A stretch of DNA of 64,000 nucleotides from the NCBI GenBank assembly GCA_963833225.1, contig CAWHXD010000019.1, positions 1 to 64,000 of the forward strand. Direction: 5' to 3'. The notes beneath the pieces were generated by a model, which ran no database searches, was not told where the DNA came from, and saw only the letters and a program-made list of their open reading frames with translations. This document shows positions 1 through 64,000 of the stretch, piece after piece; position 1 is the stretch's first letter; each line of letters starts with the position of its first letter. This DNA is from an uncultured Chloroflexia bacterium (GTDB lineage Bacteria; Chloroflexota; Limnocylindria; Limnocylindrales; CSP1-4). The translations under genes were made by a program, and so were the position numbers.

Positions 1-6
1 CGACGC

Positions 7-1051
7 TCACTGGATCAGCCCGATGAAGTTCGTCCTCTCGTCGCAGTTCGGATCCGTCGTCGCGGAGCACGGAGGGGATCCGAACCCGGCAGGCACCCCT
101 GGGTATGAGTCGGTTCCACGAAACGGCCCGTGAGTGTCTTGACCGCAGGCTCGGATCGCGAAGTCAGAACGAAGGCGGCCACGCCCGTGATCTCGTACTG
201 AAGGTTGGCGCCGTTCAGGCCGTTCGTCTGCTTCCAGACCGGAAGGTAGACCACTGTCTGATTCAGGATGTAGTCGTCGAGGCAACCCCGGAGCGTAGCG
301 TCATTCTTCGCGCCGTCGGAGCCGCTGAACCACTAGGAAACAGAAACGCAGGGTTGTCAGGATGGCACACCGAGTCGCGCAGATCAGGATCGCTGAACGG
401 CGGGCGCGGAGGCAGGTTCCAGCTCAGCCAGCCGAAGTTGCCAGGCAGATCGTCGCTGCCTGCCGTCAAGTCGTGGCTCTGGCCCACCAGCCAGTCGTAA
501 TCGATGACTGCGATGGGCAGGAAATGTCGGGGGGCGGGGTGGACAGCTCGACGTGGACGCCGTCGCGGTGGCAGCGACGTCCCAGTGGTCTTGTCCGACC
601 ACCCTGAGGAAGAAGGTGCCCGGGCTGCGGGTCGTCGTGACAGTCACGCCCTGGGCGCCAGTTGGAATATCCCCGGTCGGCACCACGTCCCCGAGTGATG
701 AAGTGGTGAGATCCGAGTGAACGGCCACGTATTGGGCCGCCCAGGTGCATGGATTGGTGCATCCGTTGACGATGGCACGTGGTCGACGGCCGCATAGACC
801 GACGAACCGTCAAGCCCGCTTGCGGGATCCAGATACCACTCGGCGATGATGCGCGTGCCCGCCATCGCCGCCAAGTCAGCGGTGTTCTGTGCTCCGCGTC
901 GCTCTTTGAACGCCACACCGGTGTCGATCACGAGACCGACGAGAAGGAGCATGGCGACCAGTCCACCTGCCATCAACGGAATGATCTGTCCGCGTTGGCC
1001 GGACGAACGGCGCCGCCCTTCGATGGACGTCTGGGCTCAATTCGGCTGCAT
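7..1051 (-). pseudogene. TadG-like Tad minor pilin, broken by several frameshifts and an early in-frame TGA (assembly error or pseudogene)
   Basis: Prepilin-like RGQIIPLMAGGLVAMLLLVGLVIDTG...AQNTADLAAMAG (ORF 644..976) continues in other frames: GAQGVTV..TFFLRVVG..WDVAATATA (384..728), PGNFGWLSW (263..487), VYLPVW..YEITGVAAFVL (15..254), and ends IGLIQ like paralog 2958..4133 (IGVQLIR). Confidence 0.75.
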
Positions 1052-1064
1052 CTGGTGCCCTCGC

Positions 1065-1506
1065 TCAGTTGTTGACAAGGACCTGGGCGGTCGCTTCGAT
1101 GTTGAACGGATTCAGGCCGGCCACGTTCATCAGTTGGCCGATGACGGGAGTCAGGAGTCCAAATGACCCTTCAACCTTCACCTCGAGCGTGTCGAGCTGG
1201 CTGCAGGGCTGACCGTCGGGTGATCGCTTGATGCAGGTCGCGGTGACCGTCACAGGACCCAGACCAGCGATCTCATCTCCGGTGTGTGACTCGATGTCCC
1301 CTAGAGCAGTTGCCGCTCGTGCCTGGACGGAGCCCCAGCGGGCCCCCTCCCTCGCCGCTTCAGCAAGCGCGTTGTTCGCATGACGAGGCGACCGATGTCG
1401 ATGAGGCCGAACAGCAGCAGGATGAAGACAGGGAAGACGAGAGAGAACTCGACGAGCGCCTGACCCCTGCCGCGCCCGGCGGTGCGTGGCGCAAGAGGCA
1501 GGATCT
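1065..1506 (-). pseudogene. TadE-like minor pilin with two apparent 1-bp deletions
   Basis: [30 protein letters not shown] then shifts frame to [16 protein letters not shown]...LLTP...ATAQVLVNN. Restoring one T at ~1505/1506 gives an ATGA stop/start overlap; restoring one T at ~1381/1382 gives LVYANN. Confidence 0.75.
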
Positions 1507-2612
1507 TTCGAGCTCACCGTGACGGTGCCGCTCAAGCACGGACGCTGGCTCCCCGCGCGCGGATCCTGGCCCTTGACCACGTAGTCGTTGTTGGGAGGGC
1601 GTTGCGCCGTGAAGTTGGCGAGCCTGAAGCCGGCGCCGGTCCAGATCGCCTGGGCTTGCGTGACCGTCTTGCCGATGTCCTCCATCGTGGGAATGGTGCA
1701 CATCGCAGGCGTGGCCGACGGCGTCGGTGTGGGCGTAGGTGTGGGCGTGGCACTGGGCGTGGGCGTGGGGCCCGGCGGTGCGGTCGGGGTCGGGGTCGGT
1801 TCAGGCGTCGGCGAAGGGGTCGGCGTCGGCGAAGGGGTTGGAATGGGGCTGTTGCTGACCGTGATCTCCACGATGGAGCAGTCGCCAACGGTGCCGGGAA
1901 GGACGCTCTGGTATTGGATTGCCTGACCGCCCGGGCCAACGGTCGTCACCGTGGTGGAGAAACCCGCCGCGTTTGTCCAGACGTCCTGCGCCTGGTTCAG
2001 CTTGGTCCCATTTCGGAAATCCGGCACGACGCACGAACCGGGCGGGGGTGGGGCGGTTGGAGTCGCCGTGGATACCGGATCGATCGGGGCACCGCCGATC
2101 GTGAAGCTCGAAAGGACGACCGACGTTGCGTTGGCGTTGAGGATGATGCTGTCGCCCACGATCGACCCGATGATCGGCGTGACGACATGGAAGGTTGCCG
2201 TCAGGCTGACGCGGTACTGATCCCCGTCGGCGCAGTCAGCGAGCGCCTTGCCGGGCCCGCTCAAGTCGGTTTCTCCGGGCCCATAGCAGCGAGCGGTCAA
2301 CTCATCCGGGACCAGACCGTCGAGCTCGGTCGTCACCCGAGCCGTCACGTTCTGTGGATCGAGGCAGCCGGGTGTGACATTGCTATCACACGTTGGGTTG
2401 CGAGCCCCGAAGAATGCCCCTTCCTTGGCGGCGTTCTGCATCGTGATCGTCATCACGTATGCGCGGCCAAGGTCGACCGCGCCGAGCACGATCAGCAGCA
2501 TAAGCGGCAGGACCAACGCGAACTCGACCAGGGATTGGCCGCGGCCGAGGCGGCCGGTGGTGGCGAGCCGCGCCCGGGACAGGCGTCGTGCGATTGGCGT
2601 ACGTCGGTTCAT
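1504..2612 (-). CDS. TadE-like pilin with two PASTA-like domains and a Pro/Thr linker (stop apparently lost by an indel)
   Basis: MNRR...[13 protein letters not shown]...DLGRA...NAAKEGA; CVVPDF...[11 protein letters not shown]...QSVLPG and CTIPTM...[10 protein letters not shown]...QDPRAG. The ORF track fuses it to the next gene. Confidence 0.8.
1708..1848 (-). repeat. Coding low-complexity (Pro-Thr)n linker (approximate bounds)
   Basis: [47 protein letters not shown] between the two PASTA-like domains. Confidence 0.85.
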
Positions 2613-2734
2613 CGGGCTCCCCGAGTGACCGCCGGGGCAAGACGGTCGCGAAGGCTGTGAGTCGGTATCCGCGTCAGCGATGCAAGCGTGGCGGGCACAG
2701 ATCCGACGAATCGACCCCATACATTGGCGCCGTG

Positions 2735-2754
2735 ACCTTGCATAGCCCCTTGCA
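2735..2754 (-). promoter_or_regulatory. Putative transcription-factor site upstream of tad cassette 1
   Basis: ACCTTGCATAGCCCCTTGCA; 17/20 identical to 6074-6093; CCTT(G/A)C direct repeat with 12-bp period. Confidence 0.6.
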
Positions 2755-2957
2755 GACATGCCTCTCGGTGCGCATGGACAACGGCGGGCTATGACGATCT
2801 GGCTATGTCCGCCGCGTGTTCCGCCCAGGCTTTTTTCCGGCGCCTCCGCTCCCCGGGTGACCGTGAGTGGGCCGGCCGGTCGCGGAGGCGCACGATCGGT
2901 GGCCAGCCTTGCGGTCCGGATTCGCAGCGGCGCGTCCTGTCACCGCTTGCGTGTCCC

Positions 2958-4133
2958 TCAGCGGATCAGCTGGACGCCGATCGCCTCACCGTTGTAGACG
3001 TCGAGGGATCCGACGGGTCCGGCGGTGATGTAGCGGACGAACCAGCCGGCGATGCAGCCGTCTGAGGCATTCCCGGTGACGAACGGGACCATCGGCGTGC
3101 CGTAGGTGGGTGAGATCGTCCGCTCGCACGGCTCGGTTGCGTGGTTGTTGGGCTTGTTGCCCTCGTACGACATGTAGTCGAGGTAGAACGCCGCGATCCG
3201 CACGACGTGGTACTGCGCGTTCGAGCCGCTGCCCGTGACGCAATCGTTGTCGCAAACGGGGATCAGGACGACCGAGCCCTGGAGGCCCGCGGCGTCGATC
3301 GCGTCGCCGACCTTCTTCTGGCAGTCGGCCCCGGTATCGGTGTCCACGTCGACCGGGAACGTGTCGAACTGGATGGCCGGTGGCGTGAGCACTTCCTCGC
3401 CGCAATCCAGGTTGGGGTCCAGGTCCAGGAACATGAACGACCCGCCGTCCTTGCACAGCGGCACGACGTACTCGGTGCCGTCCGGATGCGTGGACCCGGG
3501 ATTGCTCATGAACCACATGGAGGTCTTGTTCGGGTCGTCGAACGTCTGCATCATCCCGTTGGGCAGGCAGTCGATCGGGCTCACCGGGAGCACCATCGGC
3601 ATGAACGTCCCGCCGGTCAGCCTGCCCATGACGGCGGTTGCGTCGGCGCTCGCATCGAGGCTGTTGAGCCCGATGGCTCGCCCGAAGGTGGTCCCGAACG
3701 AGCGCACCCCGGTCACACGAACCCCCTGGGCCTTAGGTGGCGGGGGCAGGCCGGGACCGACACTGCCGACCTCGACCCACTCGCCGGGGCTCGTGGCAAC
3801 GAGCCCGGTGCCGGCGATGTACTGGCCGAGCACGTTGGTGTAGTACGCCGTGAAGGAGGAAAGGCCGTTGTCGTCCGCGATGTCCTGCATCCAGGCCGCC
3901 ACATCCTCGTCGTCCTTGGCCGTGCCCCCGAGCCGTTGTGCCAGCACGGTGGCCCCCGCATGCGCGACGGCATCCGCGGAATTCTGCGCGATGCGCTGGT
4001 TGGCGTAGGCGTTGCCGCCTTCCACGACGAGCGCGACGCCGGCCACGATGGCAACCATCGCCAGCGCGGCGACGACGATGATCTGGCCGGCTTCCCGGCT
4101 GGGTTGGCGCCGGCGTGCGCGACCGGTGCTCAT
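2958..4133 (-). CDS. TadG-like Tad minor pilin/tip protein
   Basis: EAGQIIVVAALAMVAIVAGVALVVEGG...AQNSADAVAHAGA; Cys-rich C-terminal domain with YHVVRIAAFYL. Confidence 0.85.
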   Translation of the reverse strand: MSTGRARRRQPSREAGQIIVVAALAMVAIVAGVALVVEGGNAYANQRIAQNSADAVAHAGATVLAQRLGGTAKDDEDVAAWMQDIADDNGLSSFTAYYTNVLGQYIAGTGLVATSPGEWVEVGSVGPGLPPPPKAQGVRVTGVRSFGTTFGRAIGLNSLDASADATAVMGRLTGGTFMPMVLPVSPIDCLPNGMMQTFDDPNKTSMWFMSNPGSTHPDGTEYVVPLCKDGGSFMFLDLDPNLDCGEEVLTPPAIQFDTFPVDVDTDTGADCQKKVGDAIDAAGLQGSVVLIPVCDNDCVTGSGSNAQYHVVRIAAFYLDYMSYEGNKPNNHATEPCERTISPTYGTPMVPFVTGNASDGCIAGWFVRYITAGPVGSLDVYNGEAIGVQLIR

Positions 4134-4143
4134 GCTGGGTACC

Positions 4144-4680
4144 TCAGGGTGCGGGCGCGATAGGAAAGGATCCATCGTTGCTTGGGCACGAGGACGCACT
4201 GGGAAAGTCGCTGTTCGGACAGCGGTACTCCACGCCGAGCACGGAACGGGCCTCGAAGGTCACTCCGCTGCCGAAGATGAAGTTGGACACGATGGGCGTG
4301 ATCGGGCGGTAGGTCGCCTCGAACCTGACGATGGCGACGCATCCGACGGCGACGAGGTCGCAGGGCGCAGCGAGGTTCGGCGTGCCATCGGCCTTGACCT
4401 GGTAGAAGGCGACGGACACGCTCGGGTCGTTGAGCTCCACGATGGCGGTCTGGCTCTTGGCCCGGGTCACGATCGTCGGGATGTCCTGGTTGACGATCGC
4501 GAGCCGGGCACCCTCCCGGGCGGCGTTGGTCAGCGTGTTGTACGCGAACACGGCCCGCCCGAGGTCGAACAGCGACACCACCAGGAGGATGAAGATCGGC
4601 AGGACCAGCGCGAACTCCACGAGGCCCTGGCCGGTCGATCGTCCCGGGCGGCGCAGTCGCGACTGCAGCGGGCGGCTCAC
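4144..4680 (-). CDS. TadE-like minor pilin
   Basis: GTG start overlaps the upstream TGA; [14 protein letters not shown]...DLGRAVFAYNTLTNAAREGAR...ITP. Confidence 0.88.
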   Translation of the reverse strand: MSRPLQSRLRRPGRSTGQGLVEFALVLPIFILLVVSLFDLGRAVFAYNTLTNAAREGARLAIVNQDIPTIVTRAKSQTAIVELNDPSVSVAFYQVKADGTPNLAAPCDLVAVGCVAIVRFEATYRPITPIVSNFIFGSGVTFEARSVLGVEYRCPNSDFPSASSCPSNDGSFPIAPAP

Positions 4681-6014
4681 GGCTTGCTCACGTAGATGTC
4701 GCTCTCGCAGGGCACCATGGTGCCACCGACGATCGACTGCGAAAGGATCTTGAAGGCCTTTGGCGCCGCCGGGGCGCCGGCCGCCCGCTCCACGGTGCCG
4801 GTGACCCGGTCGGTGTTCTCCCAGATGTCCTTGGCGTCGTCGAACCATTGGCCGATCAGGCTTGGCACCCGGCAGTAGCCGGGGGTGACGGTGATGAATG
4901 CCGTCTTGGTCACGCTGGCGGTCGGTGCCGGCGCGGTGTACGTGACGGTCAGGGACACCGTGAACGACCCGGCGTTGGCGTACGTGTGGGACACCTGCGT
5001 AGCGATCCCGCTGACATCTGGTGTGCCGTCGCCGAATGTCCACGTGTAGTTGGTGCCGCCGGCCGTGGACGCGTCATCGAACGTCACGGACTGCCCGGGG
5101 GTGATGGCCTGGACGTCGGCGGTGAAGTTGGCCGTCGACAAGCCCAGGACGAGGACCGTCATGTAGGCAGGAGCGCCCGTGCCGATCGCGTTTGAGGCTG
5201 TCATCGTCACCAGGTAGGTGCAGTAGCCGAAGGCATCTGGCGATGCGCACGTGAACTGGTGCGGGACATCCTGGAGGGTGGAGCTGACGCCATCCCCGAA
5301 GTCCCAGGACCAACCGCTGGGCGAGCCGCCCGAGCTGTCGCGGAAGTCGACGATGACGGTCGGGCCCACGGTGGACAGCGTGCCCGGCGAACCCGCCGAG
5401 GCGAATACGCTGCTGTTGCCGATGAAGGCGGTGCTGGGCGCGACCACTGCACCACCACCCCCGCCACCCCCGCCACCGGCCGGGGCCACGGCGGTCATGC
5501 CTGCCTTCACCGGGAAGTCCGATTCGGCCGTCACCGCGATCCGGTCGCCCAGGATGTTGCTGATCATCGGGGTCACCACGGAGAAGTAGCAGGTCAGCTG
5601 GACCGTCACCTCGTCGCCCAGCCCGACATCGATGCCATCGCCGTTCCGGTCGGTGAAGACTGGATCGGGGACGATCGGGTCGCCGCCTCCGGTGACCGGC
5701 AGGTCGCAGTTGGTCGCGGACGCGTCCTCGAGCACCTTGTTCCGATACTGGGTCTGGACGGTCGTGTCGGGGGTCACGCTCCAGGCGAGCGGGTTGTTGG
5801 CCGCCTCGTTGGCCGCGATTCGGGCCATGTTCTGGACGTTGATGTAGCCGAGGTAGATCCGGCCGAAGTCCAGGGCGACCACGACGAGCAGGAGCAGGAC
5901 GGGCAGGATCAGGGCGAACTCGACCAGCGACTGGCCGCGCGGACGGACCCGCGGGGCCGGCGATGCACCGGCGCGCGCCCGCTCAGCGGAGAGGCGGCGG
6001 AGGTCTGGTGTCAC
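4677..6014 (-). CDS. TadE-like pilin with two PKD domains and a C-terminal PASTA-like domain
   Basis: [13 protein letters not shown]; poly-Gly linker; PKD motifs WSWDFGDG and YTWTFGDG..HTYANAGSFTVSLTVT; CRVPSLIG...AKDIW...QS..PC. Confidence 0.88.
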   Translation of the reverse strand: MTPDLRRLSAERARAGASPAPRVRPRGQSLVEFALILPVLLLLVVVALDFGRIYLGYINVQNMARIAANEAANNPLAWSVTPDTTVQTQYRNKVLEDASATNCDLPVTGGGDPIVPDPVFTDRNGDGIDVGLGDEVTVQLTCYFSVVTPMISNILGDRIAVTAESDFPVKAGMTAVAPAGGGGGGGGGAVVAPSTAFIGNSSVFASAGSPGTLSTVGPTVIVDFRDSSGGSPSGWSWDFGDGVSSTLQDVPHQFTCASPDAFGYCTYLVTMTASNAIGTGAPAYMTVLVLGLSTANFTADVQAITPGQSVTFDDASTAGGTNYTWTFGDGTPDVSGIATQVSHTYANAGSFTVSLTVTYTAPAPTASVTKTAFITVTPGYCRVPSLIGQWFDDAKDIWENTDRVTGTVERAAGAPAAPKAFKILSQSIVGGTMVPCESDIYVSKP

Positions 6015-6073
6015 AAGGTGTCCCCTGGTTGGACGCGGCCATAGGCCGCCGTACCGGGGACGTTGCCCCCGGC

Positions 6074-6093
6074 ACCTTGCCTAGCACCTTACA
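6074..6093 (-). promoter_or_regulatory. Putative transcription-factor site upstream of tad cassette 2
   Basis: ACCTTGCCTAGCACCTTACA; matches 2735-2754 at 17/20. Confidence 0.6.
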
Positions 6094-6208
6094 ATCGCCG
6101 ATCCGATGGTCCTGCCCCGCGATAGTCCTGCCGGGGCTGATCCGATCAGGTGGTGGGATCACCCGTGGAGCGTCCGTGGTGGCCCGTCGCTCGGGCGGGG
6201 CGCGGGGG

Positions 6209-7663
6209 CTACGACTCCTCGGGGGCCTCGGCGGGGAGCCGGATCGTGAAGCTGGCGCCGAGGCCCGGTCTCGGTGGCTCCAGATCCAGCTCGCCGCCCA
6301 TCGCGCGGCACAGGGCGCGGGACACGTATAGCCCGAGGCCCGAACCCTCCCCGGATGGACGCCCCGTTCCGCGCTCGAACCGCCCGAACAGGCGCTCTCG
6401 ATCCTCGTCACGCACGCCGGCCCCGTGATCGGTGATGGTGATCACGAGGTCCTTGGTCGCGGACTCGAGCGCCACGATGACCTCGATGCCCGTCCTCCCG
6501 CCATAGCCCACCGCGTTGTCGAGCAGCGCCCACAGCACCTGGTCGAGCTGGTCGCCGTCGCCGAGGGCGAGCCATCCTTCCGAGCGGTCCTCGAGCGTGA
6601 ACGGCACGTCGGCGGCGCCCAGGGCCTCCCACGTCCGGCGGACGCGGGGAACCGGCGCGAACACCTCGAGGCGGGATCGCAACGCGCCCGACTCGATCCG
6701 GCTCACGGTCAACAGCTGGCGGACCATCCGCGACAGGCGATCGGTCTGCTCGGTGATGATCTCGAGGCGACGCTCGGGGCGCTCGGTGGCCAGCTGCGTG
6801 GCATATCCGCGGATGCTGGCCAGGGGCGTCTGGAGGTTGTGCGAGACCCCGCGGAGGAAGTCGTCCTTTGCCCGGTCGAGGTCCACCAGCCGCCGGTTCT
6901 GCGCCTCCACCCGTGCGTAGAGCTGGGCGTTGCGGATCGCGGCCGAGATCTCGATCGCGAACAGGTCCAGCAGGTCTCCGTCGGCACGCTCCCAGCGGCG
7001 GGTGGCCGGGAGGTGTCCGGTGATGACGCCCAGCCCATCGACGCCCGCGACGCGCAGCTCCGCGCGGACGGGCACGGGCTCACCCGGCACCGGCTCCTCG
7101 ACGGGCACCTCCCGCGGATCCACCAGCAGCACCTCGCAGTCGATCATGCCAAACGCCACCCGGGCATCCACGGCCGCGCGACGGGCGATGGCCCCAGGGG
7201 CCTCGTCGGGAGTGATCCCCTGGAGGGCGTCGAGCAGTCTCCGGAGCTCCTGGTTGCGACGCGCCAGGTCCCGGGCGAGCCGGTTCTGGCTCTCGGCGAG
7301 GCGACTGATCTCATCGTCGCCGGGCAGCTCCAGGCCGGCGTCGGCGTCCCCGGCCGTGACCCGGTCCACGGAGCGGGTCAGCGCTCGCAGCGAGCCGGCG
7401 AGGTTGGCCGCGAGGAGGGCGGCGAGCACGACGGCGAGCACGACTGAGACGGCGATGGCGAGAAGGAGGCCACGGGCCAGCGCGTCGTCGGTTCCAGGTT
7501 CCAGATCGACCAGGAGGAGCACGACGATGCCAAAGGCCGCGACCGGGATCACCGCAGACACGATCAGGCCGAGGGTCAGGCGCGCCCGGAACCCGGGACC
7601 CGAGGGCAGGCGGCGTCCGCCGTGGTCCGCGAGATCGGAGGGGTCGGCGGGCGGTCCGCTCAT
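6209..7663 (-). CDS. Sensor histidine kinase (2 TM, HAMP, GAF-like, HisKA, HATPase)
   Basis: H-box VSHNLQTPL; N-box LLDNA; DHGAG; GSGLGL. Confidence 0.92.
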   Translation of the reverse strand: MSGPPADPSDLADHGGRRLPSGPGFRARLTLGLIVSAVIPVAAFGIVVLLLVDLEPGTDDALARGLLLAIAVSVVLAVVLAALLAANLAGSLRALTRSVDRVTAGDADAGLELPGDDEISRLAESQNRLARDLARRNQELRRLLDALQGITPDEAPGAIARRAAVDARVAFGMIDCEVLLVDPREVPVEEPVPGEPVPVRAELRVAGVDGLGVITGHLPATRRWERADGDLLDLFAIEISAAIRNAQLYARVEAQNRRLVDLDRAKDDFLRGVSHNLQTPLASIRGYATQLATERPERRLEIITEQTDRLSRMVRQLLTVSRIESGALRSRLEVFAPVPRVRRTWEALGAADVPFTLEDRSEGWLALGDGDQLDQVLWALLDNAVGYGGRTGIEVIVALESATKDLVITITDHGAGVRDEDRERLFGRFERGTGRPSGEGSGLGLYVSRALCRAMGGELDLEPPRPGLGASFTIRLPAEAPEES

Positions 7664-8394
7664 GGGACCGGCGGTGAGCCGGCCGACACGAGGCGGTACC
7701 CGATCCCGCGCACGGTGAGCAGGTGGACGGGCCTGGCTGGGTCGACCTCCACCTTCTGGCGCAGACGGCGCATCGTGACCCATACGTAGCTCGGGTCGGC
7801 GTCCTCCGTGTCGGCCCAGCCCCGGGCGAGCAGGGTCTCCGTGGTCACGGTCTGGCCGAGGTTGGCTGCCAGCGCGTACAGCAGCCGTGACTCGGTGGGC
7901 GTGAGGGTGACCGACTTGCCATCCACCTCCGCCAGTCGCTGGTGGAGCTCCAGGGCAAGCTTGGGCCCCAGCTCCAGGCGCTGGCGCGGGACCCGGTCGC
8001 CCAGGCGCCGCAGGACCCGCTGGATGCGCGCCCGCAGCTCCGGGTAGTGGTACGGCTTGGTCACGTAGTCCTCGGCCACCTCGTCGAGGAGGTCGGCCTT
8101 GGAGTCCGCGGTGTCGATGGCGGACAGGACGATGATCGGCAGGTCGGCCCGGGCCTTCACCTCACGAGCAAGCGTCAGCCCGTCCATCCGGGGCATGAGC
8201 ATGTCGATGACGAGCAGGTCCGGCCACGACTGGCCCAGGCGGCGGAGCGCCTCCTCGCCGTCGCGGGCGGTCTGGACGTCGTAGCCGTCCGCCTCGAGCT
8301 GGTCCGCCAGGATGACGAGCAGGTTCGGATCGTCGTCCACGATCAGGATCCGCGGCGTCGTGACGCCGTACGGGCTGGGGCCGCCGGGCAGCAT
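7660..8394 (-). CDS. OmpR/PhoB-family response regulator
   Basis: ILIVDDD, DLLVIDMLMPRMDG, DYVTKP, RRLRQKVE, TVRGIGYRL. Confidence 0.93.
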   Translation of the reverse strand: MLPGGPSPYGVTTPRILIVDDDPNLLVILADQLEADGYDVQTARDGEEALRRLGQSWPDLLVIDMLMPRMDGLTLAREVKARADLPIIVLSAIDTADSKADLLDEVAEDYVTKPYHYPELRARIQRVLRRLGDRVPRQRLELGPKLALELHQRLAEVDGKSVTLTPTESRLLYALAANLGQTVTTETLLARGWADTEDADPSYVWVTMRRLRQKVEVDPARPVHLLTVRGIGYRLVSAGSPPVP

Positions 8395-8471
8395 GTCGCG
8401 AGGATAGCCGTCCACAGGGCATGGTGCCGGACGCGCCGGGGTCCTGGCGACCTCGCCTACACTTGCCCGCG

Positions 8472-10190
8472 ATGTCGGACCTGCCCATCCGTCCCTACGA
8501 GCGCCGGCCGTCCGAGTACCAGCCATGGGACCCGCGCACGGCCGAGGTCGCTCGCGAGATCGCCCGGCTGGTGGCCACCGCGCGGCCCGGCACCGCGGTG
8601 GAGCATGTCGGCAGCTCCTCGGTCCCGGGCCTGCCCGGCAAGAACATCGTGGACCTGGGGATCGAGGCGGAGCCCGACGAGATCCCGGCGCTGGTGGACG
8701 ACCTGCTCTCGCTGGGCTTCGGACGCCAGGTCGGTCCCGCGCCGTTCCCGCCGACCCGCCCGATGCTCACCGGGGCGGTGGTCCACGACGGCGCCGAGCT
8801 CCGGGTGCACCTCCACGTGATGCCTCCGCGCCGCTCCGAGCTGCGCGAGATGGTCGCCTTCCGCGATGCGCTTCGCGCCGACCCGGACCTGCGCGCCGAG
8901 TACGCCGCGGCGAAGGACCGCATCGTCTCCGGGAGCCCGCAGGGAATCCCGCAGGAGCTCTACACGGTGAGCAAGAGCGGCTGGGTCCAGGAGACGCTCT
9001 ACCGCCTGGGGATTCGGCGCGGCCCGGCGGACGCCCCGGATCTGCTGGCGCCCGGGGCCGTGATCGGGGTGATGGGCGGCGGGCAGCTGGGCCGCATGCT
9101 CGGGTTCTCGGCGAGGGCGATGGGCTATCGCCTGATCGCGCTCGATCCGGATCCCGCGTGTCCCACGGCGGCCGTGGCCGACGAGATCATCGTCGGCCGG
9201 TACGACGACGTGGACGCCGCCCGGCGGCTGGCCGCGCGGAGCGACGTGGTCACCTACGAGCTGGAGCATGTCGGCATCGAGGCGGCGTCGGTCGCCGCGG
9301 ACATCGCGCCGCTGCGTCCCGGCCTGGCCGCGCTGCGGGCGACGCAGGACCGGCTCGCGGAGCGGCGGTTCATCCGGGAGATCGGGGAGCTCGCCGCGCC
9401 GTGGCGGGAGATCCGTGGCGTCGCGGAGGCCGAGGCGGCGGCGGAATCGCTGGGCTACCCGGCGCGGCTCAAGCTCCCGCTGGGCGGCTACGACGGTCGC
9501 AGCCAGGTGCGGATCACGGCCCGCGGCGAGGTTGCCGGCGCGGTGGCCGCGCTGGGCGGCAGCGATGGCCGGCCCCTGCTGCTCGAGCGCGAGATCGACT
9601 TCGAGGGCGAGCTGTCGGTGGTGGCGGCCCGCGACCGCTCGGGGCGGACGCTCGCGTTTCCCATCTCGCGCAACGTCCACGACGCGGGGATCCTGGCCGA
9701 GAGCGTCGCACCGGCGGCGATCGACCCGGTCGTCGCCCTCGACGCGCGCGAGATCGCGGACAGCGTCGCCCGGGGGCTGGACCTCGTCGGCGTGCTGACC
9801 GTGGAGCTGTTCCAGCTTCGCGGCGGCGGGCTGATGATCAACGAGCTGGCGCCACGCGTGCACAACAGCGGCCACTGGTCGATCGAGGGCGCCGCGACGT
9901 CCCAGTTCGAGCAGCACCTGCGGGCGATCCTCGGGCTGCCGCTCGGCTCCGTTGAGCCGCATGGGGCAACAGCGGTCGTGAACCTGCTGGGCACCGGGCC
10001 GGACCGCGCCGCGCGGCTTGCCGGCCTGGGGTCGGCGCTCGCGGATCCCGGGGCGCATGTCCACGTGTACGGCAAGCGCCGCGTGTTCGACCGGCGCAAG
10101 ATGGGTCACGTGACGGTCGTCGGGGTGGATGCCGATGACGCGCTCGCGCGCGCTCGCGCCGCACGCGCGGTGCTGAGCTGGGAGGACTGA
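8472..10190 (+). CDS. purK: N5-CAIR synthetase PurK with an N-terminal GrpB/UPF0157 domain
   Basis: N-terminal [31 protein letters not shown] (GrpB-like); then [36 protein letters not shown] (PurK); directly upstream of purE. Confidence 0.92.
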
Positions 10191-10194
10191 GCCG

Positions 10195-10701
10195 GTGAGC
10201 GAGACACGGCCGCAGGTCGGGATCGTGGGCGGCAGCCGCTCGGACTTCCCGGTGCTCGAGAAGGCGGTCTCGGTGCTCGAAGCGCTGGGCGTCACGTGCG
10301 AGCTGCGGGTCGTGTCCGCGCACCGGACGCCGGATCACCTGTTCCGCTACGCGGAGACGGCGGGGGATCGCGGGATCCGGGTCATCATCGCGGGCGCCGG
10401 CGGGGCGGCGCACCTGCCGGGGATGCTGGCCGCCAAGACAAGCCTGCCCGTCATCGGCGTCCCGATCCCCACCCAGCACCTCGGCGGCCTCGACTCGCTG
10501 CTCTCGATCGTCCAGATGCCGCGCGGGATCCCCGTGGCGACGGTCGCGATCGGCAATGCCGACAACGCGGCCCTGCTGGCGGTCGCGATCCTTGCGCTGT
10601 CCGATGCCGCGCTCGCGAAGCGCCTGGACGCGTACCGATCGGCCCAGACCGAGTCAGTGCTCGGCGACGCCTCCAACGCGGACCCGCTGCCGGGGGCCTG
10701 A
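10195..10701 (+). CDS. purE: N5-CAIR mutase PurE
   Basis: [43 protein letters not shown]. Confidence 0.97.
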
Positions 10702-10796
10702 CGCGACGGCCGTCGCCGCAACGAGCGCATTGGGGACGATCGGCCCTGCCACGAGCCCACCGCCAATCCGGCACCCCCGGCTAGACTCGGTCTGAC

Positions 10797-11240
10797 ATGC
10801 ACGACGAACGCTGGGAACCGGGGATGCCCGTGCTGGACCGCCAGGCGGTGCCGGCGGCACCAGCGGCCGCGGCGGACGCCCATCTGCCGCCGAGCCTGCG
10901 CGGCCTGCCGCCGCGCAGCGTCCCGGAGCCACGGCCAACGCCGCTCCAGCGGCACTACGTGCTGATCTCCGCCCCAGCGCTGGTCCTGGGCACGATCGCG
11001 ATCACGGCGCTGGAGCTCGGGGCCGGCTTCGGGAGCCCGCTGGTCAAGCTCTGCATCCTGCTCGCGGCCCCCCTGCTGCTCGTCGGGACGCTGGACGCGA
11101 CGCTCCGCATCTGGCGCTCGGCCTGGGCATGGATGCCGGTGAACCGCAATCGGGCATGGTTCCGGCTGGCCTGGCTGGTCCCGGCGGGTGTGTTCGTTGC
11201 CCTGATCGTGGGTGCGGCCTCGCTCGCGGTGGGGTCCTGA
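10797..11240 (+). CDS. Hypothetical membrane protein (about 3 TM)
   Basis: Three hydrophobic segments; ends 2 bp before the NUDIX start; TAGACT -10-like hexamer upstream. Confidence 0.7.
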
Positions 11241-11242
11241 GC

Positions 11243-11905
11243 ATGCACGAGCGACGGCTCACGGGTGACGAGCTGCGTCTCCTGGGTGCGATGGGCCGTG
11301 GTCCCGACGGCCGCTCCACGGATGTCGACTCGGGCGGCGGTGCCCCCCGCTGGTTCCGCCGGTCGGTCAGGTTCTGCTCCAACTGCGGGTCGGAGCTGGT
11401 GGCCGGGATCCCGCCGACCGAGTATCGCGAGCGGATGACATGCCCTGGCTGCGGGTTCATCGCCTACGCCAACCCGCGGCTCGTGGTCACGACCATCCCG
11501 GTCACGGACGCCGGCGACGCCGTCCTGCTCCGGCGCGGCATCGAGCCCGGCCAGGGGCTGTGGGCGCAGCCCGGGGGGTTCCTGGAGATCGACGAGACGG
11601 TCTCGGAGGCGGCGATCCGGGAGACGCTCGAGGAGACTGGCCTGCTCGTGGCGCCCGGCGAGCTGGTGGGTCTCTACTCACGCCTCGAGGCCGCGGTCGT
11701 CACGCTCGTGTTCGAGGCACGGATCGTCGGTGGCGCGCCACGCGTCACGCCCGAGGCGCTGGAGGTCCGGGCGTTCGAAGCCGGCGCCATCCCGTGGGGC
11801 GAGATCGCGTTCAAGACGTCGTACTTCGCGCTGCGAGACTGGGTGGAGAAGCGACACCCGGGCACTCCGCTGCCGGACGCGTTCACCGGCCTTGAGCCCT
11901 TCTAG
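11243..11905 (+). CDS. Nudix hydrolase with N-terminal zinc ribbon
   Basis: FCSNCG...CPGCG; Nudix box [24 protein letters not shown]. Confidence 0.93.
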
Positions 11906-13737
11906 CCGGCGCCGTTGGGACCTGGGTCCCTGGGGCCTTGGCCCCTCTCGCCGGAACCCGCCGCCGGACCCAGGGTGGAGCCGCCGTCGGTCAGGCCGCC
12001 GTATGCGCGGCGCCGAAGGCCCGTGGTCACGGCCGTCTGCTCGGGACCCGAGACGCCCATCCGCGCGAGTGCCGCGCGCGCCAGCTCCAGGGCCGCCTCG
12101 AGCTCAGGGTCCGCGAGCCGCGCGACCCCCATCGCCCGCATCGCGCCGATCTCGGTCCGGCCGCGAGCCCGGGCCACGACCGTCAACCTGGGGTTCAACG
12201 CCCGGGCCCGCTCAACCGCGAGCTGTGCGGACATCGGGTCGCCGATCGCCACCACCAGGAGCCGCGCGCGCTCGAGGCCGGCTCGCAACAGGATGGCCCG
12301 GGCCGCGGCGTCGCCAAACAGGGTGGCTGCGCCCAGCTCCGCGACCTCGTCGAGCGCTCGCTGGTCACGGTCCACGACCACGCACCGGAAGCCGCGAGCG
12401 CGGACAGCCCGCACCACCACCTTCCCGACGCGCCCGGCGCCGAGCACCACGACGGCGAGACGGTCGTCGCCGACGGTCGCGGCGGTGAGCTCGCCGCGGA
12501 GCACGGGTCCCGCGCCCGGCTGCGGCGGGTCCACCTGGGTGGCCCGGTGCTCGATCCTGGTCGCAAGCGCAGCGGCTGTATTGACGAGCGGCGGCGTCAG
12601 CACGATCGAGAGCACCGCCGTCGCGAGCACCAGGTTGTAGCCCCGGGCGTCGACCAACCCCAGGCCGAGGGCCTGCTCGGCGATGAGAAAGGAGAACTCG
12701 CCGACCTGGGCGACGGTCGCCCCCAGGATAAGGGCGCTTCGCCACGGTAGCCCGAGCACGCGCGCCAGCAGCGCGCTCGCCACGGACTTCACGGCCATGG
12801 CCACCGCCAGCAGCGCGACCAGCGCCGGCCAGTCCGCGAGCAGCGCGGCCGGGTCGAGCAGCATGCCCACCGAGACGAAGAACAGGACGGCGAACAGGTC
12901 CCGGAACGGAAGGATCTCGCCCGCCGCCTGGTGCGAGAGGTCCGACTCGGACACGATGATCCCGGCCACGAACGCCCCTAGCGCGAGCGACAAGCCGAAC
13001 ACCGCGCTCGAGATGAACGCTGCCAGCAGGGCGGTGGCAAAGACCGAGAGCAGGAAGAGCTCGGGTGACCCGAGCCGGCTCACCGTCCGGAACAGCCACG
13101 GCAGCAGCCGCGTGCCGACGACGAACGCGAGCGCCAGGAAGGCCGCTGCCCGGACCAGCGCCAACAGCAGCGGCGCCGCCGATCCGCCACCGGCGAGCGG
13201 CTCCAGCATGGCCATCAGCACGATCGTGACCAGGTCCTGGACCACCATCCAGCCGATGGCCGCCCGCCCGTGCAGGCTGTCGAGAGCCCCGCGCGCGATC
13301 AGCAGCTTGAGCACGACGAGCGTGGAGCTGATCGCGATCGCGGAGCCGATGACCGCCGCCCCGGTGGGGGACAGGCCCAGAAGCACCGCGACGAGTGCGC
13401 CCGACACCGCCGTGATCGCCACCTGGATCAGCGCCCCGGGCACGGCCACCCGCCACACCCGGCGCAGCTCGTGAAGCGAGAACTCCACGCCCAGCGCGAA
13501 CAGCAGCAGGACCACGCCCAGCTCCGCCAGGCGGGAGATCTCCTCCTGGTTTCCCACGAACCCGGGGGTGAAAGGCCCGATCACCACACCCGCCGCGAGA
13601 TAGCCCACGATCGGCGGCTGGCCGAGGCGCGTGGCCACGGCCCCGCCGACCAGGGCCAGGGCGACCGCCACCCCGAGATCCAGGATGAACCGGAGCTCGG
13701 GAGTCAACGCGAGGTCGACCAGCGGCAGCGTGGGCAC
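11902..13737 (-). CDS. CPA2 cation:proton antiporter (Kef/YbaL-like) with TrkA-N domain
   Basis: GQPPIVGYL, LLLFALGVEFS, SSTLVV, QD motif, PFRDLFAVLFFVSVGM, QVGEFSF; GAGRVG nucleotide-binding motif. Confidence 0.92.
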   Translation of the reverse strand: MPTLPLVDLALTPELRFILDLGVAVALALVGGAVATRLGQPPIVGYLAAGVVIGPFTPGFVGNQEEISRLAELGVVLLLFALGVEFSLHELRRVWRVAVPGALIQVAITAVSGALVAVLLGLSPTGAAVIGSAIAISSTLVVLKLLIARGALDSLHGRAAIGWMVVQDLVTIVLMAMLEPLAGGGSAAPLLLALVRAAAFLALAFVVGTRLLPWLFRTVSRLGSPELFLLSVFATALLAAFISSAVFGLSLALGAFVAGIIVSESDLSHQAAGEILPFRDLFAVLFFVSVGMLLDPAALLADWPALVALLAVAMAVKSVASALLARVLGLPWRSALILGATVAQVGEFSFLIAEQALGLGLVDARGYNLVLATAVLSIVLTPPLVNTAAALATRIEHRATQVDPPQPGAGPVLRGELTAATVGDDRLAVVVLGAGRVGKVVVRAVRARGFRCVVVDRDQRALDEVAELGAATLFGDAAARAILLRAGLERARLLVVAIGDPMSAQLAVERARALNPRLTVVARARGRTEIGAMRAMGVARLADPELEAALELARAALARMGVSGPEQTAVTTGLRRRAYGGLTDGGSTLGPAAGSGERGQGPRDPGPNGAG

Positions 13738-13827
13738 GAACTCATTATCGAGGGGGCCGCCACGTCCCGGACGCGGCGTGCCGCTTCGCACGCGACGCCC
13801 GGCGTGCTCACCACTAGCATGCGCAGC

Positions 13828-14883
13828 ATGGAGTCCACGGCCAGGTCCCGGTCGCAACGGTCGCCGCGCGATCGGCTGCTCCACGCCATGACCGACACGA
13901 TCCGCGGTCGCCACCTCCAGATCTGGGTGATCGCCGTGGCCGGTGTCTCGGTGATCGGCGCCCTGGGCTACGTGGTCCTGTTCGGGTGGCCGCTCGGCGA
14001 CGCCCTGTACATGACCGTCCTGACCCTCACGACAGTGGGGTTCCACGAGGTCCGCGAGGTGGTCGGGTTCTGGGATCGGCTGTGGACGATGATCCTGGCG
14101 GTCGCTGGCGTCGGGATCATCTTCGGGACCATCGGCATCGTGGCCGAGACCATCATCAGCGATGCGGCGAGCGGCCGGCGAGAGGTGAAGCGGATGCAGG
14201 AGACCGTCGAGGCGCTGAGCGGCCACTACATCGTGTGCGGCTACGGCCGCGTGGGCTCGACCGTGATCAGCGAGCTGGTCCACACGGGGCAGCGGTTCGT
14301 CGTGATCGACATCAACGCCCCGTCACTGGATCGGGCCGCGGCCGACGGCCACCTGGTCGTGGTCGGTGACGCGACCGATGACGCAACCCTGATCCGGGCC
14401 GGCATCTCGCGGGCGCGCGGGCTCATCACCACCGTCGACTCGGACGCCAACAACGTCTACGTGACGCTTTCGGCGAGGGCGATGAACCCCGGGCTGTTCA
14501 TCGTCGCGCGCGCCAGCGCCGCCGGGGCCGAGGCGAAGCTCGTCCATGCCGGTGCCAACCGGATCGTGTCGCCCTACACGATGGCGGGCCGGCGAGCCGC
14601 GGAGCTCGCGACCCGCCCCCGGGTTGCCGACTACATCGACGCCGCGCTGTCGCACGGCAACCTGTCCTTCTCGCTCGAGGAGGTGGAGGTGGACGGTGAC
14701 AGCCCGCTGCTCGGCATCACCGTGGGGGACCTGCGGGCCGACGGGGCCGTAACCCTGGCGATCCTTCAGCCTGACGGCGCGTACGAGGCGAACCCGCCCG
14801 AGGGCCGCGCGATCCGGGTCGGGGAGAACCTGATCGTCTCGGGTACCACGCAGGCGCTCGCCGCCCTCCGGGCGCGCGCCTGA
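13828..14883 (+). CDS. MthK-like potassium channel with TrkA-N/TrkA-C (RCK) domains
   Basis: Filter TLTTVGF; HYIVCGYGRVG; GDAT; AGANRIVSPY. Confidence 0.92.
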   Translation: MESTARSRSQRSPRDRLLHAMTDTIRGRHLQIWVIAVAGVSVIGALGYVVLFGWPLGDALYMTVLTLTTVGFHEVREVVGFWDRLWTMILAVAGVGIIFGTIGIVAETIISDAASGRREVKRMQETVEALSGHYIVCGYGRVGSTVISELVHTGQRFVVIDINAPSLDRAAADGHLVVVGDATDDATLIRAGISRARGLITTVDSDANNVYVTLSARAMNPGLFIVARASAAGAEAKLVHAGANRIVSPYTMAGRRAAELATRPRVADYIDAALSHGNLSFSLEEVEVDGDSPLLGITVGDLRADGAVTLAILQPDGAYEANPPEGRAIRVGENLIVSGTTQALAALRARA

Positions 14884-15795
14884 TCAGCTCTCCCTGGCCG
14901 ACTCCGTCTCCGAGGCCGCCATCGCCGCGCCCACGATCCCGGCATCGTTCCGCAGCTGGGCCGGCACCACGCGGGCACGGACGGTGAGCCGCGGGATGAA
15001 CTGGTCCCCGCGCTTCGACACGCCGCCGCCGATGATGAACAGCCGGGGGCTGAACAGCCTCTCGATCGCGAGCAGGTGCTCGTCGAGGTCCATCGCCCAC
15101 GCCTTCCAACTGATGCCCCGCCGGACCCGGGCCGCCGCCGCGGACCGGCGCTCCGCGTCCCGACCCCGGATCTCCATGTGCCCGAGCTCGAGGTTGGGCA
15201 CCAGCATCCCGTTGTAGAACAGCGCGGAACCCGTCCCCGTTCCGAGCGTGATCAGGAACACCGTGCCACGCTCGTCGCGCCCCACGCCGAAGCGCATCTC
15301 GGCGACCCCGGCCGCGTCGGCGTCGTTGATGAGGTGGACCGGGCGGGCGAGGATGCGCTCGAGGGCGGAGTCCGCGTCGAAGTCCACCCAGCCGGGGTCC
15401 ACGTTGGCGGCGCTCTTGGTCCGGCCGTCGATCACGACGGCCGGGAAGCCGACACCGACCGGCGCCTTGTCCGGGAGCTGGACCTCCCTGGCGATCTTCC
15501 TGATCATCCGGGCGATCGATGCGCACACGGCCGCGGGCGTGGACGGCTGGGGCGTGGGGACCCGGTGGCGGAGGCCGATCAGCTCACCCGAGTCGAGGTC
15601 CACCGCCGCCGCCTTGATGCCGCTGCCGCCGACGTCGACGCCGATGGCCACGCGTCGGCCCTCGACCGGGATCGGTTCGAACGTCGCGGCAGGCGCCTTG
15701 TCCTGGTCATTCTCGACCGGCTTGTCGGCCAGCTTGACCGCCTTGGCCGCGATCCGGGCCGTCGCGTCGTCGGAGGATTGGCTGTCGTCGCTCAC
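14884..15795 (-). CDS. ppgK: Polyphosphate glucokinase (ROK family)
   Basis: GVDVGGSGIKAA, PTPQPSTP, NDADAAG, TLGTGTGSA, NLELGH, IIGGGVSK, LRNDAGIVGAA. Confidence 0.88.
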   Translation of the reverse strand: MSDDSQSSDDATARIAAKAVKLADKPVENDQDKAPAATFEPIPVEGRRVAIGVDVGGSGIKAAAVDLDSGELIGLRHRVPTPQPSTPAAVCASIARMIRKIAREVQLPDKAPVGVGFPAVVIDGRTKSAANVDPGWVDFDADSALERILARPVHLINDADAAGVAEMRFGVGRDERGTVFLITLGTGTGSALFYNGMLVPNLELGHMEIRGRDAERRSAAAARVRRGISWKAWAMDLDEHLLAIERLFSPRLFIIGGGVSKRGDQFIPRLTVRARVVPAQLRNDAGIVGAAMAASETESARES

Positions 15796-15922
15796 GCTGA
15801 GGGCTCCTCGAGCAGGATGGGTGGCCGGTGCGCCGTGCCACATCGAAGACTAGCCCCAGCGGTCCAGCCCCGCGATCCGCGCTGCCCGATGCGGCGACCT
15901 GGCCGCTCGCCGAGGCGCGTCG

Positions 15923-16690
15923 CTAGAAGTAGTTGACGGTGATGCCGCCGTCGATCACGAAGTTGGACCCGTTGGTCCAGCGCGACTCGTCGGAAGCGAG
16001 GTAGACGCCGACGTTGACGATCTCCTCCGGCTTGCCGAAGCGTCCGCTGGGGTTGCGCGCCAGGCGCAGCTGCTTGGCGGCCTCGTCCTTGAGCAGCCAG
16101 TCCATGAGCAGCGGCGTCTCGATGGGACCCGGGCTGATGCTGTTGGACCGCACGCCGCGGCCGGCGAACTGCACCGCGAGCGACCGGGTCAGGGCGAGCA
16201 CCGCTCCCTTGGATGCCGTGTAGGCGTCCTGGGGAACCGAGCAGCCGAGGATCGCCACGAAGCTCGCGATGTTGATGATCGAGCCCGCGCCCTGCTCGAG
16301 CATCTGCGGGATCGCGTACTTGCAGCCGAGGAACACGCCGCGGACGTTAACGGCCATCACGGCGTCCCAGGTGGCGACATCGGTGTCGATGACCGAGTGG
16401 TCGGCCTCGGGCATGATCCCGGCATTGTTGTAGAGCGCGTCGACCCGTCCGTAGGTCGCGACGGCATGCTGGACCATGGCCCGGGCGTCGGCCTCGTTGG
16501 AGACATCGGCGCGGACGAAGGTGGCGTCGCCGCCGGCAGCCCGCACGGCGGCGACGACCGTCTCGCCGGCGGGCTCGGAGACGTCGGCGACGACCACGCG
16601 TGCCCCCTCGCGGGCGAAGATCTCGGCCGCGGTGCGGCCCATGCCGCTGCCGGCTCCGGTGATGATCGTGACCTTGCCGTCGAGTCGCAT
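15923..16690 (-). CDS. Short-chain dehydrogenase/reductase
   Basis: TGAGSGMG, NNAG, YTASK, PGPIET. Confidence 0.93.
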   Translation of the reverse strand: MRLDGKVTIITGAGSGMGRTAAEIFAREGARVVVADVSEPAGETVVAAVRAAGGDATFVRADVSNEADARAMVQHAVATYGRVDALYNNAGIMPEADHSVIDTDVATWDAVMAVNVRGVFLGCKYAIPQMLEQGAGSIINIASFVAILGCSVPQDAYTASKGAVLALTRSLAVQFAGRGVRSNSISPGPIETPLLMDWLLKDEAAKQLRLARNPSGRFGKPEEIVNVGVYLASDESRWTNGSNFVIDGGITVNYF

Positions 16691-16727
16691 CTGGGTGGCT
16701 CCTGGGATGATGGGGAATGCCGGGTGA

Positions 16728-18119
16728 CTAGCCGCGCTCGAGGTACCGCTCCCGGTCCCAGCTGTGGACCACGGCGTCGTACTGCTCCTGCTCCACGCGC
16801 GCGGCGTTGAGGTAGTGCGCGACCACGTCGTCGCCAAAGATCTCGGGGGCGGCCTCCGAGCGCTCGAGCTCGATGATCGCCTCCCACAGCGCTCTCGGCA
16901 TCCGCGGCACCCCCGTGGCCACATAGCCGTTGCCGCGGTGCTCGGATGGCAGCTCCAGCTTGTGCTCGATTCCGTACAGCCCGGCGCCGATCATCGCCGC
17001 GTAGGTCAGGTACGCATTCATGTCGCCACCCGGGAACCGGTTCTCGACGTGGAGCGCGCTCCCTTGGCCCACCAGCCGGAAGCCGGTGGTCCGGTTGTCG
17101 CGGCCCCAGACCACGTTCACCGGGGCCCACGACAGCGCGGCATAGCGCTTGTAGGAGTTGACGAACGGCGCGATGAACGGTGCCAGCTCGCGCGACAGGG
17201 TCATCATCCCGGCCATGAACTGGGCGCCCCGCTCTGACAATCCGTAGGGGCCATCGGCCTCGCCGGGCCCGGCGGGCATCAGCGGCCGGTCGTCATCGAC
17301 GCCCCAGATGCTCATGTGGAGGTGGCCCGACGAGCCGGTCCAGCGGTGGTCCGGCTTGGCCATGAACGTGATGCCCCAGCCGTTGAGGTACGCGATCTCC
17401 TTGGCGCCGTGCTTGAAGATCACCGTCCGGTCAGCCGACTCGAGCACATCGTCGTACCGGATGTTGACCTCGTGCTGGCCGGCCCCTGCCTCGCCCTTGG
17501 AGAACTCGATCGGGATGCGGGCCTCGGTCATGAGGTTGCGCAGGAGACGGTGGAGCGGCTCGGCCTTGGTGGCCTGGAGCAGGTGGTAGTCCTCGTTGTA
17601 GTGCCCGAAGGGCTGCGGGACCGGCCAGCCGCGCTCGGCCAGGCTGTCCCAGCTGTCCTTCAGGACGTAGTACTCGAGCTCCGAGCCGGCCTTGACGGCC
17701 ATCCCCATCGACGCCGCCCTGTCCACCTGCCGCTTGAGGATGGTCCTGGGGCTGACCTGGACCTCCTCGCCCGTGTCCTCGTCGGTGGCGTCAGCCAGCA
17801 CGAGCGCGGTCTTCTCGAGCCAGGGCAGCACCCGCAGCGAGTCCCAGGCCGGTGTCGCCGCGTAGTCACCGTAGCCGGTGTCCCAGCCCATGAGCGCGAA
17901 CCCGTCCGGCGTGTGCATCTCCATGTCCGTGCCCAGCAGGTAGGTGCAGAAGTGGGCCCCATGGTCGATCACGCCGTCGAGAAACGCCTGGCCCTGGACG
18001 CGCTTGCCGACGAGGCGGCCCTGCATGTCGGTGATCGCGATTACGAGCGTGTCGATCGCTCCGGATCGGACGAGTGACGCCAGCTCCTCGCGGCGGGGAT
18101 GCCCTGGCTGCTCCGGCAT
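16728..18119 (-). CDS. Glutamine synthetase-like gamma-glutamyl ligase (PuuA/GlnA4-like)
   Basis: DMQGRLVGKR, ELEYY, GQHEVN, TFMAKP, GSSGHLH, WGRDNRT, ENRFPGGDMN. Confidence 0.9.
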   Translation of the reverse strand: MPEQPGHPRREELASLVRSGAIDTLVIAITDMQGRLVGKRVQGQAFLDGVIDHGAHFCTYLLGTDMEMHTPDGFALMGWDTGYGDYAATPAWDSLRVLPWLEKTALVLADATDEDTGEEVQVSPRTILKRQVDRAASMGMAVKAGSELEYYVLKDSWDSLAERGWPVPQPFGHYNEDYHLLQATKAEPLHRLLRNLMTEARIPIEFSKGEAGAGQHEVNIRYDDVLESADRTVIFKHGAKEIAYLNGWGITFMAKPDHRWTGSSGHLHMSIWGVDDDRPLMPAGPGEADGPYGLSERGAQFMAGMMTLSRELAPFIAPFVNSYKRYAALSWAPVNVVWGRDNRTTGFRLVGQGSALHVENRFPGGDMNAYLTYAAMIGAGLYGIEHKLELPSEHRGNGYVATGVPRMPRALWEAIIELERSEAAPEIFGDDVVAHYLNAARVEQEQYDAVVHSWDRERYLERG

Positions 18120-18155
18120 GGTGCCTGCTTCCTTCGCTCCCCGCGGGGCGCGTGG

Positions 18156-18935
18156 CTAGTAGATGAAGGTCGTGTCGGTGGGGAAGGTGAAGTCGAACGC
18201 CGACGGCGGCAGGGTGGCGTTCGGCTGGTAGCTCGTCACGATGGCGTCCCGGGTCACCTGCCCGGCGATCGACTCCTCGAGGCGGAGGATCACGCCATCG
18301 AGGCGGTCAACGGCGATCCGCACGGCGAAGTCCGCTCGATCGGCCACGACCTCGACGGTCCGCGGGTGCTCGCACTCGAGCACCACGGCCTCCCGGCCGG
18401 CGATCGTCGTCATGCCGGTCACGAGGCAGCTCCCCGTTCCGAGGACGTTCTGGCAGTACCCCGCAGGGTGGATGAACAGCTCCGGGAGGGACTCCATCTG
18501 GAGCGGCGTCCTCGAGCGATACACGCGTGAGCTGCCCGGCAGGTCCGGCCCGTCGGTGCCGCGCACGATCGCCCGCACCGGTCGGCGGGTGCCGGTCTTC
18601 CGTGCCGACGAATAGGCGTTGATGGTCTCCCCGTCGGTCTGCCAGATCTCGTAGCTGCCGATGCCCTGGTCCGGCCACGAGGTCAGCACCTTCGCGCGGC
18701 CCGGGTGCTCAAGCATGACGTCGACGACGTTCAGCTCCTCGCCGCGCGCGGTCTGGCTGCGCTCCTCGATCCGCATTCGCAGCGTCTCGAAGCGGTGCTC
18801 CGCGTCGCGCATGAACGTGAACAGCTCCGCGACCGCCGGCAGCTCGTCTCGCAGGCGCGCGAGCTCCACGGCGCGCTCGCCGGAAACGGGGACGGGGAGG
18901 GATCCGGCGCGGTCCCAGGCACGGGTGGCAGGCAT
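18156..18935 (-). CDS. Hypothetical protein with LolA/RseB-like beta fold and no signal peptide
   Basis: PGRAKV, TDGET, IAGREAVVL, VDRLDGVIL, LPPSAFDFTFP resemble LolA-like folds; TACAAT 7 nt before ATG. Confidence 0.6.
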   Translation of the reverse strand: MPATRAWDRAGSLPVPVSGERAVELARLRDELPAVAELFTFMRDAEHRFETLRMRIEERSQTARGEELNVVDVMLEHPGRAKVLTSWPDQGIGSYEIWQTDGETINAYSSARKTGTRRPVRAIVRGTDGPDLPGSSRVYRSRTPLQMESLPELFIHPAGYCQNVLGTGSCLVTGMTTIAGREAVVLECEHPRTVEVVADRADFAVRIAVDRLDGVILRLEESIAGQVTRDAIVTSYQPNATLPPSAFDFTFPTDTTFIY

Positions 18936-18997
18936 GGCGCGGATTGTAGCGGGCGATGCAGGGCCCTGGTCGGGGCAAGTTCGCCTACAGTGACGGC

Positions 18998-19423
18998 ATG
19001 CGCCGTTCCAGCCACCGTCTCCTGGTGGCCTCACTGCTCGCTGCGTTGGGCGTCGCCGCGTGTGGGGGTTGGTCGCCCGTGCCCGATGCCTCGGGCGCGC
19101 CGGGCACCGGCGTCCCGCCGACCCCCGTGGGCGGTCAACCGGCGGCCGCGGGCGTGATCATCACGGCGCTCAACATCGAGTTCAACCCCCAGGCCGTCAG
19201 CGTGCCCGCCGGCCAGCCGTTCACGATCCAGCTCCTCAATCGCGACCAGGACGTTCCGCACAACATCCAGGTCAGCGACGCGAACGGCAACGTCCTCGTC
19301 AAGAGCGAGATCATCCGCGGGCCGGCCACGCTCACCATCGGGGTGCCAGCCCTGGCCGCGGGGACCTACCCGTTCACATGCATCGTCCACCCGAACATGA
19401 CAGGCACGATCACGGCCGAGTAG
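18998..19423 (+). CDS. Cupredoxin-domain lipoprotein
   Basis: Lipobox VAAC; copper-ligand motifs PHN and YPFTCIVHPNMTG. Confidence 0.85.
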   Translation: MRRSSHRLLVASLLAALGVAACGGWSPVPDASGAPGTGVPPTPVGGQPAAAGVIITALNIEFNPQAVSVPAGQPFTIQLLNRDQDVPHNIQVSDANGNVLVKSEIIRGPATLTIGVPALAAGTYPFTCIVHPNMTGTITAE

Positions 19424-19492
19424 GCGGGCGTCCGGCGTTGGCGGTGGCCCGCGCTCGTCGCGCTGGGTCGCCCGCGTTCCAGCCGGCGTGGG

Positions 19493-20905
19493 TCAGCCGC
19501 CGCCGGGACCGCCCAGGCCGGGCTCGGTCATCTTGGCCGGGTCGAGCAGCTCGTCGAGCTTCTCGGGGGCCATGCCCCGCTCCAGCGCGAGGTCGCGGAT
19601 CGTCCGCCCGGTCTTGAAGCCCTCCTTGGCCATCGCCGCGGCCGCGTCATAGCCGATCTCGGGGGCCAGCGCCGTCGCCAGCATCAGCCCCTGCTGCACC
19701 AGCTGCGGGCCGCGATCGGTCGCCCTGAGCCCCTCGACGAGCCGCTCCCGGAAGTTGCGTGCCGACGCCGCCAGCAGCGAGACCGATTCGAGCAGCGCCT
19801 GGGAGGTCACCGGCAGCATCACGTTGAGCTCGAGGAACGAACCCGTCTGGCCGAACGCGACCGTCGCGTCGTTGCCGACGACGCGGGCAACGACCATCGT
19901 GAGGCTCTCGACGATCACGGGGTTCACCTTGCCCGGCATGATCGAGGAGCCGGGCTGGGTCTCCGGCAGCGCCAGCTCAGCGAGGCCGGCGCGCGGCCCC
20001 ATGCCCATGAACCGGATGTCGGACGCGATCTTCCACAGGCCCAGCGCGATCGCCCGCAGGCCGCCATGGGCCGCGATCACGGCGTCGAGCGTCGCCTGCG
20101 CGTGGAAGTGGTTGGGGGCCTCCCGCACGAGCAGGCCGGTCAGCTCCGAGAGGTGCCCGCAGGCGCGCGCCGCGTACTCCGGGTGCGCGTTGATCCCCGT
20201 GCCGACCGCCGTCCCGCCCAACGGCACCACGAGCAGCTCGTCGCGCGCTGCCTGCGCGCGACGGATCGCCTCCTCGACCTGGCCCGCATAGCCCGCAAAC
20301 TCCTGGCCCAGCCGGATCGGCGTCGCGTCCTGGAGGTGGGTGCGCCCGGTCTTGACGACATCCCAGAACTCGCTCGACTTGGCGGCGAGGGCGCGCTGGA
20401 GGTCGATGAGCGCCGGGATCAGCTCCTCCTCGATGGCGACCGCCCCCGAAAGCTGGAGCGCCGTGGGGACGGTGTCGTTCGAGCTCTGGCACTTGTTGAC
20501 GTCGTCGTTGGGATGGATCTTGGCCCCGCCGAGGCGCACCGAGGCAAGGTGGCTGATCACCTCGTTCATGTTGGTGTTGGTCGAGGTGCCCGACCCCGTC
20601 TGGTAGATGTCGATCGGGAAATGCTCGTCGTAGCCGCCGGCGGCGACGTCCCGCGCAGCCGCGGCGATCGCCTGCGCCCTGGGGGCGTCGAGCAGGCCGA
20701 GCGCCTGGTTCGTCTCCGCGGCGGCCAGCTTGACCAGGGCGAGGGCTCGCAGGAACCGGCGCGGCATGCGCTGGCCGCTGATCGGGAAGTTGAGGACGGC
20801 ACGCTGGGTGGAGGCGCCGTAGAGGGCGTCCGCGGGGACCTCCATCTCACCCATGGAGTCGCGTTCGATGCGGGTGGCGGCGGGGGGAGTCGTCTCGGTG
20901 CTCAT
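19493..20905 (-). CDS. fumC: Class II fumarate hydratase
   Basis: RIERDSMG, YQTGSGTSTNTN, GRTHLQDATP, GSSIMPGKVNP. Confidence 0.92.
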   Translation of the reverse strand: MSTETTPPAATRIERDSMGEMEVPADALYGASTQRAVLNFPISGQRMPRRFLRALALVKLAAAETNQALGLLDAPRAQAIAAAARDVAAGGYDEHFPIDIYQTGSGTSTNTNMNEVISHLASVRLGGAKIHPNDDVNKCQSSNDTVPTALQLSGAVAIEEELIPALIDLQRALAAKSSEFWDVVKTGRTHLQDATPIRLGQEFAGYAGQVEEAIRRAQAARDELLVVPLGGTAVGTGINAHPEYAARACGHLSELTGLLVREAPNHFHAQATLDAVIAAHGGLRAIALGLWKIASDIRFMGMGPRAGLAELALPETQPGSSIMPGKVNPVIVESLTMVVARVVGNDATVAFGQTGSFLELNVMLPVTSQALLESVSLLAASARNFRERLVEGLRATDRGPQLVQQGLMLATALAPEIGYDAAAAMAKEGFKTGRTIRDLALERGMAPEKLDELLDPAKMTEPGLGGPGGG

Positions 20906-21066
20906 GGCCGCGATGGTAGTCCCACGTGCGGGCGCGCGAAGCGGCCGGATGGCCCGGCGGGATCGGGACCGCGTGGAGCTCGCCTGCCGGTCCCTCTTCC
21001 CCGCCGGCATGCCGTAAGGGCCGGTAGCCACGGGGCTCCATCCGCCGGCCGGATATGCTCTCGGGC

Positions 21067-21603
21067 GTGAACGTCTCGACCGCCGACTTCCGGACCGTCA
21101 TGGGCCAGTTCGCCACCGGGGTCACCGTGGTGACCACCCTTGACGGCGACCGGCCGCAGGGGATCACGGTCAACGCGCTGACCTCCGTGAGCCTCGAGCC
21201 GGCCACGGTGGTGATCGCCCTCGACCGCAAGCGGTTCATCGTCCCGGCCATCGACGCCACCCGCCGCTACGCGGTCAACATCCTCGCGGAGGACCAGCAG
21301 TGGCTCAGCGACTGCTTCGCTGGCGCCAACGTGACCCCCGGCCGCGACGCGTTCTGCGGCGCGGACTGGCGGCCGGGTCCGACCGGCCTGCCCCTGATCG
21401 TGGGGGTCATTGCCTCCATGGAGTGCGACGTCGTGGACCGCTTCGAGGTGGGTGACCACTACCTGTACGTCGGGCAGGTGCATGATCTTGCCCTCGACGA
21501 GCCGACGGCCCCGCCGCTCCTGTACCACCGCAAGCGGTACCTGCGGATCGAGCGGGCGACGACGGCCCGGGTTGCCGGCAAGCCCGAGTCGCCCGAAGGC
21601 TGA
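21067..21603 (+). CDS. Flavin reductase family protein (HpaC/RutF-like)
   Basis: FRTVMGQFATGVTVVT, TSVSLEP, GDH, PLLY; GTG start 7 nt after TATGCT. Confidence 0.92.
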   Translation: MNVSTADFRTVMGQFATGVTVVTTLDGDRPQGITVNALTSVSLEPATVVIALDRKRFIVPAIDATRRYAVNILAEDQQWLSDCFAGANVTPGRDAFCGADWRPGPTGLPLIVGVIASMECDVVDRFEVGDHYLYVGQVHDLALDEPTAPPLLYHRKRYLRIERATTARVAGKPESPEG

Positions 21604-21642
21604 CGGACGGCCGAGACCCGAATGGCCCAGGGAGGCAACCCG

Positions 21643-22476
21643 ATGACCGACCGCGACACCGACGAGATGGATCAGGCGGCCGGCCCCGTCCCCCTCGTGC
21701 GAATGGAGTTCCCGGCAGGCGGGGACGCCCTCGAGCACGTCGCGCTCCTCATCCTCGACCGTCCGAGGCAGCTCAACGCCCTCTCGTTCGGCCTCGTCGC
21801 GCAGCTCGGGGAGCGGCTGGCCGCGCTCGACGAGGATCCGGGCTGCCGGGCCATCGTCATCACCGGGTCGGGCTCGAAGGCGTTCGCCGTCGGCGCCGAC
21901 ATCCGCGAGCTGGCCATGCAGACCGAGGGGTCCCTGCGGGATGCCGACCCGTTCGCGCCGCTCGACCGCATCGGCCACCTGGGCACGCCCGTGATCGCCG
22001 CGGTCCGCGGCTATGCGCTGGGTGGCGGCTGCGAGCTCGCCATGGCCTGCGACATGATCGTCGCCGGCGACGACGCCCAGCTGGGGCAGCCGGAGATCCG
22101 GATCGGGGTGATCCCGGGCGCCGGCGGCACCCAGCGGTTGACCCGCGCGATCGGCAAGGCCCGGGCGATGGAGCTGATCCTGACCGGCCGGCGGATTGAC
22201 GCCCAGGAGGCGCTCGCGATGGGGCTGGTGTCGCTCGTGGTGCCGGCGGCCGAGACCGTGGAGCGGGCGCTGGAGCTGGCGGGCCGGATCGCGGCGATGC
22301 CGCCGCTCGCGGTGCACGCCGCCAAGGCCGCCGTCGTGGCGGCCCAGGAGCGCCCGCTCGGCGAGGGTCTACGCGACGAGCGCGACCGCTTCGAGGCGCT
22401 GTTCGCGACCGAGGACCAGAAGGAGGGCATGGGTGCCTTCCTGGAGAAGCGCCCCCCGTCCTGGAAGGGACGCTAG
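21643..22476 (+). CDS. Enoyl-CoA hydratase (crotonase)
   Basis: GADI, ALGGGCELA, GQPE..IGVIPGAGGTQRL, EGMGAFLEKR. Confidence 0.94.
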   Translation: MTDRDTDEMDQAAGPVPLVRMEFPAGGDALEHVALLILDRPRQLNALSFGLVAQLGERLAALDEDPGCRAIVITGSGSKAFAVGADIRELAMQTEGSLRDADPFAPLDRIGHLGTPVIAAVRGYALGGGCELAMACDMIVAGDDAQLGQPEIRIGVIPGAGGTQRLTRAIGKARAMELILTGRRIDAQEALAMGLVSLVVPAAETVERALELAGRIAAMPPLAVHAAKAAVVAAQERPLGEGLRDERDRFEALFATEDQKEGMGAFLEKRPPSWKGR

Positions 22477-24694
22477 CCGGGCGGGAGACCAGCGCGACCC
22501 GGGCTGTCGGCCAGGGGCTGTCGGCCAGGCGCGGCCCAGACAGCCGCCGCGCCCCCCCGCCTGCCTCACCCGCCCCGCCTGCGATGCCACGAGGATCGGA
22601 CTCCGCGTCGCCGCTGCCGGCCGGGAGCCGGACCTCGAACCGGGCACCGACGGCACCGGCGCGGCACGTGATGTCCCCACCCAGGGTCCGCGCCAGGCCG
22701 CGCGCGACGCTGAGGCCGATACCGGTGCCATCGGTGCGGCTCCCAGCCCGGCCCCGCACGAAGCGCTGGAAGATCCGCCGGCGCTCGTCGGGGGCCACCC
22801 CCGGGCCCTCGTCCTCGACCGCAAGCACGACCGTCGCCTCCGGCTCCGGCCGCTCGGGGATCACCTCGACCCGGATCGTCCCGGCCGGCGCGTAGCGTGC
22901 CGCGTTGTCGAGCAGGATCCACGCGATCTGCTCCGTTGCCGCCGCGTCGGCGAACGCGACGACACCGGGTCCGCGGTCCAGCACGCTCACGCGGTCCGCG
23001 ATCCCCAGCTCCGCGGCGATCCGGCGGACGAGCGGAGGGAGCGCCACCGGCTCGCCGTCCAGCTCGAGCGTGCCTGACTCCATGCGCGACAGGATCAGCA
23101 CCTGGTTCACCAGCCGCGCCAGCCGGCGCTCCTCGAGCTTGATGGCTTCGGCGCGCTCGCGGACGAACGAGCTGCTCGCGAACTCCTCGAGGTCGGTCGC
23201 CGCCAGCTCGATGGTCGCGAGGGGTGCCCGCAGATTGTGGCTGATGCTGCGCAGGAACTCGCGCTGGAGCCGGTTCAGCCGGTCGAGCCGGGCCGCCCTG
23301 CCGGCCGCCTGTCGATATGCCTCGACCTCGTCGAGGACGCTGCCGGCCAGCAGCGCCATCACCTCGAGGGACGCCTGGTCGCCGTCCGTCCAGGCGCCTC
23401 CGCCAGGCTCGCCGATCTCCAGCAGCCGGTCGTCCCGGCCGAGGCCCATGGTCGCCGTGGCGCGGGCCGGACGCATCCCGGATCCCGCCGGATCATCTGG
23501 GCGCACAGACTCCGGGCCACCCGCCCAGCCGAGCGTGTCCCCGTCGGCGGCGACCAGCCGGCACCAGGGGACGCCGAAGATGTCCATGGCCGCCCCGGCG
23601 AGCCGGTTCGCCGCCTCACGGGGCGACGCGTTGATCGGGATGGCGGCGGTGGCCTCGAGGCAGCGGCGGAGCGTCGCCTCGCGCCGGTCCAGGGTGCGGA
23701 CGAGGCGGTCCAGGCCCGCGGACAGGCGCGCGATGTCGTCCCCGCCGCCCGTGGCCGCCGAGGGTGGCACGCGGCCGTCGGCGACGGCGATCAGGCCATC
23801 GTGGACCACGCCGAGCCGCCGACGCAGGATGACCGAGAGGAACACCGCCAGCAGGGCGGCGACGGAGCCCGTGAACGCCAGCAGGGCCAGCACGAGGAGC
23901 GGCAGGGAGCCCGCCGCGGCCTGCAGCGCCGAGACCCGGGTCGCCAGGACGAGGCGCTCGCCGCCCGCCCCCGGCCCCAGCGGGAACCGGCGGCTGATCA
24001 CGTCGCCCGTCCTGACCACCGCGTCGCTCGTGACCGTCGCGGCCACGCCCGCGTCGGTGACCGAGGCATCGGTGGTCACCGTGACCGAGCCATCCGCCCC
24101 GACGATCGCGACGGCGAACCCGGTGAACGCCGCGATGTCGGCGGCGAACCGCGCCCCAAGCGGGCGGGCGAACACGATGCGCCCGAGCTCCTTGTCCCCG
24201 GCACCCAGGATGCGGTCGTCGTCCACCAGGTAGACCTGGCCGTCGATGGTGAGCAGGCTGGGGCCGGGCACGAGCTGGCCGGTATCCCCGGCGAGGGCCG
24301 CGGTCAGGGCCGCTCCACCGGCGGTCGCCGTGCCGGTCCCGGCGACCACGACGCCGCCGGCGATCGAGCCCCGCTCCACGAGGAACTCCAGCACGTCGGT
24401 TCGGACGGCCTCCAGGTCACCGGCCTCCACCTGGGCCGCGAAGGTGGTCCACTGCGCGTAGCTGCGGACGAGGTCGTCGAGCGATTGACCGGCGCGGCTT
24501 GCCTCGGCGTTCGCTGCGTCCACGGCGCGATCCGTACGGGCGACCGCGTCGAGCGCCAGCGATTGCTCCACCCGGTCGTACACCAGGATTCCCAGCAGCG
24601 CCACGGGCAGCGTGGCCGCCAGCACCATCGCGATGGCCGCCAGCCGGTGGAAGGGCAGGGAGGCGCCGAACGGCAGCCGGCGCGCCGGGATCAT
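22473..24694 (-). CDS. Sensor histidine kinase (extracellular sensor, HAMP, GAF-like, HisKA, HATPase); 3' end uncertain
   Basis: ISHNLRAPL, LLDNA, DEGPG, GTGIGL, RFEVRLP. The frame runs to 21860 through the convergent gene, so the true stop is probably at 22473 or 22566. Confidence 0.85.
22501..22528. repeat. 14-bp tandem duplication
   Basis: GGGCTGTCGGCCAG twice in succession. Confidence 0.9.
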
Positions 24695-25395
24695 CCCGCC
24701 TCAGCCGCCGGATCGCCCAGCCGGTAGCCGCCGCCCTTCACCGAGTGGAGGAACCGCGGCCGCCCGGGGTCCGGCTCCAGCTTCTGGCGCAACCGCCGGA
24801 TGCTGACCCACACGTACGCAGGGTCGACCCCATCGGCGCCGGCCCACACCCGCGTGAGCAGCTGCTCGGTGGTGACGGTCACCCCGGGGGTCGCGGACAG
24901 CGTCGCGAGCAGGCGGGTCTCGATCGGCGTGAGGTGGATCACGGTGCCGTCCACGATCGCCTCCCGCCGCCGGAGCGCGAGAGACAGACCGTCGCTCACG
25001 GAGACCTCCTCGACGGGGATCCGGTCCTCGAGGCGCCTGAGCACCCGCTCGATCCGGGCGCGCAGCTCCGGATAGTGGAACGGCTTGGTGAGGTAGTCCT
25101 CGGCGAACTGCTGGATCGTCGTCGTCTTGGCCGAGACATCGGAGACGGCGGACAGGACGATGATCGGGAGGTCGGCTCGGCGCTTGATCTCGGCGGCGAC
25201 CCGCTCGCCACGCATGTCCGGGAGCATCAGGTCGAGCAGGATGAGGTCGGGCCATCGTCGATCGACGGCCGCCAGCGCATCCGCCCCGCGGTGGGCGACG
25301 GTGACGCTGTAGCCATCCCGCTCGAGGCGTTCCCGGAGGAACCCGACCAGGCGGACGTCATCTTCCGCGAGCAGGAGACGGGTGGGATCGGTCAT
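24691..25395 (-). CDS. OmpR/PhoB-family response regulator
   Basis: [37 protein letters not shown]. Confidence 0.93.
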
Positions 25396-26159
25396 GGCTC
25401 GTTCCCCAGAAGGGCGTCCGCGGCCGGCGCCGGTGACAGCTTGGGCTTCGGCGTGGGCTTGGGCGGGTGTGTCGGCTTGGGCGGGTGTGTCGGCTTGGGC
25501 GGGTGTGTCGGCTTGGGCTTTGGCGTCGGCTTGGGCGGGTGTGTCGGCTTGGGCTTTGGCGTCGGCTTGGGCTTGGGCGTGGCGTCCGGCCTCGGCGTGG
25601 GCCGGTTGCCCTGGCCGGGCGGGGTCGCAAACGGGCCACCGGGCCGGGTCGCCGGCTCCGGCGTCGCCGCGTCGGCCGCCGTGATGATCGGGGTCCCCTG
25701 CGGCACGGCGCCCGCGGTGTGTCCCGGTCCGGCTCCCGTGTCACCGGCGGCGGGATCGCCCCGGCTCTCCAGGTACCGCACGATGATCGAGGTGGGCGGG
25801 CCCGACTCGGAGACGGAGACCCAGATCGTCACGTCCGGCCGCGCGTAGGCCGTCCAGCCGTCCGTCTCGCCGAGCGACCGGAAGCCCGCGTCGCGGAGCA
25901 TGAGGTCGTAGTCGGCGCGCGCCTCGGCCGGCGCGCGCGCCGAGCGGTACTCGAGGAACGGAACGCCGTTGTCCATCGCGGGCCCCGCTGCCCCGATGGT
26001 CAGCGTCGCGGCCGTCGGAGCGGGGATCAGGTCGCGGGGGTCGCCGGGGGCCGGGTGGACACCGGCGGCGCACGCCGCGAGGACGAGCCCGAGCACGAGG
26101 GGCAGCGGGCGCAGCCGCCAGCCCATCGATCCATGCCCCGATCCCCGTTGAGCGCTCAT
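25392..26159 (-). CDS. Putative lipoprotein with C-terminal PKPTHP repeats
   Basis: [10 protein letters not shown] lipobox, small alpha/beta domain, Pro/Lys/Thr/His tail; ATGA overlap with the response regulator. Confidence 0.72.
25441..25580 (-). repeat. Coding 18-bp tandem repeats (PKPTHP / PKPTPK; approximate bounds)
   Basis: TTGGGCGGGTGTGTCGGC units mixed with TTGGGCTTTGGCGTCGGC units. Confidence 0.9.
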
Positions 26160-26343
26160 GCCACCCGTCCTGCTCACCGCGGTCGACGCCGACGGCGAGG
26201 CGGGGGCTGGCGGACGGACCTGGGCGCGACGACGGGGCGGCGCCCGGGCCGGGCGCCCGAATCCGGGGGACCGCCATAGCCCCCGGGCTGGCGTTCCCGA
26301 AGCGAGTGTAGCCGAGAGGCCCCGTGCTTCTACAATCGATCGC

Positions 26344-27573
<1,230 letters not shown>

Positions 27574-27575
27574 TG

Positions 27576-27604
27576 CCCGGCGCCGGCGGCGCGCCGGGAG
27601 TTTT
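27576..27604 (+). terminator. Putative intrinsic terminator
   Basis: CCCGGCGC-N7-GCGCCGGG followed by AGTTTT just after the thiolase stop. Confidence 0.55.
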
Positions 27605-27704
27605 GTCGCGGGTGCTGGACGAAATCCGTTGCGGTGCGTAGGATCGACCCTGCTCGCGTCCCCGGGTCGGGGCGGAGCCAGCGACCCGATAGGAGACCAT
27701 CCCC

Positions 27705-28121
27705 ATGATCGACGCCCAGCCGACGGTCGACACCACGCCCACGGTCGACGTCACCCCGACGGTCGTCTCGCTCACCGATGCTGCCGCCGCGAAGCTGGCC
27801 GAGCTCACGAAGGAAGAGACCAGCGCGGACATCGGCCTGCGCGTGTACGTCTACTCCGGCGGCTGCTCGGGCTATCGCTACGGGATGATGCTCGAGGACC
27901 AGCCCACCGCCGACGACAACGTCCTCCATGCCAACGGCGTGCGCGTGTACATCGACGCGAACAGCGTGCCGCTCATCAAGGGCTCGGAGATCGACTACGT
28001 GGACACGCTGATGGGCGCCGGCTTCACCGTCAACAACCCCAACGCGGTGTCCGGCTGCGGCTGCGGATCGAGCTTCCGCACCGAGGACGAGGCCGGGTCG
28101 CCGCGCTCCTGCGCCCACTGA
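27705..28121 (+). CDS. A-type Fe-S carrier (IscA/ErpA/HesB family)
   Basis: GGCSG, IDY, NPNAVSGCGCGSSF; GGAG ribosome-binding site. Confidence 0.95.
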   Translation: MIDAQPTVDTTPTVDVTPTVVSLTDAAAAKLAELTKEETSADIGLRVYVYSGGCSGYRYGMMLEDQPTADDNVLHANGVRVYIDANSVPLIKGSEIDYVDTLMGAGFTVNNPNAVSGCGCGSSFRTEDEAGSPRSCAH

Positions 28122-28252
28122 CGGTCCCCTGAGGCCGACCGGAGAAGCGCCCGGCCCGCCGCGATCCTCCGCGATCAACCCCCGCCGTCGGGAGCTCCCG
28201 GCGGCGGTTCGCATTCGGATCCGCCGGGTGGCGTAGTCTGGCTGGAGGCCAG

Positions 28253-29080
28253 ATGCAGATCCCGCTCTTTCCGCTCCACACCGTCCTCGCCCCCGGAATC
28301 GCCCTGCCGCTCCACATCTTCGAGGAGCGCTACCAGCGGATGGTCCGGCACTGTCTCGACACGTCCTCGCCGTTCGGGGTCGTGCTGATCCGGGGCGGTA
28401 GCGAGCTGGCTCCCAGTGACGGGACGCCACGCGAGCTGTCGATCGCCGGCGTCGGTACCGCCGCCGAGATCCGCGAGGCGAGCCGCTACGCCGATGGCCG
28501 GTGGGACCTGCTGATCGTCGGCACCTCGAGGTTCCTCGTCCGCGACGTCCACACGGATGTCGCCGCCTACCTCGTCGCCGAGGTGGACCCGTTCCCCGAT
28601 GCTCCGCCGGGAGACGTCGAGGCGACCGAGACGCTCGCCGGGCGGGTGACGCGCCGCTTCGTGGACTACCTCCGGCTCCTGCAGCCTCGGGACGGCGAGT
28701 CCGCCGAACCCATCGACGTCCAGATGGAGGTCGAGACGGAGGTCGACGAGGTCGACGAGGAGGCCATCGGCGGGTCACTGGCCGATGACCAGCGGTCGGT
28801 CCCGCTCCTCGAGACCGAGCCCAGGCCCGTCCCGATCGACGACGCCGAGGCAGCCGCGTCCACGCTTCGGATCCCGGACGACCCGAGCGCCCTGTCGTTT
28901 CTCCTGACCGGGATCGTCCAGGTCGAGCCGCCCCGCCGGCAGGCGCTGCTCGAGGCCGCCGGTGCCGACGAGCGCCTGCGCGACATCGACGCCCTGCTCG
29001 ATCGCGAGCTGATGCTCCTGGGTGCACGCCTCGCGCCATTCACCGTGGACCGGGGTCACCTCGCTGGGAGCGACAACTAG
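28253..29080 (+). CDS. Stand-alone LON peptidase N-terminal domain protein
   Basis: IPLFPL..VL.PG..LPLHIFEERY, FGVV, RQALLE. Confidence 0.9.
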   Translation: MQIPLFPLHTVLAPGIALPLHIFEERYQRMVRHCLDTSSPFGVVLIRGGSELAPSDGTPRELSIAGVGTAAEIREASRYADGRWDLLIVGTSRFLVRDVHTDVAAYLVAEVDPFPDAPPGDVEATETLAGRVTRRFVDYLRLLQPRDGESAEPIDVQMEVETEVDEVDEEAIGGSLADDQRSVPLLETEPRPVPIDDAEAAASTLRIPDDPSALSFLLTGIVQVEPPRRQALLEAAGADERLRDIDALLDRELMLLGARLAPFTVDRGHLAGSDN

Positions 29081-29502
29081 ACCAGGCGGCGCCCCTCGTG
29101 CGGGGCGACGTACGGCATGCCGACCTCGACAGTCGATCCATGAGTGGCGACGAACGCCTCCAGCGTACTCCGATCCACGAGCGCGACTGTGGCTGCCGGC
29201 GCCAGCCCAGCAACGCGGACACGACCGCCACGACTGCCGCTGGTACGAACGGCCCATGGCTTCTGGCCTGACCACAGTCCTATCGTTTGCGGGCACGCTG
29301 GCTTCGCGGGCGGGTCACGTCTCGCACTCGTCGCGCCCGCCCGCCCCGGTGCAGCGCCGCAGCATTGCAAGGTTCGTGCTATGGACCATCGACGATCACG
29401 GGTGTTTCATTCGGGCCCGTCCTCCATCGGGGAGGTATCGGGCACGACCGGGGAGCCACTGCCATCATTCACTTCAGCATTCCAGCGCGGGCTGAGCGCC
29501 GC

Positions 29503-30108
29503 ATGAGTCCCATGCGACCGCCTCACGGCCGCCGATCGCGCCATCGGCATGACCCGTCGTCAGGCGGTGGTCAGGCGCTCGTCGAGTTCTCGCTGGTGAT
29601 CCCGATCTTCCTTGCCATGCTGGTCGGCCTGGTCGAGTTCGCGTTCATCTTCAACGCGGTGCTGGCCACCAACTACGCCTCCCGCGACGCCGCCCTGCTT
29701 GCAGCCGAGGGGGGCTCCGACCTGGGCACGGACTGCGCCGTGCTCCGCGCGGTGGAGGCCGACCTCGGGGCGCCCGCGGACCGGGCCCAGATCCAGCGCG
29801 TCGAGATCTTCCAGGCCACGACGGTCGGGGACCAGATCGGGGCTGCGACGGTCTACGAACGACACGGGTCGTTCAACTGCTCGCTGCCCGACGGCACGCC
29901 GGTGACGGTGCCCTACACGCTGATCGCCGACGGCTACCCCATGAGGGACCGCTGCGACCAGCTCGCCGGCTGCGGCGCCTCGACCCTCGACCACGTCGGG
30001 GTGCGGGTCACGTACCGGCACCTGTATCGAACACCGCTGGGGGCCGGCTTCGGCCCCTGGCTCGACGTCGTGAAGGCAAACTCGATGCGGATGGAGCCGG
30101 TGCTGTGA
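29503..30108 (+). CDS. TadE-like minor pilin
   Basis: [14 protein letters not shown]...ASRDAA...YRTP...MRMEP. Confidence 0.88.
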   Translation: MSPMRPPHGRRSRHRHDPSSGGGQALVEFSLVIPIFLAMLVGLVEFAFIFNAVLATNYASRDAALLAAEGGSDLGTDCAVLRAVEADLGAPADRAQIQRVEIFQATTVGDQIGAATVYERHGSFNCSLPDGTPVTVPYTLIADGYPMRDRCDQLAGCGASTLDHVGVRVTYRHLYRTPLGAGFGPWLDVVKANSMRMEPVL

Positions 30109-30746
30109 GCATCCGACGCTGGCCACGCGGCCGCACGGCGACCGCCGCCGGAACCGCCGCCGAGCCTGAGCGCGGTCAGAGCCTCGTCGAGTTCTCGATG
30201 ATCGTGCCGGTCTTCCTGCTGATCCTGCTCGGGATGCTGGAGTTCGGCCTCGCGTTTGACCACCTCCTGACCCTGAGCTACGCGACCCGCGAAGGCGCGC
30301 GCGCCGGGTCGGCCCTGGCCGACGGCGCGAAGCTCGGCGCCAACTGCAACCAGGTGGACACCTACGTCGTGTCCGCAGTCGAGCGGGTCCTGACCTCGGA
30401 CGGGTCGCCTGTTCGCGACCACCTGGGGCAGGTGTCGTCGATCCGAATCTTCAAGGCCGACGCGGCCGGCCACCAGATCGGGGGCAACGTGAATGTCTGG
30501 GTGCCGGGCGTTGGCCCCACCGTCGACGGCCGACAGCTCGATTTCGCGCCGACCGGCGGCACCGGATGGGCGAGCTGCACCCGTCACAATGCCACGTCCA
30601 ACCCCGACTCGATCGGGGTCAGCATCAGCTACACCTACCAGGCTGTCACGCCGCTGTCGGGGATCCTGCAGTTCATCGGTGGCGCCGGCACCAGCACCCT
30701 CGCCATGTCCGATCGGTCGGTCATGGCCCTGAACCCCACGGACTGA
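30105..30746 (+). CDS. TadE-like minor pilin
   Basis: [13 protein letters not shown]...ATREGAR...VTP...MALNP; GTGA overlap. Confidence 0.88.
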   Translation: MSIRRWPRGRTATAAGTAAEPERGQSLVEFSMIVPVFLLILLGMLEFGLAFDHLLTLSYATREGARAGSALADGAKLGANCNQVDTYVVSAVERVLTSDGSPVRDHLGQVSSIRIFKADAAGHQIGGNVNVWVPGVGPTVDGRQLDFAPTGGTGWASCTRHNATSNPDSIGVSISYTYQAVTPLSGILQFIGGAGTSTLAMSDRSVMALNPTD

Positions 30747-30750
30747 CGCC

Positions 30751-32985
30751 ATGCCGACCACCCACGACCCCAAGGTCCAAACGACCGAGACGCGCTACGG
30801 GATCCGGCGCCGCCGCGGCCGCCGTGCGACGCAGCGGGGCCAGATCGTCGTCCTGTTTGCGGGCGCCCTGATCGCGCTGCTCGCCCTGTGCGCCGTGGTC
30901 ATCGACGTCGCCTGGTACTGGACCAACAACCTCCGGATCCAGCGCACCGCCGACGCCGCCGCGCTCGCGGGCGTGGTGTGGCTGCCGAACCGGCCGGACA
31001 CCGCCGCGACCGTGGCGATCGCCGAAGCGGCCAAGAACGGCTACGTCAACGGCGTTGACGGCGTGACGATCACGCCCAGCGTGGATCCGGCCAACGATCG
31101 CCGCCTGCGGGTCGTGGTCAGCGCGCCGGTCGGCACATTCTTCGCACGAGTGGTGGGCGTGGACCAGTGGCCGGCCAGCCGGACGGCGCTCGCGGACTAC
31201 GTGCTCCCCGTGCCCATGGGCAGCCCAGCCAACTACTACGGGGTGGGCTTCTTCGAGGGGCTGGTGCCACACGTGACCACGGGCAGCTCCCAGTCGACCG
31301 GCTGCGGGACGGGCTCGTGGTCGACCTCCTGCACGGGCAAGGTCCCGAGCACGGCGCCATCGGGTGGCCAGTGGACCCCGTCCCGCGGCAGCATCGAGGC
31401 GTCGGTGCAGTCCAACAACAACAGGTACGCCCGGGAGACCACCGACGGGGAGCGGCAGGAGTGGTCCGCGTTCGGCCTCCAGTCAGGCATCAGCAACCCG
31501 GGCGCCAACGAGGACCTCGTCATCGAGGGTCTCGAGGTCCGGCTGAGCGATGCGTTCGTCTCGGCGAGCTGCTCCAACTCCACGATCGGCGTGGAGGTGT
31601 CCTGGGACGGCGGCAGCTCCTGGTCCACGGCCCAGACAACCCCGGCGCTCCTGACGAACACCTCGAGCGGTGACTACACCCTGGGCGACAACAGCTCCAC
31701 GGCCGCGTGGGGCGGCCACACCTGGAGCCGCAACGACTTCTCGGACTCGAACTTCCGGGTTCGGCTGACGGCCAACAAGGGCTGCTCCTCGGGTGGCACC
31801 TCGCTCAACGTTGACGTGCTCGAGGTCCGGGTGACGTGGCGGCTCGATACCAGCACCTGGTCCCCGCAGACGCTGACCGTGAACGACCCGCTCACCGGCA
31901 CCGCGCTCGCCTCCCAGGGGTTCTGGGGCGCCATCTTCACGTCCGGTGGCTGGCGGATGAACGGGGACAAGTACGCGCCCGCACACATCGGCGACCATGC
32001 TCCCGGCCCCCTTTCCGGGAACGACCCGAGCCCGACCTATGACGCCAACGGCTACGACTACACGATCGAGCTGCCGGGCGGCTCAGGGGATGTCCGGCTG
32101 TTCGACCCGATCTTCTGCGCGACCGGGTACAACACCCACGGCGGGTCCTACGGCGCCGGCGACCACTGGACGTCGGGAGGGACGAGCGAGCTTCCGGTCG
32201 CGATCACCTACCGCCTGTACGACACCCACGGGACCCTCCAGGACCTCACGGACGATGGCCCTCCCCTCGTGACGCTGGCGTACGACCCGGGCAACAAGTC
32301 GCTCGGTGACTTCAGTGGCGCGTTCGGGACCCCCTCGAACCAGGGGTCCTCGAACAGGCAGGACTGCTCGAACGACCCCGCGCACAACCAGTGGGTGCAG
32401 ATGGCCTCCGGACTCGCGTCCGGGTCATATCGCCTCAACGTGAACACCAGCCTGCAGGGGTCGAACGCCAATACCGGCGCCGAGAACCTGTTCTCGATCT
32501 GGGTGCATTCCGCCGGCAAGGCGCGGGTCTACGGTGGTGGGCGGATGGCCGCCTACACCAACCTGGACACCGGCCAGCAGAAGTTCTACTTCGCGCAGAT
32601 CGAGCAGGTCCACGCGGGCAAGACCATGGTCATCCACCTGTTCGATCCGGGCGAGACCAGCGGCAATGCCTATCTGCGCCTGCTCAGCCCGGACGGCAAC
32701 GTCTACCACCGCCAGCGGTTTGACTGGGTGTCAGACGACGGACGGTCGGGGACCAACGTGGACCAGATCCAGACGTCGAACGGGAGCCCGTTGTTCGACA
32801 ACAAGGAGATCACGATCACGGTGCCGCTGCCTCCCACCTACGGGCAGTCTGGCCTCAATCCGCCCGGCGACATCACCGACGAGCCCGGCTGGTGGCTGAT
32901 CGAGTACGAGCTCGCGAACGGCAACGACACGACCACCTGGGGGGTTGAGATCCGGGGCAACCCCGTGCACCTCGTGACGCCGTGA
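30751..32985 (+). CDS. Large TadG-like tip protein/adhesin
   Basis: RGQIVVLFA...VIDVA...QRTADAAALAG; long Ser/Thr/Gly/Trp-rich beta region including Asp-box-like SWDGGSSW. Confidence 0.87.
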   Translation: MPTTHDPKVQTTETRYGIRRRRGRRATQRGQIVVLFAGALIALLALCAVVIDVAWYWTNNLRIQRTADAAALAGVVWLPNRPDTAATVAIAEAAKNGYVNGVDGVTITPSVDPANDRRLRVVVSAPVGTFFARVVGVDQWPASRTALADYVLPVPMGSPANYYGVGFFEGLVPHVTTGSSQSTGCGTGSWSTSCTGKVPSTAPSGGQWTPSRGSIEASVQSNNNRYARETTDGERQEWSAFGLQSGISNPGANEDLVIEGLEVRLSDAFVSASCSNSTIGVEVSWDGGSSWSTAQTTPALLTNTSSGDYTLGDNSSTAAWGGHTWSRNDFSDSNFRVRLTANKGCSSGGTSLNVDVLEVRVTWRLDTSTWSPQTLTVNDPLTGTALASQGFWGAIFTSGGWRMNGDKYAPAHIGDHAPGPLSGNDPSPTYDANGYDYTIELPGGSGDVRLFDPIFCATGYNTHGGSYGAGDHWTSGGTSELPVAITYRLYDTHGTLQDLTDDGPPLVTLAYDPGNKSLGDFSGAFGTPSNQGSSNRQDCSNDPAHNQWVQMASGLASGSYRLNVNTSLQGSNANTGAENLFSIWVHSAGKARVYGGGRMAAYTNLDTGQQKFYFAQIEQVHAGKTMVIHLFDPGETSGNAYLRLLSPDGNVYHRQRFDWVSDDGRSGTNVDQIQTSNGSPLFDNKEITITVPLPPTYGQSGLNPPGDITDEPGWWLIEYELANGNDTTTWGVEIRGNPVHLVTP

Positions 32986-33113
32986 CCGCACCCCACGACC
33001 CCCGCCCCCGGAGCACGCTGTACCTGCGCCTCGTCGTCGGGCTCACGATCGCGGTCACGGTCTTCGCGGCGGCCGTCGCGCTCTGGATGTACTGGCTGGC
33101 CAACCTGGTCTAG
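32982..33113 (+). CDS. Small 43-aa single-TM protein
   Basis: GTGA overlap with the tadG stop; MTAPHDPRPRSTLYLRLVVGLTIAVTVFAAAVALWMYWLANLV; GC-rich third codon positions. Confidence 0.65.
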   Translation: MTAPHDPRPRSTLYLRLVVGLTIAVTVFAAAVALWMYWLANLV

Positions 33114-33152
33114 GGCCGTCGCGCCGGGTCGCGACCCCGTCCTGAGGCCGCC

Positions 33153-34622
33153 TCAGACCGCCCGGGCGAGGTACCGGTCCACACCCTCTGCCGCCGCGCG
33201 GCCTTCGCGGATCGCCCACACGACGAGTGACTGACCACGCACGCAGTCACCGGCCGCGAACACGCCGGGGACCGTGGTCATCCGGTCGGGGCCGGTGCGC
33301 ACGTTGCCCCGCGGGTCCAGCTCGCACTCGAACGCCCTGGGGAGCGCCGGCTCCGGCCCCGTGAAGCCGAGGGCGAGCAGGACGAGATCCGCGGCGAGCA
33401 CCTGGGTGGTGCCCGGGACCTCGCGCATCGCGATCCGGCCGTCGGCTCCGGGCTCCCAGGACACGTCGGCGATCTCCACCGCGGTGACGTGCTCGTTGGG
33501 CCCGAGGAAGCGGCGTGTCGTGGTGGAGTACCGGCGGGGGTCCTCGCCCCACAGCGCCGCGGCCTCCTCCTGGCCGTAGTCCAGCCTGTAGACCCTGGGC
33601 CACTCGGGCCACGGGTTGTTCGAGGCTCGCTCCAGGGGCGGTCGCGCGAGCAGCTCCAGCTGGCGCACGCTCCTCGCGCCCTGGCGGATGGCGGTGCCCA
33701 CGCAGTCCGTCCCGGTGTCGCCACCGCCGATCACGACCACGTTCCTGTCGGCGGCATCGATCGGTGCCTCGGCGTCCGTCCCACCGTCGAGCAGCCGGCG
33801 CGTGTTGCCGCGCAGGAAGCTCATCGCGAGGTGGATGCCACCCAGCTCGCGACCGGGCACCCCGAGCTCGCGCGCGACGGTCGATCCCGTGGCCAGCACC
33901 ACGGCGTCGTGGCTGGCGGCGAGCTCGTCCGCGGCGATGTCGGCCCCGACGGTGACGCCGGTCTGGAACGTGATGCCCTCGGCCTCCAGCAGCGAGATCC
34001 GCCTGCCGACCACGTCCTTGTCCAGCTTCATGGCGGGAATGCCGTACATCAGCAGCCCGCCGACCCGGCCCGCGCGCTCGTAGACGGTGACCGCGTGGCC
34101 CTGGCGGTTGAGCTGGTCGGCCGCGGCGAGACCGGCCGGTCCCGACCCGATGACCGCGACGCGCTTGCCGGTCCGGGCCAGGGGCGGGTGCGGCGTGATC
34201 CAGCCCGCCTCCCACGCCCGATCGGCGATCTCCTGCTCGATGGTCTTGATCGCGACGGGGTCCCCGTTGAGGCCAACGGTGCAGGAACCCTCGCAGGGTG
34301 CCGGGCAGACCCGGCCGGTGAACTCGGGGAAGTTGTTGGTGCGGTGGAGGCGGATCGATGCCTCGCGCCACTGCCCCCGGTAGACGAGGTCGTTCCATTC
34401 GGGGATCAGGTTGTTGATCGGACAGCCCGAGGCCATCCCGCTGATCAGCGTGCCCGTGTGGCAGTAGGGGATCCCGCAGTCCATGCACCGGGCACCCTGG
34501 TCGGCCAGCTCGTCCTCGCCCAGGCGCGGGTGCGCCTCGCTCCAGTCACGGACGCGCTCCAGCGGCGGCCGCGCGGGCTGGTTGCGGCGGCGGATCTCGA
34601 TGAACCCGGTCGGCCGGCCCAT
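33153..34622 (-). CDS. gltD: Glutamate synthase small subunit
   Basis: MGRPTGF, RCMDCGIPYC, NNFPEFTGRVCPAPC, IGSGPAG, GGGDTGTDC, GQSLVVWAI. Confidence 0.96.
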   Translation of the reverse strand: MGRPTGFIEIRRRNQPARPPLERVRDWSEAHPRLGEDELADQGARCMDCGIPYCHTGTLISGMASGCPINNLIPEWNDLVYRGQWREASIRLHRTNNFPEFTGRVCPAPCEGSCTVGLNGDPVAIKTIEQEIADRAWEAGWITPHPPLARTGKRVAVIGSGPAGLAAADQLNRQGHAVTVYERAGRVGGLLMYGIPAMKLDKDVVGRRISLLEAEGITFQTGVTVGADIAADELAASHDAVVLATGSTVARELGVPGRELGGIHLAMSFLRGNTRRLLDGGTDAEAPIDAADRNVVVIGGGDTGTDCVGTAIRQGARSVRQLELLARPPLERASNNPWPEWPRVYRLDYGQEEAAALWGEDPRRYSTTTRRFLGPNEHVTAVEIADVSWEPGADGRIAMREVPGTTQVLAADLVLLALGFTGPEPALPRAFECELDPRGNVRTGPDRMTTVPGVFAAGDCVRGQSLVVWAIREGRAAAEGVDRYLARAV

Positions 34623-37600
34623 CAGGAGCCGCCCACCCGGGCCAGGTCGCGGGCGTTCTCCTCGAAGGCGGCCATCTCGGCCTCGTCCACGGACAGCCCG
34701 GTCGCCCGCATCCGCGCCTGCGCCGCCAGCACGCGCCGGTAGTCGTGGGGGATGACCCGGACGAAGCAGGGCAGGCTGGCCGTCCAGTCCCCGAGGATCC
34801 GTGCCGCCCGGTCGGATCCGGTCAGGTCGTGGTGGCGCGCCAGCAGCTCGCGCAGCGTGGCCTCGTCCTCGCTGTCTCGCTCCACCGGCTCGAGGCCCAC
34901 CAGCTCGGTATTGCACCGGCTCGCGAACGTGCCGTCCTCGTCGAGGACCCACGCCACGCCACCCGACATGCCGGCCGCGAAGTTGCGTCCAGTCCGGCCG
35001 AGGACGGCCACGCGCCCGCCGGTCATGTATTCGCAGCCGTGGTCGCCCACGCCTTCCACCACCGCCACGGCACCGGAGTTTCGGACCGCGAACCGCTCAC
35101 CCGCCGTGCCCCGGAAGAACGCCTCGCCCCCGGTGGCGCCGTAGAGGGCCACGTTGCCCACGATCACGTTCTCGTGGGCGATGAACGGCGAGCCAGCCGG
35201 CGGGTAGGCGATCAGCCGGCCGCCGGAGAGCCCCTTGCCGATGTAGTCGTTGGCATCGCCCTCCAGGCGGAGCGTCAGGCCGCGGGGGATGAACGCGCCG
35301 AAGCTCTGCCCGGCTGATCCCTGGAAGTGAAGTTGGATCGTGTCGAGGGGCAGCCCCTCGCGCCCCCAGCGGCGCGTGATCTCCGACCCGAGCATCGTCC
35401 CCACGGTCCGGTTCACGTTGCGGATGGGCAGGGTGGCGCGCACGGGGAGCCCCTCGGTGAGCGCCGGCTGCGCCAGCGCCAGGAGCGTCGTCGCATCGAG
35501 GCCCTCCTCCACGCGGTGCTGCTGGATCAGCGTCTGGCGGCCCTCGTACGTGCCGGGGACATCGGGCATGGCGAGGAGCCGGCCCAGGTCCAGGCCGCGC
35601 GCCTTCGGGTGGTCGAGCGCCGGGCGCATCTCGAGACGATCGGATCGGCCGATCATCTCGTCCATCGTCCGGAAGCCGAGGCGCGCCATGTGCTCGCGCA
35701 CCTCCTGCGCGATGAAGCGCATGAAGTTGACGACGTGCGCCGGGTCGCCCGCAAAGCGCTGGCGCAGCTGCGGGTCCTGCGTCGCCACGCCCACCGGGCA
35801 GGTGTTGAGGTGGCAGGCGCGCATCATCACGCAGCCCAGCGAGACGAGCGGCGCCGTCGCGAACCCGAACTCCTCGGCGCCGAGCAGGGCACCCACCACG
35901 ACATCGCGACCGGTCTTGAGCTGCCCGTCCACCTCGACCACGACCCGGCTCCGGAGGTCGTTCATGAGCAGGACCTGGTGCGCCTCGGCGAGGCCCAGCT
36001 CCCACGGGACGCCGGCGTGCTTGATCGAGGTCAGCGGCGAGGCCCCCGTGCCGCCGTCATGACCCGAGATCAGGATCACGTCCGCGTGGGCCTTGGCCAC
36101 CCCCGCGGCCACGGTGCCCACGCCCACCTCCGCGACCAGCTTGACGCTGATCCGTGCCTCGTGGTTGGCGTTCTTGAGGTCGTGAATGAGCTGCTTGAGG
36201 TCCTCGATGGAGTAGATGTCGTGGTGCGGGGGCGGGCTGATGAGGCCCACCCCGGGCGTGCTGTGCCGGGTCTTCGCGATCCACGGGTAGACCTTGGACC
36301 CGGGAAGCTGGCCGCCCTCCCCGGGCTTGGCGCCCTGGGCCATCTTGATCTGGAGCTCGCGGGCGTTGACGAGGTATTCCGAGGTCACCCCGAAGCGGCC
36401 GGACGCGACCTGCTTGATGGCGCTGTTCTTCGAGTCGCCGTTCGCCTCCGGCGCATAGCGCGCCGGGTCCTCGCCGCCCTCGCCGGTGTTGGACTTGCCG
36501 CCGAGCCGGTTCATCGCGATCGCGAGCGCCTCGTGCGCCTCGGCGCTGATGGAGCCGTAGCTCATGGCACCGGTCTTGAAGCGGCGCACGATGGCCTCAA
36601 CGGGCTCCACCTCGTCGATCGGCACCGGGCGGAGCGCCGGCCGCAGCTCCAGCAACCCGCGCAGGGTGGCCAGCCGGGTGCTCTGGTCGTCCACCAGCGA
36701 GCTGTAGTCCTTGAACGTGGAGTAGTCGCCGGTCCGGACGGCCTTCTGGAGCGTGTGGATCGTGAGCGGGTTGAACAGGTGGTTCTCGCCGTCGGCCCGG
36801 TACTGGTACTGGCCGCCGGGTGGCAGCTGCGTGTGGACGATGGGCCGCCGCGGAGGGTAGGCGCGATCCTGGCGAGCCTCGACCTCCCGGGACACGATCT
36901 CGATGCCGATACCGCCGATCCGGGTTGGCGTCCAGGTGAAGTACTCGTCCACGAAGTCGCGGTTGAGTCCGATCGCCTCGAACACCTGGGCGCCGTGGTA
37001 GCTGTGGACGGTGGAGATCCCCATCCGGGAGATGGCCTTGATGACGCCCTTGGTCGCGGCCTTCCGGTATCGCTGCTCGGCCTGCTCATAGGGCCCCGGG
37101 ATGGCACCCAGGCCGACCTGGTCGTCGATGGTCTCAAAGGCGAGGTACGGGTTGATCGCCGAGGCGCCGTACCCGATCAGCAGGCAGAAGTGGTGGGCCT
37201 CGCGCGGCTCGCCCGACTCGAGCAGGAGGCCGGTGCGCCCGCGGGTGCCCGCGCGCACGAGGTGGTGGTGGACCGAGCTCACCGCGAGCAGCGCCGGGAT
37301 CGGGGCGTCCGTCTCGTTGTGCCCGCGGTCCGAGAGGATGATCTGGTTGTAGCCCTCGGCGATGGCCTCCGACACCTGGCGGCGAAGGTCCTCGATGGCC
37401 CGCCGGAGCCCGGATCCGTTGTCCGCGACCTTGAACAGGATGGGCAGGGTGATCGTGCGGAAGCCGCGGCTCGCCGGGCCGCCATCGAGCGCTCGGATCT
37501 TCTCCAGCTCCGCGTTGGAGATCACCGGCGAGGGCAGCGCGACCTGGTGGGCGGCATCCGGCCCGGGTTCCAGGAGGTTCTCCTCGGGGCCGATGGCGCG

Positions 37601-39230
37601 GTCCGTGGCCATGATCAGCTCCTCGCGGATCGCGTCCACGGGCGGATTGGTGACCTGGGCGAAGAGCTGCTTGAAGTAGCTGTACAGGAGCTGCGGCTTC
37701 TCCGACAGCACGGCCAGCGGGGCGTCATTGCCCATCGAGCCGATGGGGTCGGCGCCCGTGGCGGCCATCGCGTTGACGATCAGCCGCACGTCCTCGGTGG
37801 TGTAGCCGAAGACCTCCTGCCGCAGGAGCACCGTCTCATGGTCGGGCGGGATCGCGTTCCCGGTGGCCGGCAGGTCCGCGAGGCTGACCAGCGAGGCGCG
37901 CACCCAGTCCTCGTAGGGGCGCTCGCCCGTGATGGCGGCCTTGACCTCGTCGTCGGGGATGATCCGCCCCTGCTCCGTGTCGACGAGGAACATCCGCCCC
38001 GGCTGGAGGCGGCCCTTGGCCACGACGTCCTGGTCGGGGATGTCGAGCACGCCGGTCTCGGATGCCATGATCACCCGCCCGTCGCGGGTCACCCAGTAGC
38101 GGCCGGGGCGGAGGCCGTTGCGATCCAGGAGCGCGCCGACGCGGACCCCGTCGGTGAACGCGAGCGACGCCGGTCCGTCCCACGGTTCCATCAGGCACGA
38201 GTGGTACTCGTAGAACGCGCGCCGTTCCGCCGACATCCCGGTGTCCCGGCCCCAGGGCTCCGGGACCATCATCATCATCGCGTGGGCGAGGCTGCGGCCC
38301 GAGAGGTGGAGCAGCTCCAGGACGTTGTCGAAGATCGTCGTGTCCGAGCCGTCCACGTCCACGGCCGGGAGGATCTTCGCCAGGTCCTCGCCGAACACGG
38401 AGCTCCGGAAGGTGGACTGGCGGGCGAACAGCCAGTTGACGTTCCCGCGCAGCGTGTTGATCTCGCCGTTGTGGCTGATGAAGCGGTAGGGGTGCGCGCG
38501 CGACCAGGACGGGAAGGTGTTGGTCGAGAACCGCGAGTGGACCAGCCCCATCGGGCTCGCCAGTCGCTCGTCGGTCAGGTCCGGGTAGAAGGTCAGCAGC
38601 TGGGAGGCGTTGAGCATCCCCTTGTAGACGATCGTCCGGCACGACATCGACGGGATGTAGGCGTCGGCCCTCCCGGGGAGGGCGCTGCGGCCAATGGCCT
38701 TCTCGATCAGCCGCCGGGCGACATACAGCCGGCGGTCGAACGCGAGGTCGCCGTCCGGGCCGAGGGCGAGGTCGGCGGGCCGGGCGATGAACGCCTGGGC
38801 CATCGCTGGCTGGCTGGCCCGGGCCGTCTCGCCGAGGCCGGTCGGGTCGGTCGGGACCTCGCGCCAGCCGAGCAGCGTGAGCTCCTCCGCCGCCAGCGAG
38901 CTCTCGAATCGCTCGATGATCCCGTCGCGGCTCGCCTCGTCGCGGGGCAGGAACACCTGGGCCACCCCGAAGCCGCGCTCCGGCAGCGCGTGGCCCGAGT
39001 CCGCGGCGACCGCGCGCAGGAACGCGTGCGGGACCGCGACAAGGATCCCGGCCCCGTCGCCCGTGTTGGCCTCGGACCCGGACGCGCCCGCGGTGCTCGA
39101 GGTTGACGAGGACGGTCAGCGCATCCCGGACGATGGCGTGCGAGGGGCGGCCCGCGACATCCACGACAAAGCCGAAGCCACAGGCGTCGTGCTCGGTGGC
39201 CGGCTCGTAGAGCGTGCGGGACTGTGGCAC
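34622..39230 (-). CDS. gltB: Glutamate synthase large subunit with an apparent +1 frameshift at ~39087-39089
   Basis: EHDACGFG...LEHRG then shifts to [13 protein letters not shown]; [40 protein letters not shown]. Confidence 0.95.
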
Positions 39231-39448
39231 GGCCTCGCCTCCCGAGGGCACCCCCTCGTGGGGATGGAGCGGAACCGTACGCAATCGAGCCCGGCGGGGC
39301 AGGACCCTTGGTGGTGATCGTTGGGTTGCGGTTGGGGGTCCGGTGTTGCCACGGACCGCGAACCGGGCGGAGCGCCCGAGGTTCGAGGCGGATTCTTGTG
39401 CGGGATGCACAGGTATCACCTCGGCGACCGCTCGGTCGGCCTCGGGCG

Positions 39449-40585
39449 TCAGCCCGTCGTGACGTTGACCTTGTTGACCCCTCCACGGACCTCGATCTCG
39501 AATCGGTCCAGGGAGGTCTCGGCGCCGGGACTGGCGATGCGCCCTCCGCTCCAGGCCGCCGCGCCATCGAGGGTCATCTTGCGGTACCCGCCCCTGACGG
39601 TGAGCACGACGGGCACGCCCGCCGGGCGGGTCACGAGCAAGTCGTTGGCCCCGCCCGCGATCACGATGGGCACGACCCCGGACGGGACCCCGAGCGTCAT
39701 GGCGACGCCGCCGCTCCCGCCGGCGAGGTCGAAGGCTGCGAGGCGGACCGCTCGCAGGTCCGCCGTGACCGAGGACGCACCGCCCCGCAGCTCCACGGTC
39801 CACGGCAGCGAGGCGTTGAGGACGAGCTCCGTGTGATCGCGCTTCCAGTGGGCCGAGGCGTTGAGGCGCTGATCGCCGATCCGTGCCTTCCAGTCGAACC
39901 AGGCAAACTTGGGGTAGCGGATCGTCACGACGCCATCGCGGGTCCGGGCGCTGGGTACGGCACCCGAGAACCGTGCGCGATAGAGCTCGGCCCCGAGGTC
40001 GGCACTGCCGCCGATGCTGACGGCCGGGGCGCCGGTCACGAACACGAGGCGACCAGCGGTCGCTGCCGCCACCGGCCCGGCGACCGACGCGGGCGCGGCC
40101 TCCGGCGTCTCGGGCCCGACAGCCGTCGTCTCGCCAGCCCCGTCACGCAGGGCGTCCACACAGGCAGCGAGGTAGCCCGAGATCCCGGCGAGCTCCTGGT
40201 CGCCGAGGCCGTCGAGCACTGCCATGGCCGCGCGGTCGACGGGATCCCAGGCGTGGAGCACCCCGGCAGAGCGATCCCCGACGACCTCGACGATGACCCG
40301 CCGCCGGTCCGCGGCATCCGCGACGCGGCGCACGAAGCCGGCCTGTTCTAGCCGGTCGACCAGGCGCGTGGTGGCGCCCGTGGTGAGCCCGGCAAGCTCA
40401 CCGATCCGGCCCACGGTCATCGGTCCCTCGACGCCGAGCAGGCGAAGGACGCTCACGTCGGTGCCGGCCAGGCCCATGCGCGTCGCCACTGCATCCCCGT
40501 AGGCGGCATGGCTCGCCCCCAGGTCGGCCGTCGCCCGCAGGATCGCGGCGCTCACGACATCTCGGTTGAATCCGGGGCTTGACAC
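39449..40585 (-). CDS. MarR-family regulator fused to a C-terminal beta-rich (LiaF/adhesin-like) domain
   Basis: GLTTGATTRLVDRLEQAGFVRR..DRRRV; C-terminal half has recurring Gly-Gly beta turns; GAGGAG ribosome-binding site. Confidence 0.85.
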   Translation of the reverse strand: MSSPGFNRDVVSAAILRATADLGASHAAYGDAVATRMGLAGTDVSVLRLLGVEGPMTVGRIGELAGLTTGATTRLVDRLEQAGFVRRVADAADRRRVIVEVVGDRSAGVLHAWDPVDRAAMAVLDGLGDQELAGISGYLAACVDALRDGAGETTAVGPETPEAAPASVAGPVAAATAGRLVFVTGAPAVSIGGSADLGAELYRARFSGAVPSARTRDGVVTIRYPKFAWFDWKARIGDQRLNASAHWKRDHTELVLNASLPWTVELRGGASSVTADLRAVRLAAFDLAGGSGGVAMTLGVPSGVVPIVIAGGANDLLVTRPAGVPVVLTVRGGYRKMTLDGAAAWSGGRIASPGAETSLDRFEIEVRGGVNKVNVTTG

Positions 40586-40608
40586 GGTAGCTCCTCGACA
40601 GGCTATTA

Positions 40609-40623
40609 TCTGCACAGCGCAGA
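40609..40623. promoter_or_regulatory. Putative MarR operator
   Basis: TCTGC-ACAGC-GCAGA palindrome in the divergent intergenic region, overlapping a GATAAT -10-like hexamer (minus strand). Confidence 0.5.
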
Positions 40624-40678
40624 GACATGCTAGCGCAGCCGATCACTCGGCGCAAGGCTACCCCAAGGAGGCCACACC

Positions 40679-40849
40679 GTGCACCTCAATCGTGAGCAGG
40701 CGGACATCGTCGCTCCCGGGATCTGGATCACGTTCCTGCTGATCCTGGGCTTCTTCGCCCGCCCGCTGCTCATCCCCGGCACCGTCGTCAGCACGTTCGT
40801 GCTCGGCATCTTCTACGCCGCGCGTGACGCGGCGGCGGGCCATGACTGA
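40679..40849 (+). CDS. Small 56-aa two-TM protein
   Basis: AAGGAGG site then GTG; MHLNREQADIVAPGIWITFLLILGFFARPLLIPGTVVSTFVLGIFYAARDAAAGHD; overlaps the ABC ATPase start. Confidence 0.72.
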   Translation: MHLNREQADIVAPGIWITFLLILGFFARPLLIPGTVVSTFVLGIFYAARDAAAGHD

Positions 40850-41819
40850 GCCCGTGCAGGTCACGACCGAGCCCGTGATCGATACCGTCAGCCTGCGGCG
40901 GACATTCGGCAAGCGCGGCGAGGTCGAGGCAGTCGCCGGCGTCGACCTCGAGGTTGCCGCCGGGTCGATCTTCGGCTTCCTCGGCCCGAACGGAGCGGGC
41001 AAGACCACGACCCTGCGGATCCTTGCCACGCTCCTCACACCCACGTCAGGGACCGCTCGTGTGATGGGCCATGACGTGGCCCGGGCGCCCGAGGATGTCC
41101 GCCGGCGCATCGGCTACGTGGCCCAGTCCGGCGGTTCCGATCCGCGGATGTCCGGGCGCGGCGAGCTCGTGATGCAGGGCCGTCTGTTTGGCCTGTCCGG
41201 GCGCCAAGCCCACGATCGTGCCCAGGAGCTGCTCGACCGGCTCGACCTCGCGGAGGCGGCCGACCGGGCGGTCGGCACCTATTCCGGCGGCATGCGCCGC
41301 CGTCTCGACGTCGGGATGGGCATGGTCCACCGACCCGGCCTGCTGTTCCTCGACGAGCCCACCACCGGTCTCGATCCCCAGGCCCGGGTGCGGATGTGGG
41401 ACGAGGTGCGGCGGCTGCGCGCGGGCGGCACCACCGTGTTCCTGACCACCCACTACCTCGAAGAGGCGGACGCGCTGTGCGACCGGCTCGCGATCATCGA
41501 CCATGGCCGGATCGTCGCCGAGGGGTCGGCGGACGAGCTCAAGCGGGCCGTCGCGGGCGACGTCGTCACGATCGGCACCGGCGCCAGCCCGGACCTCGTC
41601 GCCCGGCTGCTGGCCGAGGAGCCGTTCGTGCGCGAGGCGGGCGTCGCCGACGGCCTCGCCCGGATCTACGTCGACAATGCCGAGGCCAACCTGCCTGCCC
41701 TCCTGCGGCTGCTCGACGCGCACGGCCTCGCCCCCCAGTCGCTCGCCCTCAATCGGCCCAGCCTGGACGATGTCTTCCTGCGCCAGACCGGCCGGTCGCT
41801 GCGTGGTGAGGCCGCCTGA
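40842..41819 (+). CDS. DrrA-like ABC exporter ATP-binding subunit
   Basis: GPNGAGKT, YSGGMRRRL, LDEPTTGLDP, TTHYLEEA, PSLDDVFL. Confidence 0.94.
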   Translation: MTEPVQVTTEPVIDTVSLRRTFGKRGEVEAVAGVDLEVAAGSIFGFLGPNGAGKTTTLRILATLLTPTSGTARVMGHDVARAPEDVRRRIGYVAQSGGSDPRMSGRGELVMQGRLFGLSGRQAHDRAQELLDRLDLAEAADRAVGTYSGGMRRRLDVGMGMVHRPGLLFLDEPTTGLDPQARVRMWDEVRRLRAGGTTVFLTTHYLEEADALCDRLAIIDHGRIVAEGSADELKRAVAGDVVTIGTGASPDLVARLLAEEPFVREAGVADGLARIYVDNAEANLPALLRLLDAHGLAPQSLALNRPSLDDVFLRQTGRSLRGEAA

Positions 41820-41863
41820 CCGCCGACCTCGCCGAGCGACTTCCCACCGGAAAGGAAACCCAG

Positions 41864-42625
41864 ATGCGCTTGCTGTCCGATACCTGGATCATGTTCCGCC
41901 GATCGCTCGGCCTCAGCCTTCGCAACCCGCCCTGGTTGATCGTGGGGCTCATGCAGCCCCTGATCTACCTGATCCTGTTCGCGCCGATCCTGACCAACCT
42001 GACCAAGATGCCGGGCTTCCCGCCGGGCAACGCGTTCAACACCTTCGTTCCTGGCCTGCTGGTCATGACCGCAGGATTCGGAACGATGTTCGTGGGCTTC
42101 GCGTTCATCGACGAGATCCGGAACGGCGTCGTCGAGCGGATGCGCGTCACGCCCATGAGCCGCACTGCCGGGGTGCTCGGCAGAACCCTCCGGGACATCG
42201 TCGTATTCCTCGTCCAGGGGCTGATCCTGATCGGTGTCAGCATCCCGTTCGGACTCAACGTGGATCCGCTCGGTGTGCTCGTCGCGCTCGGCCTGCTGGC
42301 GCTGATCGGCCTCGGGCTTGGCCCACTTTCCTACGCCCTCGCCCTGACCGTCGGGAGCGAGGACACGCTTGGCCCGCTGGTCCAGGCCGTCGCGCTGCCG
42401 GTGCTGCTGCTGTCGGGGGTCCTGCTGCCGATGGCGCTCGCGCCGGACTGGCTCCGCACGATCGCGACGTTCAACCCGTTGTACCACGCGGTCGAGGCGA
42501 TGCGGGCGCTGTTCAACGCCGAGTTCTCCAGCGCTTCGATCGGGATCGGCATCGCCTGGATGGTCGCTCTTGCCGGCGCGTCGCTGGTGATCTCGGCCCG
42601 GGTGTTCAACCGGGCGACCGCCTGA
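41864..42625 (+). CDS. ABC-2 type permease (DrrB-like)
   Basis: About 6 TM; FVPGLL, ERMRVTP, NPLYHAVEAMRAL. Confidence 0.92.
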   Translation: MRLLSDTWIMFRRSLGLSLRNPPWLIVGLMQPLIYLILFAPILTNLTKMPGFPPGNAFNTFVPGLLVMTAGFGTMFVGFAFIDEIRNGVVERMRVTPMSRTAGVLGRTLRDIVVFLVQGLILIGVSIPFGLNVDPLGVLVALGLLALIGLGLGPLSYALALTVGSEDTLGPLVQAVALPVLLLSGVLLPMALAPDWLRTIATFNPLYHAVEAMRALFNAEFSSASIGIGIAWMVALAGASLVISARVFNRATA

Positions 42626-42716
42626 AGCCCGCGACAGCTGCGACCTCGGCCCGGGGCCGCCGCCGCCCCGCCCGGCGGCGCCCCGCGCGGAGGTTCGCAC
42701 CGGGCATCATGGGCTG

Positions 42717-43838
42717 ATGCGCATCCGCGACTTCGGCGTCGAGATCTGGATGAACCGGTGGGAGACCCGGTGCCGGTACAACCTGGCCGAGACCTGCGTG
42801 GACTCGGTCACGGTCGAGGAGCTGCTGGAGCTCGCCGGGATGGACGGCACTGCGCTCGTGAATCGGCTCGCCTCGATGCGCCTCGATTACGGGCCTATCG
42901 AGGGCTCCGGCCGGCTGCGGATCGCGGTCGCCGGGCTGTACGAGACGGTCGGGCCGGAGCACGTCCTCGTGACCCACGGTGCCATTGGCGCAAATGCCCT
43001 CGCCTACCAGGCGCTCGTCGAGCCGGGCGACGTGGTCGTGCCGATCGTGCCCACGTACCAGCAGCACACCTCGATCGCGGAGAGCCTGGGGGCCGACGTC
43101 CGCCCGCTTCGCCTGCGGGAGGAGGACGCCTGGCTCCCGGATATCGACGAGCTGCGGCGCATCGCCCGCCGGGCGAAGGTGATCGCGATCGTCAATCCGA
43201 ACAACCCCACCGGATCGCTGCTCGACGAGCCACGTCTGGCCGCGATCGTGGATATCGCGAGGGAGGCCGGCGCCTGGCTCATCGCGGACGAGGTCTACCG
43301 CGGCATCGACCAGGTGGGCGACGGGACCTCGCCGTCCTTCGTGGACTCGTACGAGCGCACGGTCGGCATCGGGAGCATGTCCAAGGCGTTCTCGCTGGCT
43401 GGGCTCCGCCTGGGCTGGATCGTGGCGCCGCGCGAGATCCTCGAGGCCGTGAGCCGCCACCGCGACTACTCCGTGATCAGCGTGGGCCAGGTGGACGACC
43501 TGCTGGCGTCGATCGCGCTCGAGGCCAAGGGCGCCCTGCTCGCCCGCAACCGGGAGATCGTGCGCCGCAACCTGGTGATCCTGGATGCCTGGGTCGCCGG
43601 CGAGCCGCGGATCGACTACGTGCGGCCGGCAGCCGGCACGACGGCCCTGCTCCGCTACGCGGCGGACGTGCCGTCCGAGGGCCTGTGCGTCCGCCTGCTG
43701 GAGACCGAAGGCGTGATGCTGACCCCCGGCAGCGCCCTCGACATGGAGGGCTACCTGCGCATCGGGTTCGCCAACGAGACACCCGTGCTCCAGGCTGGCC
43801 TGGAGCGGTTCTCAGCATTCCTGGCGACGCTCGGCTGA
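42717..43838 (+). CDS. Class I/II PLP-dependent aminotransferase
   Basis: NPNNPTG, ADEVY, SMSKAFSLAGLRLGW. Confidence 0.93.
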   Translation: MRIRDFGVEIWMNRWETRCRYNLAETCVDSVTVEELLELAGMDGTALVNRLASMRLDYGPIEGSGRLRIAVAGLYETVGPEHVLVTHGAIGANALAYQALVEPGDVVVPIVPTYQQHTSIAESLGADVRPLRLREEDAWLPDIDELRRIARRAKVIAIVNPNNPTGSLLDEPRLAAIVDIAREAGAWLIADEVYRGIDQVGDGTSPSFVDSYERTVGIGSMSKAFSLAGLRLGWIVAPREILEAVSRHRDYSVISVGQVDDLLASIALEAKGALLARNREIVRRNLVILDAWVAGEPRIDYVRPAAGTTALLRYAADVPSEGLCVRLLETEGVMLTPGSALDMEGYLRIGFANETPVLQAGLERFSAFLATLG

Positions 43839-43935
43839 CCATCGCCGGCCGCCTTCGCGTCTCCCTCCGGCTGTCCGCTACCCTTGCACCGGGCACAGCC
43901 GTTTGCGCCTCAAGCCTGGCACAGGGAGCAGTGGG

Positions 43936-44889
43936 ATGACCGGTCGGGAAGACCCGACGACCCCGGGCGAGAGCGCCTACGTCGGCCCCTCGGGCGGCTT
44001 TGAACAGTCGCTGGTGGACCGGCTCTACGAGGGCGTCTACTACGTCGACCTCGGGCGCCGGATCCGGTACTGGAACCCCGGCGCCGAGAGGCTGTCCGGC
44101 TTCGCCGCCGACGAGGTGGTCGGCCGGTACTGCCACGACAACCTCCTCGACCACGTGGATGCTGCCGGCCGCTCCCTGTGCCGAAGCGGCTGTCCTCTCG
44201 CCGCCACCATGCGTGACGGCCAGGCGCGCGATGCGGAGGTCTTCCTGCGGCATCGCAAGGGTCACCGCGTCCCGATCCGGGTTCGTGCTAACGCCGTCCT
44301 CGACCGGGAGGGCAAGGTCATCGGCGCCGTGGAGGTGTTCGACGACCAGGGCGACCTCACGGCAGCCCGGGTCGAGCTGTCCGACCTGCGGGATCTCGCC
44401 ATGACGGATGCGCTCACGGGCATCCCGAACCGGCGCCATTTCGAGATGTCGATCGCGTCGCGGATCGCCGAGTTCGCGGGGTACGGCCGTGACTTCGGGC
44501 TCCTGGTCGCCGACATCGACTGGTTCAAGACCCTCAACGACACCTATGGCCACGCCGCCGGGGACGTGGCCCTGCGGACGGTGGCCCAGACGATGCTTGC
44601 CGCGTCGCGGACGTCCGACGACCTTGCCCGGTTCGGAGGCGAGGAGTTCGTCCTGACGATCGTGGAGATCGACCCGGCCGGTCTTCTCGCCGTTGCCGAG
44701 CGCATGCGCCTGCAGGTCGCCCGGTCCAGCGTTCGGGCGGACGGCAACGATCTGAGCGTGACGATCTCGATCGGCGGCACGATGGCGGTACCGGGAGACA
44801 CCGCCGAGACGGTGTTCGCGCGCGCCGACGCCGCCATGTACCGGGCGAAGGACGGTGGGCGCAACCGGGTGGAGATCGACGTTCCCTGA
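43936..44889 (+). CDS. PAS-GGDEF diguanylate cyclase
   Basis: PAS (WNPGAERLSGF); DALTGIPNRR, DIDWFK, GHAAGD, RTSD I-site, RFGGEEF. Confidence 0.93.
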   Translation: MTGREDPTTPGESAYVGPSGGFEQSLVDRLYEGVYYVDLGRRIRYWNPGAERLSGFAADEVVGRYCHDNLLDHVDAAGRSLCRSGCPLAATMRDGQARDAEVFLRHRKGHRVPIRVRANAVLDREGKVIGAVEVFDDQGDLTAARVELSDLRDLAMTDALTGIPNRRHFEMSIASRIAEFAGYGRDFGLLVADIDWFKTLNDTYGHAAGDVALRTVAQTMLAASRTSDDLARFGGEEFVLTIVEIDPAGLLAVAERMRLQVARSSVRADGNDLSVTISIGGTMAVPGDTAETVFARADAAMYRAKDGGRNRVEIDVP

Positions 44890-44908
44890 TCGCTGCCGTG
44901 CCCGCGCG

Positions 44909-47900
44909 TCACGCCGCGGCGGTCGTCACCTCCGGCTTCGCGTCGCGGCGCCCCGCGCCTGCCGAGTACGCGAGCGTGACGAGCACGCCGACGAGGCCGA
45001 AGGCCGCGAGCACCGCAGCGTCCACCGCCGGCATGGACCCGCCGCCCGTGATCGCGCCCCGGAAGGCGTCGACGGCGTAGGTCAATGGCAGCAGCGGGTG
45101 CAGCGCGGCGAGCGGCCCGGGCACGGCGGCCGTGCCGAGCGGGATGCCGGCGGCCGCCACCTGGAGGGCCAGGAGGAGCAGCGCCAGCAGCCAGCCGCGG
45201 CTGCCGAGCAGCGCGACCAGCGCCTGTACCAGCGCGGCGAACACGAGCGCGGCGAGGACCGCGAACGCGACCAGCGAGCCGAGCTGGACCACGTCGAGGC
45301 CGAGCAGGAGCCGGATCCCGCCCACCATGAGCAGGGCACCGGCGACCGCCACCGCGGCGGCGGCCGCGGACGCGATCAGCACCGGGCGCCACCATCGCCG
45401 GTCGTCGCGGCCCCAGAGAGCCGGAAGGACCAGGAACGCCGCGAGCGCTCCGAGCCAGGTCGCCAGCGCCATCAGGAACGGGGCGAGCCCGCTGCCCGGT
45501 CCGGCGTCGGGGCTGGCGCGGGTGGCATCGACCGTCACGGGGTCCGCCGCGAGGGCGCCCACGCGGGAGCGCTCGTCGTCGGAGTACGCGGCCGTGCCAT
45601 CAGCCGAGGTTTGAAGCCCTTTCGAGAGCGCATCGGCCTTGTCGGCGAGCGCGCTGCCGTCGTCCGCGAGGCCCTTTGCCTGCGCTTCGACGAGCGAGCC
45701 GGCGTCGACGGCCGTCTGCATCGAGTCGGTGAGGTCGCCCAGGCCGCCGACCGCGTCGGCCGTCCCGGTGGCCAGGGCCCTGGCCCCGTTCGACGAGAGC
45801 TTGGCGCCGCCGGCCAGCGCGTCCGCGCCGCCGGCCAGGTCGTCGAGCCCCGAAGCCAGGCCAGACGCACCCGACGCCACGCCCACGGCACCGTCGGCCA
45901 GCTGGGTCACTCCGTCAGCGAGCGCGGGCATCCCGTCGGCCAGCTGGCGGGTGCCGGCGGCGAGCTGGGCTGCCCCTGCGTCGAGCTGGGTGGCGCCGAG
46001 CGCGAGGTCCGCGGCTCCACCGGACGCGTCGGCGATCCCCGTCTCGAGCGGGGCCAGGCCGGCGGCGAGCAGCGCCGTGCCGTCCCGCAGGTCCGTGGCG
46101 CCGGCCTGGAGATCCGAGGCGCCGGCGGCGAGCCCCGCGGTCGCCCCGGCGAGGTCGCTGGCGCCGGAGGCGGTGCCGTTCGCGGCAGCCACCAGCGGAG
46201 TCCCCTGGGTGGCGAGGTCGTCGAGAGCGGCGCAGATGGCGGGCGTGCCCCCCATCCCCGCACACGCGGCGGCGAGCGCGGCGACGCCGTCGACATAGTC
46301 GGAGACGCCCGCGGCGAGCTGGCCCGCGCCCGCGGCAAGGCTGGACGCGCCGGCATCGGCCTGGTCCACGCCGTCCGAGAGGGCCACCGCGCCGGCACGG
46401 AGATCGGCCGCTCCATCGGCGAGGGCCTGGGCCTGGGCGCCGAGGCCCGTCGTCTGGGTCTTCATGAGCGCGAGGCCATCGGCCAGCTGGCTCGCCCCGT
46501 CCGCCACACCGGCGGCCCCGAGCGCGACCCCATCGGCGCCGTCGGCGAGGGCGCTCGCCTGGGCGGGGAGGGCAGTGGTCTGCTGGTCGAGGGCCGCCAG
46601 CCCGTCCGAGAGCCCCGATGCCCCATCGGCGAGCAGCGCGGCACCATCGGCCGAGGCGTGGGCGCCGCGCGCGAGCTTGCGGGCACCGACCTTGAGCTCG
46701 GCCGCCCCATCCGCGAGCTTGCGGGTCCCTTTGACCAGCTCGTCAGTGCCGCCCGACGCGCTACCGGCCTGATCGATGAACTCCTGGAGCCCGCCCACGA
46801 GCTGGCCCGCGAATGCCTCCGTCCCCGCCGCGTTGTCGGCGAGGCTGGTCGTGGAGGTGGCAACCGAGGCGGCGTCGTCGGCGGCCGTCGTGAGGGTGTC
46901 ATGGGCCTGGGACACCGACAGCAGCACGCCGTCCACGTAGGAGGACGTGAGCTCGTTGACGGTCGCGGTCCCGATCGCGGCCGTGACCTCGCGGGCAACG
47001 GTGCCCAGCGCATCCCCGGCGCCGTCGCCGGTGACCAGCTGCAGCGTGGCCCTGGGGGCCGAGCCGGACGTGTCGGCCCAGATGGCGGCCACGGTTCGCG
47101 AGAAGTCGGCCGGGATCGTGAGGACCGCCGCGTACCGTCCGTTTTCGAGGCCCGCCCCGGCCTCCGCCTCGTCGGTTGCCAGCCAGGTGAAGCCGCCGTC
47201 GCCCGCGGTCGTCGTGAGCGCCTCGGACAGGTCCGCGCCCAGCGTCAGGGTGTCGGTCGAGCCGTCGGCGGCGGGCACGGACCCGCCCTGGTCGAGGTCC
47301 ACGACGGCTGCCCGCACGGTGTCGAGGTTGCCCGCGGACGCGCCGAGCGACCACGTGAGCAGCCCGGCCACGGTGAGGGGCACGAGCACGACCAGACCCA
47401 GGGCGGCGGCGAGCCGCCCACGCGACAGGCGCGCGGTGGCGGTCCCCGCCACGCCCGCCACCATCGCCCCCGCCCCGGCGGGAACGAGCGGTACGCGCCC
47501 GAGAGCGCCGGTGAAGGCAGCCCCGGACGGCCACCAGGCCCGGTCACCGGCAAGGGTCGTGATCGCCGGCACCAGGATCGAGCGGACGACGAACGTGTCG
47601 ATGAGCACGCCGATGGCCACGGCGACGCCCACCTGGAACAGGACGATCAAGGGGGCCGTGGCCATCGACCCGAACGTGCCGGCGAGGATCAGGCCGGCGG
47701 ACGTGATGACGGCGCCGGTGTGACCGGACGCGATCCGGATTCCGTCCTTGAGGGAGCGGTGCTCGCTCTCCTCGCGGACCCGGCTCATCAGGAAGATGTT
47801 GTAGTCGGACCCGAGCGCCACCAGCAGCACGAACACCATCAGCGGCAGATAGAACGAGATGCCCGGGTGCCCCATGACGTCCTGGAACAGGAACGCCGAC

Positions 47901-50407
47901 AGGCCGACCGCGGACCCGTAGGAGACCAGGACGGTGGCCACCAGGTACAGCGGGGCCACGATCGAGCGGAGCAGCAGCACGAGCACCACGAGGATGCCCA
48001 TGACCGTGATGATGCCCACCCGATTGAAGTCGGTCGACAGGGTGTCCTGGACGTCGGCGAACTGGGCCGTCGGACCGCCGAGGGTGGCGGCGGCCGAGGC
48101 TCCGAACGCCGGCGCACTCGCGGCCAGCACGTCCTGGGTATCGCGCACGATGGCAAACGCGCCGCCCGAGTACGGGTCGTTGGAGCTGGTGACGTAGAAG
48201 CGGGTCGCCGAGCGGTCCCGGGACACGAACGCGTCGATCGCGTCGCGCAGCTTGTCCGCGTCCTCGCCCGTGAGCGTGGTCGGGATCCAGATGTCATCGG
48301 GTCGGGTCGCGAAGACCGCCCCCAGGGCCCGGTACTGGTCCGGCAGCGCGCCGAACGTGTCCTCGGCCTCCCGCTTGAGCTCCTTGGCGCTCGGCGTGCC
48401 GGCCAGGCTCTGCGGGGAGAGCGTGGCGTCTGGGCGGCCATCGAAGTGGTCCGCCAGCGCGTTGAACGAGTCCGCGAGGTCGAGCGCGGCGGAGATCGAT
48501 CCGTCCTTCTCGAGCGAGCGGGCCGCCTTCACCCCGTCCTTCCAGGGACCCAGCGAGCGGACCTCCGGGTAGGCGTCGGCGAGCTCGGCGAGGTAATCGC
48601 TCATCAGCGTGTCGGTGGACCCGTCCTCTCCGCTCGAGCTGCCCGCGGCCGCCGACGGTGACGTGATCGATGAGGCGAGGGTCCGCAGCTGGGTGGGCAG
48701 GACCGCGTTGGTCCGGACGCGCTCGACGATGTCCTGCGCGTGGGCGATGCCGCTCTTGAGCTCCCGCATGGCGGTGCCCGCGGCGACGTCCGGGAACGCC
48801 GTGCCCAGTCCGTTCACGTAGGCGAGCGCGCTGTCCAGGCCGTCCGAGACCTCGGGGTCGAGCAGCGATGCGGAATCGGAGCCGGTGGTCCCGCTGTCGC
48901 CGTCCATCTTGTCGGCGATCGTCTGCAGCTGGACGGAGGGCTGGAAGCCGTCGGGGACCACGCCGTCCCCGTCGGGGGTCACGAGGCTGGTCACGGTCGC
49001 CACGCCCGGCGTGTTGCCGAGGGTGATCATGAGGTCGCGGAACTTCGCGAGCTGCCCGGGCGCGAGCATGTCGCCGCCGCCACCCGCATCGACGAGCCCG
49101 GTCGACTGGACGAGCTTGTCTTCGCCCAGGGACTTCGCGATGGCCTCGTACCCGATGCGTGAATCGGCGTCGGCGGGCAGCTCCGAGAGGACGTCGAAGT
49201 TGGTCTTGACCTGGGGCAGGAAGCCAGCCGGGACCAGGAGCGCGACCAGGAGGCCGACCGCGACGATCCCCGGATGGTGGGAGACCCCCGAGGCGAGGCG
49301 GGCGAAGAAGCCTCCGGGCTCACCCTCAGGACGGGGGCGGGTGTGCAAGGGCCAGAACAGGTAGTGCCCGAAGATGGACAGCATCGCCGGAGCCAGGGTC
49401 AGGCCGGCGATGAGGGTCACGAAGATGGCGACCGCGATCGCGGGTCCCGTGGAGCTGATCATCTGGAACTCGCCGAAGGCCATCGAGGCCATGCCCACGA
49501 TCACGGTGGCCGCGCTGGCCGTGATCACCGCGCCGATGCGCTTGACAGTGGTCCGCGCGGCATCGTGCCAGTCGCCACCGCCGGAGACCTCCTCGCGATA
49601 GCGGCTGATCAGGAAGATCGCGTAGTCGGTCCCAACCCCGAACACCATCACGACCAAAAACGTGTCCAGGAGCGAGGACACCTGCCAGCCCAGCGAGGCC
49701 AGGAGCCCGAGGAGGCCGCGAGAGACCACGAACGCCGACCCGATGGTCACCAGCGGCACGAGCGCGGCCAGCGGCGCGCGGTAGATGAGGAGCAGAACCA
49801 CCAGGACCAGCAGGACGGTCACCGCAGTCGTGCTGTCGGTGCCCGCCTTGACCGCCTCGAGGTAGTCGGCGCTGATCGCGGCGGACCCGGTCACGTGGGC
49901 CTCCAGGCCCGCCGGCGTGGTCGCCGCGAGGTGGTCGCGGAGCTCGCGGACCACGGTGCTCGCGGCATCACCGGCATTCTCGACATCGAGGTTGACGACG
50001 ACCATCTCGAACTGGCCATCATCGCTGCGAAGCATGGATTCCAGCTCGGGGCGCGAGTCCGCGGTCTCGGTACCGGTGGCGGCCGTCCGCAGCTCGGGCG
50101 GAGCGTCGGCGCTCATCGTCCACGCCGCGAAGGCATCGCGGAACGCGCGGTCCGCGTCGGTGAGGCCGCCGGGGCGCTCGAAGGTGATCGTGGCCGACGA
50201 TGCCGACGTGCTGCCCGGGAAGGCGCGCTCCAGCTCGTCGCGGGCCTGGACCGACGGTGCCGAGGGCGGCAGGAACGAGGCCTGGTCCGTGGAGCCGGAC
50301 CCCGCCAGCGACGGCGCCAGGGTCGCGCACGCAACCCCGCCGACGATCCACGCGGCCACGATCAGGAAGCGGAAGCGGTAGGTCCAGGAGCCCAGTCGCT
50401 CGAACAT
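44909..50407 (-). CDS. MMPL-family RND transporter fused to a YhgE/Pip-like membrane protein (1832 aa)
   Basis: MMPL motifs FGVGTDYAIFLISRYREE, LVALGSDYNIFLMSRVREE, DTFVVRSILVPA; then Pip-type AAVVDLDQG, YAAVLTIPADFS, LADGA heptads, GLAPF, PLLPLTYAVDAFR. Confidence 0.88.
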   Translation of the reverse strand: MFERLGSWTYRFRFLIVAAWIVGGVACATLAPSLAGSGSTDQASFLPPSAPSVQARDELERAFPGSTSASSATITFERPGGLTDADRAFRDAFAAWTMSADAPPELRTAATGTETADSRPELESMLRSDDGQFEMVVVNLDVENAGDAASTVVRELRDHLAATTPAGLEAHVTGSAAISADYLEAVKAGTDSTTAVTVLLVLVVLLLIYRAPLAALVPLVTIGSAFVVSRGLLGLLASLGWQVSSLLDTFLVVMVFGVGTDYAIFLISRYREEVSGGGDWHDAARTTVKRIGAVITASAATVIVGMASMAFGEFQMISSTGPAIAVAIFVTLIAGLTLAPAMLSIFGHYLFWPLHTRPRPEGEPGGFFARLASGVSHHPGIVAVGLLVALLVPAGFLPQVKTNFDVLSELPADADSRIGYEAIAKSLGEDKLVQSTGLVDAGGGGDMLAPGQLAKFRDLMITLGNTPGVATVTSLVTPDGDGVVPDGFQPSVQLQTIADKMDGDSGTTGSDSASLLDPEVSDGLDSALAYVNGLGTAFPDVAAGTAMRELKSGIAHAQDIVERVRTNAVLPTQLRTLASSITSPSAAAGSSSGEDGSTDTLMSDYLAELADAYPEVRSLGPWKDGVKAARSLEKDGSISAALDLADSFNALADHFDGRPDATLSPQSLAGTPSAKELKREAEDTFGALPDQYRALGAVFATRPDDIWIPTTLTGEDADKLRDAIDAFVSRDRSATRFYVTSSNDPYSGGAFAIVRDTQDVLAASAPAFGASAAATLGGPTAQFADVQDTLSTDFNRVGIITVMGILVVLVLLLRSIVAPLYLVATVLVSYGSAVGLSAFLFQDVMGHPGISFYLPLMVFVLLVALGSDYNIFLMSRVREESEHRSLKDGIRIASGHTGAVITSAGLILAGTFGSMATAPLIVLFQVGVAVAIGVLIDTFVVRSILVPAITTLAGDRAWWPSGAAFTGALGRVPLVPAGAGAMVAGVAGTATARLSRGRLAAALGLVVLVPLTVAGLLTWSLGASAGNLDTVRAAVVDLDQGGSVPAADGSTDTLTLGADLSEALTTTAGDGGFTWLATDEAEAGAGLENGRYAAVLTIPADFSRTVAAIWADTSGSAPRATLQLVTGDGAGDALGTVAREVTAAIGTATVNELTSSYVDGVLLSVSQAHDTLTTAADDAASVATSTTSLADNAAGTEAFAGQLVGGLQEFIDQAGSASGGTDELVKGTRKLADGAAELKVGARKLARGAHASADGAALLADGASGLSDGLAALDQQTTALPAQASALADGADGVALGAAGVADGASQLADGLALMKTQTTGLGAQAQALADGAADLRAGAVALSDGVDQADAGASSLAAGAGQLAAGVSDYVDGVAALAAACAGMGGTPAICAALDDLATQGTPLVAAANGTASGASDLAGATAGLAAGASDLQAGATDLRDGTALLAAGLAPLETGIADASGGAADLALGATQLDAGAAQLAAGTRQLADGMPALADGVTQLADGAVGVASGASGLASGLDDLAGGADALAGGAKLSSNGARALATGTADAVGGLGDLTDSMQTAVDAGSLVEAQAKGLADDGSALADKADALSKGLQTSADGTAAYSDDERSRVGALAADPVTVDATRASPDAGPGSGLAPFLMALATWLGALAAFLVLPALWGRDDRRWWRPVLIASAAAAAVAVAGALLMVGGIRLLLGLDVVQLGSLVAFAVLAALVFAALVQALVALLGSRGWLLALLLLALQVAAAGIPLGTAAVPGPLAALHPLLPLTYAVDAFRGAITGGGSMPAVDAAVLAAFGLVGVLVTLAYSAGAGRRDAKPEVTTAAA

Positions 50408-50497
50408 CAGGTGCCTCTCCTCGGGCGGGCGGACAGCGCGGACCCGGCGTGATGTGCGTCAGGAATTGGGGTTGCGGCAGGCCGAAGCCGCCAGTAG

Positions 50498-50547
50498 GAT
50501 ACGAAGGCGCATTCGATACGTCAATGTATCGAATACGGGTGTGTATC
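50498..50547. promoter_or_regulatory. Triple TetR-type operator array
   Basis: Three GATAC-N6-GTATC-like units at 17-bp period; the central one extends to ATTCGATAC-N6-GTATCGAAT. Confidence 0.75.
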
Positions 50548-50569
50548 ACAGGTGGGAGGTCCGGTGCGG

Positions 50570-51385
50570 ATGGGCCGGGAGCAGCGACCGGGGGACTGGG
50601 CGGCCTGGATGACGGGCCGAGCGGTGACGCCCCAGACCCCTGCGTCCGGTGCCGAGCCCGCTTCCGGCGGTGCGCCCACGCCCGAACCTGCGCCCACGGT
50701 CCCCATGCCCGCGTCCGACCCCGACCCCGACCTCCACGCGGACACCACGCGAACGCCTCGGCGCGAGGCCACCCGCCAACGAGTGCTGGACGCCGCCCTG
50801 GAGGTGTTTGCCGAGCGAGGGGTCATCGGCGGGACGGTGGAGGACATCTGCGAGCGCGCCGGCTTTACCCGCGGCGCGTTCTACTCCAACTTCGCCGACC
50901 GGGAGGACGTCATCGACGCCCTCGTGGAGCGCGAACAGAACCGGCTGCTCGACGGAGTGGACGCGATGTTCACCGATGTCGAGGACGAGATCGCGGCCGC
51001 GCCGGATCTGGGGGCCGCGCTCCGGGCGATCATCGGCCAGGTCCTCCAGGCGGTGCCCATCGACCGGGAGCTGTCCCTGATCCAGGCCGAGCTCGAGAAC
51101 TTCGCGATCCGGCGCCCGGATCTCGCGGGACGGTTCGTGGCCAGCAACGAGCGGTTCCGCCAGCGGATCACTGCCTTCATCTCGGACGCGATGCAGCGCC
51201 ACGGTCGGGAGCTCCTCGTCGAGCCCTCGATCCTCACCGACGCGATCATCGCGATCACCCAGCGGAGCGTCCGGCGGGCGCTCCTCGAGGGCGGTGACGC
51301 GGACCCCAACGAGATGGCCGGCGCCATCCTGCCCGGGCTGCTCCTGGCCTTCTCGAGGCGGGCCGTCGGCGCCACGGGCACGTAA
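50570..51385 (+). CDS. TetR-family regulator (start uncertain)
   Basis: TRQRVLDAALEVF..TVEDICERAGFTRGAFYSNF; divergent from the MMPL fusion. Confidence 0.92.
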   Translation: MGREQRPGDWAAWMTGRAVTPQTPASGAEPASGGAPTPEPAPTVPMPASDPDPDLHADTTRTPRREATRQRVLDAALEVFAERGVIGGTVEDICERAGFTRGAFYSNFADREDVIDALVEREQNRLLDGVDAMFTDVEDEIAAAPDLGAALRAIIGQVLQAVPIDRELSLIQAELENFAIRRPDLAGRFVASNERFRQRITAFISDAMQRHGRELLVEPSILTDAIIAITQRSVRRALLEGGDADPNEMAGAILPGLLLAFSRRAVGATGT

Positions 51386-51544
51386 CCCCATCGAAAGGGA
51401 GGGCATCGGATGCTGACGTCCTCCTCCTCTCTCTGCACTACGGGGCCCTGAACCGGATGACGGTCGGGGCCCGTGGTGTGTCTGGGACCCCTTGCGCCTC
51501 CGGGGCACCGCAACCGGGCGGTGACCGGTAGGGTTCGTGTTCAC

Positions 51545-52513
51545 ATGCGAACCCTGCGCGCGGCGCCCTGGCAGCTCTGGTTCCTGGCCCTCGGGGCCAT
51601 CTGGGGCTGCTCGTTCCTGTTCATCAAGCTCGGGCTGCAGTCCTTCACGCCGGTGCAGGTCGCCTTCGGGCGGCTGGTGATCGGCGCGGCCGTGCTGCAG
51701 GTGGTGGCCCGAGCGACCGGGACTCGCTTCCCCCGGGGCTGGCGGACGTGGCGCCACCTCGCCGTCGTGGGCCTGCTGTTCTGCAGCATCCCGTTCACGT
51801 TGTTCGCCTACGGCGAGACCCAGATCTCCTCGATCCTGGCCGGGATCATCAACGCCACGACCCCGTTGATGGCCCTGCTCGTCGCGCTCGCCGGCTTCCC
51901 GGAGCAGCGCCCGGGGCGAGACCGGATCGTGGGGCTGGGCGTGGGGTTTGCGGGCGTGCTCGTGGTCCTCGGAGCGTGGAACGGGCTGGGCGGCGGCGAG
52001 CTGCTGGGAGTGCTCGCCTGCGCGGGTGCGACCCTCTGCTACGGCATCGCCTACCTGTACACGCGGCGGCACCTCGCGGCGCTGCCGGAGGGCCCGATCG
52101 CGATCGCCACCTCGCAGGTCAGCCTCGGCGCGCTGTTCCTGCTCCCGGTCGTGAGCGTCGTCACCGTCGTGGGCGGCGGCGGGGTCACCACGCCGCTGGG
52201 TCTCGACACGGTGCTCGGGATGCTTGCGCTGGGCGCGTTCGGGTCTGGGTTCGCCTACGTGCTGTCCAACCACATCGTGATCGAGGCCGGGGCGACCATC
52301 GCCAGCTCGGTCACCTACATCACGCCCCTGTTCGCGGTCACGGCTGGCGCCTTCTTCCTTGCGGAGCCGCTCGCCTGGTACCAGCCCGTGGGCGGCGCGA
52401 TCGTGCTCCTCGGGGTGGCGATCGCCCAGGGGAGGATCCGGGTGCCGGGCACCCGTCCACCGACAGATCGGGTACCGGTCCAGGCCAGCTCGGTTCCCGA
52501 CGAGGTGCTCTGA
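51545..52513 (+). CDS. DMT/EamA-family transporter
   Basis: IWGCSFLFIK, AGIINATTP, GATIASSVTYITP; about 10 TM. Confidence 0.92.
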   Translation: MRTLRAAPWQLWFLALGAIWGCSFLFIKLGLQSFTPVQVAFGRLVIGAAVLQVVARATGTRFPRGWRTWRHLAVVGLLFCSIPFTLFAYGETQISSILAGIINATTPLMALLVALAGFPEQRPGRDRIVGLGVGFAGVLVVLGAWNGLGGGELLGVLACAGATLCYGIAYLYTRRHLAALPEGPIAIATSQVSLGALFLLPVVSVVTVVGGGGVTTPLGLDTVLGMLALGAFGSGFAYVLSNHIVIEAGATIASSVTYITPLFAVTAGAFFLAEPLAWYQPVGGAIVLLGVAIAQGRIRVPGTRPPTDRVPVQASSVPDEVL

Positions 52514-52611
52514 GGTTCACTGAGCCGGCGATGCGGCCGGGCCTGCGGCCGTGGCACGATGGCGCAGCAGCCCCACGACCGGCCTCGGCCGGCGGCTGGC
52601 GAGGAGGTACC

Positions 52612-53289
52612 GTGCCCGCTCCCGACGCACCGTTCGAGGGCTTCCGCCCGGAGGCCATCGCGTTCCTGGCCGACCTTGCGGCGAACAACGACCGGGCCTG
52701 GTTCACGCCGCGCAAGGCCGAGTACGAGGCGCTCCTCAAGCGCCCGATGGAGGCACTGTGCGTCGCCCTCGCGGAGCGGTTTGCCGCCCGGGACCTGCCG
52801 CTCACGTCCGACCCGGTCCGGTCGCCGTTCCGCATCTACCGCGACGTCCGGTTCAGCAAGGACAAGTCGCCGTACAAGACGGCGGCCAGCGCCAGGTTCA
52901 TGGCCGTCGGCGGCGGCCCCGGAGCGTACGTTCACCTGGAGCCTGGCGAGATCCACGCGGGTGGCGGGCTGTGGCGGCCGGATCCTCCCGTCCTGGCCGC
53001 TTGGCGCCGGCTCGTGGACACGGAGCCGGGGACCGTCCGCGCGGCGATCACCGACCCCGCGTTCGTGGCGGTGTTCGGGTCGCTCTCCGGCGACCGGCTG
53101 ACGCGGGTGCCGGCGGGCTACCCGAAGGACCACCCCGCGGCCGACCTGCTGGTGCTCAAGGACCAGGTCTTCAGCACCCGGCTTTCCGACGCGGACGTGC
53201 TGTCACCGACCCTGCCCGACACGCTGGCGGATCTGTATGCCGCGGCCCGGCCGGTCTGGGCGCTGCTCGCGCGGGTGGCCGCCGGCTGA
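52612..53289 (+). CDS. DUF2461 family protein
   Basis: NNDRAWF, FRIYRDVRFSKDKSPYK, P.GYPKDHP; GAGGAGG site. Confidence 0.88.
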   Translation: MPAPDAPFEGFRPEAIAFLADLAANNDRAWFTPRKAEYEALLKRPMEALCVALAERFAARDLPLTSDPVRSPFRIYRDVRFSKDKSPYKTAASARFMAVGGGPGAYVHLEPGEIHAGGGLWRPDPPVLAAWRRLVDTEPGTVRAAITDPAFVAVFGSLSGDRLTRVPAGYPKDHPAADLLVLKDQVFSTRLSDADVLSPTLPDTLADLYAAARPVWALLARVAAG

Positions 53290-53318
53290 GCCTTCGGTCG
53301 TGGCGGCAGCGAGCCCCT

Positions 53319-53408
53319 GGCGGCTCACTCCGGCGGCGTACCCGGCGGCTCACTCCGGCGGCTCACTCCGGCGGCTCACTCCGGCGGCTCACTCCGGCGG
53401 CTCACTCC
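53319..53408. repeat. 13-bp tandem repeat
   Basis: GGCGGCTCACTCC x6 plus one 12-bp variant GGCGGCGTACCC. Confidence 0.95.
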
Positions 53409-53609
53409 CCGTCCGGCTCTTCATCCCGGGCCCCGCCGTGACTCCCCGTCAAGGTATCCGGGTCGACGGAGCCCTCGGGCAGCAACAGGCTCCCCCACAC
53501 GCTCCATTCGTGACCCGCGGTCACGTTCCGGGCGGCACCGGCGCCCCGTGGAGCGGATCTCGGTCCTTCGAGCGGAAAACCTTGACGCTGCGTCTGGTTC
53601 GGCGCGTCG

Positions 53610-53679
53610 AGCGTGCGACTGCCGGTCCGCCCGGGTTGCCAAGGAGCGTGCGACTGCCGGTCCGCCCGGGTCGCCAAGG
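53610..53679. repeat. 35-bp tandem duplication
   Basis: AGCGTGCGACTGCCGGTCCGCCCGGGTYGCCAAGG x2, followed by a partial third copy. Confidence 0.9.
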
Positions 53680-53732
53680 CGCGGGAACCCGCCACCCGGG
53701 TCGCCAGAGCGATCGTCGGGTCGGAACCCGCG

Positions 53733-54572
53733 TCAGGATCGCGCGATGGCCAGCCGCTTGAACTCCTGCACCTGGCCCCGGATCGCGCGCTCGGTGGGGA
53801 GCCGCTCGATGCTCGACGCCCCGAAGAAGCCGTCGACCCCGGGCATCCGGCGGAGTGCCTCGCCAACCTGTTCGGGTTCGTCGAACGGGCCGCCGTGGCA
53901 CAGGACCAGCAGGTCCGGCCGCACCCGCCGGCCGGCCTCCGCGATCGCCAGCACGCGCTCGATCGCCTCGTCCAGCGTGAACGCCACCCCCGCGCCGATG
54001 GTGCCCGCGGTCGTGAGGCCCACATGGGCCACCAGCTGATCCGCTCCGGCCGTCGCCATCGCTGTGGCCTGGTCGGGATCGAACACGTACGGAGAGGTGA
54101 ACATGCCCAGCTCATGGGCGGTTGCGATCGCCTGCACCTCCAGGTCGTAGCTCATCCCGGTCGCCTCGAGGTTGCGCCGGAAGTCGCCGTCGATGAGGCC
54201 CACGGTGGGGAAGTTCTGGACGCCGTCGAACCCCAGCTCCATGAGCTGGCGCAGGAAGACGCGCATGATCCGGAACGGGTCCGTCCCGTTGACCCCGGCC
54301 AGGACCGGCGTGTCGCGGACGACCGGGAGCACCTCGGCGGCCATCTCGGCGACGATGGCGTTCGCATCGCCGTAGGCCAGCATCCCGGCGAGCGATCCGC
54401 GGCCGGCCATCCGGTAGCGGCCCGAGTTGTAGATGATCACCAGGTCGGCTCCGCCGGCCTCGGCCATCTTGGCCGAGAGCCCGGTACCGGCGCCACAGCC
54501 GACGATGGGTACGCCGGCGTCGGTCTGGGCGCGCAGGCGGCGGACGATCTCCTCGCGGGCGATGAACGGCAT
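53733..54572 (-). CDS. TIM-barrel signal transduction / PEP hydrolase-like protein (Tm-1 C-terminal-like)
   Basis: [53 protein letters not shown]. Confidence 0.88.
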
Positions 54573-54573
54573 G

Positions 54574-55800
54574 TCAGGGCTCCTGGCGGTGTTCGGCCAG
54601 CATCGCGATCAGGCGATCGGCCATGGCGTCGGCAAACGCCGGGTCGTTGACGTGGAGGTCGAGCTCTACGAGCTTGACGACGGCAGGATCGATGGTGGCC
54701 CGCAGCGCGTCGAACAGGGCGGCGTCGGCGTCCGGTGACCAGAACGGCATCCCGTCCGCATCGATCATCGACACGCCGCGCAGGGGCAGATAGAGCGCCA
54801 CCGGACCCGTTGCCGCGTTGAGCCTGCGGCCGATGACCCTCCCCAGCTCGGCGCATTCGGCGGGCGTCGTGCGCATCAGCGTGACCTGCGGGTTGTGCTT
54901 GTAGACGAGGCGGTCTCGGAAGCGCTCCGGCAGCGTGTCGAGGGCGGCGAAGTTGCACATGTCCAGGGCGCCAACGGAGACGACCTGCGGGATACCTGCC
55001 CGCGCGGCGGCGCCCAGGCGATCGGGTCCGGCGGAGAGCACGCCGCCGATCAGCTCGTCGGCGAGCTCGGTGGTGGTGATGTCGGCGACGCCGGCCACGA
55101 ACCCGCCGGCGATCAGCGCCTCCATCGCCCGCCCGCCGCTGCCGGTCGCATGGAACACGAGCACCTCGTAGCCCGCCGACTCGAGACGTTCGCGGACGCG
55201 GCCGACGCACGGCGTAGTGACGCCGAACATGGTGGCGGTGATGAGCGGGTGATCCCCGGCCGGCGGGATGTCCTGCTCGGCCATGCCACAGACCGCGCCC
55301 GCGGCGTTGGCGAGGATCCGGCGCGACACGCGGTTGAGCCCGGCGATGTCGGTCACCGAGTACATCATCGTGATGTCCGTGATGTCGACATAGGGTGAGA
55401 CGTCGCCCGAGGCCATCGTGCTGACCATGACCCTGGGCAGGCCGACCGGCATCGCCCGCATTGCGCTCGTGCCGATCGCCGTCCCGCCGGACCCGCCGAT
55501 GGCGATGATGCCGTCCACGCGTCCCTCGGCGAGGAGCTCGCCGGCGACCACGGCAACGCCGCGGCACATCACGTCGAGCGCCGCCGAGCGGTCGTTCGTC
55601 GCTCGAATCGCGGCGAGGTCACCGCCACCCGCCGCCGCCACCCGGGCCGCCCCGATGTCCGGCGCCCACGGCGGCACACCGGTGCCGGCGTCGAGCACGA
55701 CCGGCACGTGTCCCCGCGCCGCGATGAGGTCGCGGATGTATCCGAGCTCGACACCCTTGGTGTCCAGCGTGCCGATGACCAGGATGGTGCGTGCCGCCAT
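54574..55800 (-). CDS. Tm-1-like ATP-binding domain protein (UPF0261)
   Basis: [48 protein letters not shown]. Confidence 0.9.
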
Positions 55801-55910
55801 CAATGCCTCCCGGGGACGCGGTGCGTCCATTGTGCCCCGGGGCGCTCGACAGGACTGGCCCCGGGCGTGATGCTGGAAGCGCGCCAGCACCAACCATCCG
55901 AGGAGGCCCA

Positions 55911-57359
55911 TTGCGTCCCGCTTCCAGCCAGCCATCCATGCCGCCCGGGGCCGCAGCCGACCCTGCCGGCCTCCTCGCCCGGACCGCGGCGCTCGCGGCC
56001 TCGTTCCTCGACACCGTTGGGGAGCGGCCGGTCCGCGCCAGCGCCACGCGCGCCGACCTCCTGGCAACGCTTGGGGGACCGTTCCCGGCTGCGGGCGAGG
56101 AACCGCTGGCCGTGGTGGAGCGCCTCGCGCGCGATGCCGAGCCCGGCGTCATCGGGATCGCGGGGCCGCGCTACTTCGGGTTCGTGATCGGCGGGTCGCT
56201 GCCGGCGGCGCTCGCCGCGGACTGGCTGACCAGCACCTGGGACCAGAACGCCGGGATCTACGCCGCGGGACCGTCGGCATCGGTCGTCGAGGAGGTGGTG
56301 GGCGCCTGGCTGCTGGACTTGTTCGGCCTGCCGGCCGACGCGTCATTCGGTCTCACGACGGGCTGCCAGATGGCGCACGTCACCTGCCTCGCCGCCGCCC
56401 GCCACCGGGTCCTCGCCCGGCGTGGCTGGGATGTCGAGGCGGACGGGCTGGCGGGCTCGCCGGCGATCGACGTGCTCGTGGGTGCCGAGGTCCACGCCAC
56501 CATCCCGACAGCGCTCCAGTACCTGGGGCTGGGGCGCGACCGGGCGACGACCGTGACGACCGACGACCAGGGACGGATGCGGCTCGACGCCCTGGAGGCG
56601 ACACTCCCAGGGGGCGACCGGCCGCTGATCGTGTGCCTGCAGGCCGGCAACGTGAATACCGGCTCCTTCGACCCCATCAGCCCCGCGATCGAGCTCGTGC
56701 GGTCCCGACGCCCCGACGCCTGGATCCACGTTGACGGCGCGTTCGGGCTGTGGGCGGCCGCCGCGCCGGGCCTCCGCCACCTCGTGGAGGGTGTGGAGGC
56801 GGCCGACTCCTGGGCCACCGACGGCCACAAGTGGCTCAACGTCCCGTACGACTGCGGCTTCGCTTTCGTCCGCGACGCCGAGGCCCACGCGGCCGCGCTC
56901 TCACCACAGAGCGGTGCCTACATCATGTACGGCGACGCGGAGCGCGACGAGTTCCGCTGGGTGCCCGAGTACTCGCGACGCGCTCGCGGCTTCGCCTCCT
57001 GGGCCGCGCTCCGCTCGCTGGGGCGAGACGGGGTCGCCTCGCTGGTCGCGGGCCACCAGTCGCTCGCGGCGCGGATGGCGGACGGGCTCCGCGCGGCTGC
57101 CGATGACGCGGGCGTGGAGGTGCTCAACGATATCGTGCTCAACCAGGTGCTGGTGCGGTTCGCCGAGCGCGACGGGCTGACCGCGGACGACCGGACGCGC
57201 GAGGTGATCCGCCGGGTCCAGGAGGACGGCACCTGCTGGCTGTCGGGGACCACCTGGCATGGGATGGCGGCGATGCGGGTCTCGATCAGCAACTGGTCCA
57301 CGACGGCGAGCGACATCGACCGCTCGCTCGAGGCGATCCTGCGGGCGGCGCGAGGCTAA
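55911..57359 (+). CDS. Group II PLP-dependent amino-acid decarboxylase
   Basis: PRYFGFVIGG, WDQN, HVDGAFG, TDGHKWLNVPYDCG, SRRARG; GAGGAGG before TTG (alternative ATG at 55938). Confidence 0.9.
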   Translation: MRPASSQPSMPPGAAADPAGLLARTAALAASFLDTVGERPVRASATRADLLATLGGPFPAAGEEPLAVVERLARDAEPGVIGIAGPRYFGFVIGGSLPAALAADWLTSTWDQNAGIYAAGPSASVVEEVVGAWLLDLFGLPADASFGLTTGCQMAHVTCLAAARHRVLARRGWDVEADGLAGSPAIDVLVGAEVHATIPTALQYLGLGRDRATTVTTDDQGRMRLDALEATLPGGDRPLIVCLQAGNVNTGSFDPISPAIELVRSRRPDAWIHVDGAFGLWAAAAPGLRHLVEGVEAADSWATDGHKWLNVPYDCGFAFVRDAEAHAAALSPQSGAYIMYGDAERDEFRWVPEYSRRARGFASWAALRSLGRDGVASLVAGHQSLAARMADGLRAAADDAGVEVLNDIVLNQVLVRFAERDGLTADDRTREVIRRVQEDGTCWLSGTTWHGMAAMRVSISNWSTTASDIDRSLEAILRAARG

Positions 57360-57401
57360 GAGGCCGTCGCCGGCACGGCCGCGGCAGGGCGTCGCCGCCG
57401 C

Positions 57402-58079
57402 TCAGCTGTCGAGGATCTCCCAGCCGCGGGAGAGTGCCTCCCGGCGCAGGGCTGCGTCGGGAGCGACGGCCACGGCGCGCGTCGCCAGACGCAGGAGCGG
57501 GATGTCCGCGGCGGTGTCGCCGAACGCGACGAGCACCTCGCCGCCGTCGGCCTCGAGGGCAACCGCCGCCGCCTTCGCCTCGCCGGCCTGGGTTGGCCGG
57601 AGGAGCGCCCCGGTTGCCGCGCCGTCGCGGACCTCGAGCGGCGTGCCGAGGGCCACGTCCGCGCCGATCCGCCGCGCGAACGCGTCGGCGATCGGCTGGA
57701 AGGCCCCGCTCGCCAGGATCAGCCTGGCACCGGGGTCCGCCGCCCGCGCCGCGGTCGCGGCCGTGAGCACGGCATCGACGGCCGCCTGCCGTCGCCCGGG
57801 CCACAGGTGCGTGTCCACGACCCACTCGCCGAGCTCGTCCAGCCGCCCGGCGGGAACCCCGCGCAGCAGTCCCGCCTGGTCCCTGAGCCAGCGGGCGCGG
57901 AACGCCTCAGGGTCGAGCAGGCCCGCCTTCGCCAGCACCACCTGTGGCAGGCGGACGCGGACGAAGCGTCGGGCGGCCGCGGACGGCCAGTTGGCGAGGG
58001 TCCACGCGTGCACGCCGCGCCACGTGTCGACGGTGGCAAGCGTGCCGTCCATGTCACTGACGACGATGGGGCGACTCAT
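57402..58079 (-). CDS. HAD-superfamily IB hydrolase (SerB-like)
   Basis: DMDGTL, LASG, GEAK, FGDTAAD motifs. Confidence 0.88.
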   Translation of the reverse strand: MSRPIVVSDMDGTLATVDTWRGVHAWTLANWPSAAARRFVRVRLPQVVLAKAGLLDPEAFRARWLRDQAGLLRGVPAGRLDELGEWVVDTHLWPGRRQAAVDAVLTAATAARAADPGARLILASGAFQPIADAFARRIGADVALGTPLEVRDGAATGALLRPTQAGEAKAAAVALEADGGEVLVAFGDTAADIPLLRLATRAVAVAPDAALRREALSRGWEILDS

Positions 58080-58080
58080 G

Positions 58081-58935
58081 TCAGCCGGCCAGGTTCCGGA
58101 CGTCCAGCGCCCGGCCCCAGTGCAGGACGCGGACGGCGACCAGCACCCCGAACGCGGCGAGGACGAGGATCGAGGCCGCGGCGATGGAGGTGTCGAGGTC
58201 GCCCGCCTGGAACTCCCCGTAGACGAGCAGCGGCAGGGTCTGCGTCCGGCCCTCGACATTGCCCGCGAACATGATCGTCGCCCCGAACTCGCCGAGCGCC
58301 CGCGCCCAGCTCATCACGAGGCCTGCCGCCAGCGCCGCCCCCGCCAGCGGGACCGTGATCGAGGTGAACAGCTGGCGCTCGGTGGCCCCGTCCACGCGCG
58401 CGGCGTCCTCCAGGTCGTGGTCCACGGTCGTGAACCCCGCACGGGCAGAGCGGATGTAGAACGGGGCCGCCACGAAGGTCTGGGCGATGACCACGGCGAC
58501 GGTGGTGAACGGCAGCGTGATCCCGAGCAGGTCCAGCGGCTCTCCGAGGAGGCCCCGTCGGCCGAAGGCGAGCAACAGGGCGAGACCGGCGACGGACGGC
58601 GGCAGGATGATCGGCAGGTCGATCACCGTCTCCAGCAGGACCTGCCCGCGGAACCGGCGCCGCGCGAGGAGCAGCGCGATCGGCGTGCCGAACGCCACCA
58701 TCAGCACGAGGCTGATCGTGGTCGTCACCAGCGACAGCACGAGGGCATCCGCGACGCGCCCCTGGCCGAGCGTCGTGATCAGCGATCCATCGAGGACGGC
58801 CCGGCCAACCAGCACCGCGACCGGCAGGCCGAGCAGGAGGCTCGCCAGCAGCCCCAACGCCACCGCTGGGCGACCGAGATCGGCCCGCTCCCGGTTGAGC
58901 CGCCGGGGAGCCGCCTGGGTGGATGTCGTCACCAC
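58081..58935 (-). CDS. modB: Molybdate ABC transporter permease
   Basis: DLPIILPPSVAGLALL.AFGRRG, EDAARVDGA, ARALGEFGATIMFAGN..G.TQTLPL. Confidence 0.9.
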   Translation of the reverse strand: MVTTSTQAAPRRLNRERADLGRPAVALGLLASLLLGLPVAVLVGRAVLDGSLITTLGQGRVADALVLSLVTTTISLVLMVAFGTPIALLLARRRFRGQVLLETVIDLPIILPPSVAGLALLLAFGRRGLLGEPLDLLGITLPFTTVAVVIAQTFVAAPFYIRSARAGFTTVDHDLEDAARVDGATERQLFTSITVPLAGAALAAGLVMSWARALGEFGATIMFAGNVEGRTQTLPLLVYGEFQAGDLDTSIAAASILVLAAFGVLVAVRVLHWGRALDVRNLAG

Positions 58936-58948
58936 GATGCCCGGCCGC

Positions 58949-59848
58949 TCAGCTGACCGGCAGGAAGCCGAACGAGGACAGGATCGCCTGCCCGTCCGGC
59001 CCCGCCACCCAGGCAAGGAACGACGCCGCCGCTTCCGGCGCTCCCGATGTGCCGACCACCACGCCGCCATAGGTCGCGGCCACGTTCGCCTCGGCCGGGA
59101 TCTCGATCGTCTCGACGGCGTCCGATGCCCGCGCGTCCGTGACGTAAACGATGCCGGCGTCGCCTTCGCCGAGGGCCACCTTCGCGACGATGGCGCCCAC
59201 GTTGTCCTCCGCGCTCACCACGTTCGCCCGGAAGGCGTCCGGGAACCCGGCCGGATAGCCGACGGCTGCCACCAGCTTGTCGAGCAGCTGGGCGGTGTAG
59301 CGCTCGACGGGCACGCCCTCCGCGCAGGCGATGACCCGGACCCCGGGTCGGGACAGGTCCGCGGGGCTGTGGATGTCCGCCGGGTTGCCGGCCGGGACGA
59401 TGACCGTCAGGTGGTTGCCGGCGAAGGCCGTCACGCTGCCGGACGCAAAGCCCCGGTCAACGAGGGCCCGCGGGTTCGCCATGTCGGCCGCCAGGAACAC
59501 GTCGGCCGGGGCGCCCTGCTCGATCTTGGCCTCGAGCGCCGTGGACGAGTCGATGGATACCGAGAAGGTGACGCCGGGGTGTGCCGCCTGGTACGCCGCC
59601 GTGATGGCCGCGAGGACGGGCCGCAGCGACGCCGCCGCGTAGACCTGCAGGTCGACCTCGGTCGTCGCCGTGGATGCCGGGGACGTTGCGGATGCTGCCG
59701 GGCTGGGGGTGGCGGCGGGCGCCCCGGCTGACCCGGTGGCACCGGACCCGCACGCGGCCGCCATTAGCGCGGTCGCCGCGACGAGGGCAGCGGCCCGGCC
59801 GAGCCAGGCCCGCCGCACCGCCGGATGCCGCGCCCGATGGCGCGTCAC
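58949..59848 (-). CDS. modA: Molybdate ABC transporter substrate-binding lipoprotein
   Basis: Lipobox AAAC; VYAAASL, IEQGAPADVF, GEGDAGIVYVTDA, ILSSFGF. Confidence 0.9.
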   Translation of the reverse strand: MTRHRARHPAVRRAWLGRAAALVAATALMAAACGSGATGSAGAPAATPSPAASATSPASTATTEVDLQVYAAASLRPVLAAITAAYQAAHPGVTFSVSIDSSTALEAKIEQGAPADVFLAADMANPRALVDRGFASGSVTAFAGNHLTVIVPAGNPADIHSPADLSRPGVRVIACAEGVPVERYTAQLLDKLVAAVGYPAGFPDAFRANVVSAEDNVGAIVAKVALGEGDAGIVYVTDARASDAVETIEIPAEANVAATYGGVVVGTSGAPEAAASFLAWVAGPDGQAILSSFGFLPVS

Positions 59849-60282
59849 GCGCGTGCCTCGCGCCCCGACGGGATCTCGACGATGACGTTGGTCGACTTCA
59901 CCACGCACACGGCTTCCTGCCCGACCTCCAGACCCAGGTCGTCGATCGCCTCGGCGGTCATCAGGCTGACCAGCCGGTGGGGGCCGGCCATGACCTCGAC
60001 CACGGCGGCGACGCCGTCGCGCTCGATGCGGGTCACGATCCCCGGGAAGCGGTTGCGGGCCGACTGCGCGACGATCGGGCGGTCGGTACTGGCGCGGCGC
60101 CGCTCGGCCAGGAGACGCGTGACCTCCGCGATCTCGACCACCCGCTGTCCACCATCGGACCGCTCCATCCGGAGGCGGCCATCGGCCTCCCAGCGGCGCA
60201 GGGTCTCGACCGACACGCCGAGCATCTCGGCAGCCTGGCCGACGCGGATCCGGAGGACCATGGGCTCGCGATCGATGGACAT
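59845..60282 (-). CDS. HTH-TOBE molybdate-responsive regulator (start uncertain)
   Basis: AAEMLGVSVETLRRW HTH plus SARNRFPG...L.L..G TOBE motif. Confidence 0.88.
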   Translation of the reverse strand: MSIDREPMVLRIRVGQAAEMLGVSVETLRRWEADGRLRMERSDGGQRVVEIAEVTRLLAERRRASTDRPIVAQSARNRFPGIVTRIERDGVAAVVEVMAGPHRLVSLMTAEAIDDLGLEVGQEAVCVVKSTNVIVEIPSGREARA

Positions 60283-60387
60283 GGACATGGATGATGCCGC
60301 CATGCGGCGCGAATGTCTAGATATCTCGGACGCAGCAGGAGGTTGCGCGGGACGGGGTGCCGGAGGGCCGGTCTCGCGGTCAACGGT

Positions 60388-60427
60388 GAGACTTGACAAT
60401 ACGAGGCGTCGTGTCTAGTCTCGACTC
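60388..60427 (+). promoter_or_regulatory. Sigma70-type leaderless promoter overlapped by an inverted repeat
   Basis: TTGACA (60393-60398)-N17-TAGTCT (60416-60421)-N6-ATG; GAGACTTGACA/TGTCTAGTCTC inverted repeat with 1 mismatch. Confidence 0.75.
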
Positions 60428-61204
60428 ATGACCGCAGAGACGGACACCCGCCGGCAGGCGATCCAGGCTGCCGCTCGGCGCACCCTCGCCGCCGACCCGG
60501 CCGCACCGGTCGCCGCCATTGCCGCCGAGGCGGGCGTGTCCCGGGCGACGCTCTACCGGTACTTCCCGTCGCGCGCGTCCCTGTTGGACGCCGTCGACGT
60601 CGCGTTGGACCCGGGCGCGGGCGAGCGGATCCGGGCAGCCGCGGCGGCGCTCATCGCCCGCGACGGCCTTGCCCGGCTGTCCATGGACGAGGTCGCCGAG
60701 GCGGCGGGCGTGTCGCGTGCCAGCGTGTACCGGATCTACCCCGGCAAGCCCGCGCTGTTCGCCGCGATCCTGGCCGCGGAGTCACCGTTCGACGAGGTTG
60801 CGGCCACGCTCCACCGGATGCACGACCAGCCCCCGGTCGAGGTGCTGCCCACGCTGATCCGGATCCTGGACCGGGTCGCCTCCCCCCGGATCGGGATCCT
60901 CCGGACCCTGATGTTCGAGGTCACCACCGGGACCCCGGAGGCCATGGAGGCGGCGGGGCTCGCGCTGCAGCCGATGATCGGCGAGGTATCCGCGTACTTC
61001 GCCGGCCAGATGCGGGCGGGCACCGTCCGGCGCATGCACCCCATGCTCGCGGCGCAGGCGTTCGTCGGCCCGTTCATCTTCCACCTGCTCAGCCGATCCA
61101 TCGCGGCACCCCTCGGGGGGCTCACCGTCGAGTCCGCCGATGCCGCCGATGCGTTTGCCCGGGTCGCCCTTCGCGGCCTGGCGCCCGATCCCCCCGAGGA
61201 GTAG
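60428..61204 (+). CDS. TetR-family regulator with two tandem HTH domains
   Basis: IAAEAGVSRATLYRYFP and VAEAAGVSRASVYRIYP. Confidence 0.9.
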   Translation: MTAETDTRRQAIQAAARRTLAADPAAPVAAIAAEAGVSRATLYRYFPSRASLLDAVDVALDPGAGERIRAAAAALIARDGLARLSMDEVAEAAGVSRASVYRIYPGKPALFAAILAAESPFDEVAATLHRMHDQPPVEVLPTLIRILDRVASPRIGILRTLMFEVTTGTPEAMEAAGLALQPMIGEVSAYFAGQMRAGTVRRMHPMLAAQAFVGPFIFHLLSRSIAAPLGGLTVESADAADAFARVALRGLAPDPPEE

Positions 61205-61206
61205 CG

Positions 61207-62271
61207 ATGCACGGTCGTCGTCGGATCATTGCCCCCATCGTCCTGGTGCTCGTCCTGGTCGCGGCGGGCGTCACCTGGTCCCTCAACCAGCCCACGGCCG
61301 CCGCCGACGGGTCGCTCACGGCCTCGGGGACCATCGAGGCGACGACGGTCGTCATCAGCCCCGAGATCGCGGGCCGGGCGATCGAGGTCTCGGTGGCCGA
61401 GGGCGACGCCGTTGCCGAGGGCGACGTCCTCGTTCGCCTCGATCCGGGTCTGCTTGACGCGCAGCAGGGTCAGGCCGATGCCGCCGTGGCCCAGGCAACG
61501 GCCGTCTTCGCGCAGGCCGAGGCCGGGGTGGCTGCCGCGCAGGCGAACCTCGACCTGCTCAAGGCCGGCCCGTCGTCGGCGCAACTCAATGTCGCCCAGC
61601 GCCAGGTCGACCAGGCCGTGACGGCCTGGAAGGTGGCTCGCAAGGCGTACAAGGATCTCTCGAAGGCGGAGAAGAACACCCCGGCCGGCAGCGCCGCGAA
61701 GGCGCAGCGGGACAACGCGGAGGCGGCGATCGCCACCGCCCGGGCGCAGTACCGGCTGATCGCATCGGGCGCCCGCGCGGAGCAGGTCTCGGCCGCCGAG
61801 GCGCAGCTCGCGGCCGCCGAGGCGCAGCTGTCGGCCGCACGCGCCCAGCAGGATTCGGCCGCGGCCGCCGTGACGGTGCTGGATGCCCAGCGGGCGAAGC
61901 TCACCCTCGTGGCCCCATCCGCGGGCACCGTCCTGTCCCGGGCCGTTGAGCCGGGCGAGACCGTCGTCCCCGGCGGCGCGCTCCTGGAGCTCGGCGACCT
62001 GGATCGCCTCACCCTCACGGTCTACGTGCCGGAGGATCGCCTGGGCGAGGTCCTGGTCGGGCAGGCGGTGTCGATCTCCGTGGACTCGTTCCCCGGTGAG
62101 ACCTTCCGGGGGGCCGTGACCCGGATCGCGGACCAGGCGGAGTTCACGCCCCGCAACGTGCAGACCGTCGAGGGCCGCAAGACCACCGTGTTCGCGATCA
62201 AGCTTGCCCTCGAGGCCTCGGGCGGCAAGCTCAAGCCGGGCATGCCCGCCGACGTCGTCTTCGGGTCATGA
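61207..62271 (+). CDS. HlyD-family membrane fusion protein (YbhG-like)
   Basis: ASGTIEA, EGD.V, coiled coil, AEFTPRNVQT, LKPGMPADV. Confidence 0.92.
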   Translation: MHGRRRIIAPIVLVLVLVAAGVTWSLNQPTAAADGSLTASGTIEATTVVISPEIAGRAIEVSVAEGDAVAEGDVLVRLDPGLLDAQQGQADAAVAQATAVFAQAEAGVAAAQANLDLLKAGPSSAQLNVAQRQVDQAVTAWKVARKAYKDLSKAEKNTPAGSAAKAQRDNAEAAIATARAQYRLIASGARAEQVSAAEAQLAAAEAQLSAARAQQDSAAAAVTVLDAQRAKLTLVAPSAGTVLSRAVEPGETVVPGGALLELGDLDRLTLTVYVPEDRLGEVLVGQAVSISVDSFPGETFRGAVTRIADQAEFTPRNVQTVEGRKTTVFAIKLALEASGGKLKPGMPADVVFGS

Positions 62272-63257
62272 CCCTCGTCCAGGCGACCGGCCTCCACCGC
62301 TCGTTTGGCGACGTCCTGGCGGTCGACGGCGTCGACCTGGCGGTCGGGGCGGGCGAGGCGTACGGCCTCGTTGGACCCGACGGCGCGGGCAAGACGACCA
62401 CCCTCCGGCTGCTGGTGGGGGCGCTCGCGCCCGACGCCGGCACGGTCGTCGTCGGCGGCACGGACATGGCCCGGCGGCCCGAGGTGGCCCGGGCGGGGAT
62501 CGGCTACCTCGCCCAGCGGTTCAGCCTGTACGGGGATCTCACGGTCCTCGAGAACCTGCGCTTCTTTGCCGAGATCCGGGGCATCCGTGGAGGGCCATTC
62601 CAGGCGCGCGCGGCGGACCTCCTGGCCTTCGTCGGGCTCAACGGGTTCGAGGAGCGCCGGGCGGACAATCTCTCGGGCGGCATGAAGCAGAAGCTCGGCC
62701 TCGCCTGCGCGCTCGTCCACGAGCCCCGGGTCCTGCTCCTCGACGAGCCAACCGGCGGCGTGGACCCGGTCACCCGCCAGGAGTTCTGGAAGCTGCTCAT
62801 CCGCCTGCTTGGCGACGGGCGCGCGATCGTCGTCAGCACGCCCTACATGGACGAGGCCGCGCGCTGCACCCGGGTCGGCTTCATGTACGGCGGCCGGATC
62901 CTGGTGGAGGGAGCGCCGCGGGAGCTGACGGCGACGATGGTCGGTCGAGTGCTGGAGCTCGCGGCCCGGCCGGGGAGGATGGCCCGCACGGTCGCGCTGC
63001 GGGATCCGGACGTGGAGGACGTGCTCGCCTTCGGGGACCGGCTGCACCTGCGGGTCGCGGGCACCGCTGGCCCGCTGGCCCGGCTGCCCGCCGCCCTGCT
63101 CGAGGCCGGCGTCCACGTGGATCGCCTGCGGCCGATCGCGCCATCGATGGAGGACGTGTTCATCTCGCTGCTCGCGGGCCGCTCGGCGGGCGGGTCGGTG
63201 GCCACGGCTGGCGCGGGTGGTCCAGTGCCCGGCGTCGGGGGACGGGCCGATGCCTGA
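62268..63257 (+). CDS. ABC transporter ATP-binding protein (like the YbhF N-half)
   Basis: GPDGAGKT, LSGGMKQKL, LDEPT, STPYMDEA. Confidence 0.93.
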   Translation: MTLVQATGLHRSFGDVLAVDGVDLAVGAGEAYGLVGPDGAGKTTTLRLLVGALAPDAGTVVVGGTDMARRPEVARAGIGYLAQRFSLYGDLTVLENLRFFAEIRGIRGGPFQARAADLLAFVGLNGFEERRADNLSGGMKQKLGLACALVHEPRVLLLDEPTGGVDPVTRQEFWKLLIRLLGDGRAIVVSTPYMDEAARCTRVGFMYGGRILVEGAPRELTATMVGRVLELAARPGRMARTVALRDPDVEDVLAFGDRLHLRVAGTAGPLARLPAALLEAGVHVDRLRPIAPSMEDVFISLLAGRSAGGSVATAGAGGPVPGVGGRADA

Positions 63258-64000
63258 CGCCGTCATCGAGGTCCGCGACCTGACCAAGCGGTTCGACGGC
63301 TTCACCGCCGTGGACTCGGTCAGCTTCTCCGTGGAGCGCGGGGAGGTCGTCGGCTACCTCGGGCCCAACGGGAGCGGCAAGACGACGACCATTCGGATGC
63401 TCCTGGGGCTCCTGCGCCCGACCGAGGGGTCGGCCACCGTGCTGGGCTACGACATCGTGGCCGACGCGGAGCAGATCCGGCCGCGCGCCGGCTACATGAG
63501 CCAGAAGTTCGCGCTGTACGAGGACCTCACGGTCGGCGAGAACCTGCGCTTCTACGGCAGCGTCTACGGGATTGGCCGAGCCCGGCTCACCACCAGGGTC
63601 GACGAGATGCTCGACCTGGTGGGTCTTACCGACCAGCGCGACGATCGCGCCGGGGCGCTCTCGGGTGGCTGGCGGCAGCGGCTGGCGATGGCCATCGCAC
63701 TCGTGCACGAGCCGCCGCTGCTGTTCCTCGACGAGCCCACCTCGGGCGTGGACCCGGAGGCCCGGCGCGCCTTCTGGGACATCATCTACCTGCTCGCCGA
63801 CGGTGGCACGACCGTGCTCGTGACCACCCACTACATGGACGAGGCGGAGCACTGCGGCCGGCTGGGCATCATGCACCACGGCCACCTGCTCGCCATGGAC
63901 ACGCCGACCCGGCTGCGCGAGACCGTGGCCGGTGATCGCTGGAACGTGTCGACCGGTGGCATCAGCCCGATCACCGCGATCGACGGCCTGGACGGCGTCC
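63250..64000 (+). CDS. ABC transporter ATP-binding protein (like the YbhF C-half), truncated by the window end
   Basis: GPNGSGKT, YMSQKF, LSGGWRQRL, LDEPTSGVDP, TTHYMDEAE. Confidence 0.92.
   Translation, partial: MPDAVIEVRDLTKRFDGFTAVDSVSFSVERGEVVGYLGPNGSGKTTTIRMLLGLLRPTEGSATVLGYDIVADAEQIRPRAGYMSQKFALYEDLTVGENLRFYGSVYGIGRARLTTRVDEMLDLVGLTDQRDDRAGALSGGWRQRLAMAIALVHEPPLLFLDEPTSGVDPEARRAFWDIIYLLADGGTTVLVTTHYMDEAEHCGRLGIMHHGHLLAMDTPTRLRETVAGDRWNVSTGGISPITAIDGLDGV

Follow-up and report, generated by a model that had tools for sequence, protein, structure and literature searches.

The window analysed here, the 64,000 nucleotides of positions 1–64000 of contig C19, contains three units with the gene order TadE, TadE, TadG: unit 1 (7–2612), unit 2 (2958–6014), and unit 3 (29503–32985). 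The genome bin to which it belongs comprises 3.89 Mb and is 86% complete. The relevant features are, in order of position:

7–1036, minus strand: unit 1 gene 3, TadG-like (Pfam Tad, 42.1 bits)
1065–1513, minus strand: unit 1 gene 2, TadE-like (N-terminal piece, 44.7 bits with Pfam TadE)
1065–2612, minus strand: unit 1 gene 1, a prepilin of the TadE type carrying a Pro/Thr linker and a pair of PASTA-like repeats (Pfam TadE, 56.4 bits)
2736–2753, minus strand: direct-repeat box GCAAGG-N6-GCAAGG, exact match, 124 nt before unit 1 starts
2958–4133, minus strand: unit 2 gene 3, TadG-like, 391 aa from the ATG at 4133 (Pfam Tad, 26.5 bits)
4144–4680, minus strand: unit 2 gene 2, TadE-like, 178 aa (Pfam TadE, 65.2 bits)
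4677–6014, minus strand: unit 2 gene 1, 445 aa, a prepilin of the TadE type that carries two PKD domains and ends in a PASTA-like stretch (Pfam TadE, 47.3 bits)
6075–6092, minus strand: one-mismatch box GTAAGG-N6-GCAAGG, 61 nt before unit 2 starts
6209–7783, minus strand: histidine kinase (HAMP, HisKA, HATPase_c; Pfam); the span is the longest ORF and the start is uncertain
7660–8526, minus strand: OmpR-family response regulator (receiver and Trans_reg_C; Pfam)
21860–25395, minus strand: second two-component system (kinase 21860–24694, regulator 24691–25395)
29503–30108, plus strand: unit 3 gene 1, TadE-like, 201 aa (Pfam TadE, 42.7 bits)
30105–30746, plus strand: unit 3 gene 2, TadE-like, 213 aa (Pfam TadE, 52.8 bits)
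30751–32985, plus strand: unit 3 gene 3, large TadG-like, 744 aa (Pfam Tad, 32.7 bits)

The three-unit arrangement proposed in the first-pass annotation is present as described, and each N-terminus combines a profile match with a prepilin motif. All six expected TadE N-termini score above the cut-off of the Pfam TadE family (PF07811; 42.7–65.2 against 22.9 bits), as do all three TadG N-termini for the Tad family (PF13400; cut-off 22.3 bits). A motif of the form GQxLVEF or GQI(I/V) occurs in 9 of 9 translated N-termini; the six TadE translations all carry GQ(S/A/G)LVEF, i.e., G/QxxxE followed by a hydrophobic helix. Toward the C-terminus the assignments thin out. Tad_C (PF09977) reaches 21.7 bits in the unit 2 TadG and 19.3 bits in a piece of the unit 1 TadG, against a cut-off of 22.1, and Pfam finds no match to it in the unit 3 TadG. 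Families of the vWA type are absent from all three TadG proteins (Pfam, E ≤ 0.01), unlike Caulobacter CpaL, for which vWA is reported; the fold searches list none either, though taken alone they would not decide the matter. For the distal PASTA domains claimed earlier, the matches to PF03793 are weak (19.5 bits in unit 1 gene 1, 16.8 bits at the end of unit 2 gene 1, and 16.4 bits) and all lie under the Pfam cut-off of 23.2; of the two proposed in unit 1, the first yields nothing at E ≤ 0.1.

Unit 1 retains the order and motifs of a three-gene cassette, but its genes are not intact. Gene 1 starts at the ATG at 2612, lacks a stop of its own, and continues in frame across gene 2 to 1065; its two PASTA-like repeats resemble each other weakly (E 0.004). 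Gene 2 has its N-terminus (1513–1380) in one frame and the remainder (1379–1065) in another, as seen from tblastn HSPs, and the DNA offers no ATG, GTG, or TTG start for it. The TadG sequence is broken into five reading-frame segments, which join near 780, 530, 335, and 110. In this assembly the unit has at least five frameshifts. Related genomes hold better-preserved versions: a unit 1-type TadG is unbroken in G024 (348 aa) and G030 (347 aa), and G030 also has an intact counterpart of gene 1 that ends just before gene 2. Breakage recurs in G024 (genes 1 and 2) and G018 (gene 3), such that three of the four examined unit 1-type copies are broken. Unit 1 is either a decaying copy or a place where the assembly is faulty.

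Unit 2 is compact, with the GTG start of gene 2 overlapping the stop of gene 1. The two PKD domains noted earlier are confirmed by Pfam in its first gene (PF18911/PF00801), where two stretches reach 71.1 bits against a cut-off of 27 (PKD_4, E 8e-20). The longest ORF of its TadG begins at 4199. The AF2 model of this protein (pLDDT 74) has a pilin module and a Cys-rich distal domain, and fold searches with the model gave no clear fold match.

In unit 3, the start of gene 2 overlaps the stop of gene 1. At E ≤ 0.001 the three proteins have 409, 1099, and 636 relatives, respectively, and numerous positions are invariant in the large TadG family. The AF2 model of the large TadG (pLDDT 87.6) has a pilin-like base with an α1 helix (residues 25–75) and a pilin sheet (106–150), followed by further β domains. 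Residues 180–365 form a jelly roll, or CBM-like sandwich, in the model and match CBM32, CBM36, and discoidin folds (Z 8–9.3, rmsd ~3 Å, ~125 residues); this CBM-like head suggests glycans as targets. “Asp-box-like” is a fair description of this protein, which carries one SWDGGSSW motif. A predicted trimer of the three unit 3 proteins scored 0.46, the best of three controls reaching 0.01, although hydrophobic pilin helices may bundle in a model regardless of binding. At least 75% of contacts agreed between runs and partner pLDDT was at least 76. As a whole, the prediction lends weak support to a heterotrimer of the three proteins.

The machinery for such proteins lies elsewhere. Profiles for T2SSE, T2SSF, Flp, A24 peptidase, and RcpC have no match within C19:1–64000, in agreement with the earlier statement that the window lacks flp, tadA, tadB/C, and a prepilin peptidase. 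A single Tad locus, on contig C14, encodes TadA, TadB, TadC, RcpC, a receiver-TadZ, and three Flp-like proteins with a G/QGLAEY motif; neither TadE nor TadG lies beside it, and the secretin search gave no match. Genes for A24 peptidases are found at C5:154172 and C8:974348. Against this one locus and its one TadB/TadC platform, a genome-wide profile search places five cassettes on large contigs; two further cassettes, on small contigs, most likely belong to a co-binned relative. The arrays of relatives likewise do not adjoin tadA. Because unit 1 and a cassette on contig C5 (genes 1 and 2) are frameshifted, only three of the five large-contig cassettes look functional, namely units 2 and 3 and one on contig C17, all intact and with high third-position GC. 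A second CpaF paralogue is also encoded in the genome, as is a type IVa pilus system, so in a bin of this completeness a single machine is not strictly proven.

Matches to PF13400 recur across the genus: 35 of 36 other genomes have them, 1–10 in each and often ~3 kb apart, and a full-length TadA copy with 92–96% identity is present in 31 of 40. The kinase gene at 6209–7783 immediately precedes unit 2 and has the same orientation. Copies of its partner regulator (Response_reg, E 2.5e-27; Trans_reg_C, E 2.1e-20) at 85–96% identity are present in 38 of the 40 other genomes of the genus, including two partial matches; among the 36 genomes with TadG coordinates, 34 have a copy at ≥85% identity. In 20 of these 34, the regulator and a TadG match share a contig and are no more than 10 kb apart; the other 14 have no TadG match within that distance, and some of these assemblies are fragmented. 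Units 2 and 1 are part of a tandem array that varies in copy number (1 to 5 across genomes) and order and is situated behind a conserved OmpR-type two-component system. The single-contig G006 is among the genomes in which regulator and TadG appear truly unlinked.

In PhoB-type promoters, a pair of direct repeats spaced by roughly one helical turn takes the place of the −35 element, ~10 bp upstream of a −10-like element. The repeats found here resemble them in layout and in the OmpR-family regulator gene nearby, and differ in the GCAAGG half-site and the 12-bp spacing. Exact boxes number 13 in the 229.5 kb of 20 related loci, compared with 3 in the whole 3.89-Mb bin, one of which is the box before unit 1. 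Each of the 13 precedes a TadE-type signal of the same orientation by 139–330 nt; the pattern was derived from two window sites, and the relatives alone are the independent test. Allowing up to one mismatch gives 27 boxes against 57 TadG matches in these loci, i.e., not every cassette has one; upstream of unit 3 there is a single GCAAGG half-site only. In many cassettes the box adjoins a −10-like element. Because the boxes are shared and a two-component system lies upstream, the array is probably induced as a regulon rather than switched unit by unit, which speaks against the earlier idea of switching between units. What is new here is the tandem array behind a two-component system, together with the conserved GCAAGG-N6-GCAAGG boxes beside a −10-like element.

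Tad pili are widespread adhesion organelles. The prepilin-like minor pilins TadE/TadF/TadG of Aggregatibacter and CpaJ/CpaK/CpaL of Caulobacter are required for Tad pilus formation, and, as in the present cassettes, the TadG type is the large member; those organisms have one set per tad locus, inside the locus, whereas here the sets lie away from it. The Myxococcus type IVa pilus has alternative minor-pilin/PilY1 gene clusters, which likewise provide several priming or tip sets for one machine, but in another pilus class and with other protein families. How the binding specificity of Tad pili is set was, to our knowledge, unclear before the 2025 work on Myxococcus.

In that work, the Kil Tad pilus of Myxococcus xanthus was described as having four Tip clusters, three of them stand-alone, for one pilus, and the interchangeability of tips on one machine was shown genetically (Herrou et al., Nat Commun 2025, PMC12075869). 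The idea of a tip repertoire is therefore not new. According to the part of the article drawn on here, profiles found Kil tip genes solely in Myxococcota (PMC12075869), and sequence orthology with them is for that reason not claimed. The resemblance lies in the plan. As far as that text describes KilL/KilM/KilN, both systems have (i) three adjacent genes of TadE, TadF, and TadG type, (ii) several paralogous sets, mostly distant from the machine, (iii) a large member of TadG type whose distal domain varies, and (iv) one pilus machine. On the same basis the loci described here differ in (i) a monoderm host with neither a secretin match nor a link to predation or a T3SS, (ii) two TadE-family members in place of distinct KilL and KilM, (iii) added modules on the first TadE as well as on the TadG, and (iv) tandem arrays behind a two-component system with common promoter boxes.

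The reading that fits these data best, with a probability of roughly 0.6, is that the units are Tad/Flp minor-pilin operons whose products form pilus tips through Kil-like trimers, and that arrayed units 2 and 1 are probably induced as a regulon. In a monoderm Chloroflexota host, whose relatives bear the name Candidatus Limnocylindrales, each operon would provide two TadE-type proteins and one TadG-type protein with class III signals, which an A24 prepilin peptidase would cut before they enter the Tad machine encoded on another contig. These proteins would bundle through their N-terminal helices as a trimer, which would prime pilus growth and remain at the tip, as for KilL/KilM/KilN. The tip would display the variable parts: the CBM-like jelly roll of the unit 3 TadG, or the PKD and PASTA-like modules of the first TadE of unit 2. 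The OmpR-type system would bind the repeats, placed like a PhoB box, and induce the array together. By analogy with Kil, we infer that the cassettes serve one pilus and differ in specificity. The original proposal of interchangeable tips on one distant machine is partly supported: the genome search agrees with several tip modules and a machine encoded elsewhere, but one of the three units is broken.

In a second explanation the cassettes are paralogues that have become redundant or are in decay, with a single set priming the pilus while the rest drift with no distinct binding role; their variety would then be a matter of gene birth and death and not a working repertoire. The frameshifts of unit 1 and of the C5 cassette, the breakage of most examined unit 1-type copies, and the range of array sizes speak for this view. 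It is nevertheless unlikely, given the intact units 2 and 3 and C17 cassette, the invariant residues of the large TadG family, the conservation of the promoter boxes, and the maintenance of the unit 2 TadG, which is 92% identical in G008 and 57–78% in four further relatives.

The proteins could also form no tip at all and instead make up a short secretion pseudopilus, or act as membrane-anchored surface adhesins that only borrow the prepilin peptidase. Cell-surface proteins commonly contain PKD, PASTA-like, and CBM-like modules, and the cassettes are unlinked to flp genes. However, minor pilins are missing from the Tad locus itself, the TadE-TadE-TadG order and pilin-like bases match tip sets, and, in the portion of the Kil study used here, Myxococcus loses its pilus when all tip sets are deleted (PMC12075869), all of which make this quite improbable. 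That the cassettes serve the type IVa pilus of contig C5, where PilB-, PilC-, and PilT-like genes, an A24 peptidase, and, ~40 kb away, one cassette are found, is very improbable, since all nine proteins match TadE/Tad families, their G/Q…E motif is shared with the C14 Flp pilins, and no cassette was seen adjacent to the C5 pilus genes.

If the tip reading holds, the logic of many tip sets and one motor known from Myxococcus also operates in an uncultured lineage of monoderm Chloroflexota from soil, and the loci add a testable regulatory layer, i.e., a dedicated two-component system and a defined DNA box. They also portray tip sets as turning over rapidly while the motor hardly changes. A more far-reaching version, held tentatively and at somewhat less than even odds, is a Tad pilus with a programmable head, in which the OmpR-type system drives a fast-evolving array of 1–5 tip cassettes through the boxes while the motor stays 92–96% identical. 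Cassettes would be gained, shuffled, and lost to decay, with order and content turning over quickly between species; the outcome would be a regulated, fast-evolving adhesin repertoire on a monoderm Tad pilus.

The cassettes are old paralogues whose three genes diverged in step: between unit 3 and a cassette on contig C3, identity is 54% for gene 1, 54% for gene 2, and 46% for gene 3. The two-component system at 21860–25395 is the closest paralogue of the pair at 6209–8526, with 52% identity for the regulator and 33–34% for the kinase (tblastn), and its counterpart on contig C3 adjoins a large-TadG cassette.

Three units in the window share the gene order TadE, TadE, TadG, as the first-pass annotation had proposed, and each of the nine genes matches the corresponding Pfam family:

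7-2612, minus strand: unit 1 (TadE, TadE, TadG)
2958-6014, minus strand: unit 2 (TadE, TadE, TadG)
29503-32985, plus strand: unit 3 (TadE, TadE, TadG)

In every unit, genes 1 and 2 match Pfam TadE (6/6, 42.7-65.2 bits, cut-off 22.9), and gene 3 matches Pfam Tad/TadG (3/3, 26.5-42.1 bits, cut-off 22.3). All nine N-termini carry a GQxLVEF or GQI(I/V) motif followed by a hydrophobic helix. Overlapping start and stop codons in units 2 and 3 are as expected of operons. Gene 1 of unit 2 encodes a pair of PKD domains (E 8e-20). The first-pass description is confirmed in part, because unit 1 is broken and the PASTA domains assigned earlier are weak, with all matches in the units falling under the Pfam cut-off and the PASTA-like repeats of unit 1 bearing a weak mutual resemblance (E 0.004). 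The public protein stored for unit 3 gene 1 has 170 aa and no TadE Pfam match; its apparent start seems to lie within the prepilin helix, and the deposited call is probably truncated at the N-terminus (29503-29596).

The bin comprises 3.89 Mb in 20 contigs (86% complete, 3% contamination) and holds seven TadE-TadE-TadG cassettes. Thirteen small contigs (C1-C4, C9-C13, C15, C16, C18, and C20; 205 kb) align with the seven large ones at 64-82% nucleotide identity over long syntenic stretches, and these alignments indicate that a second, related organism was most likely co-binned. Gene counts for the bin are inflated because the small contigs look like pieces of a second genome, and a count of seven for the main genome was dropped on the same syntenic alignments. 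With the small contigs set aside, five cassettes belong to the main genome, namely units 1-3 and

C17:244470-246974: cassette on contig C17
C5:195249-197963: cassette on contig C5, frameshifted

GC content, about 71% across the window, drops to 65-68% within the first 6 kb. The orientation and low GC of the C5 end and of the start of C19, the contig that carries the window, are compatible with a possible join that would give a three-cassette array. No contig-end overlaps were found between any contigs of the bin.

The genome-wide count of triplets against Tad loci, suggested alongside the original annotation, sets these five cassettes against a single Tad locus, on contig C14:

C14: three Flp-like genes, RcpC, TadZ with a receiver domain, TadA, TadB, TadC, and DUF192
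C14:96941-98305 (L017): the TadZ/CpaE-type ATPase, whose receiver domain is N-terminal

The Flp-like genes carry a G/QGLAEY motif and score 22.5-28 bits, under the Pfam cut-off of 32.2. No TadE or TadG genes were found at this locus. The flp genes are immediately preceded by a LuxR-type regulator gene and a kinase-like gene. Elsewhere in the genome, C5 encodes a type IVa pilus set and an A24 peptidase, and C8 carries another A24 gene. No secretin was found in the genome, as would be expected of a cell with a single membrane. Another CpaF/TadA-type ATPase, conserved across the genus, is encoded outside the window (C19:647461-649563); it is 63% identical to the C14 TadA and carries a Rid-like C-terminal fusion, and no platform genes (TadB, TadC) were found near it.

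The cassettes are best read as alternative Tad tip or priming sets that serve one machine and form, in part, a two-component regulon, a reading to which a probability of roughly 60% is assigned. The earlier proposal of interchangeable tips loaded onto one machine encoded elsewhere is thus reasonable, partly supported, and consistent with the genome, but the idea is already known. Herrou et al. (PMC12075869) showed that the Myxococcus Kil Tad pilus uses four KilL/KilM/KilN sets of TadE/F/G homologues, three of which are encoded at a distance from the machine. A single set, whichever it is, is enough for a pilus, deletion of all four abolishes it, and TadEFG tips are proposed for other bacteria too. 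Alternative tip sets on one machine are therefore of a known kind. PMC12075869 makes no mention of two-component systems or Chloroflexota. A literature search at the level of listed records turned up nothing on arrays of Tad minor pilins in Chloroflexota or on two-component control of such arrays. What this locus adds is an array preceded by a dedicated pair of sensor and regulator, conserved GCAAGG-N6-GCAAGG boxes, sets that appear to turn over quickly and decay while the motor stays constant, and extra modules on TadE besides TadG.

The sensor-regulator pair immediately precedes unit 2 and shares its orientation:

6209-7783, minus strand: histidine kinase
7660-8526, minus strand: OmpR-type regulator

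Copies of the regulator at least 85% identical occur in 38 of 40 other genomes of the genus, including 34 of the 36 genomes with TadG coordinates. A TadG match lies on the same contig within 10 kb of the regulator in at least 20 of these 34, a lower bound that rests on 150 of the 164 matches to the TadG N-terminus. Among the matches listed, the regulator sits at a contig end in several of the remaining 14 genomes; in the single-contig genome G006 and some others, regulator and TadG appear to be truly unlinked.

The direct repeat GCAAGG-N6-GCAAGG lies upstream of unit 1, unit 2 (with one mismatch), and the C17 cassette. The exact box occurs three times in the whole bin, twice at cassettes. The regions upstream of unit 1 (2600-2960, minus strand) and of the C5 cassette (C5:197963-198172, minus strand) have in common a conserved segment of about 110 nt surrounding the box. 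Twenty related arrays (229.5 kb) contain 13 exact boxes, and each of these precedes a TadE-type signal of the same strand by 139-330 nt (nine signals identified by pattern match, four by inspection of the translations). With up to one mismatch allowed, the 20 loci contain 27 boxes, as compared to 57 TadG matches. The second repeat lies 8-11 nt ahead of a -10-like element, (G/C)AT(A/C)GT. PhoB-type promoters have this layout, and we infer that the neighboring OmpR-type regulator binds the boxes. A riboswitch after the box was rejected, since the conserved stretch there consists of the ribosome site together with the beginning of gene 1; at gathering score, Rfam gave no family except one tRNA in the window and six related loci. 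One-mismatch boxes number 89 across the bin, so the one in the Tad locus (C14:99401, opposite strand) does not exceed chance expectation.

Unit 3 has one half-site only in its upstream region. The closest paralogue of the unit 2-linked two-component system (21860-25395) lies about 4 kb from unit 3, and its counterpart on C3 adjoins the C3 cassette. Short coding-like tandem repeats occur just upstream of both response regulators:

25392-26387, minus strand: GCCCAAGCCGACACACCC-type units, upstream of the second response regulator of the window
C3:9600-10100, minus strand: GGCAACGGCCAG-type units, upstream of the C3 counterpart

Comparison with relatives, likewise suggested at first pass, revealed differing cassette content. 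Of the two cassettes on the small contigs, the one on C3 corresponds in position to unit 3, with identities of only 54%, 54%, and 46% for its three proteins as against 67-76% for the flanking DNA, and the one on C11 is unmatched at the syntenic C6 position; cassette content therefore differs among close relatives. Cassette order also varies: in G024 the unit 1 type precedes the unit 2 type, and in G008 the unit 2 type is followed by another. Unit 2 TadG has its best matches, from 92% down to 57%, in five relatives. The named homologues belong to bins of Candidatus Limnocylindrales and Chloroflexota. TadG-type N-termini occur in at least 35 of 36 other genomes of the genus, with 1-10 each among the matches listed, often in series at spacings of about 3 kb; the sister family, with 1-Mb genomes, has one in 1 of 24 genomes among the matches listed. 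TadA hardly varies, a full-length copy with 92-96% identity being present in 31 of 40 other genomes, and among the matches listed tadA and the arrays are on separate contigs or far apart.

Unit 1, at the contig end, may reflect either decay or poor assembly. Its TadG is divided into five frame segments (junctions near 780, 530, 335, and 110), the second TadE has a frame change near 1379 and no common start codon, and gene 1 has no stop of its own, its frame continuing to 1065. The unit 1-type cassette is intact in G030, where gene 1 stops just ahead of gene 2 and TadG has 347 aa. In G024, TadG is intact (348 aa) and genes 1 and 2 are broken; in G018, TadG is split. Three of the four copies examined (window, G024, G018) are thus broken, each at different places. 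The evidence leans towards real mutations because only one of the five frameshift sites in unit 1 is in a C6 nucleotide run and the other four are not. Intact ORFs of up to 1849 aa elsewhere in the window show that the assembly is not error-ridden in general. Assembly error may nevertheless be the cause, because all three broken copies come from few-contig assemblies and the intact one from a 300-contig assembly. Four public read runs contain short pieces of positions 1-6100 only (shares 0.00-0.12), with no reads over the frameshift sites.

The model of unit 3 TadG (pLDDT 87.6) has a long N-terminal helix and a pilin-like sheet, followed by beta-rich domains. Residues 180-365 match jelly rolls of the CBM32, CBM36, and discoidin types (Z 8-9.3), somewhat over the quoted background of the tool. 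For the whole model, Foldseek places reelin repeats first (E 6e-7) with low TM scores of about 0.1. A single Asp-box-like motif, SWDGGSSW, occurs in the sequence. For unit 2 TadG the model is less confident (pLDDT 74); its best VIA Z, 6.7, falls on the pilin module, and for its distal domain, in a model of this middling quality, Foldseek returned nothing at E ≤ 0.001. A three-chain prediction for unit 3, with mature TadE proteins, TadG residues 31-375, and a separate alignment for each, scored 0.46, whereas the highest-scoring of three controls reached 0.01. Contact agreement between runs was at least 75% and partner pLDDT at least 76, which hints at a TadE-TadE-TadG trimer.

Follow-up and report, generated by a model that had tools for sequence, protein, structure and literature searches.

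The window, a stretch of 64,000 nucleotides from a Chloroflexota bacterium, encodes on its reverse strand an 1832-residue protein in which a 12-TM MMPL (RND) transporter is followed by a disordered cytoplasmic tether and then by a full YhgE/Pip protein (gene at 44909..50407; 1832 codons and a stop, ATG start, a single frame in relatives). The fused gene is confirmed as genuine and is no assembly artefact. It is quite possible, if short of probable, that this TetR-controlled single 18-TM polypeptide works as one export machine, with the Pip stalk guiding substrate across the cell wall. No paper on an MMPL-YhgE/Pip fusion architecture was found in the literature.

A single reading frame across the junction

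The initial annotation had read the MMPL sequence as continuing in frame into a Pip-type protein, and the same single 1832-aa ORF is seen in independent relatives. In 13 of 24 genomes of the same genus the frame runs uninterrupted across the junction, with no stop and restart of the kind that would have argued for separate genes. Among the matches listed, 70 of 119 other proteins span the junction, with lengths of 1500 aa or more, coverage of residues 850-1250 of 96% or more, and identities of 52-82%. Sequence support at the site itself came from two metagenome contigs (runs X1 and X3) that bridge the junction or reach across it, in which an in-frame deletion of 9 bases at 47445 is the sole change. 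No sequencing run shared more than 0.18 of the words of 46900-48100, and no RNA run was among those listed; the runs with small word shares come from metagenomes of salt marsh, soil and sediment, which we do not take as evidence of habitat.

An assembly or gene-calling artefact, with two adjacent genes read as one, has in its favour the high G+C content, which leaves wrong frames open (an antisense ORF of 1268 aa occupies 44855-48661 within the same region), and an internal ATG at 47462-47464. This ATG, pointed out earlier near 47464, does exist as M982, the sole Met within residues 940-1000, but homologues including P0004 and P0007 lack it. Independent genomes and two metagenome contigs preserve the frame across the junction, which excludes chance and assembly error; the artefact is already refuted and next to impossible. 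The sequence GAGGAGAGG sits a few bases 5' of the ATG of the fused gene.

A hydropathy scan of the protein gave TM segments in the order 12 + 1 + 5. The modules are joined by an Ala/Gly/Pro-rich cytoplasmic tether (residues 954-995; 47423..47548, reverse strand), whose Arg-rich end precedes the first Pip TM segment and whose residues 962-995 were modelled with pLDDT <50. Identity within the tether is 0.43, and 23 of 24 fused homologues have a WWP-to-AAVVN spacing of 66-157 aa, the value of 30 in the remaining row being a likely mis-hit of the pattern. A long, variable and disordered tether is also expected of a loose fusion, and counts against the reading of one machine.

The MMPL module

The MMPL (RND) module (residues 1-953; 47549..50407, reverse strand), delimited by Pfam and NCBIfam models, TM scan and predicted structure, has 12 TM segments and two outer domains, PD1 (36-194) and PD2 (402-790). 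Pfam MMPL (PF03176) matches in two stretches with 396.1 bits against a cut-off of 20.5, while NCBIfam TIGR00833 (actII) matches residues 11-960 with 514.1 bits against a curated cut-off of 874.7; judged by these family models, the module is a relative of the actII subfamily and by the NCBI cut-off no member of it. Both TM halves carry the GxDY motifs that had been noticed at the outset, GTDY in TM4 (residues 259-262; 49622..49633) and GSDY in TM10 (residues 866-869; 47801..47812), both on the reverse strand. The pairs D261/Y262 and D868/Y869, which we take from work on MmpL3 to be the proton-relay pair, are unchanged across 43 aligned MMPLs.

The predicted model of the module (pLDDT 83.3, pTM 0.72) matches the folds of MmpL5, MmpL4 and MmpL3; in Foldseek, MmpL5 9mvz_D was found at E 2e-45 and 9b46 at TMt 0.90 and rmsd 4.3. 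A sequence search of the PDB with the MMPL half likewise returned MmpL5/MmpL4 at E ~5e-76, so that these mycobacterial siderophore/drug exporters are the best match in sequence and fold. With the Asp-Tyr pairs invariant in 43 sequences and the model matching MmpL5/MmpL4, the pump appears intact.

The large helical insertion described earlier was recovered in PD2 (48038..49204, reverse strand), where the predicted model places about 230 extra residues (about 486-715) as about eight short helices, none longer than 29 residues. Compared with the structure described in an excerpt of PMC12501195, this insert occupies the place of the coiled-coil insert of MmpL5, yet forms no long antiparallel coiled coil in the model.

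The YhgE/Pip module and its stalk

An N-terminal TM segment, a heptad stalk and a multi-TM C-terminus had been proposed for the Pip-type part, and family models and TM scan agree with this layout; Pfam MMPL, TIGR03062 and the xxxLxxG heptads, which together make up an MMPL plus YhgE architecture, are all over their cut-offs. The first TM segment (residues 996-1025; 47333..47422, reverse strand, from TM scan and model) is followed by a membrane-proximal alpha/beta domain (residues 1031-1126; 47030..47317, reverse strand, model pLDDT 86-96). Over residues 999-1161 the pip_yhgE_Nterm model TIGR03061 scores 80.8 bits, below its cut-off of 96.15, and the domain still aligns with 50 relatives. In Foldseek it matched 3cni (TMt 0.51), which is a domain from a type-2 ABC transporter.

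From this domain a helical hairpin stalk is predicted to extend (residues 1133-1621; 45545..47011, reverse strand), on the basis of its heptads and the structural model. The xxxLxxG heptad model scores 42.3 bits against a cut-off of 18.6, and the heptads, L-A-x-G-A-x-x, form two in-register runs at 1203-1364 and 1426-1545. At the tip lies C1382-x9-C1392 (46232..46264, reverse strand), the only two cysteines of the ectodomain. A spaced Cys pair is also present in the consensus of standalone Pips and in P0283, an actinobacterial protein described below, and from the sequence we infer a C1382-C1392 disulfide. In structure comparisons the stalk resembles PrgA (6z9l; VIA-align Z 17.2, rmsd 12.4, 332 aligned) and the hairpins of MCPs (Foldseek). 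Sequence matches of the Pip profile in the PDB (myosin, MCP, designed barrels such as 8qae) were set aside as coiled-coil look-alikes. EsaA was absent among the best 60 of 112 such matches, and neither Foldseek nor VIA-align listed it for the 848-residue Pip model, which is no evidence of difference.

The C-terminal five-TM bundle (residues 1640-1819; 44951..45490, reverse strand) is covered by pip_yhgE_Cterm TIGR03062 (residues 1620-1814; 118.5 bits, cut-off 102.2) and has a fold of ABCG/ABC-2 type. VIA-align gave ABCG25, ABCG1, ABCG2, ABCG5-8 and ABCH at Z 15-16.6, with an rmsd of 2.5-3.0 A over 181-189 residues, and Foldseek gave KpsM, Wzm, TarG and ABCG5/8. Pfam ABC2_membrane_3 scores 27.4 bits, below its gathering score of 31.6; the alignment of the bundle with the window's DrrB-like permease by hhalign had a probability of 54.7% and E 1.2e-4.

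Regulator and genomic context

A divergent TetR-family regulator (50552..51385, forward strand; Pfam TetR_N 2.2e-12), whose real start probably lies beyond 50552, is located beside the fused gene, and a TetR gene adjoins it in all 13 of the relatives' loci, in keeping with the TetR control suggested by the initial annotation. Between the two genes an inverted repeat with the core ATTCGATAC-n6-GTATCGAAT (50498..50547) is a candidate operator; an exact-match search did not find its core in 59 other loci. No biosynthetic cluster hinting at the substrate is nearby, the neighbours being housekeeping or regulatory genes, and no adaptor gene adjoins the pump gene.

In the 86%-complete genome, Omp85/BamA and OEP/TolC (PF02321) gave no match, with controls positive in 7 of 14 genomes, those of diderms. 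MmpS (PF05423) likewise gave no match in the same genome, its control being silent in all 14 genomes. The best match to EssC, on another contig, reached 113 bits against a cut-off of 778.

Spread and descent within the genus

Fused forms were found in one genus only, where the gene is absent from 9 of 24 genomes and an MMPL-only relative is present in one; these cases indicate that the fused gene is dispensable. In a quick tree of the MMPL part, all 22 fused rows fall inside one clade of 24 rows (marked 100*), which points to one origin of the fusion. The two short rows inside the clade are incomplete records, and no split form was seen within it.

That two independently acting proteins became fused neutrally when a stop codon was lost, while the Pip kept a role of its own and serves phages as a receptor, would fit this patchy presence, the variable and disordered tether and the faster evolution of the Pip part (identity among homologues 0.39-0.59, against 0.59-0.82 for MMPL); Pip and YueB are phage receptors according to an excerpt of the EsaA preprint. 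Such a fusion would not, however, lead one to expect the lack of a split form in the fused clade, the retention of the whole frame among proteins merely 52-60% identical at the junction, or the recurrence of MMPL-stalk unions in three forms and three phyla, and we consider it improbable.

MMPL-Pip unions in other bacteria

P0283 and P0282, Actinomycetaceae proteins recorded as 'MMPL family transporter', run from MMPL in frame into Pip TM1, Pip_N and a Cys-tipped heptad stalk. P0283 (1478 aa) aligns colinearly with the fused protein (P0001) through the junction, with 28% identity and E 2e-59. It differs from the fusion in having an MmpL3-like MMPL without the large PD2 insert, one C-terminal TM segment rather than five, and no TIGR03062. 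The MMPLs of Lactobacillus acidophilus and L. gasseri (P0304, P0313) resemble the fusion in joining the same xxxLxxG repeats to an actII-type MMPL in a single-membrane host; unlike the fusion, they have the stalk inserted within the MMPL itself (about 500-1010 of P0304), in PD2 at the position of the MmpL5 coiled-coil tube, with no Pip domains and no extra TM segment. Furthermore, PF03176 is present in 87 of the 88 relatives of an actinobacterial Pip that are 1212-3460 aa long, and 4 of 201 actinomycete genomes contain an operon of the type TetR-MMPL(-NBD-like)-Pip, one of these operons having a stop that overlaps the Pip start. The independent unions in Actinomycetota and Lactobacillus, as read from sequence, argue that the modules cooperate, and because the MMPL/stalk pairing recurs in other single-membrane bacteria the stalk is probably part of an export machine.

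The initial annotation had also described MMPL and YhgE genes as frequent neighbours, a statement that did not hold for standalone proteins: an MMPL gene lies within about 10 kb of a standalone actinobacterial Pip at 1 of 17 loci. The usual partner is an ABC ATPase, directly upstream of Pip at 10 of the 17, which counts against the one-machine reading, and a TetR gene is beside Pip at 11. This arrangement suits a different proposal, in which Pip acts as a further transporter, of ABC-2/ABCG type and driven by an ATPase encoded elsewhere, and the fusion couples two transport steps, for example flipping followed by extraction. The close fit of the five-TM bundle to ABCG proteins agrees with it, as do an MMPL-NBD fusion upstream of Pip in one genome (G510) and the placing of the PIP family near ABC-2 in TCDB (in an excerpt of PMC3924187). 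However, the fused protein contains no ATPase domain, neither in its 42-residue tether nor in the longer tethers of its homologues. The window's DrrA-like gene, 3 kb from the fused gene, is paired with its own permease, and this DrrA/DrrB pair is syntenic in none of 6 relatives (12 kb downstream). We regard a second transporter as very improbable.

Oligomeric model of the stalk

The heptad positions g-a-d-e of the stalk are occupied by G, A/T/V/L, L and A, giving two faces. Three copies of residues 1290-1505 were modelled together with an ipSAE of 0.87 (0.87, 0.88 and 0.87 in separate runs) against 0.00 for the best control, a score to be read against a mark calibrated on two copies rather than three (reached by 20 of 30 solved same-chain pairs and 1 of 23 single chains) and with the caution that coiled coils may score generically high. 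Partner pLDDT reached 91 or more, and the runs shared 97% or more of their contacts. In the model each arm of the scored copy contacts the opposite arm of a different neighbour, contacts that would fit a six-helix assembly. Gly/Ala fills three of the four core positions, so the helices may pack closely and leave no hollow inside the bundle, and by analogy the ABCG-type bundles and an excerpt of the EsaA preprint point to dimers over trimers.

These features bear on whether the stalk is a scaffold rather than a conduit, in a protein whose modules still work together: it would stand in for a missing MmpS by oligomerising the pump, and would anchor or space the pump in the wall or surface layer, with substrate freed at the outer leaflet. 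The small Gly/Ala core would suit such tight packing, PrgA and MCP hairpins are no channels, and P0283 retains the stalk with just one C-terminal TM segment. In an excerpt of PMC12501195, MmpS5 is required for MmpL5 trimerisation, and the genome has no MmpS match, a weak point since that control was silent everywhere. Against a scaffold stand the ring-like contacts of the three-copy model and the heptads of the Lactobacillus MMPLs, placed exactly at the proposed site of the MmpL5 tube. We think a pure scaffold rather unlikely.

A proposed export mechanism

The Pip stalk as a wall-spanning conduit for the RND pump, as first suggested, is plausible, and a scaffold would suit these data too; that the modules co-operate, that the stalk is oligomeric and that there is an export path we infer from the evidence above. 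In the one-machine reading, the MmpL4/5-type module would use the proton gradient, through the Asp-Tyr pairs of TM4 and TM10, to extract a substrate of hydrophobic or amphiphilic nature from the membrane. The disordered tether would connect the pump to Pip, whose ABCG-like bundle would lie beside it, and from there the Cys-tipped hairpin could reach up to about 35 nm (~240 residues per arm x 1.5 A). Stalks of several chains might then form a multi-helix bundle crossing the wall of a host that has no outer membrane, and this bundle would guide or carry the substrate outward, in the role of the MmpL5 PD2 coiled-coil tube with MmpS.

Comparison with known systems

According to the excerpt of PMC12501195, models show the PD2 coiled coil of MmpL5 as a six-helix tube of 13 nm that has a disulfide at its tip; the coiled coil is required for efflux, and the tube is reported to be too short for crossing the wall, a partner being still sought. 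The fusion shares with MmpL5/MmpL4 its 12 TM segments, Asp-Tyr motifs, PD2 insertion and repressor-controlled gene, and its hairpin resembles the MmpL5 hairpin with its tip Cys pair, proposed there to build the tube. It departs from them in that the PD2 insert consists of short helices, whereas the long Cys-tipped hairpin belongs to a separate C-terminal Pip module, and, compared with the MmpL5/MmpL4 and MmpS5/MmpS4 systems, in that its host has no outer-membrane signature.

With Lactococcus Pip, Enterococcus PIP and B. subtilis YhgE the fusion has in common the N- and C-terminal domains, the heptad stalk and 1+5 TM segments; known members, however, are standalone proteins of about 600-1000 aa, whereas here the N-terminus is joined to an RND pump. 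Likeness to EsaA/YueB is weak in the N-terminal domain (TIGR03929, 31.2 bits against a cut-off of 122). The elongated 'there and back again' ectodomain of EsaA, thought to cross the wall according to the excerpt of the EsaA preprint, resembles the stalk, but the EsaA stalk (type VIIb) has a beta domain and a solved dimer, and here no EssC is over cut-off. AcrAB-TolC offers an analogy only, its tripartite RND pump likewise being prolonged beyond the membrane by a long helical structure; for the fusion no OEP/TolC or Omp85 was found in the genome, no adaptor gene adjoins the pump, and the stalk is anchored in the pump's own membrane.

Wider implications

Representatives of YhgE/Pip numbered 5,243 at E <= 0.001. 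To our knowledge, the sole role assigned to these proteins is that of phage receptor; the family is widespread, yet known only in this capacity or, as EsaA, as an ill-understood part of secretion. The conserved fusion, together with the unions in Actinomycetota and Lactobacillus, provides a testable link between Pip function and the route by which MmpL-type pumps move cargo past the membrane. A far-reaching generalisation, speculative and in our judgement unlikely, would see the YhgE/Pip heptad stalks as alpha-helical tubes through the wall, built of six helices from three Cys-tipped hairpins, that carry lipids or drugs from MMPL pumps to the surface of single-membrane cells. If so, the MmpL5 tube, the Lactobacillus PD2 inserts, the actinobacterial MMPL-Pip operons and the Chloroflexota fusion would be versions of one device, and in the cell the 'phage infection proteins' would serve for export through the wall. 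The Lactobacillus MMPLs with built-in stalks and the actinomycete operons offer tractable models. Public records label the fusions only as 'MMPL family transporter' or 'YhgE/Pip family protein'.

Domain organization of the fused gene

The fused MMPL-Pip gene occupies positions 44909-50407 on the minus strand, with GAGGAGAGG preceding the ATG of a single frame of 1,832 codons. Since the G+C content of the DNA is 70-78%, long spurious frames are common (for example, an antisense ORF of 1,268 aa) and an open frame alone is little proof; it is domain content, not frame length, that provides the evidence for the gene. Pfam MMPL matched two stretches of the protein (396 bits) and NCBIfam actII spanned residues 11-960. 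The Pip half gave matches to pip_yhgE_Nterm over residues 999-1161 (80.8 bits, below its cut-off), to the NCBIfam xxxLxxG heptad model and to pip_yhgE_Cterm over residues 1620-1814 (118.5 bits, above its cut-off). A hydropathy scan located 12 transmembrane (TM) segments in MMPL, one at residues 996-1025 and five at the C-terminus, in agreement with the initial annotation of an N-terminal TM, heptad stalk and multi-TM C-terminus for Pip. According to the same scan, a 42-residue Ala/Gly/Pro-rich stretch terminating in RLSRGR separates the MMPL segments from the TM at 996-1025, and the outside part of the Pip half comprises 614 residues. The 18-TM topology is consistent, because MMPL ends inside the cell and Pip proteins start inside.

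Conservation and origin of the fusion

The proposed fusion was confirmed in relatives. With the junction (residues 850-1250) as query, 70 of the 119 other proteins listed were at least 1,500 aa long, with cover of at least 96% and 52-82% identity; those named were ‘MMPL family transporter’ or ‘YhgE/Pip family protein’ from Candidatus Limnocylindrales and Chloroflexota MAGs. MMPL and Pip share one frame across the junction in 13 of 24 same-genus genomes, the other 11 comprising one fragmentary case, one MMPL-only relative and nine with a distant paralogue only. The fused gene was found in none of 16 genomes of the neighbouring family, and in a phylum sample of 400 other genomes (217 genera) the Pip half was detected at E ≤ 1e-30 in only two further same-genus genomes. 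Two metagenome contigs from different runs also span the junction; the differences are point changes and a 9-base deletion that keeps the frame. This deletion, in the tether at window position 47445 and present in contigs of two metagenome runs, fits a length-variable, low-complexity linker. The internal methionine M982 is not conserved among homologues.

A quick maximum-likelihood tree built from 43 rows of the MMPL part groups all 22 fused rows in a single clade of 24 with full support; of its two short rows, one is an NCBI ‘partial’ record stopping in the tether and the other has a frameshift-like tail. The sisters of this clade are unfused MMPLs with short low-complexity tails. On these sequences, a single fusion event in one lineage would be the simplest reading. 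The suggested TetR control is also in keeping with the loci, as a divergent TetR gene adjoins the fused gene in 13/13 relatives' loci. In the window, the region separating these genes contains an imperfect inverted repeat of 22 nt.

Some copies were irregular. The G013 copy (L022) contains a stop and is without MMPL residues ~262-496. In G014, a second copy (L021, G014:C25) shifts frame around residues 894 and 970-978 and terminates close to Pip residue 1477. Decay or an assembly error probably accounts for each. Four homologues (P0003, P0054, P0065 and P0100) contain Arg-rich nonsense tails or middles and reach up to 2,298 aa, their lengths being inflated because a frameshifted reading stays open in high-G+C DNA. 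The MMPL-only relative (L020 of G005, 6027-9092, minus strand; 1,021 aa, 48% identical, and identical to P0108) has neither Pip nor TetR adjoining and, in the tree, falls outside the fused clade; as in the window, a GGDEF gene is found downstream.

The MMPL half and the tether

By sequence, the closest solved relatives of the MMPL half were MmpL5 and MmpL4 (E about 5e-76), with MmpL3 far behind (1e-27). The AlphaFold2 model (pLDDT 83.3, pTM 0.72) likewise matched MmpL5 and MmpL4 structures (9mvz_D, E 2e-45; 9b46, TMt 0.90, rmsd 4.3). The GxDY motifs and large helical insertion noted initially were recovered: GTDY (259-262) and GSDY (866-869), which we take from MmpL3 studies to be the proton-relay pairs, were unchanged across 43 aligned sequences, and an insert of ~230 residues in PD2, one of the two large outside loops, lies where MmpL5 has its coiled coil. 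Unlike in MmpL5, however, the insert is modelled by AlphaFold2 as ~8 helices of at most 29 residues each instead of a single long hairpin. Residues 962-995 have pLDDT below 50. Counted from the end of TM12, the Pip ectodomain starts 66-157 residues further on in 23 of 24 aligned fused homologues. Both results fit a tether between MMPL and Pip that is flexible and cytoplasmic.

The Pip half and its stalk

The Pip-half model (pLDDT 76.9, pTM 0.50) runs from TM1 through a confident alpha/beta domain into ascending helices (residues ~1133-1381), a tip loop and descending helices (~1389-1621), after which a strand rejoins the alpha/beta domain ahead of the five TM helices. C1382 and C1392, the only ectodomain cysteines, flank the tip; a spaced pair also occurs in the standalone-Pip consensus and in the Actinomycetaceae protein P0283. 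The L..G heptads are in register over residues 1203-1364 and 1426-1545, with the positions L, A, small-polar, G, A/T/V/L, variable and Q/A/G in 24 fused homologues. As four of seven positions (g-a-d-e: G, A/T/V/L, L, A) are small or hydrophobic, each stalk helix is two-faced.

The C-terminal bundle matched ABCG25, ABCG1, ABCG2, ABCG5/8 and ABCH-9C (Z 15-16.6, rmsd 2.5-3.0 Å over 181-189 residues), and the stalk fold matched that of PrgA (Z 17.2, rmsd 12.4). Further Foldseek matches included KpsM, Wzm, TarG and chemoreceptor hairpins; that of the alpha/beta domain was 3cni. The Pip profile was weakly positive against the DrrB-like permease of the window (prob 54.7%, E 1.2e-4); according to PMC3924187, the PIP family in TCDB has ABC-2 homologues. 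Membership in the EsaA family of type VIIb secretion was rejected (31 bits vs 122), and EssC was not over its cut-off in the genome.

MMPL and Pip in other bacteria

Standalone forms dominate the 5,243 Pip representatives retrieved at E ≤ 0.001; the best 150 include at least five fused-family proteins, the rest being almost all standalone (~450-1,040 aa) or fragments. In a sample of 101 genomes of the same class as an Actinomycetaceae MAG with a standalone Pip, 15 passed the cut-off for the Pip C-terminal domain, always in a frame of 270-1,021 aa. We examined 17 standalone-Pip loci, each with ~10 kb of flanking sequence per side. In 11 of these actinobacterial loci TetR is encoded within ~1 kb of Pip, and in 10 (L047-L053, L055, L058, L060) an ABC ATPase gene lies directly upstream; together with the ABCG-like bundle, the latter suggests that many Pips serve as the membrane component of an ABC machine. 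The expectation that MMPL and YhgE would often be neighbours was not borne out, MMPL adjoining Pip at 1/17 loci.

At that locus (L058, actinomycete G510), an MmpL3-like MMPL fused to an ABC ATPase-like domain (residues ~730-942; 11777-14698, minus strand) has its stop overlapping the start of YhgE/Pip (9699-11777, minus strand), with a divergent TetR gene. The ATPase-like domain has a Walker A motif; inspected by eye, its signature is atypical, as is the residue following Walker B. The order TetR-MMPL(-ATPase-like)-Pip on one strand recurred in three more of 201 sampled actinomycete genomes (L081, L082, L083); the denominators 101 and 201 take in G451, G460, G468, G472 and G479, flagged unpublished, with 0 positive loci. 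Pfam MMPL was present in 87 of 88 proteins of 1,212-3,460 aa related to an actinobacterial Pip, including the Chloroflexota family and the Actinomycetaceae proteins P0283 and P0282. P0283 is colinear with the fused protein across the junction: after its MMPL, the frame continues through Pip TM1 and the Pip N-domain to a heptad stalk with Cys at the tip, and closes with one TM. The related proteins also include MMPLs of Lactobacillus acidophilus and L. gasseri (P0304, P0313; ~1,230 aa) in which ~500 residues of xxxLxxG heptads lie inside MMPL itself, making them tractable models for a built-in stalk. These four observations do link MMPL to Pip.

The literature searched on YhgE/Pip, MMPL, their TIGRFAMs and ABC-2 yielded no description of the MMPL-Pip architecture, and public records of the fused protein carry generic names. 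We consider the architecture a new combination of known families; its value lies in the suggested link between two poorly understood systems.

A possible stalked exporter

As described in PMC12501195, the MmpL5 PD2 coiled coil (196 residues, with a tip disulfide) is required for efflux, is modelled in the trimer as a 13-nm six-helix tube, and MmpS5 is required for the trimer. Omp85 and TolC families had no match in the window's genome (86% complete), controls being positive in seven diderms; MmpS also had no match there, though its control was silent. Given this precedent and these absences, the fused protein would be a proton-driven exporter whose Pip module supplies its long stalk. With arms of ~240 residues each, we infer a stalk of up to ~35 nm at 1.5 Å per residue.

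The initial annotation had proposed that the stalk serves as a wall-spanning conduit for the pump. A three-copy model of residues 1290-1505 gave an ipSAE of 0.87 (runs 0.87, 0.88, 0.87) against 0.00 for the best of three controls, the mark being reached by 20 of 30 solved one-chain pairs and 1 of 23 single chains in a two-copy calibration set. Partner pLDDT was at least 91 and contacts agreed by at least 97% between runs. The ascending arm of the scored copy touches one neighbour and the descending arm the other, as in a ring of three hairpins. As the calibration covered two copies and not three, we regard this predicted assembly as support, not proof; coiled coils may also pass generically. 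Against a conduit, the Gly/Ala-rich core may pack solid, and the gene is dispensable within the genus, nine of the 24 genomes having a distant paralogue only. ABCG-type bundles act as dimers, and so does EsaA according to the EsaA preprint.

Genes near the fused locus

No gene near the fused locus in the window names a substrate, which also counts against a conduit. The stretch 39449-42625 contains a MarR-family gene on the minus strand and then, on the plus strand, genes for a DrrA-like ABC ATPase and a DrrB-like ABC-2 permease. This DrrA/DrrB pair, a putative separate drug exporter, lies 3 kb from the fused gene and was syntenic in 0/6 relatives, so that ATP as the driving force of Pip is not supported here. 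An HlyD-family membrane-fusion protein gene is present at 61207-62271 (plus strand), in a genome without a TolC-family or Omp85 match. A class I/II aminotransferase gene (42717-43838, plus strand) on the downstream side of the fused gene recurs there in three of six relatives (G008, G006 and G014).
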